From positions 1-27,821 of the forward strand of contig DASWLF010000374.1 of assembly GCA_036396255.1 (NCBI GenBank): a stretch of DNA of 27,821 nucleotides. The letters run 5' to 3'. This document shows positions 1 through 27,821 of this stretch, piece after piece (within the stretch, counting starts at the first letter, position 1; every line of letters starts with the position of its first letter). This stretch comes from Desulfobaccales bacterium (GTDB lineage Bacteria; Desulfobacterota; Desulfobaccia; Desulfobaccales; 0-14-0-80-60-11). Under the pieces are notes generated by a model. It was not told where the DNA came from, ran no database searches, and saw nothing but the letters and a program-made list of their open reading frames with translations. Made by a program: the position numbers and the translations under genes.

Positions 1-124
1 TGGCCCGCTGCTTCATCACCATGTCGCCCAGGCTCACCTGGCCGTCGCCGGCCACCGCCACTTTGTCTGCGCGCCGCACCATCAAAATGGTGGTGCCGCG
101 CCATGGTTCGGTGAATTGCTTCAT
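1..124 (-). CDS. hslV: ATP-dependent protease peptidase subunit HslV, 5' end (runs off the window)
   Basis: Not in the ORF track. Manual translation from the ATG at 124 gives [41 protein letters not shown], with the HslV TTIL...AGDGQVSLG signature. It lies directly downstream of xerC on the same strand. Confidence 0.93.
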
Positions 125-144
125 GTTTCTTATCCGGTTTACTT

Positions 145-276
145 GGGGGAAGGGGCCAAGGGCACCCGCCCTTACCCCCTCCCCCAATCCCTTATGGGGG
201 TTGGGAGGGGGGTTTGGGGGGAGGAGCGGGGCCAGTGGCACAGGCGTCCCGCCTGTGGAAGCCCTTGGTCCTCCCC
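145..276. repeat. Composite GC-rich palindromic intergenic element containing a REP-like hairpin
   Basis: Outer arms CCAAGGGC (156-163) and GCCCTTGG (261-268). Inner arms CCCCCTCCC (175-183) and GGGAGGGGG (203-211). GTGG-CACAGGCG-TCC-CGCCTGTG hairpin at 235-257. Confidence 0.7.
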
Positions 277-286
277 TCAAAATCTC

Positions 287-1195
287 TTACCTCAACTTGC
301 CCCGGGGGTGGGTGCGGTCGTATTCCTCCATCAAATAATCCAGGTTGAGGTGCAAGTAGCGCTGGGTGCTGGAGATGCTTGCGTGCCCCAGCAGTTCCTG
401 CAACGCCCGCAAATCGGCTTTGCCCTCCAGCATATGGGTGGCGAAGCTGTGGCGCAGGCCGTGGGGGGTAAGGCTCTGGGACAGACCGGTGAGCCGGGCC
501 CATTTCCCCACCAGCCGGGCCACGGAGCGGCTGCTGAGCCGGGTGCCCCGGAGATTGAGAAAGAGCGCGGTCTCCTGGCTGCGGCCCAACTGGCCCAAAA
601 GGCGCTGCCGGCTGGGCAGGTAGGCAGCCAGCGCCTCCCGGGCCGAGGCCCCCAGGAAGGCCAGGCGCTCCTTGGCCCCTTTACCCCAGACCCGCATCAC
701 CCCTGGCGCCAGATCCAGGTCCCCCAGGTTGAGGCCGGCAAGTTCCGACAGGCGCAGACCCCCGGCATAGAAGACTTCCAGAATAGCCCGGTCCCGGACC
801 CCACCAAAGGTGGCGCCGCCCGTCTCTCCCAGCAGGTGAAAGGTTTCGTCCACCGTCAGGAAATGGGGCAGGTTCTTTTCCACCTTGGGGCTGGGGGCCA
901 GACGGGCCGGATTGCCCGGCACCAGCCCCAGGCGCTGCAGGTATTTAAAGAAGGTGCGCAGGGCCGACAGTTTGCGGGCCACCGTGGCCTTGCGGCGTCC
1001 TTTCAGGCTGAAGGCCAGGAAGGCCCGCAGGTCCTTATAAGTCACCCCTGCCAGGTCCGCGGCTTCCCGGCTGCGAAAATAGAAGTCCAGGAATTGGGCG
1101 ATATCCAGACGGTAGCTGCGCAGGGTATGGGGCGACATCTGCCTTTCCACCCGCAGGTACTGTAGAAAATCTTCCAGATAAGCCCAGCCGCTCAT
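287..1195 (-). CDS. xerC: Tyrosine recombinase XerC
   Basis: 302 aa with catalytic-motif residues (GLRLSE, GKGAKER, HGLRHSFATH, LLGH, TQRY) and the N-terminal SPHTLRSYRLD segment. It sits upstream of hslV. Confidence 0.92.
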   Translation of the reverse strand: MSGWAYLEDFLQYLRVERQMSPHTLRSYRLDIAQFLDFYFRSREAADLAGVTYKDLRAFLAFSLKGRRKATVARKLSALRTFFKYLQRLGLVPGNPARLAPSPKVEKNLPHFLTVDETFHLLGETGGATFGGVRDRAILEVFYAGGLRLSELAGLNLGDLDLAPGVMRVWGKGAKERLAFLGASAREALAAYLPSRQRLLGQLGRSQETALFLNLRGTRLSSRSVARLVGKWARLTGLSQSLTPHGLRHSFATHMLEGKADLRALQELLGHASISSTQRYLHLNLDYLMEEYDRTHPRGKLR

Positions 1196-1241
1196 AAAGG
1201 CTCCGGTATTTCCAGAGCAAAGACTTCCCTGAAATTTATTT

Positions 1242-1270
1242 ATAATATCATCAATTTACCATAGTGCCAA
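1242..1270 (-). promoter_or_regulatory. Sigma70-type promoter for xerC-hslV
   Basis: Minus strand reads TTGGCA (1270-1265), 17 nt, then TATTAT (1247-1242) preceded by TGn (extended -10), in an AT-rich patch about 50 nt upstream of the xerC ATG. Confidence 0.65.
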
Positions 1271-1324
1271 AAAAAATTGTGGGCAAATGGGCCGTTATAC
1301 GGGGTTGCGCTCAAATGGTTTTTT

Positions 1325-1373
1325 GTAGCCGCAGGCTTTAGCCTGCGCCGCACAGGCGAGACGCCTGTGCCAC
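1325..1373. repeat. Inward-facing REP doublet (GTAG/GTGG-type)
   Basis: GTAG-CC-GCAGGCT-TT-AGCCTGC (1325-1346) plus, on the minus strand, GTGG-CACAGGCG-TCT-CGCCTGTG (1373-1351). Flanked by T and A runs. Confidence 0.75.
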
Positions 1374-1536
1374 CAAAAACTTGGCGGAAAAATATCCGAT
1401 TGGTTGCAACCCGGTATCATGGCGCCCCCGGAGGTCCGCCCCTGCATTTACAGGCGGGCTGGGGCCTTTGGGGTGGGCGGGGGGCTATTGTCCTCCGGCC
1501 TTACCCTAAAAGCATTTGGCGATCGCTCCGGTCCGC

Positions 1537-2484
1537 TCACACGTGGTTGCGAAGCTTTAATTCCAGCGGGTGGGGATTGAGGTAGTATTGCTCCCGGAGA
1601 TAGGGTTCGCGGTATTTCCGCGCGTAATGGTTGATGAGGGTGATGGGAACGATGAGGGGCACATACTCCCGGCGGTACGCCTCGATGACCTCCAGGAGCT
1701 CCTGCTTCTCGTCGGCGGTCAACTGCTTTTTGAAATACCCCATGAGATGGTAAAGCACATTGGCGTTCTTCCGGGGGGTGGCCTGCAACCGCAAGGCCTC
1801 CAGGAGCAGGGTTTGGTAGCCGGCGGACAATTCTTTCAGGGGGATCTCCCGGGCTCGGGCCACCAGCTTCCCCAGGTCCCGGTAATGGCTGGGGCTGTGG
1901 GCCAGGATCAGGAGCTGGTGCCGGGTATGAAAGTCCACCAGGGAGCCAGTGCCGGGATTTTGGGCCAGTAACTCCCGCCAGCGCTTAAAAACGAAGAGGC
2001 GCTCAATGAAATTCTCCCGGAGCGCCGGGTCGTGGAGGCGGCCCTCGTCTGCCACCGGGAGCCCGGGGAAGCGCTCCATGAAGATGCGGGCAAAAATTCC
2101 CACCCCCCGGGGCGCGGGGACTCCCTGGTCGTTGTAGACTTTGACCCGCGCCATGCCGCTGCTGGGGGATTTGCTCTTGAAGATGAAGCCGCATAGGTCC
2201 TGGGCTGCCAGCTCCTGGACCCGGCGGCGGGCCCAGGTAACCAGGCGCTCGGTGTGATCCATGCCGGTGCGCACCGTGAGCAGCCGGGGCTGGGCCGGGT
2301 CGCCTACCAGGCGCATGGCCTCCCGGGGCACGGAGAGGCCGCTCTCCACTTCGGGGCACACCGCCACGAACTCCACGTAGTTGCTTAGGGTATCGGTAAT
2401 AAAGCGGTCCCACCGGTGGCCGCCGTCGAAACGCACCTTTTCCCCCAGCAGGCAGGAGCTGATCCCCAGCTTAATTTTTTCCAT
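1537..2484 (-). CDS. DUF523-DUF1722 (YbgA-family) fusion protein
   Basis: Motifs LGISSCLLGEKVRFDG, CPEV, GRLHDPALRENFIERLF, NVLYHLMGYFKK and YLNPHPLEL. ATG at 2484 with a GGAGAG SD is preferred over the ORF-track start at 2505. Confidence 0.88.
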   Translation of the reverse strand: MEKIKLGISSCLLGEKVRFDGGHRWDRFITDTLSNYVEFVAVCPEVESGLSVPREAMRLVGDPAQPRLLTVRTGMDHTERLVTWARRRVQELAAQDLCGFIFKSKSPSSGMARVKVYNDQGVPAPRGVGIFARIFMERFPGLPVADEGRLHDPALRENFIERLFVFKRWRELLAQNPGTGSLVDFHTRHQLLILAHSPSHYRDLGKLVARAREIPLKELSAGYQTLLLEALRLQATPRKNANVLYHLMGYFKKQLTADEKQELLEVIEAYRREYVPLIVPITLINHYARKYREPYLREQYYLNPHPLELKLRNHV

Positions 2485-2798
2485 CAGTTTCTCTCCCGGT
2501 ATCAATATACAACAGATTCGGGAGAATCGGCAGGGGCCGAAGCCTCAGGCTTGATTCTTGTCGGTTGATGAATCGCTATGTTAGCTTGGAGGGCCCCATG
2601 CTGATGAGGCTCAGGGTGGATCAATACTTTGTGGTGAGCCACTTCCAGGAGGTTCAGGTCTGGTCCATGACCCCTTGAGCCCTGGATGGTGATAATGAGC
2701 CAATAGTCAATCAGAATTTTTACTAAATCAAGGTAGCAAAACCGGTCTCTCCCCAAAGCCAAGGTCCACCAGACCCGCCAAGGATCAGAACCTGCAAT

Positions 2799-2843
2799 TT
2801 GTGAAATTCTTCTCTTGACAATCCCCCCAAAAACAGGAAAAGT
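2799..2843 (+). promoter_or_regulatory. Possible phaEC promoter (-35 TTGACA) with overlapping imperfect TTGTGAA dyad
   Basis: TTGACA at 2815-2820. The -10 is weak (AAAAGT at 17 nt spacing). TTGTGAA-ATTC-TTCTCTT at 2799-2816. Confidence 0.3.
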
Positions 2844-2870
2844 CGTTTTGTCGGCCTGCTTGGCGGCACG

Positions 2871-3764
2871 GTGGCAATTATGGATCAGGATCATCCCCAA
2901 GCAAACTCCACGGAGCCTCTGCTGGCTGCCTGGATCAAATGGACCATGGACTTCTGGGAGTCCATGACCCACATGGGGCCTGCCCATGAGGATCTGACCG
3001 GCGGGACGGACGATTTCTGGCAAGCGGCCCTGAAGATGTGGCAGGCCTTTTTCTCCCTGCTCAGTGAGCCGGAAACCGTAGCCGCGGTCTTCAAAGGAAT
3101 CAGGCCGCCCTCAGAGATCATCGTGAAGATGGCCCAGGCTGGCTGGGCGGGCTACTTTCATCTGCACCAGCAATGGCTGGAAGGGGGAGCCCTCAAGGAT
3201 GAGCCCCCTTCTGAAGCCTATGGGTTCGAAAACCTGGACCAAGACATCTTCAAGATCTGCACCGAAATTTACGAGAAGGACTTCCGGCAGTTGTTGAACC
3301 TGCCCCAGGTGGGGCTGACCCGTGTCTCCCAGGAACGCATCAACCGGGCCATGGACCGCTTCGGCCAGTTTCAGGCGGCCATGGCCGAATTCATCTATCT
3401 GCTCTACCTGCCCATGAAGAAATCCCTGCGGGAGATACATGGGGTTGAGACCGGCGAAGACAAGCCGGAAGAGTTCAAAGATTACTATCGCCGGTGGTTG
3501 AAGCTCCTGGAAGGGCACTACATGACCCTCTTCAAGTCGACGGAGTATACCCGGACTTTGAGCCACACCCTGGAGACCCTGGAAGATTTCACCCTGGCCA
3601 AACAGGAACTGCTGGCCAGTTCTCTGGAGGCCCTGCCCATTCCCACCCACCGGGACATGGATGAGCTTTATCGGGAGGTTTATCTCCTGAAGAAGCAGGT
3701 CAAGGAGCTGTCGAAAAAATTGGCCCAATTGGCCCCACCCCTGGAAGCGCCCGAGGAGATTTGA
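2871..3764 (+). CDS. phaE: Class III poly(3-hydroxyalkanoate) synthase subunit PhaE
   Basis: 297 aa helical protein with PQVGLTR, the YYRRWLKLLEGHYMTLFKSTEY segment and PTHRDMDELYREVYLLKKQVKEL. Overlaps the phaC start by 4 nt. The start could be the ATG at 2880. Confidence 0.85.
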   Translation: MAIMDQDHPQANSTEPLLAAWIKWTMDFWESMTHMGPAHEDLTGGTDDFWQAALKMWQAFFSLLSEPETVAAVFKGIRPPSEIIVKMAQAGWAGYFHLHQQWLEGGALKDEPPSEAYGFENLDQDIFKICTEIYEKDFRQLLNLPQVGLTRVSQERINRAMDRFGQFQAAMAEFIYLLYLPMKKSLREIHGVETGEDKPEEFKDYYRRWLKLLEGHYMTLFKSTEYTRTLSHTLETLEDFTLAKQELLASSLEALPIPTHRDMDELYREVYLLKKQVKELSKKLAQLAPPLEAPEEI

Positions 3765-4843
3765 TGGACCGCCCCAAAATTCCGGTGGACCTGATCCGGG
3801 CAATGCTGGCGGCCGACGCCGAAAAGGCCGCCCACCGTCTGGAAAAAGCCAGGGACGTGTTCCTTGGCCCCCTGGACACCGAGATCGCCGCCACCCCCCA
3901 TGAGCTGGTCTACCAGGAAGACCGGGTCAGCCTGAAGCATTACCGGCCCCAAGGGGCGCCGCGGCTGAAGACGCCGCTGTTCCTGGTGCACGCCCTGTTC
4001 AACCGGGAAACCCTGCTGGACCTGCAGCCGGACCGCAGCGTGGTGCTGAACCTTCTCAAAGAAGGGGTGGAGATCTATCTCGTTGATTGGGGCTCCCCCA
4101 CCCGGAAAGACCGGTATCTGACCCTGGACGACCACATCAACGGCTACCTGGACAACATGGTGGAGTTTATTTGCCGCCGGCACCGCCTCTCCCAGGTCAA
4201 TCTCATGGGGGTCTGTTTGGGGGGCACCTTTGGGGTAATCTATGCGGCCCTCCACCCGAAAAGGGTCAGGAACCTCATCACCACCGTGGCCCCCACCAAT
4301 TTCGATACCGATAAGGGTCTGCTCCATATCTGGATGAAAGAGATCGATGGGGACCGCCTGGTGGACACCTTCGGCAACCTTCCCGGCAATCTCCTGACCA
4401 TCACCTTGCTCCTGCTGAACCCGGCCCGGCTCCTGTTCGACAAGTACGTGGGCTTTCTGGAAAACATGGACAACAAGGAGTTCGTGGAGAACTTCATCCG
4501 CATGGAGAAATGGATCTTTGACAGCCCCGATGTCCCCGGGGAGACGTTGCGCCAGTTGATCAAAGACCTTTACCAGCAAAACCTGCTCCTCAAGGGGGAG
4601 ATGGAGCTGGGAGGCCGGCGGGTGGATCTGCAAAAAGTCGCCATGCCGCTGCTTAACATTTACGGCCAATATGACCACCTGGTGCCGCCGGAAGCCTGTG
4701 AGCTCCTGACCCGCGCCGTGGGCAGCAAGGATACGGAGGACATCTGCCTGGATACGGGCCACGTGGGCATCTATGTCAGCTCCCGGTTCCAGAAAGAGCT
4801 GGTCCCCAAGATCGCCTCCTGGCTTTTGCAACGAGACGATTGA
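3761..4843 (+). CDS. phaC: Class III poly(3-hydroxyalkanoate) synthase subunit PhaC
   Basis: 360 aa with lipase-like box GVCLGG (catalytic Cys), YGQYDHLV (Asp), DTGHVG (His), LDLQPDRSVV, DWG and MEKWIFDSPD. Confidence 0.95.
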   Translation: MMDRPKIPVDLIRAMLAADAEKAAHRLEKARDVFLGPLDTEIAATPHELVYQEDRVSLKHYRPQGAPRLKTPLFLVHALFNRETLLDLQPDRSVVLNLLKEGVEIYLVDWGSPTRKDRYLTLDDHINGYLDNMVEFICRRHRLSQVNLMGVCLGGTFGVIYAALHPKRVRNLITTVAPTNFDTDKGLLHIWMKEIDGDRLVDTFGNLPGNLLTITLLLLNPARLLFDKYVGFLENMDNKEFVENFIRMEKWIFDSPDVPGETLRQLIKDLYQQNLLLKGEMELGGRRVDLQKVAMPLLNIYGQYDHLVPPEACELLTRAVGSKDTEDICLDTGHVGIYVSSRFQKELVPKIASWLLQRDD

Positions 4844-4867
4844 GTTTCGAGTTTTGAGTTTCGAGTT
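4842..4867 (+). repeat. Heptamer tandem array (GAGTTTY)n, left arm
   Basis: GAGTTTC GAGTTTT GAGTTTC GAGTT, starting inside the phaC TGA stop codon. Confidence 0.9.
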
Positions 4868-4871
4868 GAAA

Positions 4872-5237
4872 ATGCGGATAAAGTCCACTTCTTATCGTGA
4901 TTTGGAAGTTTGGAAGAAGGCCATAAGCTTAGCAAAATTCATTTATGAAATTACTGCTCGTCTTCCTGCTAAAGAAATTTATGGATTAAGCAATCAATTG
5001 CAGAGAAGCGCGGTTTCGATTGGAGCAAACATCGCCGAAGGCCAGGCCCACAACTCCCGCAAGGAATTTAAATACTTTCTTGGTATTAGCCTTGGTTCTT
5101 TAGCTGAATTAGAGACTCTATTAACGATAGCCTCTGAAATAAATTATATTTCTGAGTCAACTCTTGAAGAAGTGAGCCAGCTAACAGATGAAATTACTCG
5201 AATGATCAAAGGCATTATTAAACATCTTTCAAAATAA
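4872..5237 (+). CDS. Four helix bundle protein (23S rRNA IVS protein/S23-like family)
   Basis: MRIKSTSYRDLEVWKKA...QLQRSAVSIGANIAEG...SLGSLAELETLL. ATG at 4872 (the ORF-track start at 4773 overlaps phaC). About 38% GC by hand count of 4921-5220. Confidence 0.9.
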   Translation: MRIKSTSYRDLEVWKKAISLAKFIYEITARLPAKEIYGLSNQLQRSAVSIGANIAEGQAHNSRKEFKYFLGISLGSLAELETLLTIASEINYISESTLEEVSQLTDEITRMIKGIIKHLSK

Positions 5238-5281
5238 AAACGAAATCCAACGGGTTAGAACTCCTGGAAAGCATAGATCCC

Positions 5282-5316
5282 AAAACCCAAAACTCAAAAC
5301 TCAAAACTCGAAACTC
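5282..5316 (-). repeat. Heptamer tandem array (RAAACTC)n, right arm, inverted relative to 4842-4867
   Basis: AAAACCC AAAACTC AAAACTC AAAACTC GAAACTC. Confidence 0.9.
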
Positions 5317-5330
5317 CAAGGAAACCTGCG

Positions 5331-6383
5331 ATGCCCGCAAAGCCTGAATTTTTCAAAACCATGTGCGGCCTGACCCAGGCCTTCGGCATGGCCAGGAACC
5401 GCAACGAACTGCTGGACCTGATCCTCCGAAGCGCCGTCCACACCCTCAAAGGCAAGGCTGCCTGTTTGTATCTGGCCCAACCGGGGAAGGAAGAGCTGCT
5501 GCCCGTGGCCCAGCAGGGTCTGTCCGATAGTTATTTCCGCTCCCGGAAGTCCAGGCTGAACCGGAAGATCATCCCCTTGGTCATGAAAGAGGGTTTTTTC
5601 TACAGTCGGGACGCCGCCGCCGACCCCCGACTGGAATTCCCGGCCGCCAAAAAGGCCGAAGGCATTGCCGCCATCCTGGCAGTGCCGGTCGTGGTAAAAG
5701 GGAGAACCATCGGGATCTTTTGCCTGTTCACCGACTCACCCCGGGAGTTCTCCCAGGCGGAGCGGCAGTTCCTGATTTTCCTGGCCCAGCAGGGCGGCGG
5801 GGTCATGGAGCACGCCCGCCTCATCGACCAGTGGCGCAGCGAAACCAAGCTGCTCTTCGACCTGGCCGTCAACCTCAGCGGCAGCCTGGATGTGAAGGAG
5901 ATCTTGCGGGCCATGTCCACCGACATCGCGGTGGCCCTGGGAGTTAAGGGCGCCTCCATCCGCCTGCTGGACGAAGACAAGCAGACCCTGGAGCTGGTGG
6001 CCTCTTACGGGCTGAGTGAAAAGTACCTGCAAAAAGGACCGGTGTCCGCCAGGAAGAGCATCGCCCAGGCCCTCAACGGCCAGAAACCGGTGATCATCGA
6101 AAATGCCGCCACGGACCGGCGGGTGCAGTACCGGAAGATGAACAAAGAGGAGGGCATCGTCACCATCCTCTCGGTGCCCATCAAAACCAAGGAGAAGGTC
6201 ATCGGGGTGCTGCGGCTCTATAGCAGGGTGAAACGGAACTTCACCCGGGATGAGATCATGCTGGTCACCGCCCTGGCCTACCTGGGGGGCCTGGCCATCC
6301 AGAATGCGTCGCTGTACCTCATGAGTCAGACGGACATCAAGGACCTGAAGGACGAATTATGGAGTCACCGTTCCTGGTTTTAG
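5331..6383 (+). CDS. Tandem GAF-domain protein with no output domain
   Basis: Two similar halves ending LAVPVVVKGRTIGIFCLF...FSQAERQFL and LSVPIKTKEKVIGVLRLY...FTRDEIMLV. AAGGA SD at 5318-5322. Confidence 0.85.
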   Translation: MPAKPEFFKTMCGLTQAFGMARNRNELLDLILRSAVHTLKGKAACLYLAQPGKEELLPVAQQGLSDSYFRSRKSRLNRKIIPLVMKEGFFYSRDAAADPRLEFPAAKKAEGIAAILAVPVVVKGRTIGIFCLFTDSPREFSQAERQFLIFLAQQGGGVMEHARLIDQWRSETKLLFDLAVNLSGSLDVKEILRAMSTDIAVALGVKGASIRLLDEDKQTLELVASYGLSEKYLQKGPVSARKSIAQALNGQKPVIIENAATDRRVQYRKMNKEEGIVTILSVPIKTKEKVIGVLRLYSRVKRNFTRDEIMLVTALAYLGGLAIQNASLYLMSQTDIKDLKDELWSHRSWF

Positions 6384-6486
6384 GATGTGAAGAATGGCCG
6401 ATAAGAAAGGAGCCGGACCGGGAAGCTCACTAATTATCCGAATTGATGGGGCGGGTTTCCGGGCCAGCCCTTAAAACTATCGCTCC

Positions 6487-6527
6487 ATGCTAGAGGCAGG
6501 CACGGAGGCCTGCTCCACGAGTAGCAT
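6487..6527. terminator. Stem-loop between the convergent pha/GAF and gvp transcription units
   Basis: ATGCTA/TAGCAT outer pair and GCAGGC/GCCTGC inner stem, followed by TTTCTCT on the plus strand. Confidence 0.35.
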
Positions 6528-6561
6528 TTCTCTGACTTCTGCCGGAGACCCCCTTCGCCAC

Positions 6562-6876
6562 TCAGGCCCCGGACGCGCCCAGGGAAGACTCCAGCCGGGC
6601 CAGCCGTTCGTCGAGCTTGGAGAAAGAATCGGCCAGGCCCGCCGGTTGAGGCTGGGAGGTGAAGGACGGATGGTTCACCCACCAGTCCATGCCCAGCTCC
6701 CTGGCTTTGTCCACCGAGCAGATGACCAGGCGGATCTGGATGGTTAAAAGCTCCACCTCCACCAGGCTTATCTTGATATCCCCGGCGATGACAATGCCCT
6801 TATCCAGGAGCCTTTCCAGGAGATCCGCCAGGTTGGTGCTCTCCAGCGAGTGCTGGGTGGCGCGTTGAATAGCCAT
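6562..6876 (-). CDS. gvpJ: GvpA/GvpJ-family minor gas vesicle protein (GvpA3-like)
   Basis: MAIQRATQHSLESTNLADLLERLLDKGIVIAGDIKISLVEVELL... ATG at 6876 with an AGGAGG SD. It is the C-terminal part of ORF-track entry 6562..7254. Confidence 0.88.
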   Translation of the reverse strand: MAIQRATQHSLESTNLADLLERLLDKGIVIAGDIKISLVEVELLTIQIRLVICSVDKARELGMDWWVNHPSFTSQPQPAGLADSFSKLDERLARLESSLGASGA

Positions 6877-6887
6877 TTGGGTCCTCC

Positions 6888-7247
6888 TTACCTGAGCTTT
6901 CCCAGGGGACCGAGGTCGATGTTCAAGTCCTCTTCCTCCAGGCCGAATTCCTGCCGGAGCCGTTCGATCTCCCGGGCCTGCCTCATCAGAGTGAGGCCGA
7001 GGCGCTCGATTTCCGCCTCGGTGAGGGTCCCGCCTTCGATGCGCCGGATTCCCTGCCGCTCCAGAAGCTCGTGCAGTAATTTTACGAGAGTCAGAACCAG
7101 CTGGGCCAGGCCGTTCTTGCCGTTGCCCTCCTCCAGGTTTAGGCGGGGGCCCCGGCCTCTGGGGGCGGTCAAATCCCGGCGGCCCTGCATTACCCTGGCA
7201 AAATCGCCCAGGGCCTGGGACTCCACGGCGGCCGGCGGCCCCTTCAT
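6888..7247 (-). CDS. gvpK: Gas vesicle protein GvpK
   Basis: GLAQLVLTLVKLLHELLERQGIRRIEGGTLTEAEIERLG...LNIDLGPLGKL is the GvpK signature. Confidence 0.92.
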   Translation of the reverse strand: MKGPPAAVESQALGDFARVMQGRRDLTAPRGRGPRLNLEEGNGKNGLAQLVLTLVKLLHELLERQGIRRIEGGTLTEAEIERLGLTLMRQAREIERLRQEFGLEEEDLNIDLGPLGKLR

Positions 7248-7465
7248 GGGTCAACTCCCAGGCAGCTGCCCATCTCCCCGGCGGACCTGAGCTCCCGGGC
7301 AGTATCCAGGGAACTCAGGATGAGCTGCAGCCCCAGGTAGATGAGATCGATATTGGCCACGGAAATCATCACTTCTCCCACGACTACCGCACCCTTGTTG
7401 AGGACCCGGTCCAGGGCCTCGCACAAAGAGACCCGCTCCAGATCATCCAGGAATGGGTCGGACAT
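7244..7465 (-). CDS. GvpA/GvpJ/GvpS-family minor gas vesicle protein (GvpA2-like)
   Basis: MSDPFLDDLERVSLCEALDRVLNKGAVVVGEVMISVANIDLIYLGLQL. ATG at 7465 with a GGGAGA SD. 4-nt overlap with gvpK. Confidence 0.85.
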   Translation of the reverse strand: MSDPFLDDLERVSLCEALDRVLNKGAVVVGEVMISVANIDLIYLGLQLILSSLDTARELRSAGEMGSCLGVDP

Positions 7466-9446
7466 AGGGTCTCCCGGAAGGGCAAGGCGAACCGGCCCCC
7501 TTCCGGCCCGGGCGGTCATAAAGGACGGGGCGCCGCCCCCGGGGCTGGTAGAGGTTTTGCCCCAGCCCGGCCAGGCGCTTAAGGCCCCGGGGTTCATCCT
7601 GCCGGTAGACCAGGGTCAGGTGCCGGTCCTTGAACTTTCGCAGGAACCGGGCCTTGACCTGGGCTTCCCTCAGATTCATGGCGGCACAAAGCGGACAGGG
7701 GGCGGCCGGGGTGGCCTGGTTGAGAAACAGCACCGGCGTCGGCAGACCCAGCCGCTGGCAGGCCGCCACCAGGTCTGCCGTCTCCCTGAAGGCCATTTCG
7801 GTGAGCCCGGCCACGACATAAACCGCGGTCCGGTCCGGGTCGCACCACAGCTTCCGGAGTCGCTTTAAGCCCTTGGAAATCCTTACCAGGCGCTGAGAGA
7901 ACCCCGGCATCCGAAAAGCCAACCTGTACTTCAAGAGCACGCCGAAAAAGCCCTTGAGCCACTGGTCCATGATCTCCGGCATTTCCAGGAGGCGGAGCAG
8001 GTGGCCGGTGGGGGCCGCATCCAGGACAAAAAGGTGGAACGGGCCTTGCTCCAGAAAGTCCAGGGTCCGGGTCAAGGCCATGATTTCGTCCAGGCCCGGG
8101 GGCGACAGCTCCAGAAGCTGCTCCAGCGCCCGGCGGTCAAAGGGCAGGTCGAAGCCGCGGCCCAATGGTTCCAGGAAGCGCTCCAGACCCTGGCGAAACT
8201 CCCTTTTGAGGGAGTCCAGTTCCCTGGCCGGGTCCATTTCCATGGCCATGAGAGCCGGCAGGACCCGGGTGGGTTCCGGGCCCAGGCGCATCTTCAGGCA
8301 GTCCGCCAGGGAATGAGCCGGGTCGGTGGAGACGAGCAGGATCTCCTGGCCTTTCAAGTCCTGGGCCAGGCGCAGCGCGGTGGCGCAAGCCAGGGTGGTC
8401 TTGCCCACTCCGCCTTTGCCGGCGAAAATCAGAAACCTGCTCTGGGAGGAGGGGAGAGCCGGGGCGTCCTCCACCCGGGGGGGAAGGGGGAAAATCCTGG
8501 GCGGGGCCGGGGCCTCGCCGGGCATAAGTCTGGCGGCGCTGCCCCAGAATTTCTCCAGAGACTTGCCCCGCACTTCCCACCGGTGCAGCGGCACCCCCCA
8601 GAGATCACATCCGGCCAGGGCCTCGGCGTCGGCAAGCCCCTGGATGATCCGGCGCTGGCGCCGGCGCGCCCCGGTGCACCCCGGGCAAGGGCTTTCGGGG
8701 ATGAGCCGGTTGATCACGATCTCGGAAACCGGCACCTGGAGCCGCTTGAGGGCCTGGAGAAGGTCCAGCGTCTCCTGGACCGCCATCTCCTCGGCCAGCA
8801 TCACCGGCACAAACCGGCAGCGGCCGGGGTCCTTAAGCAGGGCTTCCAGACGCTTTAGAGATTTGGCCAGATCCAGCAGGAAGGCGTCCACTTCATCGGC
8901 CGGGCACGCCCCGTTGAACCGCCTTCTCAGGAAGCGGTGCTTGGCCAGCAAGGTGTCCAGGACCCCCAGCCAGCGGCGGAGCAGCTCCGGCATGGTGAGC
9001 AGCCGCAGGGTGTGGCCGGTGGGGGCGGTGTCCACCACCAGGGTGTCGTATCTCCGGGCTGCCGCCGTCCGGGAGATCTCCAGCAGCGCCATGAGCTCGT
9101 CCAGGCCGGGCAGGGAAAGATCCAGGAAATGGCCCAAGTCCTCCTCGTCCAGAAAGGTGCCACGCAGGGCGATCTCCCGGAGCTTCTGGCGGTGCTCGGC
9201 CTGGAAAGCCGCCAGGGCGCCGCGGGCGTCCAACTCCAGGACGGTCAGGTTGGCAGGCGGGGTCAGGCCGGCGAGGCTGTCCCCCACGGAATGGGCCGGA
9301 TCAGTGGAGATGAGCAGAAAAGCGGCCCGGGGAGAGGAGCGGGCCAGCTGCAAGGCCGCGGCCGTGGCGCAGGTAGTCTTTCCCACCCCGCCTTTACCGC
9401 CGAAGAAGAGCAGCTTGAGGCCATGACCCTCCAAAAAAGTGAGCAT
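7443..9446 (-). CDS. Tandem two-domain ArsA/Get3-family ATPase
   Basis: Two copies each of GKGGVGKT, STDPAHS, PGLDE and D(T/A)APTGH, plus a C-terminal CxxC in each domain (CPGC, CPLC). Confidence 0.92.
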   Translation of the reverse strand: MLTFLEGHGLKLLFFGGKGGVGKTTCATAAALQLARSSPRAAFLLISTDPAHSVGDSLAGLTPPANLTVLELDARGALAAFQAEHRQKLREIALRGTFLDEEDLGHFLDLSLPGLDELMALLEISRTAAARRYDTLVVDTAPTGHTLRLLTMPELLRRWLGVLDTLLAKHRFLRRRFNGACPADEVDAFLLDLAKSLKRLEALLKDPGRCRFVPVMLAEEMAVQETLDLLQALKRLQVPVSEIVINRLIPESPCPGCTGARRRQRRIIQGLADAEALAGCDLWGVPLHRWEVRGKSLEKFWGSAARLMPGEAPAPPRIFPLPPRVEDAPALPSSQSRFLIFAGKGGVGKTTLACATALRLAQDLKGQEILLVSTDPAHSLADCLKMRLGPEPTRVLPALMAMEMDPARELDSLKREFRQGLERFLEPLGRGFDLPFDRRALEQLLELSPPGLDEIMALTRTLDFLEQGPFHLFVLDAAPTGHLLRLLEMPEIMDQWLKGFFGVLLKYRLAFRMPGFSQRLVRISKGLKRLRKLWCDPDRTAVYVVAGLTEMAFRETADLVAACQRLGLPTPVLFLNQATPAAPCPLCAAMNLREAQVKARFLRKFKDRHLTLVYRQDEPRGLKRLAGLGQNLYQPRGRRPVLYDRPGRKGAGSPCPSGRPYVRPIPG

Positions 9447-9635
9447 GTCGTCCCCATCAGATTCTGGTTTGAGAAGCCTGGGGCGCCATCCTCCAAGGCC
9501 TTCCCCCTAGTCACCGGGATTCAGGGGGGGCCGGAGGTGCCCCCGGCCAGGTGAGCGGCGCTGCCGCTCCGGGGTCGGGCCCCCTTTACCCCCCCTCGCA
9601 CCCTCATCCCCCTCGGTTTTCCCCTGCCCCGCCCG

Positions 9636-9875
9636 TCACTGACTCGCATCAGAGGGCTGCATCAGGTCCAGGCGGTCCAGCAGGATTTTCTCCCGGGCGT
9701 CGAACTCTTTTTCGGTAATCTGGCCGGTTTCCAGCCGCATATAGAGCTCGCTCAATTCGGCGGTTATGGCTTCCGAGGCCCCGGCCTGCTCCTCTTGGGC
9801 CGCGTTGTACACTTCTTTAAAAATCCAAAAAATGCCGCGGAAGGGAGCAGTCAGAAGGTCGTCGATGATCAGCAT
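9636..9875 (-). CDS. gvpG: Gas vesicle protein GvpG
   Basis: MLIIDDLLTAPFRGIFWIFKEV...LSELYMRLETGQITEKEFDAREKILLDRL. ATG at 9875 with an AAGGA SD. Confidence 0.9.
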   Translation of the reverse strand: MLIIDDLLTAPFRGIFWIFKEVYNAAQEEQAGASEAITAELSELYMRLETGQITEKEFDAREKILLDRLDLMQPSDASQ

Positions 9876-9901
9876 CTCATTTCCTTTATCGGCCGGGCGG
9901 C

Positions 9902-10657
9902 TCACAACTTGAGGTCCAGGTCCACAAAGTTGTGGGGGGCCCAGGGGCCGTTGTAGTCAAAGGCGAAATTGTTGTCAAAGAGCCGGGCCGCCTCGAAGAC
10001 GTCCGCCTCGAAGGCCGCCTCAGCCTCCCGGTCCACCAGGCAGGCCAGGTTCATGACTTCGGACTCCACCCGGCAGCGGTTGCGCTTGATCTCCCGGCAG
10101 GAGTGGGCCAGGGCCTCTTCCACCTGGGTGGTGTAGAGTTCCCGGTCCTCGTGCAGCAGGCGGTCAAAGAGGCGGCCCAGCTCCAGCTTGTCTTCCTGGG
10201 AGGGGTGCCGCTGGGGGCCCAGCAGCCGGTCCCGGGCGGCCCGCAGCCCCGTATGGGTGGTGACGAAATATTCGAAGATATTGGGAACGTCCCAGGAGAC
10301 CCGCAGCCCCATCTCCATCTTTCCGGCCACGCGCCCCAGTTGCTGGAGGAAAGCCTTCTGGTTGCGGGAGAGGATCCTCTTCACGGCTTTGGGCCCCTCG
10401 GCGATGATGCCGAAGGACATGGGAAGCATGGCCGGCGTGCCTTTCATCAGGCCCTGGAGGACGGTCTGCTGGGCCGCCAGATGACGGCGCTCCGGACGGA
10501 GCCGCTCCAGGGGGAGATCGCTGACCACCGCGGCCACTTTCCCATTGGTGATGGTGTAAACCGGTTTCCCTTCCAGGCCCTTAAAGGCATAAACCTGCTC
10601 CACCGGGCCGGGCACCACCGCGTATAGGTATCTGCCGCTTTTCGCTAGCTGGGTCAT
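9902..10657 (-). CDS. gvpF: GvpF/GvpL-family gas vesicle protein (GvpF1-like)
   Basis: GRYLYAVV..., MLPMSFGII, EMGLRVSW, MNLACLV and GPWAPHNFV. Confidence 0.92.
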   Translation of the reverse strand: MTQLAKSGRYLYAVVPGPVEQVYAFKGLEGKPVYTITNGKVAAVVSDLPLERLRPERRHLAAQQTVLQGLMKGTPAMLPMSFGIIAEGPKAVKRILSRNQKAFLQQLGRVAGKMEMGLRVSWDVPNIFEYFVTTHTGLRAARDRLLGPQRHPSQEDKLELGRLFDRLLHEDRELYTTQVEEALAHSCREIKRNRCRVESEVMNLACLVDREAEAAFEADVFEAARLFDNNFAFDYNGPWAPHNFVDLDLKL

Positions 10658-10752
10658 AATCTCACCTGCATGTTCTTGGATTGGGAGGTGGGCGCCTGAG
10701 GACCACCCCCTGCCCGCTTCCGCCCCGGCCGACTAAGGTCTGCCCCCGGGTT

Positions 10753-10947
10753 TCAGATGGCGGCGCCTTCGCCCCATACCCCTGGGCGGGGCACCATTTT
10801 CACAAATCTGACGGTTTTGAGATTGCCCTCTTCGGTCTTGATCTCCAGCAGGGCCGTGCATGCAAAGCACTTGACCTGCCCCTCGAAGTCATCGTAGGCG
10901 TCATCCAGGTCCACTTTGTGTCCGCAGGAAAGGCAGTTAATTCTCAT
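10753..10947 (-). CDS. Small Zn-ribbon protein (CxxC-x18-CxxC)
   Basis: MRINCLSCGHKVDLDDAYDDFEGQVKCFACTALLEI. GAGGAG SD. Tightly packed in the operon. Confidence 0.8.
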   Translation of the reverse strand: MRINCLSCGHKVDLDDAYDDFEGQVKCFACTALLEIKTEEGNLKTVRFVKMVPRPGVWGEGAAI

Positions 10948-10970
10948 GTTCTCTACTCCTCAGGAGGCCG

Positions 10971-11336
10971 TTAGACGATTCCCTGGCCCTTGCAGGCGTG
11001 GCAGTAAAAGATGCCGTCGGCGCCGGTGCCCCGACACCTGGGGCAGATCCTGGCTTCCGGGCGCACCGGCACCACTCCCTGGCCCCGGCAGGCCAGGCAG
11101 ACCAAATCCCCCGCGGCCCGTCCGGAGCCGGCGCACCGCCGGCAGGTAACGATGGGCGGTGCGGTCTTGATCTCCCCGGCCCCCCCGCAGACGGGACAGC
11201 CGGAGGCGCCGCCGTAGATGGGGTCCTCCCCGGTGCCGCGGCAGTAGGCGCAGGGCACCAGGTCCACGAACCGCATGAGCGTCGAGCCGCCGGCGTTAGG
11301 GCCGAATCGGCTCAGGACTTTCAGGGCATAACCCAT
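10971..11336 (-). CDS. Stand-alone DnaJ-type cysteine-rich Zn-finger protein (6 x CxxCxGxG, no J domain)
   Basis: CAYCRGTG, CPVCGGAG, CRRCAGSG, CLACRGQG, CPRCRGTG, CHACKGQG. Start is at ATG 11336 (MGYA) or 11276 (MRFV). The longer ORF-track call to 12113 overlaps other genes. Confidence 0.82.
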   Translation of the reverse strand: MGYALKVLSRFGPNAGGSTLMRFVDLVPCAYCRGTGEDPIYGGASGCPVCGGAGEIKTAPPIVTCRRCAGSGRAAGDLVCLACRGQGVVPVRPEARICPRCRGTGADGIFYCHACKGQGIV

Positions 11337-11557
11337 GGGGCCCCTTGCCTCTGCAGACGGCAGTACCAGAGGTGCTCCCCCCACCCCTGGGCCAGCCAGC
11401 GGCGCCGCCATTCCCTCTGGGCCAGGGCCGCCTCCTCCTGAAAGAGCCGGCGCCGTTCGGCCAGCTCCCGGGAGACCCCCGTGGAAGTGCGGCAGACCCG
11501 GAAGCCTTTGAGATGCCGCCCGGTCCTGAGATGGTGGGAATTCTTGAGGGTGAGCAT
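11321..11557 (-). CDS. Hypothetical basic protein, 78 aa
   Basis: AAGGA SD 7 nt before the ATG. Starts 15 nt after the gvpV-like stop and fills the gap exactly. N-terminus MLTLKNSHHLRTGRHLKGFRV, followed by a charged helix. Confidence 0.65.
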   Translation of the reverse strand: MLTLKNSHHLRTGRHLKGFRVCRTSTGVSRELAERRRLFQEEAALAQREWRRRWLAQGWGEHLWYCRLQRQGAPWVMP

Positions 11558-11572
11558 AACCGTATCCTTTTC

Positions 11573-11866
11573 TCAATACCTGATCTTGAAGCCCTGGGGG
11601 CCGCGGCGCCTGGCCCGGGGCTGGGCATAGTCGCAGTCCCCCTCTCCCATGGCCTGGAGCAGGGAGGTTTTCTCCGCCTCGATCTCGCTGAGGCGCGCCG
11701 CGATGTCGCTCATCCTTTGCCGGGCGCTCTCGCTTTCCCGGGTGCGCCGGGCCTTTTCCAACTCGATGTGGCTGATGCGCAGATAAGCCATGTAAGGCAC
11801 GGTGGCTTTGCCCACCCGGCCCGACAGGGTCCGGAGGTCCTGGAGTCCTCGGCGGGGGATGCTCAT
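11573..11866 (-). CDS. gvpV: GvpV-like coiled-coil gas vesicle protein
   Basis: MSIPRRGLQDLRTLSG...YMAYLRISHIELEKARR...LSEIEAEK. AAGGAGG SD. Immediately after gvpN, the gvpV position. The symbol rests partly on synteny. Confidence 0.65.
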   Translation of the reverse strand: MSIPRRGLQDLRTLSGRVGKATVPYMAYLRISHIELEKARRTRESESARQRMSDIAARLSEIEAEKTSLLQAMGEGDCDYAQPRARRRGPQGFKIRY

Positions 11867-11880
11867 ACCTTCCCTCCTTT

Positions 11881-12858
11881 CTAAGCGGGGCCGGGGGGGG
11901 AGCCGTCGCAGACCGCGGCGATGACTTCGTCCACCTTGCCCCCCATGAGTGACTGTCCCGCCCGGGTGACCTTGGCGGTGTCGGCGTTGAGCACGTCCCG
12001 GCAGGCCCAGTGAAAGACGGGGTCGTGCAGCCGGGCCCGGCCCCCCCGGTGGGCCAGAATCCGGGCGATGGCGATGCAGGCCCGCACCGTGGGCCGGTGG
12101 TTGTTGACCCCAAAACCCCGGAGCTCCCGCACCACGTTCACGATGGCCTCGGCATCCGCCCGGCCAATGCCGGACCTGGCTATGGCGATCTGGACCTCGG
12201 TTTCCCGGTCGAAGTGGCCGAGAGCGACGGTGATGAGCCGGTCCAGGAGGGCGTCCTGGGTCTTGTGCACCCCGGCGTACTCCTCGGGATTGGAGGTGAA
12301 GATGGCCCGGAACTCCGGGTGCACTTCCAGGTAGCCGCCGCCGTTGCGGCTCATATTGGGGAGGTTGAGAATCCTTTCCTCCAGGATGCTGAGCAGGGCG
12401 TTGTTGGCCTCGGGGCGGGACCGGGTGAATTCGTCGTAGATGAGGGTATAGCCCTCCTTGCAGGCCGTGGTCAGGCGGTTGTCCATCCACAGCACATTCA
12501 TGGATTCTTCCGTCTTCAGGACGGAATGGATGAAATTGTCGATGAGCTTCTGTTTGCGGTAGCCGGCGTGCCGGCCCACCAGGTCGGAGCTGCCGAACTC
12601 GTCGTCCCCGTGGATCAGGGTGACGGGCCGCCGCAGCTGCGCCGCCACGTGGAAGGCCAGGGTCGTTTTCCCGGTCCCGGCGGAGCCGGCAAAGTGGACG
12701 GGGTAGCCCACCTCCAGATACGCCAGGGCCCGGTCGGTGAGCTCCTGGACATAGGGCGTATAGACAAATTCCGAACTGGCCTCGGGAGAAATCTGGTCCT
12801 CAGGGTCTGGAACGTTCACCGTGGCCGCGGACAACCTCCTTACCTTCTTACCACCCAT
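11881..12858 (-). CDS. gvpN: Gas vesicle AAA+ ATPase GvpN
   Basis: Walker A GSAGTGKT, LIYDEFTRSRPEANN, TSNPEEYAGVHKTQDALLDR. AGGAG SD. Confidence 0.96.
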   Translation of the reverse strand: MGGKKVRRLSAATVNVPDPEDQISPEASSEFVYTPYVQELTDRALAYLEVGYPVHFAGSAGTGKTTLAFHVAAQLRRPVTLIHGDDEFGSSDLVGRHAGYRKQKLIDNFIHSVLKTEESMNVLWMDNRLTTACKEGYTLIYDEFTRSRPEANNALLSILEERILNLPNMSRNGGGYLEVHPEFRAIFTSNPEEYAGVHKTQDALLDRLITVALGHFDRETEVQIAIARSGIGRADAEAIVNVVRELRGFGVNNHRPTVRACIAIARILAHRGGRARLHDPVFHWACRDVLNADTAKVTRAGQSLMGGKVDEVIAAVCDGSPPGPA

Positions 12859-13162
12859 GTATCAGCTCCTGTAACCTTGGTTTTTCCGGGCATTCGCTTC
12901 ACCCTGGCGGGGGGGCGCAGGCCCAGCCGCCCGCAGCCTCCGTCGAGAGCCTGGTACGGGCCCTGCCCATCCCTAACAACGGCAAATTGGCCGGTTTCCT
13001 TTAATACTTTTTTATCAGGGGCAGTCGGAATCAGGAAAGGAACCAACCACCCCACCGGCGCGGGTTCGGGGGCCCCCGGGCTGCCGTGGCCGGGGAACCT
13101 GCCGGAGTTCCGCCGGCCCGGGGCTGCCGGGAGTCCAGGCTGGGTTGCCTGGCCGCCCTGGC

Positions 13163-13588
13163 TTAGCCTTGGGGCTTTTTCCGATCCCGGCCGGCCGGAC
13201 GCTTCTTGGCGGCCGGCCCGCCGCCCGGTTTGCCTCCTTTGGCCGCAGGGCGCCTGGCAGCATCCCCGGTTTTCGGGGAGGTCTGCCGGACCGGTTCCCT
13301 GGCTGGCTTCGGCCCCTGGCTGGTGGCAGGCCCGAACCAGGCCCGGTGGGCGCCTTTCAGGTCCAGAAAGTTGTCCTGACGCAGGCCGGCCACCGACATC
13401 TTCAGATCCAATACCGCCTTGGCCCGCCCTTCCCTGGTCTCCCGGGACATCTGCTCGTGGGCCTGGCGGAACCCGGCCTTCAGTTGCGCCACAGTGCGCA
13501 CCAGGTCCTGCACGAAGGCCTGGCGCAGACCGCGCAGCGCCACAATCTCTCCGCATAACCGGGTCATGTCATCGGTTAAGGAACCCAT
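13163..13588 (-). CDS. gvpC: GvpC-like protein with a basic Pro/Ala/Gly-rich C-terminal tail
   Basis: MGSLTDDMTRL...DLKGAHRAWFG resembles proteobacterial GvpC termini as I recall them. Directly after gvpA. Confidence 0.7.
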   Translation of the reverse strand: MGSLTDDMTRLCGEIVALRGLRQAFVQDLVRTVAQLKAGFRQAHEQMSRETREGRAKAVLDLKMSVAGLRQDNFLDLKGAHRAWFGPATSQGPKPAREPVRQTSPKTGDAARRPAAKGGKPGGGPAAKKRPAGRDRKKPQG

Positions 13589-13620
13589 TTTTCACTCCTT
13601 GTGCATTCTCAAGGGGCCGG

Positions 13621-13683
13621 CCGGGGGCCTGCCTTGGTGCAGGCGCCCCGGAGTCCCCTGGAGGGAGGGGCCGGGCCCCTCCC
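13621..13683 (-). other. Two GC-rich stem-loops 3' of gvpA copy 2
   Basis: GGGAGGGGC/GCCCCTCCC (13663-13683) and a bulged stem at 13621-13651. No U-tract. Confidence 0.6.
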
Positions 13684-13708
13684 GGGAGAAGGATTAGGTC
13701 AGAATGCC

Positions 13709-13927
13709 TTAGGCCGGAGCCGCGGCGCTGGCCGTCAGGCCGATGGCTTCGGCGTACTTCAGGTAGGTCTCCACCGAGGCGATGACCACCCGGGCTTCGA
13801 TGGACAGCAGTTCGATGCCCACCAGCGCCACCTTGACCCAAGCGTCGATGACAATGCCCTTATCCAGGATGCGATCCACTACTTCCGCCAGGCTGGAGGA
13901 ATCGGTGGATTTCTGTACTTTGGCCAT
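13709..13927 (-). CDS. gvpA: Major gas vesicle structural protein GvpA, copy 2
   Basis: [55 protein letters not shown]. Confidence 0.98.
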
Positions 13928-13986
13928 GATCGGTCTCCTTTGCGATTTTGTGGCGGCGTTATCTCATCAGGGCGCTTCGGCCGGGC

Positions 13987-14250
13987 TCACTTGCCGCACC
14001 AGGCCCGGCGGGCCCCATCCAGGTCCGCAGCAAAGGCCTGCCGCAGGCCGGCCACGGTCTTCTTCAGATTGGCAAAATTCCTGGCCCGTTCCGACTTGCT
14101 TCTCCGGGCCATGTCATGGTGGTGGCGGCGCAAGGACGCCTTCAGGGTGGCCACGTCGCGGCGCAGGTGCTTGACAAAGGAATGTCGCGCCCCCCGCATG
14201 GCCACGATCTCTCCACACAACCGAGTCATATCGTCGGTTAAGTGACCCAT
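13987..14250 (-). CDS. gvpC: Short GvpC-like protein
   Basis: MGHLTDDMTRL...DLDGARRAWCGK. ATG at 14250 with an AAGGAG SD. 50/87 identical to the 13163-13588 product, ungapped. Confidence 0.7.
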   Translation of the reverse strand: MGHLTDDMTRLCGEIVAMRGARHSFVKHLRRDVATLKASLRRHHHDMARRSKSERARNFANLKKTVAGLRQAFAADLDGARRAWCGK

Positions 14251-14334
14251 AGGGTTTCTCCTTCTTCTCCGTCGTCGGTTTTTTCTGGCTGCCCCCAACC
14301 TCCCGGCCTCATTGCCGGGGCCGGGGATACCAGC

Positions 14335-14363
14335 CTTCCCGGGAGGGGTCGCCTCCCGGGAAG
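14335..14363 (-). other. 12-bp stem-loop 3' of gvpA copy 1
   Basis: CTTCCCGGGAGG-N5-CCTCCCGGGAAG, perfect. A second 6-bp stem lies at 14302-14319. No U-tract. Confidence 0.7.
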
Positions 14364-14370
14364 CGGTTCC

Positions 14371-14589
14371 TTACGCCGGAGCGGCTGCGCTGGCGGTGAG
14401 GCCGATGGCCTCGGCGTACTTCAGATAGGTCTCCACCGAGGCGATGACCACCCGGGCCTCAATGGACAGCAGTTCGATGCCCACCAACGCCACCTTGACC
14501 CAGGCATCGATGACGATGCCTTTATCCAGAATGCGATCCACTACTTCCGCCAGGCTGGAGGAATCCGTGGATTTCTGCACCTTTGCCAT
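14371..14589 (-). CDS. gvpA: Major gas vesicle structural protein GvpA, copy 1
   Basis: Protein identical to copy 2. GGAGG SD. Confidence 0.98.
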
Positions 14590-14626
14590 GTTGAACCTCC
14601 TTCGTTACCCGTTAGTTTTAGAAGAA

Positions 14627-14640
14627 TCAGGCATGCCTGA
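14627..14640. promoter_or_regulatory. Perfect 14-bp palindrome at the predicted gvpA transcription start
   Basis: TCAGGCATGCCTGA is self-complementary. Confidence 0.45.
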
Positions 14641-14650
14641 CGTATTGTGG

Positions 14651-14666
14651 TCCAAGAACCATGCCA
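14651..14666 (-). promoter_or_regulatory. Sigma54-type (-24/-12) promoter of the gvpA operon
   Basis: Minus strand TGGCATGGTTCTTGGA gives GG-N10-GG, near the TGGCAC-N5-TTGC consensus but with G instead of C at -12. A GAFTGA activator is encoded in the cluster. Confidence 0.65.
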
Positions 14667-14761
14667 CAACTAAAAATAAAAAATCTTGTGTCTAAGTAAC
14701 AATAATGATTACGATTTCAGATTGTCGCCGAACCTGCCCAGGCGCCATTGATGAAAGCAAT

Positions 14762-14781
14762 CTATGGAATGAATTCCATAG
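14762..14781. promoter_or_regulatory. Perfect dyad, candidate upstream activator site
   Basis: CTATGGAAT-GA-ATTCCATAG, about 100 bp upstream of the -24 element, with an AT-rich tract between. Confidence 0.55.
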
Positions 14782-14796
14782 TATAGAAGTCACGCC

Positions 14797-15183
14797 TTAC
14801 ATTGCCACGGCCTTTAAAATTTCCTCCTGCTGAAAAGGCTTGCTGATGAAACTATTGATCAGCCCCTGGGACAACGCCTGTTGAATGGCAACATCGTCCC
14901 GGTAAAAGTAACCGGAGACCAGGACCACGGCCATGGACGGCTCTAATTTCCGCATTTGCCTGGCCAGGTCCAGGCCGTCCACGTCCGGTAACTTGACGTC
15001 CACGAAAGCCAGAAAGAAACGATGTTGTTTCATCAAGTCAAGAGCCTTAATGCCACTTAAAGCTTTCTTAGTGTTAAATCCATTTTTATTTAAAATGTGT
15101 TCCAGGACCCAGCACATGTCCGGTTCGTCATCCACAATGAGGAGTAGTCTGGCGGCAGCCACAGCCTTGCCCCCGGTCTTCAC
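14797..15183 (-). CDS. Single-domain response regulator (GvrC-like by synteny)
   Basis: LIVDDEPD, AFVDVKLPDVDG and FISKPF. GTGA overlap with the kinase. Confidence 0.9.
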   Translation of the reverse strand: MKTGGKAVAAARLLLIVDDEPDMCWVLEHILNKNGFNTKKALSGIKALDLMKQHRFFLAFVDVKLPDVDGLDLARQMRKLEPSMAVVLVSGYFYRDDVAIQQALSQGLINSFISKPFQQEEILKAVAM

Positions 15184-16667
15184 AGGATGGGCAGCCGGAC
15201 GGTGAAGGTGGCCCCGGCGCCCACGCTGCTGTCCACCTCAATGGTCCCCAGGTGCTGTTTGATGATGGAATAGGAGATGGAGAGCCCCAGGCCCGAGCCC
15301 TGGCCCACCGGGGCGGTGGTGTAAAAGGGGTCGAAGATCTTGTCCAGGTCCTGGGGGGAGATGCCGTGGCCGGTGTCGGAGATGCGGACCCACACTTCGT
15401 CTGCGTCCGAACCCAGGGCGGTGGTTAACACCCCGCCGTCGGGCATGGCCTTGATGGCATTCAGGAACAGGTTCAGAAACGCCTGTTGCAACAGGGCCTC
15501 GATGCCGCTGATCCACACGGGCCCGGCCGTCAGTTGGCTCACCAGCTCGATCTTTTGCACCCTGGCCTGGGTGGTGACCAGGGACAGGGTCTCCTTCAGC
15601 ACCGCGATCAGGTCGGTCTGCTGCCGGGCCATTTCCACCGAAGGCCGGGCGAACCGCAGCAGGTTCTCGATGATCATGCAGGCCCGGTTGATGCCGGCGT
15701 GGATCTTGTGGGCGCACTCCTGCCGCAGCTCCGGGTCATCCTGGTCGGCCATGAGGAACTGGGCCGCGGAGGAGCAGACGGCCAGGGGGTTGCGCACCTC
15801 GTGGGCGATGCCTCCGGCCATCACCCCCAGGGCCGCCAGCTTCTGGGACTGGAGCAGCTGGGCTTCGAATTTGCGGCGCTCGGTGAGGTCCCGGCCCACC
15901 GCCACCACCCCCGCGGTCTTGGACTGGTCGTCGATCAAGGGGGAGCACACCCAGGAGACCTGGACCTGCCCGCCGTCCCGGGTCACCAGGTCCCACTCCG
16001 CCATTTGCGAGTCCTGGCCGGTCTTCAGGCTGGCGAAGACCCGCTTCATTTCCGCCTGCTGCTCCGGGGCGCAGAAATCGCTGAAGGCCCGGCCCTTGAC
16101 TGCGGGGAAGCCAAATCCCGACAGGTGTTCCGCCGCGGTGTTCCAGGTCAGGATCTTGCCGTCGTTGTCGGTGGAAAGCACCATGTCCCGGGCGCTTTCC
16201 ACCACGGATGCCAGGTGGCGCTCCACCCGCCGCACCTCTTCGCTCAGGCGCACCTGCTCGGTCACGTCCTCCATCAGGAGCATGGCCTGCTCCACTTTGC
16301 CGTTCCAGGAGAAGGGGAGGACGCTGTAGTAATAGATGCGCAGGGGAATCCCCGGGGCCCGGTAAGTCATGCGCTCCCCCCGGGTGGGCTGGTTCTGCTC
16401 CAGGGCCTGGCGCAGGCGGCCGTCGATGTTGACATGGTCCAGAATGATGGCCGGGAACACCTCATCCAGGCGGCGGCCGATGGTGTCCGCCGGGGAGCGC
16501 CGCATCTTCTTCAGGAAATTCCGGTTAACCGAGGCGATCCGCAGGTCCCGGTTAATGAGCAGCACCGAGGAGGGAATGGCCTCCAGGAGCATCTCGTAGA
16601 GTTTCTGATAACGTTGCGGCGATTTGGGGGAGGCAGACTCGGCTGCCATCGCCGGCGGCTGTTCCAT
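15180..16667 (-). CDS. PAS-PAS sensor histidine kinase (GvrB-like by synteny)
   Basis: Two PAS domains, H-box GIAHEVRNPL, N-box QAFLNLFLNAIKAM, DTGHGI and GSGLGLSI. No transmembrane segment is evident. Confidence 0.93.
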   Translation of the reverse strand: MEQPPAMAAESASPKSPQRYQKLYEMLLEAIPSSVLLINRDLRIASVNRNFLKKMRRSPADTIGRRLDEVFPAIILDHVNIDGRLRQALEQNQPTRGERMTYRAPGIPLRIYYYSVLPFSWNGKVEQAMLLMEDVTEQVRLSEEVRRVERHLASVVESARDMVLSTDNDGKILTWNTAAEHLSGFGFPAVKGRAFSDFCAPEQQAEMKRVFASLKTGQDSQMAEWDLVTRDGGQVQVSWVCSPLIDDQSKTAGVVAVGRDLTERRKFEAQLLQSQKLAALGVMAGGIAHEVRNPLAVCSSAAQFLMADQDDPELRQECAHKIHAGINRACMIIENLLRFARPSVEMARQQTDLIAVLKETLSLVTTQARVQKIELVSQLTAGPVWISGIEALLQQAFLNLFLNAIKAMPDGGVLTTALGSDADEVWVRISDTGHGISPQDLDKIFDPFYTTAPVGQGSGLGLSISYSIIKQHLGTIEVDSSVGAGATFTVRLPIL

Positions 16668-16732
16668 GAAGCCTCCTTGGGCCCGCCTTGCAAGGCACTC
16701 TCAGTATCAGCGGCATCTGGCCATCGGTCTGA

Positions 16733-17467
16733 CTAATCCGGCGGCAATGGGTGCTCTCCGTCGTCGGTAACAAAATTATAGGGAGGCCAGGGGCCGCTCA
16801 ACAGCAGCTTGGCCGCGGCGGTGCGGCTGAAGCGGCGAAACCTCTGGCGGAAAGACGCCACCCGTGGCCGGGGCACCAGAAAATATAACGACAGCAAGGG
16901 CAGGCGGGGCGGCGGGCCTTCTGCTTTGACCTTGGTAAACAGTCCGGAAAAAGTGCCCTGCAGTTCCCGAACCAGCCGGCCATGTTCCCGGCTCCACCCC
17001 TCCAGGCGGTGGTAATGGACCTCCCGGGCCTTTAGGTAGGCCAAGCCGGGGGAAGCCGGCCCGGCGCCGTCCTTTAGGCCCACCGGCACCGGGGCCGCCG
17101 GAGGGGTGGCCGGCACCGGCACCAGGAGGCGAATTCCCATCTCCACGCAGCCGTCCAGTTCCTGCAAGAGGGCGGCATAGCGGGGGCCGCGCTCTAAGAG
17201 CAGGCGGGCCACCTGGGATTCGTCGGCCAGACGGCAGCCATAGCGCAGGGGAATCACGGTGCGGCGCCGGTTCAGAGACGCCACCACCTGTTCGTGGGCC
17301 CGGACCCCGGCGAGGTCGAAGGACAGGTCTCCCTCATCAACCCGGGAGACGGCCAGGCCCAGGTGTTGGTGGCAGACCAGGTGCACGGTCTGCCCCCCCA
17401 CCCCCGGGGGCATGGCGGGGTTCGCCGACTCCGGCCGGCGCAGGGCGCAATAGAGGTGGTAACTCAA
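16733..17467 (-). CDS. GvpF/GvpL-family protein (GvpF3-like)
   Basis: YHLYCAL, VIPLRYGC, CVEMGIRL and SGPWPPYNFV. TTG start overlaps the upstream TGA. Confidence 0.9.
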   Translation of the reverse strand: MSYHLYCALRRPESANPAMPPGVGGQTVHLVCHQHLGLAVSRVDEGDLSFDLAGVRAHEQVVASLNRRRTVIPLRYGCRLADESQVARLLLERGPRYAALLQELDGCVEMGIRLLVPVPATPPAAPVPVGLKDGAGPASPGLAYLKAREVHYHRLEGWSREHGRLVRELQGTFSGLFTKVKAEGPPPRLPLLSLYFLVPRPRVASFRQRFRRFSRTAAAKLLLSGPWPPYNFVTDDGEHPLPPD

Positions 17468-18387
17468 GGGTCGGTCTCCATGGTCAGGGAAGGAGAGAAG
17501 CTATACGGCGGCCAGGGGCCGGTGCATTCAAAGACCAGGCCGTAGGGGCTATGAAGGCGGTTGGCCGCTTCGATCCTGGCCTTGAAGCCGAAGGCGGCCG
17601 CCTTGGGAACCAGATAAGCCCAATTCAGAATCATTTCCTGGCCGCTGCCGTTGCCGCCCCGGTCCGAGAGCCGCCCCTGGGCCCAGTGCAGGGCGCAATC
17701 CTGAAGCGCCGCGCCCAACTCCTGGCAGACTTCCCGGAGCCAGCGGGGAAGCTCCCGCTCGGCCACCCGCCGCAGACGCTGTTCCTCCAGGTATCTCCGG
17801 CCGGCCGGCAGACCATCCAGGCGGTCCCCTTCCTGGGCCAGCCGCTGGGCCAGGTGCGCTTCCAGGGCCAGGGCCCTGGTCAGCAACCCCTTGACCGCCC
17901 ATTCCTCCTGGTCCGCCACCCGGTCCAGGAACCGGGCCACCGTATCGTGGTGGACCCGTAAGAGCTGCTCCAGCCTTTCCCGGCAGGTGAACAGGGTGCC
18001 GAACCGGGCCGGCAACACCGGAGAGTTACGCATCACCGCCTCCACCACCTCCTGGTGGCGGCAGGCCCGGGGGCCCACCCAGGATAGGTCTTGCAAGTGG
18101 TGGGCGGCTTCCGGCCCGCAGAACTCCTCCAGAGGAACCTCGCAATAGATAGCCGCGAGATCCCCCAAACTCGCCAGACACAAAGGGCGCCCGTCCAGGC
18201 CGGCTCCCGGCAGGGGCGGCAGGAGGCTCAAACGGGCCAGGCAAAAGAGGTAAAGGCCGGAAGCTATCCCAGGGGTTTCAGGGATATTTTTTTCGCCTTT
18301 TCGCCTTTTCGCCTTTTGCCCCGAGGCACTTGGCGGAAAAGAGATTTGTTTATCCAAAGTTAGTCCCCTATCCAGGGCGGGGCTCAC
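17464..18387 (-). CDS. GvpF/GvpL-family protein (GvpF2-like)
   Basis: GLYLFCL, VLPARFGTLF, EEWAVK, LNWAYLV and GPWPPYSF. Start is GTG 18387 (GTGA overlap) or TTG 18357. Confidence 0.9.
   Translation of the reverse strand: MSPALDRGLTLDKQISFPPSASGQKAKRRKGEKNIPETPGIASGLYLFCLARLSLLPPLPGAGLDGRPLCLASLGDLAAIYCEVPLEEFCGPEAAHHLQDLSWVGPRACRHQEVVEAVMRNSPVLPARFGTLFTCRERLEQLLRVHHDTVARFLDRVADQEEWAVKGLLTRALALEAHLAQRLAQEGDRLDGLPAGRRYLEEQRLRRVAERELPRWLREVCQELGAALQDCALHWAQGRLSDRGGNGSGQEMILNWAYLVPKAAAFGFKARIEAANRLHSPYGLVFECTGPWPPYSFSPSLTMETDP
18290..18320. repeat. Octamer tandem repeat (TTTTCGCC)x3 + TTTTGCC inside the gvpF/L 5' coding region
   Basis: Units at 18290, 18298 and 18306, then a 7-nt variant at 18314. 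Confidence 0.85.
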
Positions 18388-20510
18388 TCCTGGCGCAACG
18401 CCTCCAGGGCCTTTTCCAGGTCCGGGGGGGTGATGAGCACCTGGCCCGGTTTTTTGCCCGGTCCTTTGCTCAGGGCCCGGCGCACCGCGCTCAGGGCCGC
18501 CTGGTTGCAGACCGAGGCGATTTCCGCGCCGCTGAACCCCTCGGTCCTGGCGGCCAGGGCCGCGGCGTCGATCCCCGGGGCCAGGGGTTTGCCCCGGAGG
18601 TGCACCTTGAAGATTTCCCGGCGGTCCTCTTCCTGGGCCGGGGGGATCTCCACGATCTCATCGAAGCGCCCCGGCCGGAGCACCGCGGGGTCCAGGATGT
18701 CCAGGCGGTTGGTGGCCCCCAGCACCAGCACCCCCTTCAGTTCCTCGATGCCGTCCAGCTCCGCCAGGAACTGGCTCAGGACCCGCTCGCTGACGTGGGA
18801 GTCGCCGGAGCCCACGCCCCGCATGGGCAGGAGGGCGTCGATCTCGTCCAGAAAAATAATGCACGGGGCCGCCTGCCGGGCCTTGCGGAAGATTTCCCGC
18901 ACCCCCCGCTCGGACTCCCCCACGTATTTGGAGAGCAGCGCCGGCCCCTTCACCGAGATGAAATTCACCCGGGACTCGTTGGCGATGGCCTTGGCCAACA
19001 GCGTCTTGCCGCAGCCCGGCGGGCCGGACAGGAGGATCCCCTTGGGGGGTTTGATCCCCGCCTCCTTGAAGAGATGGGCATACTGCAAGGGCCACTCCAC
19101 CGCCTCTTTCAGACGGTCCTTCACCCACTTGAGGCCGCCCACGTCCCGCCAGTAGACATCGGGCACCTCCACGAAGACCTCCCGGATGGCCGAGGGCTCC
19201 ACCTCCCGCAGGGCCCCCAGGAAGTCATCCATGTGCACCTCCAGCTTGGCCAGCTGCTCGTAAGGGATGGTGGTCAGGGAGAAATCGATGTCCGGCATGA
19301 GGCGGCGCAGGCAAATCATGGCGGCTTCCCGGCACAGGGCCTCCAGGTCGGCTCCCACGAAACCGTGGGTGATTTCCGCCAGGTGGCTCATGTCCACGTC
19401 CTCGGACAGGGGCATGCCCCGGCTGTGGATCTCCAGGACCTCCAGGCGGCCGTGGCGGTCGGGAATGGGGATGGCGATCTCCCGGTCAAAGCGCCCGGGG
19501 CGGCGCAGGGCCGGGTCCAGGATGTTGGGCAGATTGGTGGCGGCGATGACGATGACGTTCTGGCGCTTGGTGAGGCCGTCCATTAAAGCCAGGAGCTGGG
19601 CCACCACCCGTTTTTCCACGTCCCCCAACACGGTCTCCCGCCGGGGGGCGATGGAATCTATTTCGTCTATGAAGATGATACTGGGGCCCTTGCGGGAGGC
19701 CTCCTCGAAGATCTTGCGCAGGTGGGCCTCGGACTCGCCGTAAAACTTGTGCACCACCTCGGGGCCGCTCACCGAGAAGAAGTTGGCCTCCGTCTCCTGG
19801 GCGATGGCCCGGGCGATGAGGGTCTTGCCGCACCCCGGGGGGCCGTGCAGCAGAACGCCTTTGGGGGCGTCGATGCCCAGCCGCTGAAAGACCTCCGGGT
19901 AACGCAAGGGCAGCTCGATCATCTCCCGGATGCGCTGGAGTTGGGGCTTGAGGCCGCCGATGTCTTCGTAGGCCACCGCCGAGGTCGCCCGCACGCCCTC
20001 CTGGGGCTGGGCCTTGCCGATGACCAGAGTGGTGGTGGGGTTGATCAGCACCGGCCCCTTGGGGGTCAGCCGCTCCACCTTGAAGTCGGCCCAGCGGCTG
20101 CCGAACAGGGTGGCCCGGATACGGTCCCCCTCCAGCACCGGCAGCCCGTCCAGGAGGCTGCCGATGTACTTCAGGTCCCGGTCCTGGGGGGTGATGGTCA
20201 GCGGCGTCAGCACCACCCGCTCCGCCCCCCGGCAGGCGATTCTGCGGACCTGGACGTATTCGTCCAGGCCGGCGCCGGCGTTCTCCCGGCTGAGGCCGTC
20301 CAGCTGCACCCGGGACTGGCCCCGGAGCTCCTTATAGGCCGGCATGGCCTTGCACACCGCCCGGCGCTTCCCCGCCACCTCCACCAGGTCGCCGATGGCC
20401 ACCCCCAATTTTTCCAGGTCTTCGGGCCCCATGCGGGCAAAGGCCCGGCCCACGTCCTTGCTCAGGGCCTCCGTCACCTTCAGCTTGCCCGTTGCCTCCG
20501 GTTTCTTCAA
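18384..20510 (-). CDS. cdc48: CDC48/VCP-family AAA+ ATPase (GvpZ-like by synteny)
   Basis: N-domain (VGRAFARMGPEDL...VQLDG), D1 GPPGCGKT/IFIDEID, D2 GPPGCGKT/IFLDEID, and LRPGRFD twice. TTG start with a G-rich SD. Confidence 0.95.
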   Translation of the reverse strand: MKKPEATGKLKVTEALSKDVGRAFARMGPEDLEKLGVAIGDLVEVAGKRRAVCKAMPAYKELRGQSRVQLDGLSRENAGAGLDEYVQVRRIACRGAERVVLTPLTITPQDRDLKYIGSLLDGLPVLEGDRIRATLFGSRWADFKVERLTPKGPVLINPTTTLVIGKAQPQEGVRATSAVAYEDIGGLKPQLQRIREMIELPLRYPEVFQRLGIDAPKGVLLHGPPGCGKTLIARAIAQETEANFFSVSGPEVVHKFYGESEAHLRKIFEEASRKGPSIIFIDEIDSIAPRRETVLGDVEKRVVAQLLALMDGLTKRQNVIVIAATNLPNILDPALRRPGRFDREIAIPIPDRHGRLEVLEIHSRGMPLSEDVDMSHLAEITHGFVGADLEALCREAAMICLRRLMPDIDFSLTTIPYEQLAKLEVHMDDFLGALREVEPSAIREVFVEVPDVYWRDVGGLKWVKDRLKEAVEWPLQYAHLFKEAGIKPPKGILLSGPPGCGKTLLAKAIANESRVNFISVKGPALLSKYVGESERGVREIFRKARQAAPCIIFLDEIDALLPMRGVGSGDSHVSERVLSQFLAELDGIEELKGVLVLGATNRLDILDPAVLRPGRFDEIVEIPPAQEEDRREIFKVHLRGKPLAPGIDAAALAARTEGFSGAEIASVCNQAALSAVRRALSKGPGKKPGQVLITPPDLEKALEALRQE

Positions 20511-20535
20511 CTTCTCCCCCTCAAATATTCATTCA

Positions 20536-20567
20536 CCCCCACCCCCACCCTCCCCCTCAAGGGGGAG
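20536..20567. repeat. C/G-tract palindromic element
   Basis: CCCCCACCCCCACCCTCCCCC-TCAA-GGGGGAG, containing the hairpin CTCCCCC/GGGGGAG. Confidence 0.6.
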
Positions 20568-20636
20568 TAAAGGCAGGCCCGAGACCCCTGCAAAAGTATC
20601 AAGATCAATATTCTCGCGGGTGGAAGGTCTTGTAAG

Positions 20637-20738
20637 CCCCCCTCCCCCCCTTTAAGAAAGGGGGTAATTAAAGATAACTCCCTGATAAACCATGGAAACT
20701 AATCTTAAGTCCCCCTTTTTCTAAAGGGGGATTTAGGG
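20637..20738. repeat. Inverted pair of CCCCCTTT-N3/4-AAAGGGGG hairpin repeats
   Basis: Hairpins at 20646-20664 and 20711-20730, with related C-rich and G-rich outer flanks in opposite orientation. Confidence 0.7.
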
Positions 20739-20916
20739 CGATTATTTACGCCTTCCTCTTTTGACTAAGCCTTTTTCAGCTCTCGGTCCTTCTTTGGGGC
20801 GCTGATTAATAACGGCCTGCCGGTCAACCCCATGGGAGAAACCAGCAAGGGTCTAAAAAAAGGAAATTCCTGCGGTCTTCCTGCCCTCTTCGCCCTTTCG
20901 CCTGTTCCCCTCTGCC

Positions 20917-21435
20917 TCACCCCACGCACTTGATCTCCAGGATGCCGTTGTTGCAGGAGACCTTCATGCGGTCCCGGGGGTAGGCCCGGGGCAGGAGGAT
21001 CTCCTTGCGGTATTTCTTGTCGCCCCGGGCGGCGTGGATGGTCAGCAGGTCGTCTTTGACGTCCAGGCGCACCTCCTTGAGGCTGACGCCCGGGATTTCC
21101 GCCACCACCAGGGTGTAGCCCTTTTCTTCGAAGACATCCACCACGGGCTCCCGGATCTCCTGGACCGTGGTCTCGCCCGAGCCGGCATCCTGGCGCACGT
21201 TGCCGAAGGGCTCCACCTTGAACTCCTTGTCGCCCTTGTCCCCCAGGCCCACCTTCACGGTGAAGCCGTAAACGCCCTTGAGGTCCTTGCTCTCGCCCCG
21301 GATCTCCCCGCTTTTGGAGAGGGTCTCCCCCTTGTCGGCCAGCTCCCCCAGTTTCTCCACCAGGTCCGCCAGCCCCTTGAAGATTCCACCGAAGCTGTAT
21401 CCTGACTCCCCACCCTTCACTTTTCTGTTGGTCAT
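20917..21435 (-). CDS. Hsp20/alpha-crystallin small heat shock protein (GvpH-like)
   Basis: VYGFTVKVG...EPFGNV...IREPVVDVFEE...VVAEIPGV...YRKEILLP...CNNGILEIK. Confidence 0.9.
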   Translation of the reverse strand: MTNRKVKGGESGYSFGGIFKGLADLVEKLGELADKGETLSKSGEIRGESKDLKGVYGFTVKVGLGDKGDKEFKVEPFGNVRQDAGSGETTVQEIREPVVDVFEEKGYTLVVAEIPGVSLKEVRLDVKDDLLTIHAARGDKKYRKEILLPRAYPRDRMKVSCNNGILEIKCVG

Positions 21436-21448
21436 GAGTTCCTCCAGG

Positions 21449-22828
21449 CTAAATGATGCCGAATTGCTTCACCTTGGTGTGCATGGTCTTGTAATCTATC
21501 TGTAGCAGCCGGGCCGCCTTGGCCTTGTTGCCCCCGGTAAACTTGAGGACCTGGGCCAGGACTTCCTTCTCCACCGTGAAGACGCTCTGGCGCACGATCT
21601 CCCTGAGGGGCAATTCTCGCCAGGGGGTGCCCTGGACCTTGGGGGTGAAGGCCAGGCCAGGCACCGAGGCCCGCTTGATGTCCAGGTGTTTCTCGGTAAT
21701 GACGTCGTCGGCCATCAGGACCGCCCGGCGGATGATGGATCTGAGCTGGCGCACGTTTCCCGGCCAGGCGTAAGCGAACATGGCCTCCAGGCAGGACTCG
21801 GAGAACTTCGTCACGTTCTTTCGCAACTCCTGGTTGGTGATGTCCAGGAACCGCTTGGCCAGATAGGGGATGTCCTCTTTGCGCTCCCTCAGGGGCGGCA
21901 ACTGGATGGTGAACTCGTTTAAGCGGAAATAGAGGTCCCGGCGCATCAGACCCGATTCCACCAGGGTTTGCAGCTCCTGGTTGGTGGCCACCAGGACCCG
22001 GACGTCGATGGAGGTGGGTCTGGTGGTCCCCAGCTGGTAGACCACCCGGTCTTGCAGGGCCCGCAGCAACTTGGCCTGGGAGGCCAGGGACAGATTGGAG
22101 ATTTCGTCCAGGAACAGGGTCCCGCCCTGGGCCGCGGCGAACTTGCCGGGCTTGGGCAGCACCGCGCCGGTGAAGGCCCCCTTCTGGTAGCCGAAGAGTT
22201 CGCTCTCCAGCAAGGTCTCGGGAATGGCGCCGCAATCCACCGGGACAAAGACCTTTGGGTCCCGGCGGCTCAGCCGGTGTACGGCCCGGGCCACCAGCTC
22301 CTTGCCGGCGCCGGTCTCCCCCTGGATCACCACGCTGAAATCGGACCCGGCCACCCGGTTGACCTCGAAGATGATGCGGCTCACCGCATCGCTGGGACCC
22401 ATCATTTCCCGGAGGTCGGCGTCCGGCTGCTTCCGGGGGCGGCTGGTGAAACCCTGCCGCTGGGCCAGGGCCCGGCGCACCACCCGGGCTACCTGGGGGT
22501 GCTCGAAGGGTTTGGGCAGGTAATCGTAGGCGCCGGCCTTGATGGCTGCCACCGAGCCGGAGATGTCGGCATGGGCGGTGATCATCACCACCGGCAGTCC
22601 GGTGTCCATTTCTTTAACCCGGCGCAACACCTCCATGCCGTCCATGCCGGGCATCTTGAGGTCCAGCAGCAGGGCGTCGGGCCTGGCGCTCCCAATCATT
22701 TCCAGGGCGGTCTCGCCGTCGTGGGCGATCTGGCTCAGGAGCCCTTCTCCTTGCATGAGTCTGGAAAGCATCAAACAGATGTCCCGGTCGTCATCGACGA
22801 TGAGAATGCGGCGGCGGTGCGGTTCCAT
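21449..22828 (-). CDS. NtrC-family sigma54-dependent response regulator (GvrA-like by synteny)
   Basis: Receiver (LLDLKMPG, LPKPF), GETGAGKE, ESELFGYQKGAFTGA, LFLDEI, WPGNVRQL and a Fis-type HTH (GGNKAKAARLLQI). Confidence 0.95.
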   Translation of the reverse strand: MEPHRRRILIVDDDRDICLMLSRLMQGEGLLSQIAHDGETALEMIGSARPDALLLDLKMPGMDGMEVLRRVKEMDTGLPVVMITAHADISGSVAAIKAGAYDYLPKPFEHPQVARVVRRALAQRQGFTSRPRKQPDADLREMMGPSDAVSRIIFEVNRVAGSDFSVVIQGETGAGKELVARAVHRLSRRDPKVFVPVDCGAIPETLLESELFGYQKGAFTGAVLPKPGKFAAAQGGTLFLDEISNLSLASQAKLLRALQDRVVYQLGTTRPTSIDVRVLVATNQELQTLVESGLMRRDLYFRLNEFTIQLPPLRERKEDIPYLAKRFLDITNQELRKNVTKFSESCLEAMFAYAWPGNVRQLRSIIRRAVLMADDVITEKHLDIKRASVPGLAFTPKVQGTPWRELPLREIVRQSVFTVEKEVLAQVLKFTGGNKAKAARLLQIDYKTMHTKVKQFGII

Positions 22829-22843
22829 ATTTTCCCTCTAAGG

Positions 22844-23485
22844 TCAACGCCGGTGGCAGGGATAGATCACCTGGATGTCCTGGCTGAGGTGCCTTTCCAC
22901 CGCATGGAGCATCCCCAGAAACAGGATCCCGGTTTCACCTTCCTTCAGAGTTTCGTTGATGCGACGGGCGATGAACCGGTCCCGTTGTTCCAGGATGGAC
23001 TCGCCTGCCGCGGGGGAGCGGACCGCGGATGGGGCCGGGGTTCCGGCGCCTCCCTGGGAGGCCAGGGACTCCTGGGCCAGCCGGTATTCTTCCTTAAGGA
23101 GCTCCCAGGCTTCCGTCCCCATGAGGGTGGCGCCTCTGGCCATCAAGTCCAGCAGAATTCGATGGTTGCGGCTGCCGGCCCGGGCCAGTTCCGCCACGAT
23201 GGCCTCCTCCCGGCCACACACAGGCAGGCCGTCCTGATAGAGGCGCACCTGCCCGTAAGGGAGTTTCAGGTTCCGGATGACCCGTTCGATTTCCATCCAG
23301 ATCTGCTCCACGGCCCTCACTTTCCGCTGCCAGCCGCGCTGGCCCAACTTCATCCGGGCAGCCCGGGCGATGGGGAGGCGCAAGGCCCCCATATCGGTCT
23401 GGGTATGCACGATGGGGATATACAATAACCTCCTGGCAAAAACCCGGTTGGCCCTGTCCGTCTGCCGGGGGGCGGCGGCTGTCAT
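22844..23485 (-). CDS. Conserved hypothetical protein (GvpY-like by synteny), possible TraB/Tiki/EreA-like fold
   Basis: AGGAG SD. Ends 15 nt before the activator gene. Motifs YIPIVH, YQDGLP, GTE, RDRFIARRI and ILFLGMLH. Confidence 0.8.
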   Translation of the reverse strand: MTAAAPRQTDRANRVFARRLLYIPIVHTQTDMGALRLPIARAARMKLGQRGWQRKVRAVEQIWMEIERVIRNLKLPYGQVRLYQDGLPVCGREEAIVAELARAGSRNHRILLDLMARGATLMGTEAWELLKEEYRLAQESLASQGGAGTPAPSAVRSPAAGESILEQRDRFIARRINETLKEGETGILFLGMLHAVERHLSQDIQVIYPCHRR

Positions 23486-23860
23486 GAGCCCTGGTCTCCT
23501 GGTGCGGTGCCGTTTCTCCGGCTCCCTTGGGGTGCCGCTGGTTGCGGGGTCACGGTCCCTTCCTGGTTGCCCCGGCTCGGGATCAAAAGGCAGGTTGCAA
23601 AAACGCTGAGCCCGGTCTGCGCCTCTCCCGCCACCGGCCGCGGGCGGCTACGGCAGACGGGAAGGCTACCCCGCCTCAGGTGGCAACCCAAATTATTCAT
23701 CGGCTGGTTGCGCCGTTTACCTAAGAAATTTTCCGAACCTGCCGGCGCTTTTCTGCAACTGGTGAAATCGCTTAGTTATGGGAGTGCGGGGTAGGGATCA
23801 ACAGCTTCAGGCAAGGAAAAGAGGGGGAAGGGTGCCGGGAGGGACGTCCCCGGCCGGGAA

Positions 23861-24571
23861 TCAGATACCCAGGTAGGTGCGGCGGATCTCGTCGTTTTTC
23901 AGCAGCTGGCGGGCCTCACCCTCCAGCCACACCTTGCCCTGGCTCAGCACGTAGGCGTAGTCGCTCACCGCCAGGGCCATGGCCACGTTTTGCTCCACCA
24001 GGAGCATGGTGAGGCCCGTTTTCTTGAGGCGGGTGAGGGCTTCGAAGAGGGTGAGGGCCAGGAGGGGGGACAGTCCCAGGGAGAGCTCATCCAGCATCAG
24101 CACCTCGGGTTCGGCCATCAAGCCCCGGCCCACCGCCACCATCTGCTGCTCGCCGCCGCTTAGGGTACCGGCCTTCTGGCGGGCCCGTTCCCCAAGGCGG
24201 GGGAAGAGCTCGAAGACCTTGTCCAGGTTTTGCTTAAAGGTGGCCCGGGCCCGCCGGGAAAAGGCGCCCATCTCCAGGTTCTCGTAGACCGTCATGTCGG
24301 TGAACAGCTGGCGCCCTTCGGGTACCAGGACCATGCCGGCGTTGGCCCGGGTGTGGGCCGAAAAATGGGTGACGTCCCGGCCCGCAAAGGTCACGGTGCC
24401 CTGCCAGGGACGCAACAGTCCCATGACGGTGCTCAGCAGGGTGGTCTTGCCCACCCCGTTGGAGCCCACCAGGGTAGTGAGCTTCCCCTGTTCCAGTTTG
24501 AGGTCCACGCCCCAGAGAATCTGGACTTCCTCGTAGCCCGAGGTCAGGGAGTTGACTTCCAGCAAGTTCAT
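23861..24571 (-). CDS. livF: Branched-chain amino acid ABC transporter ATP-binding protein (LivF-like)
   Basis: GSNGVGKT, LSGGEQQM, MLDELSLGL and LLVEQN. Confidence 0.92.
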   Translation of the reverse strand: MNLLEVNSLTSGYEEVQILWGVDLKLEQGKLTTLVGSNGVGKTTLLSTVMGLLRPWQGTVTFAGRDVTHFSAHTRANAGMVLVPEGRQLFTDMTVYENLEMGAFSRRARATFKQNLDKVFELFPRLGERARQKAGTLSGGEQQMVAVGRGLMAEPEVLMLDELSLGLSPLLALTLFEALTRLKKTGLTMLLVEQNVAMALAVSDYAYVLSQGKVWLEGEARQLLKNDEIRRTYLGI

Positions 24572-24578
24572 CTGAGCC

Positions 24579-25322
24579 TCACTCTGCCAGCAGTCGCGCC
24601 GTCATTTCGGGATCTCCCAGGTAGGCCTCGATGACCAGGGGGTTATTGGCCACTTCCTCGGGGGAGCCCTTGGCTATGAGCAGGCCGTAATCCAGGACCA
24701 GGATGCGGTCCGAGATGTTCATCACCGCCTGCATGACGTGCTCGATCATCAAAATGGTAATGCCGTCATCCCTGATAGTACGGATGGTCTCCAGCATGGG
24801 GGTGATTTCCGAGGGGTTGAGGCCGGCCAGCACCTCATCCAGCAATAGCAGGTGAGGGCGGGCCGCCAGGGCCCGGGCCAGCTCCAGGCGCTTCTTTTGG
24901 GCCACATTGAGGCTGCTGGCCGGTTGGGGGGCACGTTCCAGCAGGCCCACCCGGGCCAGGGCGCCGTCGGCCAGACCCACCGCTGCGGCCAGGGAATGGC
25001 CCTCCCGTCCGAAGCAGGCCCCCACCATGACGTTTTCCCGGACGGTGAGGTCGTTAAGGGGCCGCACCACCTGATGGGCCCGGGCCAGGCCCCGCCGGGC
25101 CACTTCGTACGACGGCAGGCCGGTGATATCTTCCCCCCGGAAGATGACCCGGCCGCGCTCGGGGGCGTAGACCCCGTTAATGACGTTGAAGAGCGTGGTC
25201 TTGCCCGCCCCGTTGGGGCCGATGAGCCCCAGGATCTGCCCCTGGGGCAAATCGAAGGAGACCTCGGACAGGGCCTGGAGGCCGCCGAAGCGCTTGGTGA
25301 CGTCACTGACTTGCAGGATCAT
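24579..25322 (-). CDS. livG: Branched-chain amino acid ABC transporter ATP-binding protein (LivG-like)
   Basis: GPNGAGKT, LLDEVLAGLN, MIEHVM and VIEAYLG. Confidence 0.92.
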   Translation of the reverse strand: MILQVSDVTKRFGGLQALSEVSFDLPQGQILGLIGPNGAGKTTLFNVINGVYAPERGRVIFRGEDITGLPSYEVARRGLARAHQVVRPLNDLTVRENVMVGACFGREGHSLAAAVGLADGALARVGLLERAPQPASSLNVAQKKRLELARALAARPHLLLLDEVLAGLNPSEITPMLETIRTIRDDGITILMIEHVMQAVMNISDRILVLDYGLLIAKGSPEEVANNPLVIEAYLGDPEMTARLLAE

Positions 25323-26287
25323 TCCAGCACCGTCCGCAAGCTGCGGAAGCGGCTGCGCACCCAGCCCACCGCGCCCGCGGGCACAAAGAGGATGATCATC
25401 AGGAGGAGCAGGCCCGCCACCGCCAGGTGCAGTTCCTTGAAGATGGGGCTGGTGAGCAGGTAGCCGCGCAGGCCCTGGTAGGCCACCGCGCCCGTCATGG
25501 GCCCCAAGACGGTGCCCATGCCGCCCAGCATCACCATCACCAGCATCTCGATGGACATGTGCAGCTGAAAGGCGTCACCCGGCTCCACGTTGCCGTTCTT
25601 GAAGAAGTACAGGGTGCCGATCACCCCGGGGAAGAAGGCGGAAATCACGAAAGTGATGGTCTTGGCCCGGGGCGCCCTGACCCCCATGACCATGGCCGCG
25701 TCTTCGTCTTCCCGGATAGCCAGCAGCCCCAGGCCGAAGCGGGAGTGCTTCACCAGGAAGCTCACCACCAGCACCGCCATGGTGGTGATCCAGAGATAAA
25801 TAAAGGTGGTCCACAGGGCCTGGCCGGCGCCGCCGTACTTCTCGTAGGCCGAAAAGTTGACAAACAGGCCGGTGGCGCCGCCGAAGGGGGAGAAATTGCT
25901 GACAAAGGCCCGGGCCGCCTCGTTGATCCCGATGGTGGCCAGGGCGAAATAAGCGCCCCGCAGGCGCAAAACCGCCAGCCCCACCAGCAGGGCAATGAGG
26001 GAGGACAGCAGACCGCCGGCCACGGCCGCGCAGTACAGCGGCCAGCCATGTTCGCTGAGGAGGTAAAACCCGGTGTAGCCTCCCAGGCCGAAAAACACGA
26101 TATGCCCAAAGCTGACGTAGCCGGTGTAGCCCAGCAGGATATTCAGGCTGGAGGCCAGGGCCACGGACATCATGAGGATGGAGGCCGTCTCCCGGGTGGT
26201 GTCCTGGCGCAGCACTAGCACCGCCGCCCCCCACACCAGCACGATGGCCAGAGGCAGCCAGAAGCCCGGTTGCCGCCAGAACTTCAT
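25319..26287 (-). CDS. livM: Branched-chain amino acid ABC transporter permease (LivM-like)
   Basis: LNILLGYTGYVSFGH, LRLRGAYFALAT and AIREDEDAA. Confidence 0.92.
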   Translation of the reverse strand: MKFWRQPGFWLPLAIVLVWGAAVLVLRQDTTRETASILMMSVALASSLNILLGYTGYVSFGHIVFFGLGGYTGFYLLSEHGWPLYCAAVAGGLLSSLIALLVGLAVLRLRGAYFALATIGINEAARAFVSNFSPFGGATGLFVNFSAYEKYGGAGQALWTTFIYLWITTMAVLVVSFLVKHSRFGLGLLAIREDEDAAMVMGVRAPRAKTITFVISAFFPGVIGTLYFFKNGNVEPGDAFQLHMSIEMLVMVMLGGMGTVLGPMTGAVAYQGLRGYLLTSPIFKELHLAVAGLLLLMIILFVPAGAVGWVRSRFRSLRTVLE

Positions 26288-27145
26288 CTATTTGGCCCCC
26301 ATGAGACCGGTGGGACGGAAGAGCAGCACCAGCACAAACAGGCCGAATTCCACCACCGGCACCCAGCTCACCGGCATGAAGGTGGGAATCAGGCCTTCCA
26401 AGCCTCCCAACATCAGGCCGCCCAACAAGGCCCCCAAGGGGTGGCCCAGCCCCCCCAGGACACAGATCACGAAGGACTTCAGCTCATAGGAGCCGCCGCT
26501 CAAGATGGTGAAAGGGAAGAAGGTGGCGATCAGCCCGCCGGCCGCCGCCGCCAACATGGTGCCCAGGCCGAAGCTCAGGGCCAGCACCCGGGACGAGGGA
26601 ATGCCCATGAGTTCTGCGGCCCGGCGGTTGTTGGCCACGGCCCGGATGGCCTTGCCCGGCCGGGTAAAATAGAGGAAAAGGTAGAGCCCGGCGGTGAACA
26701 GCACCGCGCCCAGGGCCGCCACCAGACGGGTGCCCGGCACGGTGAGGGGGCCCAGTTCCAGGGTCCCCATGGAGAAGTCAATGTTCTGGGGCGAGGTGCT
26801 GAAGATCGCGGTGCCCACCCCGATGATGATCATGTTGACCGCGAACGTGGCCAGCAGGCTGGAGAGATGGGGGGCATTGATCACCCGGTGCACCGCCGCC
26901 CCGTAAATCACAAATCCCAGGGGCAAGCCCAGCACCGCCACGATCACCAGGGCCAGGTATGGGTTCAGGCCCAGGTGCGTGAACAACAGGTAAGTGCCGA
27001 ACATCCCCAGGGCGATGACCGGGCCGTGGGCCAGGTTGATCACCGACATCACTCCCCAGATCAGGGTCAGTCCCATGGCCGCCAGGCCATAGACGAAGCC
27101 CAGGAGCAAGCCGTCGGTCAAGGAAGGTATCAGTTGTGACCACAT
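26288..27145 (-). CDS. livH: Branched-chain amino acid ABC transporter permease (LivH-like)
   Basis: GLTLIWGVMSVINLAHG, GKAIRAVANN and ICVLGGLG. Confidence 0.92.
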   Translation of the reverse strand: MWSQLIPSLTDGLLLGFVYGLAAMGLTLIWGVMSVINLAHGPVIALGMFGTYLLFTHLGLNPYLALVIVAVLGLPLGFVIYGAAVHRVINAPHLSSLLATFAVNMIIIGVGTAIFSTSPQNIDFSMGTLELGPLTVPGTRLVAALGAVLFTAGLYLFLYFTRPGKAIRAVANNRRAAELMGIPSSRVLALSFGLGTMLAAAAGGLIATFFPFTILSGGSYELKSFVICVLGGLGHPLGALLGGLMLGGLEGLIPTFMPVSWVPVVEFGLFVLVLLFRPTGLMGAK

Positions 27146-27216
27146 ATACGAGGCTCACCTTCCACCCCGCCGCTTCCCCAGAAAGGGAAAGCGGCAGGGG
27201 GCGCAATCAACCGCAA

Positions 27217-27821
27217 TTAACGGGCCGGGCAGACTATGGCGTCAGCGGTGGCGGCTGCCGCCGGCCACACCACCTCCTTCACCGCTTTGCCCTGCTTATC
27301 GTGCTGCCACTGGATGTACACCATGTCATGGCCCACCTGGAGGCCGTGATTTTTGGGAGTGTTGTCGAACTTGATGTCGCCGTAAAAGGTCATCACGTTC
27401 ATAGAGTCCAGAACCGCCTTGACCTTGGCGGTGTCCGTGGAACCGGCTTGTTGAATGGCCTTTTGCAGGATCAGGCCGGCTGCGTAGCCGCCGGCGCTGT
27501 GATAGGAGGGGATTTCACCTTCATACTTGGCTTGATATGATTTGGTGAAATCCATCGCCGAGATCCCGAAATATTCCACCCCGGCTTTCTTAGCCGCTTC
27601 CGGGCTGTACTTGGCCGCGGGTTCCCACTGGGAGGAGCCCACCACGGAAATGCAAGCCGCCCCCAGTTCGGCGAACTTGGGTTCCGGCGGGGCCACCAGC
27701 AGGGCGATCATCTGAGTTTTGGTCTTCTTTTCATACAGCTGCTTGGCGAAGGTGCTGGTATCGGCAAAATGCCCGCCGCCCATGATGGCGTCCACGGGCT
27801 GGGGAATCTTATTGATAAAGG
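27217..27821 (-). CDS. LivK/LivJ-family ABC substrate-binding protein, 3' part (start outside the window)
   Basis: The frame stays open to the window edge (FINKIPQPVDAIMGGGH...). Contains PSYHSAGGYAAGLILQKAIQQAGSTD and MTFYGDIKF. Confidence 0.88.
   Translation of the reverse strand, partial: FINKIPQPVDAIMGGGHFADTSTFAKQLYEKKTKTQMIALLVAPPEPKFAELGAACISVVGSSQWEPAAKYSPEAAKKAGVEYFGISAMDFTKSYQAKYEGEIPSYHSAGGYAAGLILQKAIQQAGSTDTAKVKAVLDSMNVMTFYGDIKFDNTPKNHGLQVGHDMVYIQWQHDKQGKAVKEVVWPAAAATADAIVCPAR

Follow-up and report, generated by a model that had tools for sequence, protein, structure and literature searches.

Between phaC and the GAF gene of the operon studied here lies a 475-bp unit in which a single four-helix-bundle gene is enclosed by inverted arrays of tandem heptamers, and comparison with related genomes showed that this unit is an insertion. 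The unit belongs to a repeat system that extends across the genome and is not a minimal transposon complete in itself. The reading that we prefer, to which a probability of about one half was assigned, is that of a stem-loop cassette of the type known from 23S rRNA intervening sequences (IVS), placed here in an mRNA operon, which would have entered once the genus had separated from its sister genus and would have been lost twice within the genus since.

The window, i.e., the whole 27,821-nt stretch of DNA that was analyzed, belongs to a MAG (G000) of 2.56 Mb in 564 contigs, which is 81% complete. On its forward strand, phaE (class III PHA synthase subunit E, 2871–3764; PF09712, 1.5e-19, and TIGR01834) and phaC (class III PHA synthase subunit C, 3761–4843; TIGR01836, 3.8e-124, above the cut-off) are followed by the left (5′) arm, a G/T-rich array of 3.7 GAGTTTC/GAGTTTT units placed by repeat analysis at 4840–4867, and by the four-helix-bundle gene (4872–5237, 121 aa; PF05635/TIGR02436, from the ORF and HMM analyses). 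The cassette continues with a 3′ untranslated spacer (5238–5280, read from the sequence and partly conserved in G003, a genome of the same genus) and ends with the right (3′) arm (5281–5316), a C/A-rich array of about five CAAAACY/CGAAACT units that complements the left one. An AAGGAA motif and a double-GAF-domain gene (PF13185, 8e-33) form the downstream neighbor (5318–6383).

The sequence-only reading had reported an arm pair, a gene and a clean operon site, and this observation was confirmed as real. Its description of the arms (a 475-bp unit with ends that are 25/26 complementary and built from GAGTTTY) held base for base: the inverted repeat 4842–4867/5291–5316 measures 26 nt, is complementary at 25 of 26 positions (96%), and leaves 423 nt between the arms. 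Each arm is a run of tandem heptamers, with GAGTTTC/GAGTTTT units in the left one and their complement in the right one. The triple-heptamer pattern GAGTTTYGAGTTTYGAGTT gave five matches in the window, all of them within the two arms, compared with 0 expected from 100 shuffles. Tandem Repeats Finder, at period 7, returned 3.7 copies for 4842–4867 and 5.7 copies for 5279–5319, so that the right array is the longer one. The insert was also as AT-rich as had been stated, with a GC content of 0.34–0.44 within the unit versus 0.55–0.67 in the flanks and 0.612 in the whole genome, and the proposed reading frame, with its ATG at 4872, was correct.

The insert is bordered by the stop codon of phaC on one side and by the ribosome-binding site of the GAF gene on the other. 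The stop codon (TGA, 4841–4843) overlaps the first left-arm unit, while the right arm ends at 5316 and is followed by AAGGAA at 5318–5323 and by the ATG of the intact GAF gene at 5331; the clean junctions and undamaged neighbors noted earlier were thereby recovered. A motif of the AAGGAA type also precedes the GAF start in most empty-site relatives, as seen in the junction comparison. The filled allele was matched over 4300–5309 with 0 differences by X1, a DNA contig from an independent public run, and is therefore not an assembly artifact of the GCA_036396255.1 record.

Neither a transposase nor a target duplication was seen in the cassette or at its ends, in agreement with the earlier observation, and a comparison of filled with empty alleles revealed no direct repeat at the junctions. 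GGTTAG was considered as a target duplication on account of a faint likeness between the left junction and 5247–5252, which failed in G003. The defense-system libraries yielded no PADLOC match.

Empty-site alleles in relatives had been proposed as the feature to look for, and they were found. PhaC was searched in 60 relatives, and the junction was read in the 14 that possess the operon. In 11 genomes representing six other genera, phaC was joined directly to GAF across 49–142 bp containing no gene and no arrays; in the sister genus, the site was empty in all four genomes, with at most one or two degenerate units. The unit is a discrete insert because relatives have empty sites.

Within the genus, the cassette was present at the same site in G003, where the encoded protein was 78.5% identical to that of G000 and the arms had partly drifted to GTTTTTA and GTTTCTA units. 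In G001, a 69-bp phaC–GAF spacer retained the right array alone, and in G002 a 38-bp spacer retained the left array alone. A third empty allele was observed on a contig of an RNA-seq-labelled run, from an organism approximately 92% identical; here, position 4847 was joined to 5289, with four other letters at the join, which corresponds to one left unit plus the right array. In a tree of PhaC and GAF, the four genus members grouped together, and the order within the genus was not resolved. The history with the fewest events has a single gain in the lineage of the genus, followed by two deletions that arose independently and took the gene and one arm each.

Comparison of flanks defined 14 cassette sites in the genus, with 25 copies in four genomes, and turnover was evident among them. 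Site A was filled in all four genomes; the arms were hexameric (GTTTTTA) in two of them and heptameric (GGTTTTC) in the remaining two, the change having affected left and right arm jointly; the site A proteins were 65–71% identical across the site, no closer than to a GGTTTTC-armed copy elsewhere (72–74%). At site L, the gene was present in G001, and like arms held a 270-bp repeat element in G003. Similarly, site G contained the gene in G000 and other cargo between like arms in G001, and site N contained the gene in G003 and other arms with other cargo in G000 and G001. A left-arm remnant was kept at site H in G000, and a clean 32-bp spacer was found at site D in G002. At sites E, F, K, and M, REP-like GGGGAGGG...CCCTCCCC hairpins were present where the cassette was missing.

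The copies at site L of G001 and site N of G003 shared common arm units, with an identity of 83% at the protein level and 77% at the DNA level, which is as close as same-site orthologues, indicating that a cassette has moved to another site in the genus. Neither a target duplication nor a recombinase was found within or next to any of the 25 copies of the genus. The turnover patterns appear to be better explained by exchange and loss through recombination or slippage inside the arrays than by transposition.

The arms proved to be a regular companion of the gene family. G000 encodes seven PF05635 genes, and all seven lie between inverted arrays of 6–7-nt units, the unit being different for each (GTTTTTR, GGTTTTC, GTTTTCT, CAGGGGY, GGTTCTG, CAGTGGY, and GAGTTTY); arrays around paralogues, which the sequence-only reading had suggested tabulating, were thus the rule in this genome. 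Across the order, arms scoring at least 14 were found for 44 of 52 copies versus 20 of 208 cross-paired controls, in which the upstream flank of one copy was matched to the downstream flank of another, and the period was 7 in nearly all cases. Among the best 80 matches in a collection of species genomes, approximately 40 of 71 usable copies were armed, and these belonged to Bacteroidota, Acidobacteriota, Firmicutes, Planctomycetota, Proteobacteria, Chloroflexota, and other phyla.

The arm unit tracks the protein clade. In the genus tree, T-rich units were associated with one protein clade, CAGTGGY-like units with a second one, and GGGGAAAA and GTTCAAG with two deep branches. When the unit class was mapped on a tree of 73 armed copies, 18 changes were needed, compared with 32–37 in the first ten of the 200 shuffles of the labels. 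For 35 copies from different genomes, protein and unit distances were correlated with a Mantel r of 0.17, a value reached in one of 2000 permutations.

The same units were abundant outside the cassettes. Arrays of at least three units numbered 164 in G000 at period 7, compared with 19, 71, 10, and 2 at periods 5, 6, 8, and 9, respectively. The commonest array units, GGTTTTC (51), GAGTTTC plus GAGTTTT (31), GTTTTCT (12), and CAGGGGY (11), are the arm units of resident cassettes. Inverted array pairs no more than 1.5 kb apart were found 18 times, with loops of 10 to 474 bp, and 16 of them contained no four-helix-bundle gene. When 14 of the gene-less loops were compared (the two shortest being left out), no similarity to one another or to the gene was detected, and the idea that these pairs are internally deleted cassettes was rejected on this ground.

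Triple-unit counts were two to six times higher in genomes with the cognate cassette for three of four units (GAGTTTC, GGTTTTC, and partly GGGGAAAA), a trend taken from four related genomes that do not amount to a statistical sample. Strict dependence of the arrays on a resident cognate gene was not supported, as arrays persisted where the gene was not found: GGGGAAAA in G000 (60 windows), GGTTTTC in G003 (60 windows), and GTTCAAG in G002. The 164 arrays with like units, the 16 gene-less pairs and the other cargo in sister species show that the arms are not the gene's alone. Accordingly, of the minimal element proposed from the sequence, the discrete insert stood, while its self-contained nature did not.

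The protein matched PF05635 (23S_rRNA_IVP) with 2.1e-38 and 131.2 bits (cut-off 33.8) over model positions 1–106 of 106, and TIGR02436 with 3.9e-37 and 126.8 bits (cut-off 24); its earlier assignment to the IVS-protein family was therefore upheld by both models above their curated cut-offs. Its relatives in the PDB were 2gsc (XCC0516, 1.9e-18) and 2rld (1.7e-07). Strong purifying selection acts on the protein: dN/dS was 0.04–0.12 in 11 within-genus cassette pairs, including 0.08 for the window gene and its G003 orthologue, compared with 0.12 for phaC and 0.18 for GAF, and only one of the 25 genus copies was a pseudogene. Between G000 and G003, dS was three times higher in the cassette (1.50) than in its flanks (0.42 and 0.53), an excess not expected from purely vertical inheritance, either because the low-GC insert mutates faster or because the alleles predate the species split. 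In two published reports, members of the PF05635 family also appear inside cas loci, where they are passed over without comment.

According to the preferred reading, that of an IVS-type stem-loop cassette in an mRNA operon, the cassette would have no promoter of its own and would be read through from phaEC. One weak promoter-like site was detected in the cassette, inside the ORF and at the level expected by chance, and no T run of a terminator follows the long stem. Armed cassettes were sense to both neighbors in 46 cases and antisense to both in 8; together with the lack of a convincing promoter, this excess on the sense strand would fit expression by read-through of the host operon.

In the transcript, the arms would pair into a duplex of at least 26 bp, with about 420 nt looped out. 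The pairing into a stem of about 26 bp that had been suggested earlier was present in the predicted folds of the RNA from 4820 to 5340, where the MFE and centroid structures alike contain a terminal stem of 26 bp. Such pairing would set the phaC stop codon beside the GAF ribosome-binding site, so that little harm would be done to the operon. The ATG lies 4 nt past the left arm, which means that any ribosome-binding site of the cassette gene falls inside the stem. By analogy with 23S rRNA intervening sequences, the duplex would be a likely substrate of RNase III, the gene for which is encoded in G000, and cleavage would release a small mRNA, freeing the start codon that otherwise lies at the base of the stem. 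The protein would most likely recognize arrays of its cognate heptamer, in the arms of its own cassette as well as in gene-less arrays of like unit. Turnover would proceed without a transposase, the arrays serving as portable homology: recombination would swap cargo between like arms, and deletions would take the gene together with one arm.

Two further properties of the arms were recorded. The first is the order of the arms. The G-rich array came first in 17 of the 18 pairs of G000, with none reversed, and in the 5′ arm of 44 armed cassettes G+T exceeded A+C in 39 and G exceeded C in 36. Because a pair is an inverted repeat, this order is true on both strands, and it was also observed in pairs with loops of 10–24 nt. 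Avoidance of an exposed C-rich Rho loading site in long loops would explain the chirality of the cassettes, but not that of the pairs with 10–24-nt loops.

The second is the nature of the mismatches. G:U asymmetry was evaluated as a sign of a sense-RNA stem and rejected: with 21 GT-type versus 16 AC-type mismatches, the arms tolerated G:U no more than A:C on the sense strand, and the mismatches thus give no specific sign of a sense-RNA stem. They are equally compatible with a DNA hairpin or with selection acting on both strands, and the duplex could be relevant at the DNA level, in RNA from either strand, or only as a trace of history. In the assembled contigs of the two RNA-type runs that contained any of the region, depth was zero over 4894–5271, which is uninformative and not a negative result.

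Alternatively, the unit may be a mobile element at the DNA level, with the arrays acting as terminal inverted repeats or as a cruciform or hairpin, the gene-less pairs as its non-autonomous relatives, and recognition provided either by a recombinase whose gene lies elsewhere or by the encoded four-helix-bundle protein together with host enzymes. The missing G:U bias and a G-first chirality that holds for both strands agree with it, as do the filled and empty sites, the related copies at different sites, and the many gene-less pairs with arm units of gene-bearing copies. This explanation was nevertheless considered rather unlikely, since neither a target duplication nor a recombinase accompanies the 25 genus copies, arm length varies between left and right and among species, and the gene-less loops, unlike those of MITEs, resemble neither one another nor the gene. 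Moreover, paralogues of the same genome are just 34–76% identical and differ in their arms, which speaks against a recent burst.

A host regulatory system was judged to have a similarly low probability. The arrays would then be operator-like or RNA-level sites scattered over intergenic regions, and the paralogues specific binders, each autoregulated between its own sites, in place of a selfish insert. The strong purifying selection on every copy would be accounted for in this way, as would the single unit family per paralogue, with these units being the commonest in the genome, the location of arrays at gene ends, and the two- to sixfold higher array numbers with the cognate gene for three of four units; paired tandem repeats of Geobacter have likewise been proposed as binding sites of global regulators (PMC2700814). 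Rapid gain and loss of cassettes among four species of one genus, however, is at odds with such a role, and cassette sites are otherwise occupied by unrelated repeat elements. The low GC and patchy distribution of the cassettes also count against it, as does the persistence of arrays after loss of the cognate gene, and we know of no DNA-binding fold in the PF05635 family.

It is less probable still that the paralogues are specificity factors of a repeat-making system, each directing or maintaining its own heptamer arrays, with the cassettes as autonomous members and the approximately 150 other arrays as footprints. A like repeat would be added to both 3′ ends of a break, followed by fill-in and rejoining, either with captured DNA in between or without it. 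Such extension would give a fixed G/T-rich-first chirality on both strands, even with 10-nt loops. If true, it would represent telomere-like healing and capture in bacteria, and also an origin of rRNA intervening sequences.

A stray Avd gene of a diversity-generating retroelement was effectively refuted: the relation to Avd that the sequence-only reading had drawn is visible as matches to bAvd (PF22296, 1.4e-08) and NF033474 (3.7e-07), yet both are weak and well below the curated cut-offs (35.6 vs. 40 and 30.4 vs. 80, respectively), a reverse transcriptase (PF00078) was absent from G000 (81% complete), G001 (93%), and G002, with one present in G003, and no pair of template and variable repeats was found near the gene. 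Members of the Avd family form pentamers that hold nucleic acid and polymerase together, and PDB entry 4DWL is a bAvd structure. The cassette protein resembles Avd as a distant homologue with a four-helix-bundle fold, and differs in having neither a reverse transcriptase partner nor a template repeat and in its sub-threshold HMM scores.

The results join three separate puzzles, namely the origin of 23S rRNA IVS, the function of the very large PF05635 family (with the exception of Avd), and the surplus of heptamer repeats seen in bacteria. They are joined by two facts: PF05635 genes are found inside heptamer stems in ordinary operons, and their arm units are the dominant heptamers of the genome. 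At 14 sites in four sister species, gain, loss, arm-only remnants, and exchange of cargo can be followed. If, as the IVS-type reading implies, the stem neutralizes an insertion within an operon, the cassette would also offer a natural design for insulated gene cassettes.

Intergenic heptamer arrays similar to those described here include the STRR heptamers of cyanobacteria. Small, intergenic units that are bounded by inverted repeats and present in many copies per genome are also known as MITEs and REP elements, and REP-like hairpins fill identical intergenic sites in sister species. The cassettes differ from both in having no conserved interior and no target duplication, in arms that are tandem arrays with a unit varying from copy to copy, and in that one class carries a conserved protein gene.

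The closest known counterparts are the ORF-bearing 23S rRNA IVS of Coxiella burnetii and Leptospira, in which the same protein family is encoded in the loop. A 28-bp stem, tandem heptamers, and an S23p ORF are found in the Coxiella IVS, which is cut by RNase III midway along the stem (Warrier et al. 2016, PMC4990558). The two kinds of element share a unit length of approximately 430–480 nt and a stem of approximately 26–28 bp formed by terminal inverted repeats (PMC4990558), as well as tandem heptamers at the 5′ end and the lack of a transposase. A mobile past has been suggested for the 23S IVS (PMC4990558) and would be shared by the cassette. In contrast to them, the cassette resides in the phaC–GAF operon and not in helix 25 or 45 of 23S rRNA, and its two arms consist purely of heptamer arrays. 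The ORF of the Coxiella IVS is undergoing decay (PMC4990558), whereas the cassette protein is under strong purifying selection. RNase III cutting, shown for the Coxiella IVS, is predicted for the cassette by analogy. Since the defining location in 23S rRNA does not apply, the cassette was not classed as an IVS.

Intergenic G-rich heptamer repeats arranged as convergent inverted pairs have been described in Xanthomonas and Nostoc (Rehm et al. 2015, PMC4692102). Xanthomonas genomes contain 70–75 convergent pairs, with the repeat number varying by strain, the G-rich strand following a stop codon and the C-rich strand preceding the next ORF (PMC4692102). The arms in the window have the same layout, being convergent tandem heptamers with the G-rich array after a stop codon and its complement before an ORF. 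However, no gene family was named for the repeats of Rehm et al., which were read as formers of G-quadruplexes (PMC4692102). Most units of G000 (GAGTTTC, GGTTTTC, GTTTTCT) are unable to form quadruplexes, and, unlike those repeats, the unit families of G000 match the arms of resident PF05635 genes. In Geobacter metallireducens, paired tandem repeats of 7–9 nt on opposite strands, with variable spacing and many intergenic copies, were reported (Aklujkar et al. 2009, PMC2700814); they are described there just as multicopy nucleotide sequences, with no link to PF05635 or to insertion and loss (PMC2700814).

No description of a heptamer-armed operon cassette was found in the papers searched that mention the PF05635 family, and what we found already in print were only the parts, i.e., the Coxiella IVS and the Xanthomonas heptamer pairs. 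New here are the 164 arrays among which cassette arm units are the commonest, the sixteen gene-less pairs, which enclose unrelated sequence, the G-rich-first order, and the presence of differing arms or cargo at identical sites in sister species.

Synonymous divergence was compared between the window genome and G003, a genome of the same genus that carries the cassette at the same phaC-GAF position. Between the window gene (4872-5237) and its G003 counterpart (locus L009), dS reached 1.50 for the cassette gene, while phaC and GAF yielded 0.42 and 0.53, respectively, corresponding to an approximately threefold higher synonymous divergence of the cassette gene in the same two genomes. A similar synonymous excess was observed at cassette sites A and B, and was absent at site D.

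The longest pair built from GAGTTTY, the unit of the window cassette, was found in the window genome at C10:7273-7610. It consists of a 105-nt array and a 74-nt complement, separated by a 159-bp loop containing no gene. The window itself also carries an octamer array, TTTTCGCC x 3.5 (18290-18344), whose complement, GGCGAAAA, resembles GGGGAAAA, the arm unit of another cassette type. A lone GGCGGAAAA follows 15 nt after this array. The C-rich side comes first here, an order opposite to that of all heptamer pairs.

A three-array cassette was observed at a single site shared by the congeneric genomes G001 and G003 (L041:1882-2499, minus strand, and the same place in L034), comprising a GTTCAAG array, a low-GC 205-aa ORF with no Pfam match, a CTTGAAC array, the four-helix-bundle gene and a second CTTGAAC array. 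The arrays on either side of the four-helix-bundle gene are therefore in direct orientation, whereas two genes lie within the outermost inverted pair (GTTCAAG/CTTGAAC).

PF05635 matches, at least seven in number, were clustered within about 21 kb (C1:3065483-3086641) of G039, a complete genome from the order. Every match was interrupted in frame by one or two stop codons, which were TAG and, in two matches, TAA as well; identical scores were obtained for four of them. These matches may be recent duplicates, or parts of repeated units such as rRNA operons.

Small ORFs of the window at 6562-7597 (minus strand) have translations that, judged by eye, resemble structural proteins of gas vesicles (GvpA/J type); they adjoin a putative double ArsA/GET3-like ATPase of 667 aa (7443-9446).

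A second intergenic hairpin repeat family, GGGGAGGG...loop...CCCTCCCC, frequently paired, was located in the window genome (C201:1854-2101 and C121:1-180) and at sites E and F of G001 and G003 (L176, L177, L182, L183). In sister species, four-helix-bundle cassettes occupy the same intergenic sites as these hairpins. Another repeat, about 70-190 bp long and dispersed (e.g., L035:668-869), was present at dozens of places per genome in G001-G003, with copies 72-97% identical; it is unrelated to the heptamer arrays and is REP- or MITE-like.

Follow-up and report, generated by a model that had tools for sequence, protein, structure and literature searches.

Described gas vesicle clusters

Without assembly factors GvpA aggregates, and proteotoxic stress results (PMC12848028). 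Gas vesicle (gvp) clusters that carry ArsA homologues together with Hsp20 were published in 2010 by Castillo and Saier, with examples from a deltaproteobacterium, Chlorobi, Bacteroidetes, cyanobacteria and an acidobacterium; the ATPase was regarded as an ArsA-type energiser, and Cdc48 and zinc-finger proteins are unmentioned (PMC2963123). Haloarchaeal GvpH prevents aggregation of GvpM, and in haloarchaea the amount of GvpE falls through the action of the NTPase GvpD (PMC9501494). Get3 can act as a holdase (PMC3613179). The clusters of Anabaena flos-aquae and Bacillus megaterium lack gvpH (PMC4982088).

An earlier note, made from the letters of the present sequence, described a dedicated proteostasis toolkit that is not part of the standard gvp model and named deletions without effect, together with trap mutants that capture no Gvp protein, as the outcome that would speak against it. 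The remark on the standard model is only half right. ArsA and Hsp20 were already described in 2010 (PMC2963123) and the Hsp20-Cdc48 pair corresponds in position to the named genes gvpH-gvpZ of Serratia (PMC4982088); much of the gene set was known. Part of the deletion test has already been carried out in Serratia: deletion of gvpH in Serratia leaves vesicle shape and stability unaltered (PMC4982088) and vesicles still form in this native host without gvpH or gvpZ, as PMC10344784 relates in citing PMC4982088, whereas deletion of either Serratia gene in E. coli lowers or abolishes the vesicle signal (PMC10344784).

Organization of the locus

The window, i.e. the whole stretch of 27,821 nucleotides that was analysed, originates from a Desulfobaccales MAG and contains a Serratia-type gvp cluster (Table 1). 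GvpN and the five accessory genes named in the earlier note (Get3-type ATPase, J-less DnaJ protein, Zn ribbon, Hsp20 and Cdc48) were all recovered on the minus strand. The translations of the two gvpA copies are identical, and the two GvpC-like paralogues share 58% identity.

Table 1. Features of the gvp cluster in the window
Feature	Position	Strand	Evidence or remark
GvpJ-like gene	6562-6876	-	PF00741 match 6718-6834
GvpK-like gene	6888-7247	-	name from translation alone
GvpA-family GvpJ/M-like gene	7244-7465	-	PF00741 match 7316-7429
Tandem Get3/ArsA-family ATPase, 667 aa	7443-9446	-	two ArsA_ATPase domains; TIGR00345 359 bits (cut-off 135)
GvpG, with GvpF/L directly upstream of Get3/ArsA gene	9636-9905	-	Pfam GvpG 4e-17
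GvpF/L, with GvpG directly upstream of Get3/ArsA gene	9902-10657	-	Pfam GvpL_GvpF 5.1e-62
Zn ribbon, 64 aa	10753-10947	-	two conserved CxxC pairs
J-less DnaJ-type zinc-finger protein, 121 aa	10971-11336	-	six CxxCxGxG motifs
GvpN AAA+ ATPase, canonical gvp gene	11881-12858	-	TIGR02640 341.8 bits (cut-off 266.8)
Second GvpC-like gene	13163-13588		
gvpA copy	13709-13927	-	Pfam Gas_vesicle 2.1e-16
GvpC-like gene between gvpA copies	13987-14250	-	
gvpA copy	14371-14589	-	translation identical to that of other copy
Response regulator (gvrB/gvrC positions)	14797-15183	-	Pfam
PAS histidine kinase (gvrB/gvrC positions)	15180-16667	-	Pfam
Two GvpF/L paralogues, directly 3' of Cdc48 gene (gvpF2/gvpF3 position)	16733-18387	-	Pfam GvpL_GvpF 8.5e-55, 1.4e-43
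Cdc48/VAT-type double-ring AAA+ ATPase (GvpZ position), 708 aa	18384-20510	-	TIGR01243 879 bits (cut-off 802)
GvpH-like Hsp20, 172 aa	20917-21435	-	Pfam HSP20 23.6 bits (cut-off 20.8)
Sigma-54-dependent response regulator (gvrA position), directly 5' of Hsp20	21449-22828	-	Pfam Sigma54_activat 6.1e-62, Response_reg, HTH_8

The order sigma-54 activator, Hsp20, Cdc48, two gvpF, histidine kinase and response regulator is that of Serratia, the last two following its right-hand operon (PMC4982088). The same holds for gvpA, C, N, V-like, F and G, followed by an A-family gene, K and another A-family gene. Hsp20 and Cdc48 take the exact places of Serratia gvpH and gvpZ, and the tandem Get3/ArsA gene stands at the gvpW place; orthology is deduced here from gene order and not from protein alignment. 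Beyond the Serratia complement the window contains the J-less zinc finger, the Zn ribbon and a duplicated gvpA-gvpC. The clusters of Castillo and Saier hold a two-domain ATPase of about 640 aa together with Hsp20 and have no ars genes nearby, and the same is found here.

Properties of the accessory proteins

The Hsp20 label given earlier agrees with the Pfam HSP20 match but is better replaced, since the protein is by its sequence a member of the GvpH family: the Pfam GvpH model scores 21.8 bits, just under its cut-off of 22, and the PGAP-named GvpH of Methylosinus plasmid pMSC49b aligns with it from end to end (E 4e-13). An N-terminal helix region is followed by an alpha-crystallin domain, which matches PDB 4rzk. 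Hsp20 lies directly upstream of Cdc48 on Halobacterium pNRC200 and on a Natrinema plasmid, as in the window; the window protein differs in its GvpH-type N-terminal extension, and its crystallin domain shares only about 26% identity with the pNRC200 sHsp. As a GvpH-like sHsp it would act as a holdase for non-native proteins of the GvpA, GvpJ and GvpM types.

Cdc48 consists of CDC48_N, CDC48_2 and two AAA domains (Pfam), and among solved structures Thermoplasma VAT (5g4f, 706 bits) is its closest match. It resembles VAT and archaeal Cdc48 in having an N domain, a pair of active AAA rings and pore loops with aromatic residues; Walker A and B of each ring, as well as the pore loops KFYGESE and KYVGESE, show at least 95% conservation among 50 sequences. 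Unlike archaeal Cdc48 it belongs to a bacterial host and has no HbYX motif for 20S docking at its C-terminus, which reads ...ALRQE. The Cdc48 proteins of related loci are 74-90% identical to it. It is very probably orthologous to GvpZ of Serratia, an equation built on synteny and on two primer-encoded peptides: the published primer gvpZ_3F encodes VRWEDVG (VYWRDVGG in the AAA motif of the second ring of the window protein), and gvpF2_5F encodes GLDDV (window counterpart ELDGIEEL). A protein of this family would use its aromatic pore loops to thread GvpA-type proteins, or assemblies that have gone off-pathway, and would then, having no protease-docking tail, free them for a new assembly attempt.

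The pair might instead serve mainly for dismantling, which the earlier note also had in view, with GvpH marking collapsed or unwanted vesicles and Cdc48 extracting GvpA from the shell for removal and recycling. The VAT-like build, in which each ring has aromatic pore loops, the N domain is conserved and a protease-docking tail is absent, is what one would expect of a segregase that lets its product go, and the formation of vesicles in Serratia without gvpZ, in the account that PMC10344784 gives of PMC4982088, fits this as well. The reduced signal in E. coli after deletion of gvpZ or gvpH, however, suggests a part played in formation (PMC10344784), and sequence cannot tell shell extraction from disaggregation of off-pathway material. 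Dismantling as the main task is a candidate, though an unlikely one.

What the earlier note called a Get3-type ATPase is, more exactly, a pseudo-dimer of two fused domains. With the ArsA equivalog TIGR04291 it reaches only 179 bits against a cut-off of 650, and in sequence it is closest to Chlamydomonas ArsA1 (5zme), also a fused two-domain protein, and to Get3 (7ru9). An AF2 model (pLDDT 81, pTM 0.80) matches closed ArsA in Foldseek (TMt 0.76) and Get3 with TMt up to 0.81, the Get3 alignments covering about one half. P-loop, switch II, PG(L/I)DE, the helical subdomain and the CxxC of the Get3 Zn site are shared with Get3/TRC40 and ArsA1. In 42 of 42 sequences each half retains its P-loop, DTAPTGH, PGLDE and CxxC motif; the protein, an ArsA-type energiser in the view of Castillo and Saier, is nearer to Get3/ArsA1, with an invariant CxxC in each half. 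By analogy with its family, the ATP-gated helical subdomain would shield a hydrophobic segment. Get3 differs in that the window system has no known Get1/2-type or Get4/5-type partners, and its target would be a protein shell and not a membrane.

The ATPase could also be something other than a chaperone, either a ParA/MinD-like spacer or anchor, or the energiser of an unspecified step. This would suit a fold of the deviant Walker A dimer type, weak Pfam matches to CbiA and ParA, a helical subdomain that on direct reading of the sequence has many charged residues, and the suggestion made in 2010 that the protein "energizes a biogenic step" (PMC2963123). Sequence and fold, on the other hand, match Get3, ArsA1 and ArsA best and not ParA, each half has the Get3-type CxxC without variation, and the stop of the gene shares 23 nt with the start of the GvpA-family GvpJ/M-like gene. 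Such a role is highly doubtful.

The zinc-finger protein contains no J domain in its 121 aa. Pfam DnaJ_CXXCXGXG scores 29.6 bits, under the cut-off of 32.7; Anti-TRAP also matches, as do the DnaJ cysteine-rich domains 2ctt and 1exk, and every Cys and Gly position of the motifs is conserved in 52 sequences. The CxxCxGxG repeats are those of the DnaJ cysteine-rich domain and of stand-alone DnaJ-like zinc fingers of the Anti-TRAP type; BSD2 is another stand-alone protein of the DnaJ-like kind. In contrast to DnaJ, the six motifs predict three Zn sites and not two, and the C-terminal substrate domains are missing along with the J domain. It may be an extra holdase or an assembly co-factor. A listed ORF of 380 aa was rejected as the zinc-finger gene; it overlaps gvpN.

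The Zn ribbon yielded no match in Pfam. In the atlas it neighbours proteins without a name or Zn ribbons of a generic kind, the regulator-type Zn_ribbon_Brz among them. It bears no chaperone signature.

Recurrence and co-inheritance

Eighty related loci were picked as the closest relatives of GvpN, and the 43 of at least 19 kb were used for recurrence; these loci are kin, and the following counts are not independent. Hsp20 was present in 42, Cdc48 in 41, the Zn ribbon in 32, ArsA in 30 and the zinc finger in 25 of the 43 (core genes: GvpG 43, GvpK 42). ArsA is lost or decayed in 13 loci, one of which (G064) keeps an internally deleted remnant, and the zinc finger is absent from 18. Wherever the zinc finger is present in the 43 loci, so is the Zn ribbon, without exception.

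Profiling against gvpA, as the earlier note had proposed, covered 201 sampled genomes of the phylum, 13 with GvpA, from 12 families; the proteins hardly occur outside the GvpA-positive ones. ArsA-like proteins occur in 9/13 GvpA-positive versus 1/188 GvpA-negative genomes, GvpH-type Hsp20 in 11/13 versus 1/188, and the J-less zinc finger in 6/13 versus none. Any Cdc48 match (E<=1e-100) was found in 11/13 versus 12/188, and a match of at least 60% identity, a cut chosen post hoc with the data already seen, in 10/13 versus 0/188. Zinc-finger matches stronger than E 1e-11 are confined to gvp-bearing contigs of the sampled phylum; those in GvpA-negative genomes are weak and lie within frames of 355-399 aa, the size of DnaJ. 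The association with gvp is far above chance and supports the accessory genes as a dedicated, co-inherited part of gas vesicle clusters rather than housekeeping neighbours.

Hsp20 and Cdc48 are neighbours in the same direction in 47 of 47 loci, and none of the eight non-gvp Cdc48 paralogues examined (from the 12 GvpA-negative genomes with a match) has an Hsp20 neighbour. The module is also carried by the annotated gvp operon of the Methylosinus plasmid, and an altered module adjoins the gvp cluster of Nostoc sphaeroides; for a Spartinivicinus plasmid cluster the PLSDB gene table, itself incomplete, does not list Cdc48, Hsp20 or ArsA. Haloarchaeal plasmids carry Hsp20-then-Cdc48 pairs outside gvp clusters, so that the two genes seem to have formed a functional unit beforehand. 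Such pairs, and the membership of sHsps, Cdc48 and Get3 in general proteostasis families, would also suit general stress genes carried along with the cluster without any specific link to gas vesicles. That is hardly credible given near-exclusivity to GvpA-positive genomes, operon positions fixed across several phyla and a distinct clade of gvp-linked Cdc48: 26 such proteins form one well-supported clade in the tree, with six phyla named in record titles and tree labels.

A regulatory role of the pair, remodelling or removing the sigma-54 activator or a two-component protein, would have a precedent in the action of GvpD on GvpE (PMC9501494) and would suit the operon shared with gvrA, gvrB and gvrC in the window and in Serratia (PMC4982088). 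It is nevertheless quite improbable: on pMSC49b and in locus G156 the pair lies amid structural gvp genes with no such regulators near, gvpF paralogues directly follow it, and no degron or adaptor is known.

Proposed role

With a probability of roughly 0.55, the accessory genes are best explained as a dedicated set for quality control of the shell proteins of the GvpA family, which are very hydrophobic, within a widespread bacterial cluster of the Serratia type. Their sequences support families (sHsp holdase, VAT-like unfoldase, Get3-like ATPase with Zn CxxC, DnaJ cysteine-rich domain) that would suit the handling of such aggregation-prone proteins. The earlier reading is thus supported in part. 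Gene identity, intact motifs, co-inheritance with gvp and the constant adjacency of Hsp20 and Cdc48 are shown by the sequences; the clients, any physical contacts and the direction of action, towards assembly or dismantling, are inferred, and the delivery, holding and recycling of GvpA put forward earlier would be a putative order of events. The set is proposed to raise yield and fidelity and to be open to loss, as a helper and not a core component. Cultured Desulfobacca acetoxidans very probably has the full gene set, which makes the cluster of the window a good experimental lead.

Organization of the gas vesicle cluster

The contig has a G+C content of 64%, and the metagenome-assembled genome (MAG) to which it belongs is 81% complete. 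The nearest relatives of its GvpN are from Desulfobaccales and 'delta proteobacterium' MAGs. Between approximately 6.5 and 23.5 kb of the window all genes are located on the minus strand; they are listed below in the order of transcription, that is, by descending coordinates. The cluster is flanked by polyhydroxyalkanoate (PHA) synthase genes and a branched-chain amino acid ABC transporter, and no ars genes were found in the window.

Genes of the gas vesicle (gvp) cluster, in order of transcription
Feature	Coordinates	Strand	Remark
213-aa ORF, no Pfam match	22844-23485	-	first gene of the series
Sigma-54 response regulator	21449-22828	-	
Hsp20	20917-21435	-	
Cdc48	18384-20510	-	
GvpF/L	17464-18387	-	
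GvpF/L	16733-17467	-	
PAS histidine kinase	15180-16667	-	
Response regulator	14797-15183	-	
gvpA	14371-14589	-	
GvpC-like	13987-14250	-	
gvpA, second	13709-13927	-	identical to the first
GvpC-like, second	13163-13588	-	
GvpN	11881-12858	-	
GvpV-position gene	11573-11866	-	
78-aa basic ORF	11321-11557	-	
J-less DnaJ zinc finger	10971-11336	-	
Zn ribbon	10753-10947	-	
GvpF/L	9902-10657	-	
GvpG	9636-9905	-	
Tandem Get3/ArsA	7443-9446	-	
GvpJ/M-like	7244-7465	-	
GvpK-like	6888-7247	-	named from translation
GvpJ-like	6562-6876	-	

The list of five helper genes that an earlier note on this DNA had placed in the cluster was correct, with three refinements. The 'Get3-type ATPase' belongs to that family, in the form of a fused two-domain pseudo-dimer; the J-less DnaJ zinc finger protein is present, its gene being a 121-aa reading and not the 380-aa ORF that overlaps gvpN; and the Hsp20 is a member of the GvpH family. 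The locus is a new, clean and complete example of a known cluster type with the whole helper set. Two-domain ArsA homologues and hsp20 inside gvp clusters were reported by Castillo and Saier in 2010 for Geobacter uraniireducens, Pelodictyon, Polaribacter, Anabaena/Nostoc and an acidobacterium; they proposed a chaperone function for Hsp20 and an energising role in a biogenic step for the ATPase (PMC2963123). A literature search returned no paper tying 'gas vesicle' to Cdc48 function or to Get3; the helper genes are partly named, partly published and mechanistically unexplored.

The 213-aa ORF immediately precedes the sigma-54 activator. Versions of it with 46-56% identity are encoded in 23 of the 43 related gvp loci, and relatives also occur in the compared genomes G142, G064 and G176; it probably belongs to the gvp cluster as a member without a name. 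A loose pattern scan for sigma-54 motifs gave 15 matches against 9.5 expected, which is no enrichment. The gvpA-gvpC-like unit is duplicated in tandem (13163-14589); the two GvpC-like proteins share 58% identity across 86 residues, and the second has a long basic tail. Adjoining the cluster, positions 2871-6383 contain class III PHA synthase genes (PhaE- and PhaC-like), and a low-GC gene for a four-helix bundle of the 23S-rRNA-intervening-sequence type (4773-5237) is located between the PHA synthase genes and a double-GAF protein.

Distribution of the helper genes

The 80 closest GvpN loci were collected with 10-kb flanks from species-representative genomes; their record titles name Desulfobaccales, Desulfomonilaceae, Syntrophobacterales, Acidobacteriota, Verrucomicrobiota, Nitrospinia, Calditrichaeota, Rokubacteria and others. 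Recurrence was counted in those 43 loci that span 19 kb or more. The counts were 42 loci for the GvpH-like Hsp20, 41 for Cdc48, 32 for the Zn ribbon, 30 for ArsA and 25 for the zinc finger, compared with 43 and 42 for the core genes GvpG and GvpK. All five helpers occur together in 14 of the 43 loci. The Zn ribbon is always present where the zinc finger is, and ArsA is absent from 13 loci. Cdc48 is 74-90% identical across related loci of several phyla, and Hsp20 and Cdc48 are neighbours in the same direction wherever both are complete (47/47 loci).

Since these 43 loci are kin and were picked by similarity, 201 genomes of the window's phylum were sampled evenly. Thirteen of these genomes, which represent 12 families, have GvpA. 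Cdc48 matches of any identity (E≤1e-100) were found in 11/13 genomes with GvpA and in 12/188 without. At an identity of at least 60%, a cut set after the data were seen, the numbers were 10/13 and 0/188, and outside the window's own genome seven of nine such matches are on a contig that also bears gvpA. Eight of the 12 genomes with a Cdc48 match and no GvpA were surveyed, and none has an Hsp20 gene beside Cdc48. The GvpH-type Hsp20 (E≤1e-10) occurs in 11/13 versus 1/188 genomes, ArsA-like matches (E≤1e-30) in 9/13 versus 1/188, and zinc finger matches stronger than 1e-11 in 6/13 versus 0/188; in other genomes the zinc finger matches are weak and fall inside frames of 355-399 aa, the size of DnaJ itself. 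Fisher p values for the association range from 1e-8 to 1e-15 and are inflated by relatedness. In this sample, which corresponds to the phylogenetic profiling with gvpA suggested in the earlier note, these proteins are nearly restricted to genomes with GvpA.

More distant gvp clusters retain parts of the helper set, arranged differently. Genomes G156 and G176 contain the Hsp20-Cdc48 pair, genome G157 has the order gvpA, zinc finger, gvpN, Hsp20, ArsA, and the gvp operon of the Methylosinus plasmid pMSC49b ends in gvpH, a hypothetical gene and CDC48. On the Nostoc sphaeroides plasmid p4 (locus L104, 9801-13584) two ATPase genes come directly after the gvp genes. One encodes an ArsA family member (32% identical, without the CxxC), the other a 613-aa double-AAA ATPase which is 51% identical to the rings of the window's Cdc48 and has no Cdc48 N domain. 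For the Spartinivicinus plasmid gvp cluster, Cdc48, Hsp20 and ArsA are not listed in the PLSDB gene table, which is itself incomplete. The helper set is not universal, and some of its members are being lost. In genome G064 (locus L094, contig C150, 2359-2705) the Get3/ArsA gene is an internally deleted remnant comprising only residues 16-96 and 599-635, and is therefore decaying there. In several MFD-series MAGs the gene is broken by apparent frameshifts; these MAGs are suspected to be long-read assemblies, in which case assembly errors may account for the shifts.

A maximum-likelihood tree places 26 gvp-linked Cdc48 proteins, from six phyla by record titles and tree labels, in one supported clade (100/99). 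The tree did not resolve a single clade for all gvp-linked Cdc48s: this core is solid, and the proteins of G156, G176 and Methylosinus fall in an open polytomy with haloarchaeal and non-gvp sequences. Stand-alone Hsp20-then-Cdc48 pairs are also found on haloarchaeal plasmids, away from gvp genes, which suggests that gvp clusters took up the pair as an older unit of two genes.

Hsp20 and Cdc48

The alpha-crystallin domain of the Hsp20 scores 23.6 bits against PF00011 (cut-off 20.8). Against the GvpH family PF05455 it scores 21.8 bits, just below the cut-off of 22; the orthologue in locus L102, of Desulfobacca type, has an unmarked PF05455 match, and the window's protein aligns end to end with a PGAP-named GvpH from the Methylosinus plasmid (E 4e-13).

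Cdc48 scores 879.3 bits against TIGR01243 (cut-off 802.65) and contains CDC48_N (8.6e-21), CDC48_2 (1.2e-9) and two AAA stretches; its best solved relative is Thermoplasma VAT. In an alignment of 50 gvp-linked sequences, conservation is 95% or higher for the Walker motifs of both rings (GPPGCGKT twice, IIFIDEID and IIFLDEID) and for the pore loops KFYGESE and KYVGESE, which are aromatic like those of the processive unfoldase VAT. The HbYX motif, which docks on the 20S proteasome and is a trait of archaeal partners and not of the CDC48/VAT family, is absent from the C-terminus (...LEALRQE), a tail for which the compared sequences show no conservation; a protease partner is therefore not indicated.

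Cdc48 takes the position of GvpZ in Serratia sp. ATCC 39006, between gvpH and gvpF2 in an operon headed by the sigma-54 activator gvrA (PMC4982088); the window's order for comparison is sigma-54 activator, Hsp20, Cdc48, GvpF, GvpF, histidine kinase, response regulator. The primer used for the Serratia gvpZ deletion encodes VRWEDVG (VYWRDVGG in the window), and the gvpF2 upstream primer encodes GLDDV (ELDGIEEL in the window). Motifs of the VRWEDVG type precede an AAA domain. Both peptides, to which the comparison is limited, fit AAA motifs at the expected places. From synteny and these peptides, it is very likely that the Cdc48 of the window corresponds to Serratia GvpZ. The name 'GvpZ' did not occur in a homologous-protein search with Cdc48, where all names were 'CDC48 family AAA ATPase' or 'transitional endoplasmic reticulum ATPase'.

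The spacer between Hsp20 and Cdc48 (20511-20916) is 406 nt long, versus less than 100 nt in most relatives, and is packed with hairpin repeats of the type CCCCCTTT...AAAGGGGG. A small repeated element seems to have been inserted here. In a groundwater DNA run the summed contig depth leaps to about 1,600 within this spacer (position 20716).

Tandem Get3/ArsA ATPase

The ATPase belongs to the broad Get3/TRC40/ArsA family (TIGR00345, 359 bits, cut-off 135). Each half contains the deviant P-loop GKGGVGKTT and the switch II motif D(T/A)APTGH, invariant or nearly so in 34 sequences, and PGLDE is kept in both halves. The Get3-type CxxC (zinc site at the dimer interface) is present as C254/C257 and C584/C587 in 42 of 42 sequences, the first aligning with the zinc-binding CxxC of Get3 7ru9. 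In sequence the protein is closest to Chlamydomonas ArsA1, which is a fused Get3, and to Get3 itself; E. coli ArsA ranks lower. An AlphaFold2 model from the alignment of 34 sequences (pLDDT 81, pTM 0.80), in which helical subdomains are visible, superposes on closed ArsA with a TMt of 0.76, and alignments spanning about half of the model match Get3 at a TMt of up to 0.81. A complex prediction for GvpA and residues 1-640 of the ATPase gave a score of 0.00, which is under the mark and says nothing about binding either way.

On the basis of equivalog score, context and motifs, we rejected a role as arsenite pump subunit. The score against the ArsA equivalog TIGR04291 is 179.5 bits (cut-off 650), acr3 was not found in the 81%-complete genome, and aligned relatives have no conserved cysteine at the PGLDE motif, such as the metalloid-binding cysteines that characterize ArsA. 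Some other non-chaperone role of the ATPase is possible. Apart from the fused gene, the window's genome contains two adjacent single-domain ArsA/Get3 genes (open frames of 337 and 331 aa; contig C57, 11569-13539).

Zinc finger and Zn ribbon proteins

Six CxxCxGxG motifs were read directly in the zinc finger protein and are conserved in its relatives. It scores 29.6 bits against PF00684, below the cut-off of 32.7, and its PDB matches are the DnaJ cysteine-rich domains 2ctt and 1exk. No J domain was matched, even in the longest possible frame of the gene (380 aa); the protein is therefore not a DnaJ, merely a carrier of the cysteine-rich domain. The Zn ribbon (64 aa) has two CxxC pairs, both conserved, no informative relative in Pfam or in the protein-neighbour comparison, and no feature marking a chaperone; it could equally well be a regulator. 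The two zinc proteins are the least described part of the helper set.

The position of the zinc finger gene varies. In the window it follows the GvpV-like gene (10971-11557 region), and in the Desulfobacca-type locus and genome G142 it is located between gvpC and gvpN (L102, 17940-18287; L093, 13795-14109). Genomes G007, G118 and G134 have two zinc finger matches apiece on gvp-carrying contigs. The 78-aa basic ORF beside it is conserved in 25 of 43 loci.

Possible roles in GvpA handling

GvpA aggregates via hydrophobic beta strands and is proteotoxic unless preceded by assembly factors; heterologous gas vesicle expression is likewise proteotoxic, which limits gas vesicles as acoustic reporters (PMC12848028). 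The Hsp20-Cdc48 pair, the Get3-like ATPase and the DnaJ-type zinc finger, whose inheritance is nearly confined to gvp clusters, suggest themselves as candidate machinery for keeping the extremely hydrophobic GvpA soluble, for inserting it into the growing shell and for handling collapsed vesicles. The earlier note had read the five helpers as a delivery, holding and recycling pathway for GvpA. The co-inheritance of the helpers with gvp genes supports this reading in part, whereas the pathway roles are still ones that we infer.

Haloarchaeal GvpH prevents aggregation of GvpM (PMC9501494). VAT-type Cdc48 is an unfoldase that works through its pore (PMC5423775), and Get3, besides shielding hydrophobic helices, is a holdase (PMC3613179). 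The GvpH-type small heat shock protein and Cdc48 most likely form a holdase-unfoldase pair clearing off-pathway material of the GvpA family, and the Get3-like ATPase and the zinc finger would supply ATP-gated and passive holding capacity, respectively. The set would be non-essential and would count most under high expression or in a foreign host. The Serratia gvpH mutant has vesicles of unchanged shape and stability (PMC4982088). Hurt et al. summarize that vesicles still form in the native organism without gvpH or gvpZ, and report that in E. coli the acoustic signal was weakened or lost when either one was deleted (PMC10344784). This E. coli phenotype points more to assembly quality control than to active dismantling of collapsed vesicles, although both are possible; a regulatory role of the Hsp20-Cdc48 pair is also possible. 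A rather unlikely, more specific version is that the GvpH-type protein acts as adaptor for the GvpZ-type Cdc48, which would extract GvpA from collapsed or mis-built shells, and that the Get3-like ATPase then brings shell protein, recovered or new, to the growing vesicle. If true, this would be a GET-like targeting route ending at a gas-water protein shell and not at a membrane. Addition of the helper genes might improve engineered vesicle expression.

Environmental transcripts and a probable cultured host

Near-identical DNA was found in metagenomes from soil, groundwater, wetland, sediment and wastewater. For a single metatranscriptome from groundwater, contigs with a likeness of 90% or more gave a word depth of 3,500-10,800 on gvpA/gvpC, about 210 in the bin spanning the greater part of gvpN, no more than about 40 on other genes and approximately 0-1 on ArsA. 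These community contigs, accepted at 90% likeness, are weak evidence for expression and none for co-transcription; they suggest that gvp clusters of this type are expressed.

A protein identical to a Cdc48 named by NCBI for Desulfobacca acetoxidans is encoded in locus L102 together with the whole helper set, this locus being from a public-run assembly and not from the isolate's own record. The 3.28-Mb genome of the D. acetoxidans isolate is among the contigs carrying that Cdc48. The cultured D. acetoxidans thus very probably carries the same full helper set, and would offer a place to test it.

What the first reader, a model, noticed from the sequence alone, without database searches (positions are those of the whole stretch)
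7443..9446. The ArsA annotation hides a fused Get3/TRC40-like pseudo-dimer
Seen: both domains have PGLDE where E. coli ArsA has its metalloid-binding GACTTE/SPCTEE cysteines. Both also carry a C-terminal CxxC (CPGC, CPLC), and no arsB/arsC/arsR is nearby. Established: Get3/TRC40 dimers are held by a Zn bound by one CxxC from each subunit. Inference: a single-chain, asymmetric Get3-like chaperone for Gvp subunits. It occupies the position of Serratia gvpW; orthology is unchecked.
Basis: partly seen in the sequence, partly recalled or inferred. Interest (0 to 1): 0.68.

Follow-up and report, generated by a model that had tools for sequence, protein, structure and literature searches.

The report
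Get3-like double ATPase in gas-vesicle operon
A gene annotated as an arsenic-pump ATPase inside this bacterium's gas-vesicle operon is really two fused copies of a Get3-type chaperone ATPase that most likely handles the very hydrophobic vesicle-shell proteins; the protein type (2019) and its gas-vesicle link (2010) were already published separately, and its function has never been tested.

Summary
Window 7443-9446 (minus strand) encodes a 667-aa protein made of two ArsA/Get3-family halves. Each half has an intact P-loop and switch I/II. Each has PGLDE where E. coli ArsA has its metalloid cysteines, and a CxxC that aligns with the zinc-binding CxxC of solved Get3/TRC40 proteins. It misses NCBI's ArsA model (179 bits against a 650 cut-off). 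Its halves score higher against archaeal Get3 than against ArsA. In a tree it lies outside the ArsA clade, so its fusion arose independently of ArsA's. It sits between gvpG and a gvpA-family gene in a Serratia-type gas-vesicle cluster, and the window holds no ars genes. Homologues lie co-directionally inside gvp operons in about 65 of 80 fetched loci from more than 12 phyla. The two CxxC motifs are kept or lost together (246 both, 44 neither, 9 discordant).

Little of this is new. Castillo & Saier (2010) described two-domain ArsA homologues without the cysteines in gvp operons. Farkas et al. (2019) described tandem bacterial Get3 homologues with CxxC. This scan has reported the same thing at least eight times on other genomes.

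The chaperone role for Gvp proteins is inference from synteny and homology. Orthology with GvpW is not supported: cyanobacterial GvpW is a separate GvpL/F-like gene.

The parts
7443..9446 (-). Whole ORF, 667 aa: fused two-domain Get3/ArsA-family ATPase (P0001)
   Evidence: Pfam ArsA_ATPase 363 bits in 2 stretches. TIGR00345 GET3_arsA_TRC40 359 bits (cut-off 135), but ArsA equivalog TIGR04291 179.5 bits against a 650 cut-off.
8532..9446 (-). N-terminal Get3-like half (aa 1-305)
   Evidence: PDB per half: M. thermautotrophicus TRC40 3zq6 144 bits, human ASNA1 128, ArsA 102-114 summed over two stretches. AF2 pLDDT mostly above 90.
8445..8531 (-). Pro-rich inter-domain linker (aa 306-334), low conservation
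   Evidence: pLDDT dips to 66 in the block aa 311-320. Sequence RLMPGEAPAPPRIFPLPPRVEDAPALPSS. In a same-genus genome the gene is split into two overlapping frames here.
7527..8444 (-). C-terminal Get3-like half (aa 335-640)
   Evidence: PDB: M. jannaschii Get3 3ug6 137 bits, 3zq6 135, ArsA 115-119 over two stretches. 39.6% identical to the N half over 268 aa.
9375..9398 (-). P-loop 1, GKGGVGKT (deviant Walker A)
8397..8420 (-). P-loop 2, GKGGVGKT
9288..9308 (-). Switch I, half 1, STDPAHS
   Evidence: S47, D49 and S53 are invariant in 90 sequences.
8310..8330 (-). Switch I, half 2, STDPAHS
9096..9110 (-). PGLDE 1, at the position of ArsA GACTTE (Cys113)
   Evidence: Alignment; coordinates.
8085..8099 (-). 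PGLDE 2, at the position of ArsA SPCTEE (Cys422)
9012..9032 (-). Switch II, half 1, DTAPTGH, followed by a long amphipathic helix pair (aa 143-205, Get3-insert region)
   Evidence: ArsA lacks about 20 residues here.
8001..8021 (-). Switch II, half 2, DAAPTGH, followed by amphipathic helices aa 480-534
8676..8687 (-). CxxC 1 (CPGC, aa 254-257), putative half of a Zn(Cys)4 site
   Evidence: Aligns with the CKMC of Get3 7ru9. C254 and C257 are invariant in the 38 close homologues of alignment A1. The motif is at the equivalent position in all 121 close homologues.
7686..7697 (-). CxxC 2 (CPLC, aa 584-587), putative other half of the Zn site
   Evidence: Aligns with the CDFC of 3ug6 and the CEFC of 3zq6. 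C584 and C587 are invariant. It is kept or lost together with CxxC 1.
7443..7526 (-). Unconserved C-terminal tail (aa 641-667) and stop; overlaps the start of the next gene by 23 nt
   Evidence: pLDDT below 50 for aa 646-667.
9636..9905 (-). gvpG, the immediately upstream gene (189-nt G-rich spacer before the ATPase start)
   Evidence: Pfam GvpG 62.6 bits.
9902..10657 (-). gvpF1 (GvpL/GvpF family)
   Evidence: Pfam 210 bits
7244..7465 (-). gvpA-family gene (GvpJ/S/A2-like, 73 aa), immediately downstream; most hydrophobic segment in the operon together with GvpA
   Evidence: Pfam Gas_vesicle. Start refined. KD19 1.90.
6888..7247 (-). gvpK
   Evidence: Pfam GvpK 105.9 bits
6562..6876 (-). Second gvpA-family gene (GvpJ/A3-like)
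   Evidence: Pfam Gas_vesicle 64 bits
11881..12858 (-). gvpN (AAA_5 ATPase)
14371..14589 (-). gvpA copy 1 (72 aa); an identical copy 2 lies at 13709-13927
18384..20510 (-). Cdc48-type double AAA+ ATPase (GvpZ position); in other phyla it is often directly adjacent to the Get3-like gene
   Evidence: TIGR01243 879 bits; synteny.
20917..21435 (-). GvpH/Hsp20-like small heat-shock protein

Best explanation
The gene encodes a single-chain pseudo-dimer of two Get3/TRC40-type SIMIBI ATPase domains. Its lineage is dedicated to gas-vesicle (GV) gene clusters. Most likely both nucleotide sites, at the interface of the halves, drive an open/closed cycle as in Get3. The two CxxC motifs would jointly bind one zinc ion at the pseudo-dimer hinge. 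The amphipathic helices that follow switch II in each half would form a composite hydrophobic groove. That groove would transiently shield the aggregation-prone hydrophobic segments of GvpA-family proteins (GvpA, GvpJ/S-like), or other Gvp assembly proteins, and hand them to the growing vesicle. It would work alongside the cluster's other proteostasis genes (GvpN, the Cdc48-like GvpZ, the Hsp20-like GvpH, a DnaJ-type zinc-finger protein). Shown here: domain architecture, motifs, non-ArsA identity, independent fusion, a high-confidence Get3/ArsA fold, and conserved embedding in gvp operons. Inferred only: zinc binding, the groove, the identity of the client, and ATP-driven delivery.
For: Family identity: TIGR00345 scores 359 bits, while the ArsA equivalog scores 179.5 against a 650 cut-off. 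The best PDB sequence hits are fused Chlamydomonas ARSA1 and archaeal and eukaryotic Get3, ahead of ArsA.
Motifs: PGLDE replaces the ArsA cysteine motifs, and ArsA lacks about 20 residues of the post-switch-II helical segment. The CxxC motifs align with the CxxC of Get3 and TRC40.
Structure: the AF2 model has pLDDT 89.8 and pTM 0.89. It superposes over both halves on closed ArsA (TMt 0.78) and per half on M. thermautotrophicus TRC40 (TMt 0.79-0.82).
Tree: ArsA A1+A2 form a 100/100 clade. The gvp-linked proteins form their own clade (90/97), made of single-domain forms, all N halves (98/89) and all C halves (99/96).
Synteny: about 65 of 80 loci in more than 12 phyla have gvpA/J/F/N/G on the same strand around the gene. 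The recurrent order is A-N-F-G-[ATPase]-J-J.
CxxC pattern: both or neither in 290 of 299 complete fused homologues.
Helices: conserved i/i+3/i+4 hydrophobic periodicity.
Candidate clients: GvpA and GvpJ-like proteins carry the most hydrophobic 19-mers of the cluster.
Gene coupling: a 23-nt overlap with the downstream gvpA-family gene.
Literature: Farkas et al. 2019 predict a hydrophobic groove and a chaperone role for this class. Castillo & Saier 2010 propose that it energises a GV biogenesis step.
Against: There are no experimental data for any member. GV clusters without this gene (Bacillus megaterium, Halobacterium, and the Anabaena flos-aquae gene set gvpA plus gvpNJKFGWV) still make vesicles, including in mammalian cells (PMC10344784). 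So at best it is an accessory factor. The cluster encodes no tail-anchored protein and no Get1/2-like receptor. The helices are not Met-rich, unlike eukaryotic Get3. Cyanobacterial, Gemmatimonadota and some Planctomycetota members lack CxxC altogether, so the zinc site is not essential to the family's function.
Confidence: 0.6

Rival explanations
1. It is a genuine ArsA: the catalytic subunit of an arsenite or antimonite efflux pump, as annotated.
For: It has the two-domain architecture and a Pfam ArsA_ATPase hit. The best full-length Foldseek hits are ArsA structures, because they are among the few fused chains in the PDB. Many homologues are auto-named 'arsenite-transporting ATPase'.
Against: None of Cys113/172/422 is present; PGLDE replaces two of those motifs. 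The TIGR04291 equivalog scores 179.5 against a 650 cut-off. It lies outside the 100/100 ArsA clade. The window has no arsB, acr3, arsD, arsR or arsC. No Acr3 was found in the genome, and only a weak ArsB-family hit lies on another contig.
Confidence: 0.02
2. It is a general bacterial Get3-like factor that targets tail-anchored or other membrane proteins, or a general cytosolic holdase. Its place in the gvp cluster would be incidental.
For: Farkas et al. 2019 discuss TA-protein biogenesis or general chaperoning for tandem bacterial Get3 homologues. Some family members (Myxococcaceae loci L058, L062, L065, L082 and several cyanobacterial loci) have no structural gvp gene within 10 kb.
Against: Co-directional embedding in gvp operons across more than 12 phyla is far beyond chance. 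The gene is patchy among relatives (8 of 40), as expected for an accessory GV gene rather than a housekeeping chaperone. The genome has two other single-domain Get3/ArsA-family genes that could serve general roles. No Get1/2-type receptor is known in bacteria.
Confidence: 0.1
3. It is a redox- or metal-switched holdase. The Zn(Cys)4 centre is not needed for dimerisation in a fused protein. It is kept as an oxidant-sensitive switch (as reported for yeast Get3) that couples GV assembly to oxygen or oxidative stress.
For: The four cysteines are kept or lost together, although covalent fusion makes a dimerisation clamp redundant; Farkas et al. make this argument for ArsA. Yeast Get3 acts as a general chaperone under specific conditions (cited). 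GV formation in Serratia is oxygen-regulated (PMC6617781 abstract). The host is probably an anaerobic Desulfobacterota MAG (names).
Against: This is pure inference. CxxC-less members sit in equally conserved gvp contexts in cyanobacteria and Gemmatimonadota. The zinc could simply act as a mechanical hinge.
Confidence: 0.12
4. It is an ATP-driven remodelling or positioning factor. Like other SIMIBI/ParA-type ATPases, it would act on assembled vesicles or on the nucleation complex (GvpF/G/J/K), or feed substrates to the Cdc48-like GvpZ, rather than chaperone monomers.
For: It belongs to the SIMIBI class. It is often directly adjacent to the Cdc48-like GvpZ and Hsp20-like GvpH genes in Bacteroidota, Chlorobiota, Planctomycetota, Bacillota, cyanobacteria and even Myxococcota. 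The flanking genes here, gvpG and gvpF, encode nucleation-type proteins.
Against: No ParA-like DNA- or membrane-binding element is evident. The fold and the helical subdomain are those of client-binding Get3.
Confidence: 0.1

Closest known systems
Two-domain ArsA homologues encoded in gvp operons (Castillo & Saier 2010, PMC2963123, phylogenetic Clusters 4 and 6; e.g. Geobacter uraniireducens Gur2, Nostoc PCC 7120, Microcystis)
   Same: Proteins of about 640 aa with two domains, lacking ArsA Cys113/172/422. They are encoded among gvpF/G/J/K/L/N genes with hsp20 and without arsR, and were proposed to energise a step of GV biogenesis. The window protein is a new deltaproteobacterial-type member.
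   Different: That paper did not note the CxxC motifs or the Get3-like helical insert. It framed the proteins as ArsA homologues that may energise transporters.
Tandem bacterial Get3 homologues, 'Group 8' (Myxococcales and some Proteobacteria) and 'Group 7' (Cyanobacteria) of Farkas, De Laurentiis & Schwappach 2019 (PMC6593721)
   Same: Double Get3 domains in one chain, a TRC40-insert and predicted hydrophobic groove in both halves, and (Group 8) a CxxC in both halves. Cyanobacterial members lack CxxC, as I found independently.
   Different: That paper makes no link to gas vesicles. It lists only 17 Group 8 sequences, whereas this search finds more than 150 clusters at 50% identity in more than 12 phyla.
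Archaeal Get3/TRC40 (M. jannaschii 3ug6/3ug7; M. thermautotrophicus 3zq6)
   Same: These are the best single-domain sequence and fold matches to each half (135-144 bits; TMt 0.79-0.82; about 31% identity), with CxxC at the aligned position.
   Different: They are homodimers or tetramers of single-domain chains, are housekeeping genes, and are not gvp-linked.
Chlamydomonas reinhardtii ARSA1 (5zme/5zmf), a fused Get3 homologue that targets tail-anchored proteins to the chloroplast
   Same: It is the top PDB sequence hit (198 bits) and is also a single-chain pseudo-dimer with Get3-type PG[LV]DE motifs.
   Different: It has no CxxC in either half (alignment), is eukaryotic, and has membrane tail-anchored clients.
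E. coli / R773 ArsA (1f48) and L. ferriphilum ArsA (9nbw)
   Same: Fused two-domain SIMIBI ATPases. The full-length AF2 model superposes best on closed ArsA (TMt 0.78).
   Different: ArsA has the three metalloid-binding cysteines, a shorter helical region, no CxxC and ars operon context. Its duplication is a separate event.
GvpW (Microcystis/Anabaena; name reused in Serratia sp. ATCC 39006)
   Same: In Serratia, gvpW occupies the slot between gvpG and gvpA2, where this gene lies.
   Different: Cyanobacterial GvpW is a protein of about 229 aa in the GvpL/GvpF family, encoded next to the fused ATPase as a separate gene (L045:5391-6080; PMC2963123; PMC11267810). The window protein has no GvpL_GvpF domain. 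Same position does not mean orthology.

Membership tests
ArsA arsenite-pump ATPase (NCBIfam TIGR04291 equivalog) | Metalloid-binding cysteines equivalent to E. coli Cys113, Cys172 and Cys422 | tested here: not met
   In the alignment with E. coli ArsA (L089), PGLDE replaces GACTTE and SPCTEE, and there is no Cys at the C172-equivalent region.
ArsA arsenite-pump ATPase (NCBIfam TIGR04291 equivalog) | Score above the curated equivalog cut-off | tested here: not met
   179.5 bits against a 650 cut-off; haloarchaeal ArsA model 166.7 against 800.
ArsA arsenite-pump ATPase (NCBIfam TIGR04291 equivalog) | Operon with arsB/acr3, arsD, arsR | tested here: not met
   None in the window. No Acr3 in the genome, and only a weak ArsB-family hit on another contig (genome 81% complete).
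ArsA arsenite-pump ATPase (NCBIfam TIGR04291 equivalog) | Groups with characterised ArsA in a phylogeny | tested here: not met
   The ArsA halves (E. coli, Halobacterium) form a 100/100 clade that excludes all gvp-linked sequences.
ArsA arsenite-pump ATPase (NCBIfam TIGR04291 equivalog) | As(III)/Sb(III)-stimulated ATPase activity; confers resistance | not testable with these tools
   Needs biochemistry or genetics.
Get3/TRC40/ArsA superfamily (TIGR00345; Pfam PF02374) | Deviant Walker A GKGGVGKT, switch I (STDPAHS) and switch II (DTAPTGH) | tested here: met
   Present in both halves. TIGR00345 scores 186 and 177.5 bits per half against a 135 cut-off.
Get3/TRC40-type chaperones (as opposed to ArsA) | Extended helical subdomain (TRC40-insert region) that forms a hydrophobic client groove | tested here: inconclusive
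   The segment after switch II is about 20 residues longer than in ArsA. It is predicted as long helices with conserved amphipathic periodicity. The groove surface could not be inspected because no coordinates were available. Farkas et al. 2019 score this class as 'groove/insert: yes'.
Get3/TRC40-type chaperones (as opposed to ArsA) | CxxC motif at the dimer interface that coordinates zinc | tested here: met
   The motif is present in both halves and aligns with the CxxC of 7ru9, 3ug6 and 3zq6. It is conserved and kept or lost in pairs. Actual zinc binding cannot be tested here.
Get3/TRC40-type chaperones (as opposed to ArsA) | Binds tail-anchored clients and Get1/2/4-type partners | not testable with these tools
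   No TA-like protein is encoded in the cluster. Farkas et al. list Get1/2/4-binding residues as absent in Group 8; I did not re-test this.
Tandem bacterial Get3 homologues with CxxC (Farkas et al. 2019, Group 8) | Two Get3 domains in one chain, an insert in both, a CxxC in both, bacterial origin | tested here: met
   class description.
gvp-operon-linked two-domain ArsA homologues (Castillo & Saier 2010, Clusters 4/6) | About 600-680 aa, two domains, lacks the three ArsA cysteines, encoded within a gvp gene cluster | tested here: met
   667 aa, between gvpG and a gvpA-family gene. The same context holds in about 65 of 80 related loci.
GvpW | GvpL/GvpF-related protein of about 230 aa | tested here: not met
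   The window protein has no GvpL_GvpF domain. The Dolichospermum GvpW-type gene (229 aa, PF06386 82 bits) is separate from and adjacent to the fused ATPase.

The most novel reading that the evidence does not exclude
Gas-vesicle clusters across bacteria carry their own GET-like delivery pathway. A zinc-hinged, single-chain Get3 would capture newly made GvpA-family proteins in a hydrophobic groove and deliver them, by ATP hydrolysis, to the growing protein shell rather than to a lipid membrane. This would be a Get3-type machine working on a non-membrane organelle. The Zn(Cys)4 centre might also act as a redox switch tying vesicle assembly to oxygen.
Probability: 0.3. Interest if true: 0.7.

Novelty: new member of a known kind. 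Interest (0 to 1): 0.35.

Why it matters
Gas vesicles are used as acoustic reporter genes, and how their extremely hydrophobic shell protein is kept soluble and inserted into the growing wall is still unclear. A conserved Get3-type ATPase in gvp operons of more than a dozen phyla is an obvious but untested candidate for that step. It could improve heterologous vesicle production. It would also extend Get3 biology from membrane insertion to assembly of a protein-only organelle. It shows as well that 'arsenite-transporting ATPase' annotations in gvp clusters are wrong. As a discovery it is limited: both halves of the picture are already published, and this scan has found it repeatedly.

Tried and rejected
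1. True ArsA was rejected on cysteines, the NCBIfam cut-off, the tree and the context.

2. Named eukaryotic or archaeal Get3 sequences could not be imported for the tree. As stand-ins I used four unnamed single-domain archaeal homologues from the phylum of L030. Their PDB profile matches 3zq6/3ug6. They lack CxxC, and their sister position to the gvp-linked clade has weak support (81/33). So 'closer to Get3 than to ArsA' rests mainly on PDB bit scores and motifs.

3. The search of protein representatives with the N half returned only fused family members in its top 150. This shows the family's size, but it gave no Get3 references.

4. Serratia GvpW could not be fetched.

5. Zinc-site geometry and the groove surface could not be measured, because the AF2 coordinates are not exposed.

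6. I looked for a tail-anchored client in the cluster and found none. The only strongly hydrophobic 19-mers are in GvpA and the GvpJ-like proteins.

7. A sigma-54 promoter scan gave fewer matches than chance overall. One site upstream of gvpA is only suggestive.

8. ORFs 'u90' and 'u238' (13569-13841, 12840-13556), and the long N-terminal extensions of the GvpJ2 and Zn-finger ORFs, are out-of-frame shadows of real genes in GC-rich DNA.
Full report
**What is there.** The finding's coordinates are exact, but the gene is on the minus strand. Window 7443-9446 encodes a 667-aa protein, P0001. It consists of two homologous halves, 39.6% identical over 268 aa, joined by a Pro-rich linker.
- Each half has a deviant Walker A P-loop GKGGVGKT (aa 17, 343) and a switch I STDPAHS.
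- Each has a switch II (DTAPTGH, DAAPTGH) and a PGLDE (aa 113, 450).
- Each has a CxxC about 240 residues after its P-loop: CPGC at aa 254 and CPLC at aa 584.

Pfam gives ArsA_ATPase (363 bits, two stretches).

**Not a true ArsA.**
- NCBIfam places the protein in the broad TRC40/GET3/ArsA subfamily (TIGR00345, 359 bits against a 135 cut-off). It fails the ArsA equivalog badly (TIGR04291, 179.5 against 650).
- I fetched a bona fide ArsA from an E. coli plasmid ars operon (arsR-arsD-arsA; L089) and one from Halobacterium (L090).
- In the alignment, LSLPGLDE and LSPPGLDE sit exactly on ArsA's LSGACTTE (Cys113) and LRSPCTEE (Cys422).
- The Cys172 region corresponds to a segment where the window protein has about 20 extra helical residues.
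- No ars gene lies in the window. Elsewhere in the 81%-complete MAG there is only a weak ArsB-family hit on another contig and no Acr3.

**Get3-like features.**
- Per-half phmmer against PDB sequences ranks fused Chlamydomonas ARSA1 first, then archaeal Get3/TRC40. 3zq6 scores 144 and 135 bits; 3ug6 scores 123 and 137. ArsA reaches only 102-119 bits when both of its domains are summed.
- The N-half CxxC aligns with the CKMC of a solved Get3 (7ru9). The C-half CxxC aligns with the CDFC of M. jannaschii Get3 and the CEFC of M. thermautotrophicus TRC40. In Get3 these motifs from two subunits bind one zinc ion (stated in PMC6593721).
- An AlphaFold2 model built on a 90-sequence alignment is confident (pLDDT 89.8, pTM 0.89). 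It superposes over both halves on closed ArsA (TMt 0.78) and per half on TRC40 (TMt 0.79-0.82).
- The helices after switch II (aa 143-205 and 480-534) show conserved amphipathic periodicity. This fits a Get3-type client groove but does not prove one.

**Phylogeny.** A careful ML tree had 69 rows. It included the N and C halves of 24 fused proteins, 11 single-domain gvp-linked proteins, the ArsA halves, four archaeal single-domain homologues and the genome's own two paralogues.
- ArsA A1+A2 form a 100/100 clade, with A1 and A2 splitting inside it.
- All gvp-linked sequences form a separate clade (90/97). It contains a single-domain clade (82/70), all N halves (98/89) and all C halves (99/96).
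- So the duplication and fusion in the gas-vesicle lineage is ancient, happened once, and is independent of ArsA's.
- The archaeal stand-ins are sister to the gvp-linked clade only weakly (81/33).

**Context.** The window carries a Serratia-type gas-vesicle cluster on the minus strand. In order it reads:
- a sigma-54 activator, GvpH/Hsp20, a Cdc48-type double AAA+ ATPase (the GvpZ slot), two GvpF/L genes, a histidine kinase and a response regulator;
- then two identical gvpA copies, each followed by a small paralogous helical protein;
- then gvpN, a DnaJ-type zinc-finger mini-protein, a 64-aa zinc ribbon, gvpF and gvpG;
- then the fused ATPase, a gvpA-family gene (7244-7465, overlapping the ATPase stop by 23 nt), gvpK (6888-7247) and another gvpA-family gene (6562-6876).

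**Generality.**
- A scan of species-representative genomes returned 80 loci from more than 12 phyla.
- tblastn with the window's own Gvp proteins shows gvp genes on the same strand around the ATPase gene in about 65 of them.
- The recurrent architectures are A-N-F-G-[ATPase]-J-J, F-[ATPase]-F-J-F-J-A, and A-N-J-H-[single-domain ATPase]-Z-F-F.
- The family is large: more than 150 clusters at 50% identity score better than 1e-82.
- It is patchy among this MAG's relatives (8 of 40), as expected for an accessory GV gene.

**CxxC distribution.**
- All 121 close homologues have both motifs.
- Among 299 complete fused homologues, 246 have both, 44 have neither and 9 are discordant, some of those because of indels.
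- Cyanobacterial, Gemmatimonadota and some Planctomycetota members have none.
- Single-domain forms in Bacteroidota, Pirellulales and Bacillota have one; Chlorobiaceae forms have none.
- Joint retention and joint loss argue that the four cysteines form one site. The site is dispensable in some lineages.

**GvpW.** The gene occupies the slot of Serratia gvpW. In Dolichospermum, however, the GvpW-type gene is a 229-aa GvpL/GvpF-family protein located immediately upstream of the fused ATPase. This agrees with the literature. Orthology is therefore not supported. Serratia's own sequence could not be fetched.

**Prior knowledge.**
- Castillo & Saier 2010 (PMC2963123) described two-domain ArsA homologues without the three cysteines in gvp operons of four phyla, including a Geobacter protein. 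They proposed that these energise GV biogenesis.
- Farkas et al. 2019 (PMC6593721) described tandem bacterial Get3 homologues with a TRC40-insert in both halves and, except in cyanobacteria, a CxxC. They called them unique and of unknown function, and did not mention gas vesicles.
- No paper in the library contains both 'gas vesicle' and 'Get3'.
- Earlier reports of this scan reached the same conclusion on at least eight other genomes.

**Verdict.**
- The structural reading (a Get3-like fused pseudo-dimer, not ArsA) is well supported.
- The functional reading (an ATP-driven chaperone or delivery factor for hydrophobic Gvp proteins) is the best explanation (about 0.6) but is untested. The gene is likely accessory, since clusters without it still make vesicles.
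- It is a new member of a known kind.

Noticed in passing
window 13163-14589 (minus strand): A tandem duplication of a two-gene unit. Two identical 72-aa gvpA copies (14371-14589 and 13709-13927) are each followed by a paralogous small helical protein (13987-14250, 87 aa; 13163-13588, 141 aa; both start MG[HS]LTDDMTRLCGEIVA). That small protein has no Pfam hit, yet it is conserved beside gvpA in many loci of other phyla. It may be a GvpC analogue.
   Followed up: partly
window 10753-11276 (minus strand): Two small zinc-binding proteins lie between gvpN and gvpF1, in the slot of Serratia gvpV. One is a 101-aa DnaJ-type CxxCxGxG zinc-finger protein (10971-11276), conserved in L025, L028 and L087. 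The other is a 64-aa zinc-ribbon protein (10753-10947), conserved in L012, L021, L024, L025 and L069. A stand-alone DnaJ zinc-finger domain would be a further chaperone-like part of the cluster.
   Followed up: partly
window 22844-23485 (minus strand): A 213-aa ORF upstream of the sigma-54 activator has no Pfam family. It is conserved (33-49% identity) next to gvp clusters in Acidobacteriota, Gammaproteobacteria and Planctomycetota loci (L054, L036, L022, L069, L076, L088). It is an uncharacterised gvp-linked protein.
   Followed up: partly
G000 contig C57:11578-13536 (L001/L002): The same genome has two adjacent single-domain Get3/ArsA-family genes (about 337 and 331 aa; TIGR00345 228 and 212 bits). 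They lack both CxxC and PGxDE and branch outside the ArsA and gvp-linked clades. They may form a heterodimeric housekeeping Get3-like pair.
   Followed up: partly
L025:9914-11988 and G044:C15:182145-184126; also L024: In a same-genus genome (72% identity) the gene is read as two overlapping ORFs that break in the linker, each with its own P-loop, PGLDE and CxxC. This is either a natural un-fusion or a frameshift error in a long-read MAG.
   Followed up: no
loci L056, L068, L071, L078, L084, L087, L043, L045, L049, L062, L065: In Bacteroidota, Chlorobiota, Planctomycetota, Bacillota and cyanobacteria the Get3-like gene is directly next to the Cdc48-type GvpZ gene, often with Hsp20/GvpH on its other side. 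In two Myxococcota loci this pairing persists with no structural gvp gene within 10 kb. It hints at a Get3-like/Cdc48-like functional module.
   Followed up: partly
window 9447-9635 (minus strand): The 189-nt spacer between gvpG and the ATPase start is strikingly G-rich on the mRNA strand, with many GGGG/GGGGG runs. Other junctions in the operon overlap or abut. It could be a structured or regulatory element.
   Followed up: no
window 14651-14666 (minus strand): A sigma-54-like -24/-12 element (TGGCATGGTTCTTGGA, 2 mismatches) lies about 60 nt upstream of gvpA copy 1, in a cluster that encodes a sigma-54 activator (21449-22828). The pattern is not enriched in the window overall.
   Followed up: no
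L030 (Candidatus Altiarchaeota MAG contig, 4.2 kb): A fused homologue with CxxC (38% identity) sits beside a gvpN-like gene on a contig binned as archaeal. This is either horizontal transfer of the gvp module into an archaeon or a binning error.
   Followed up: no
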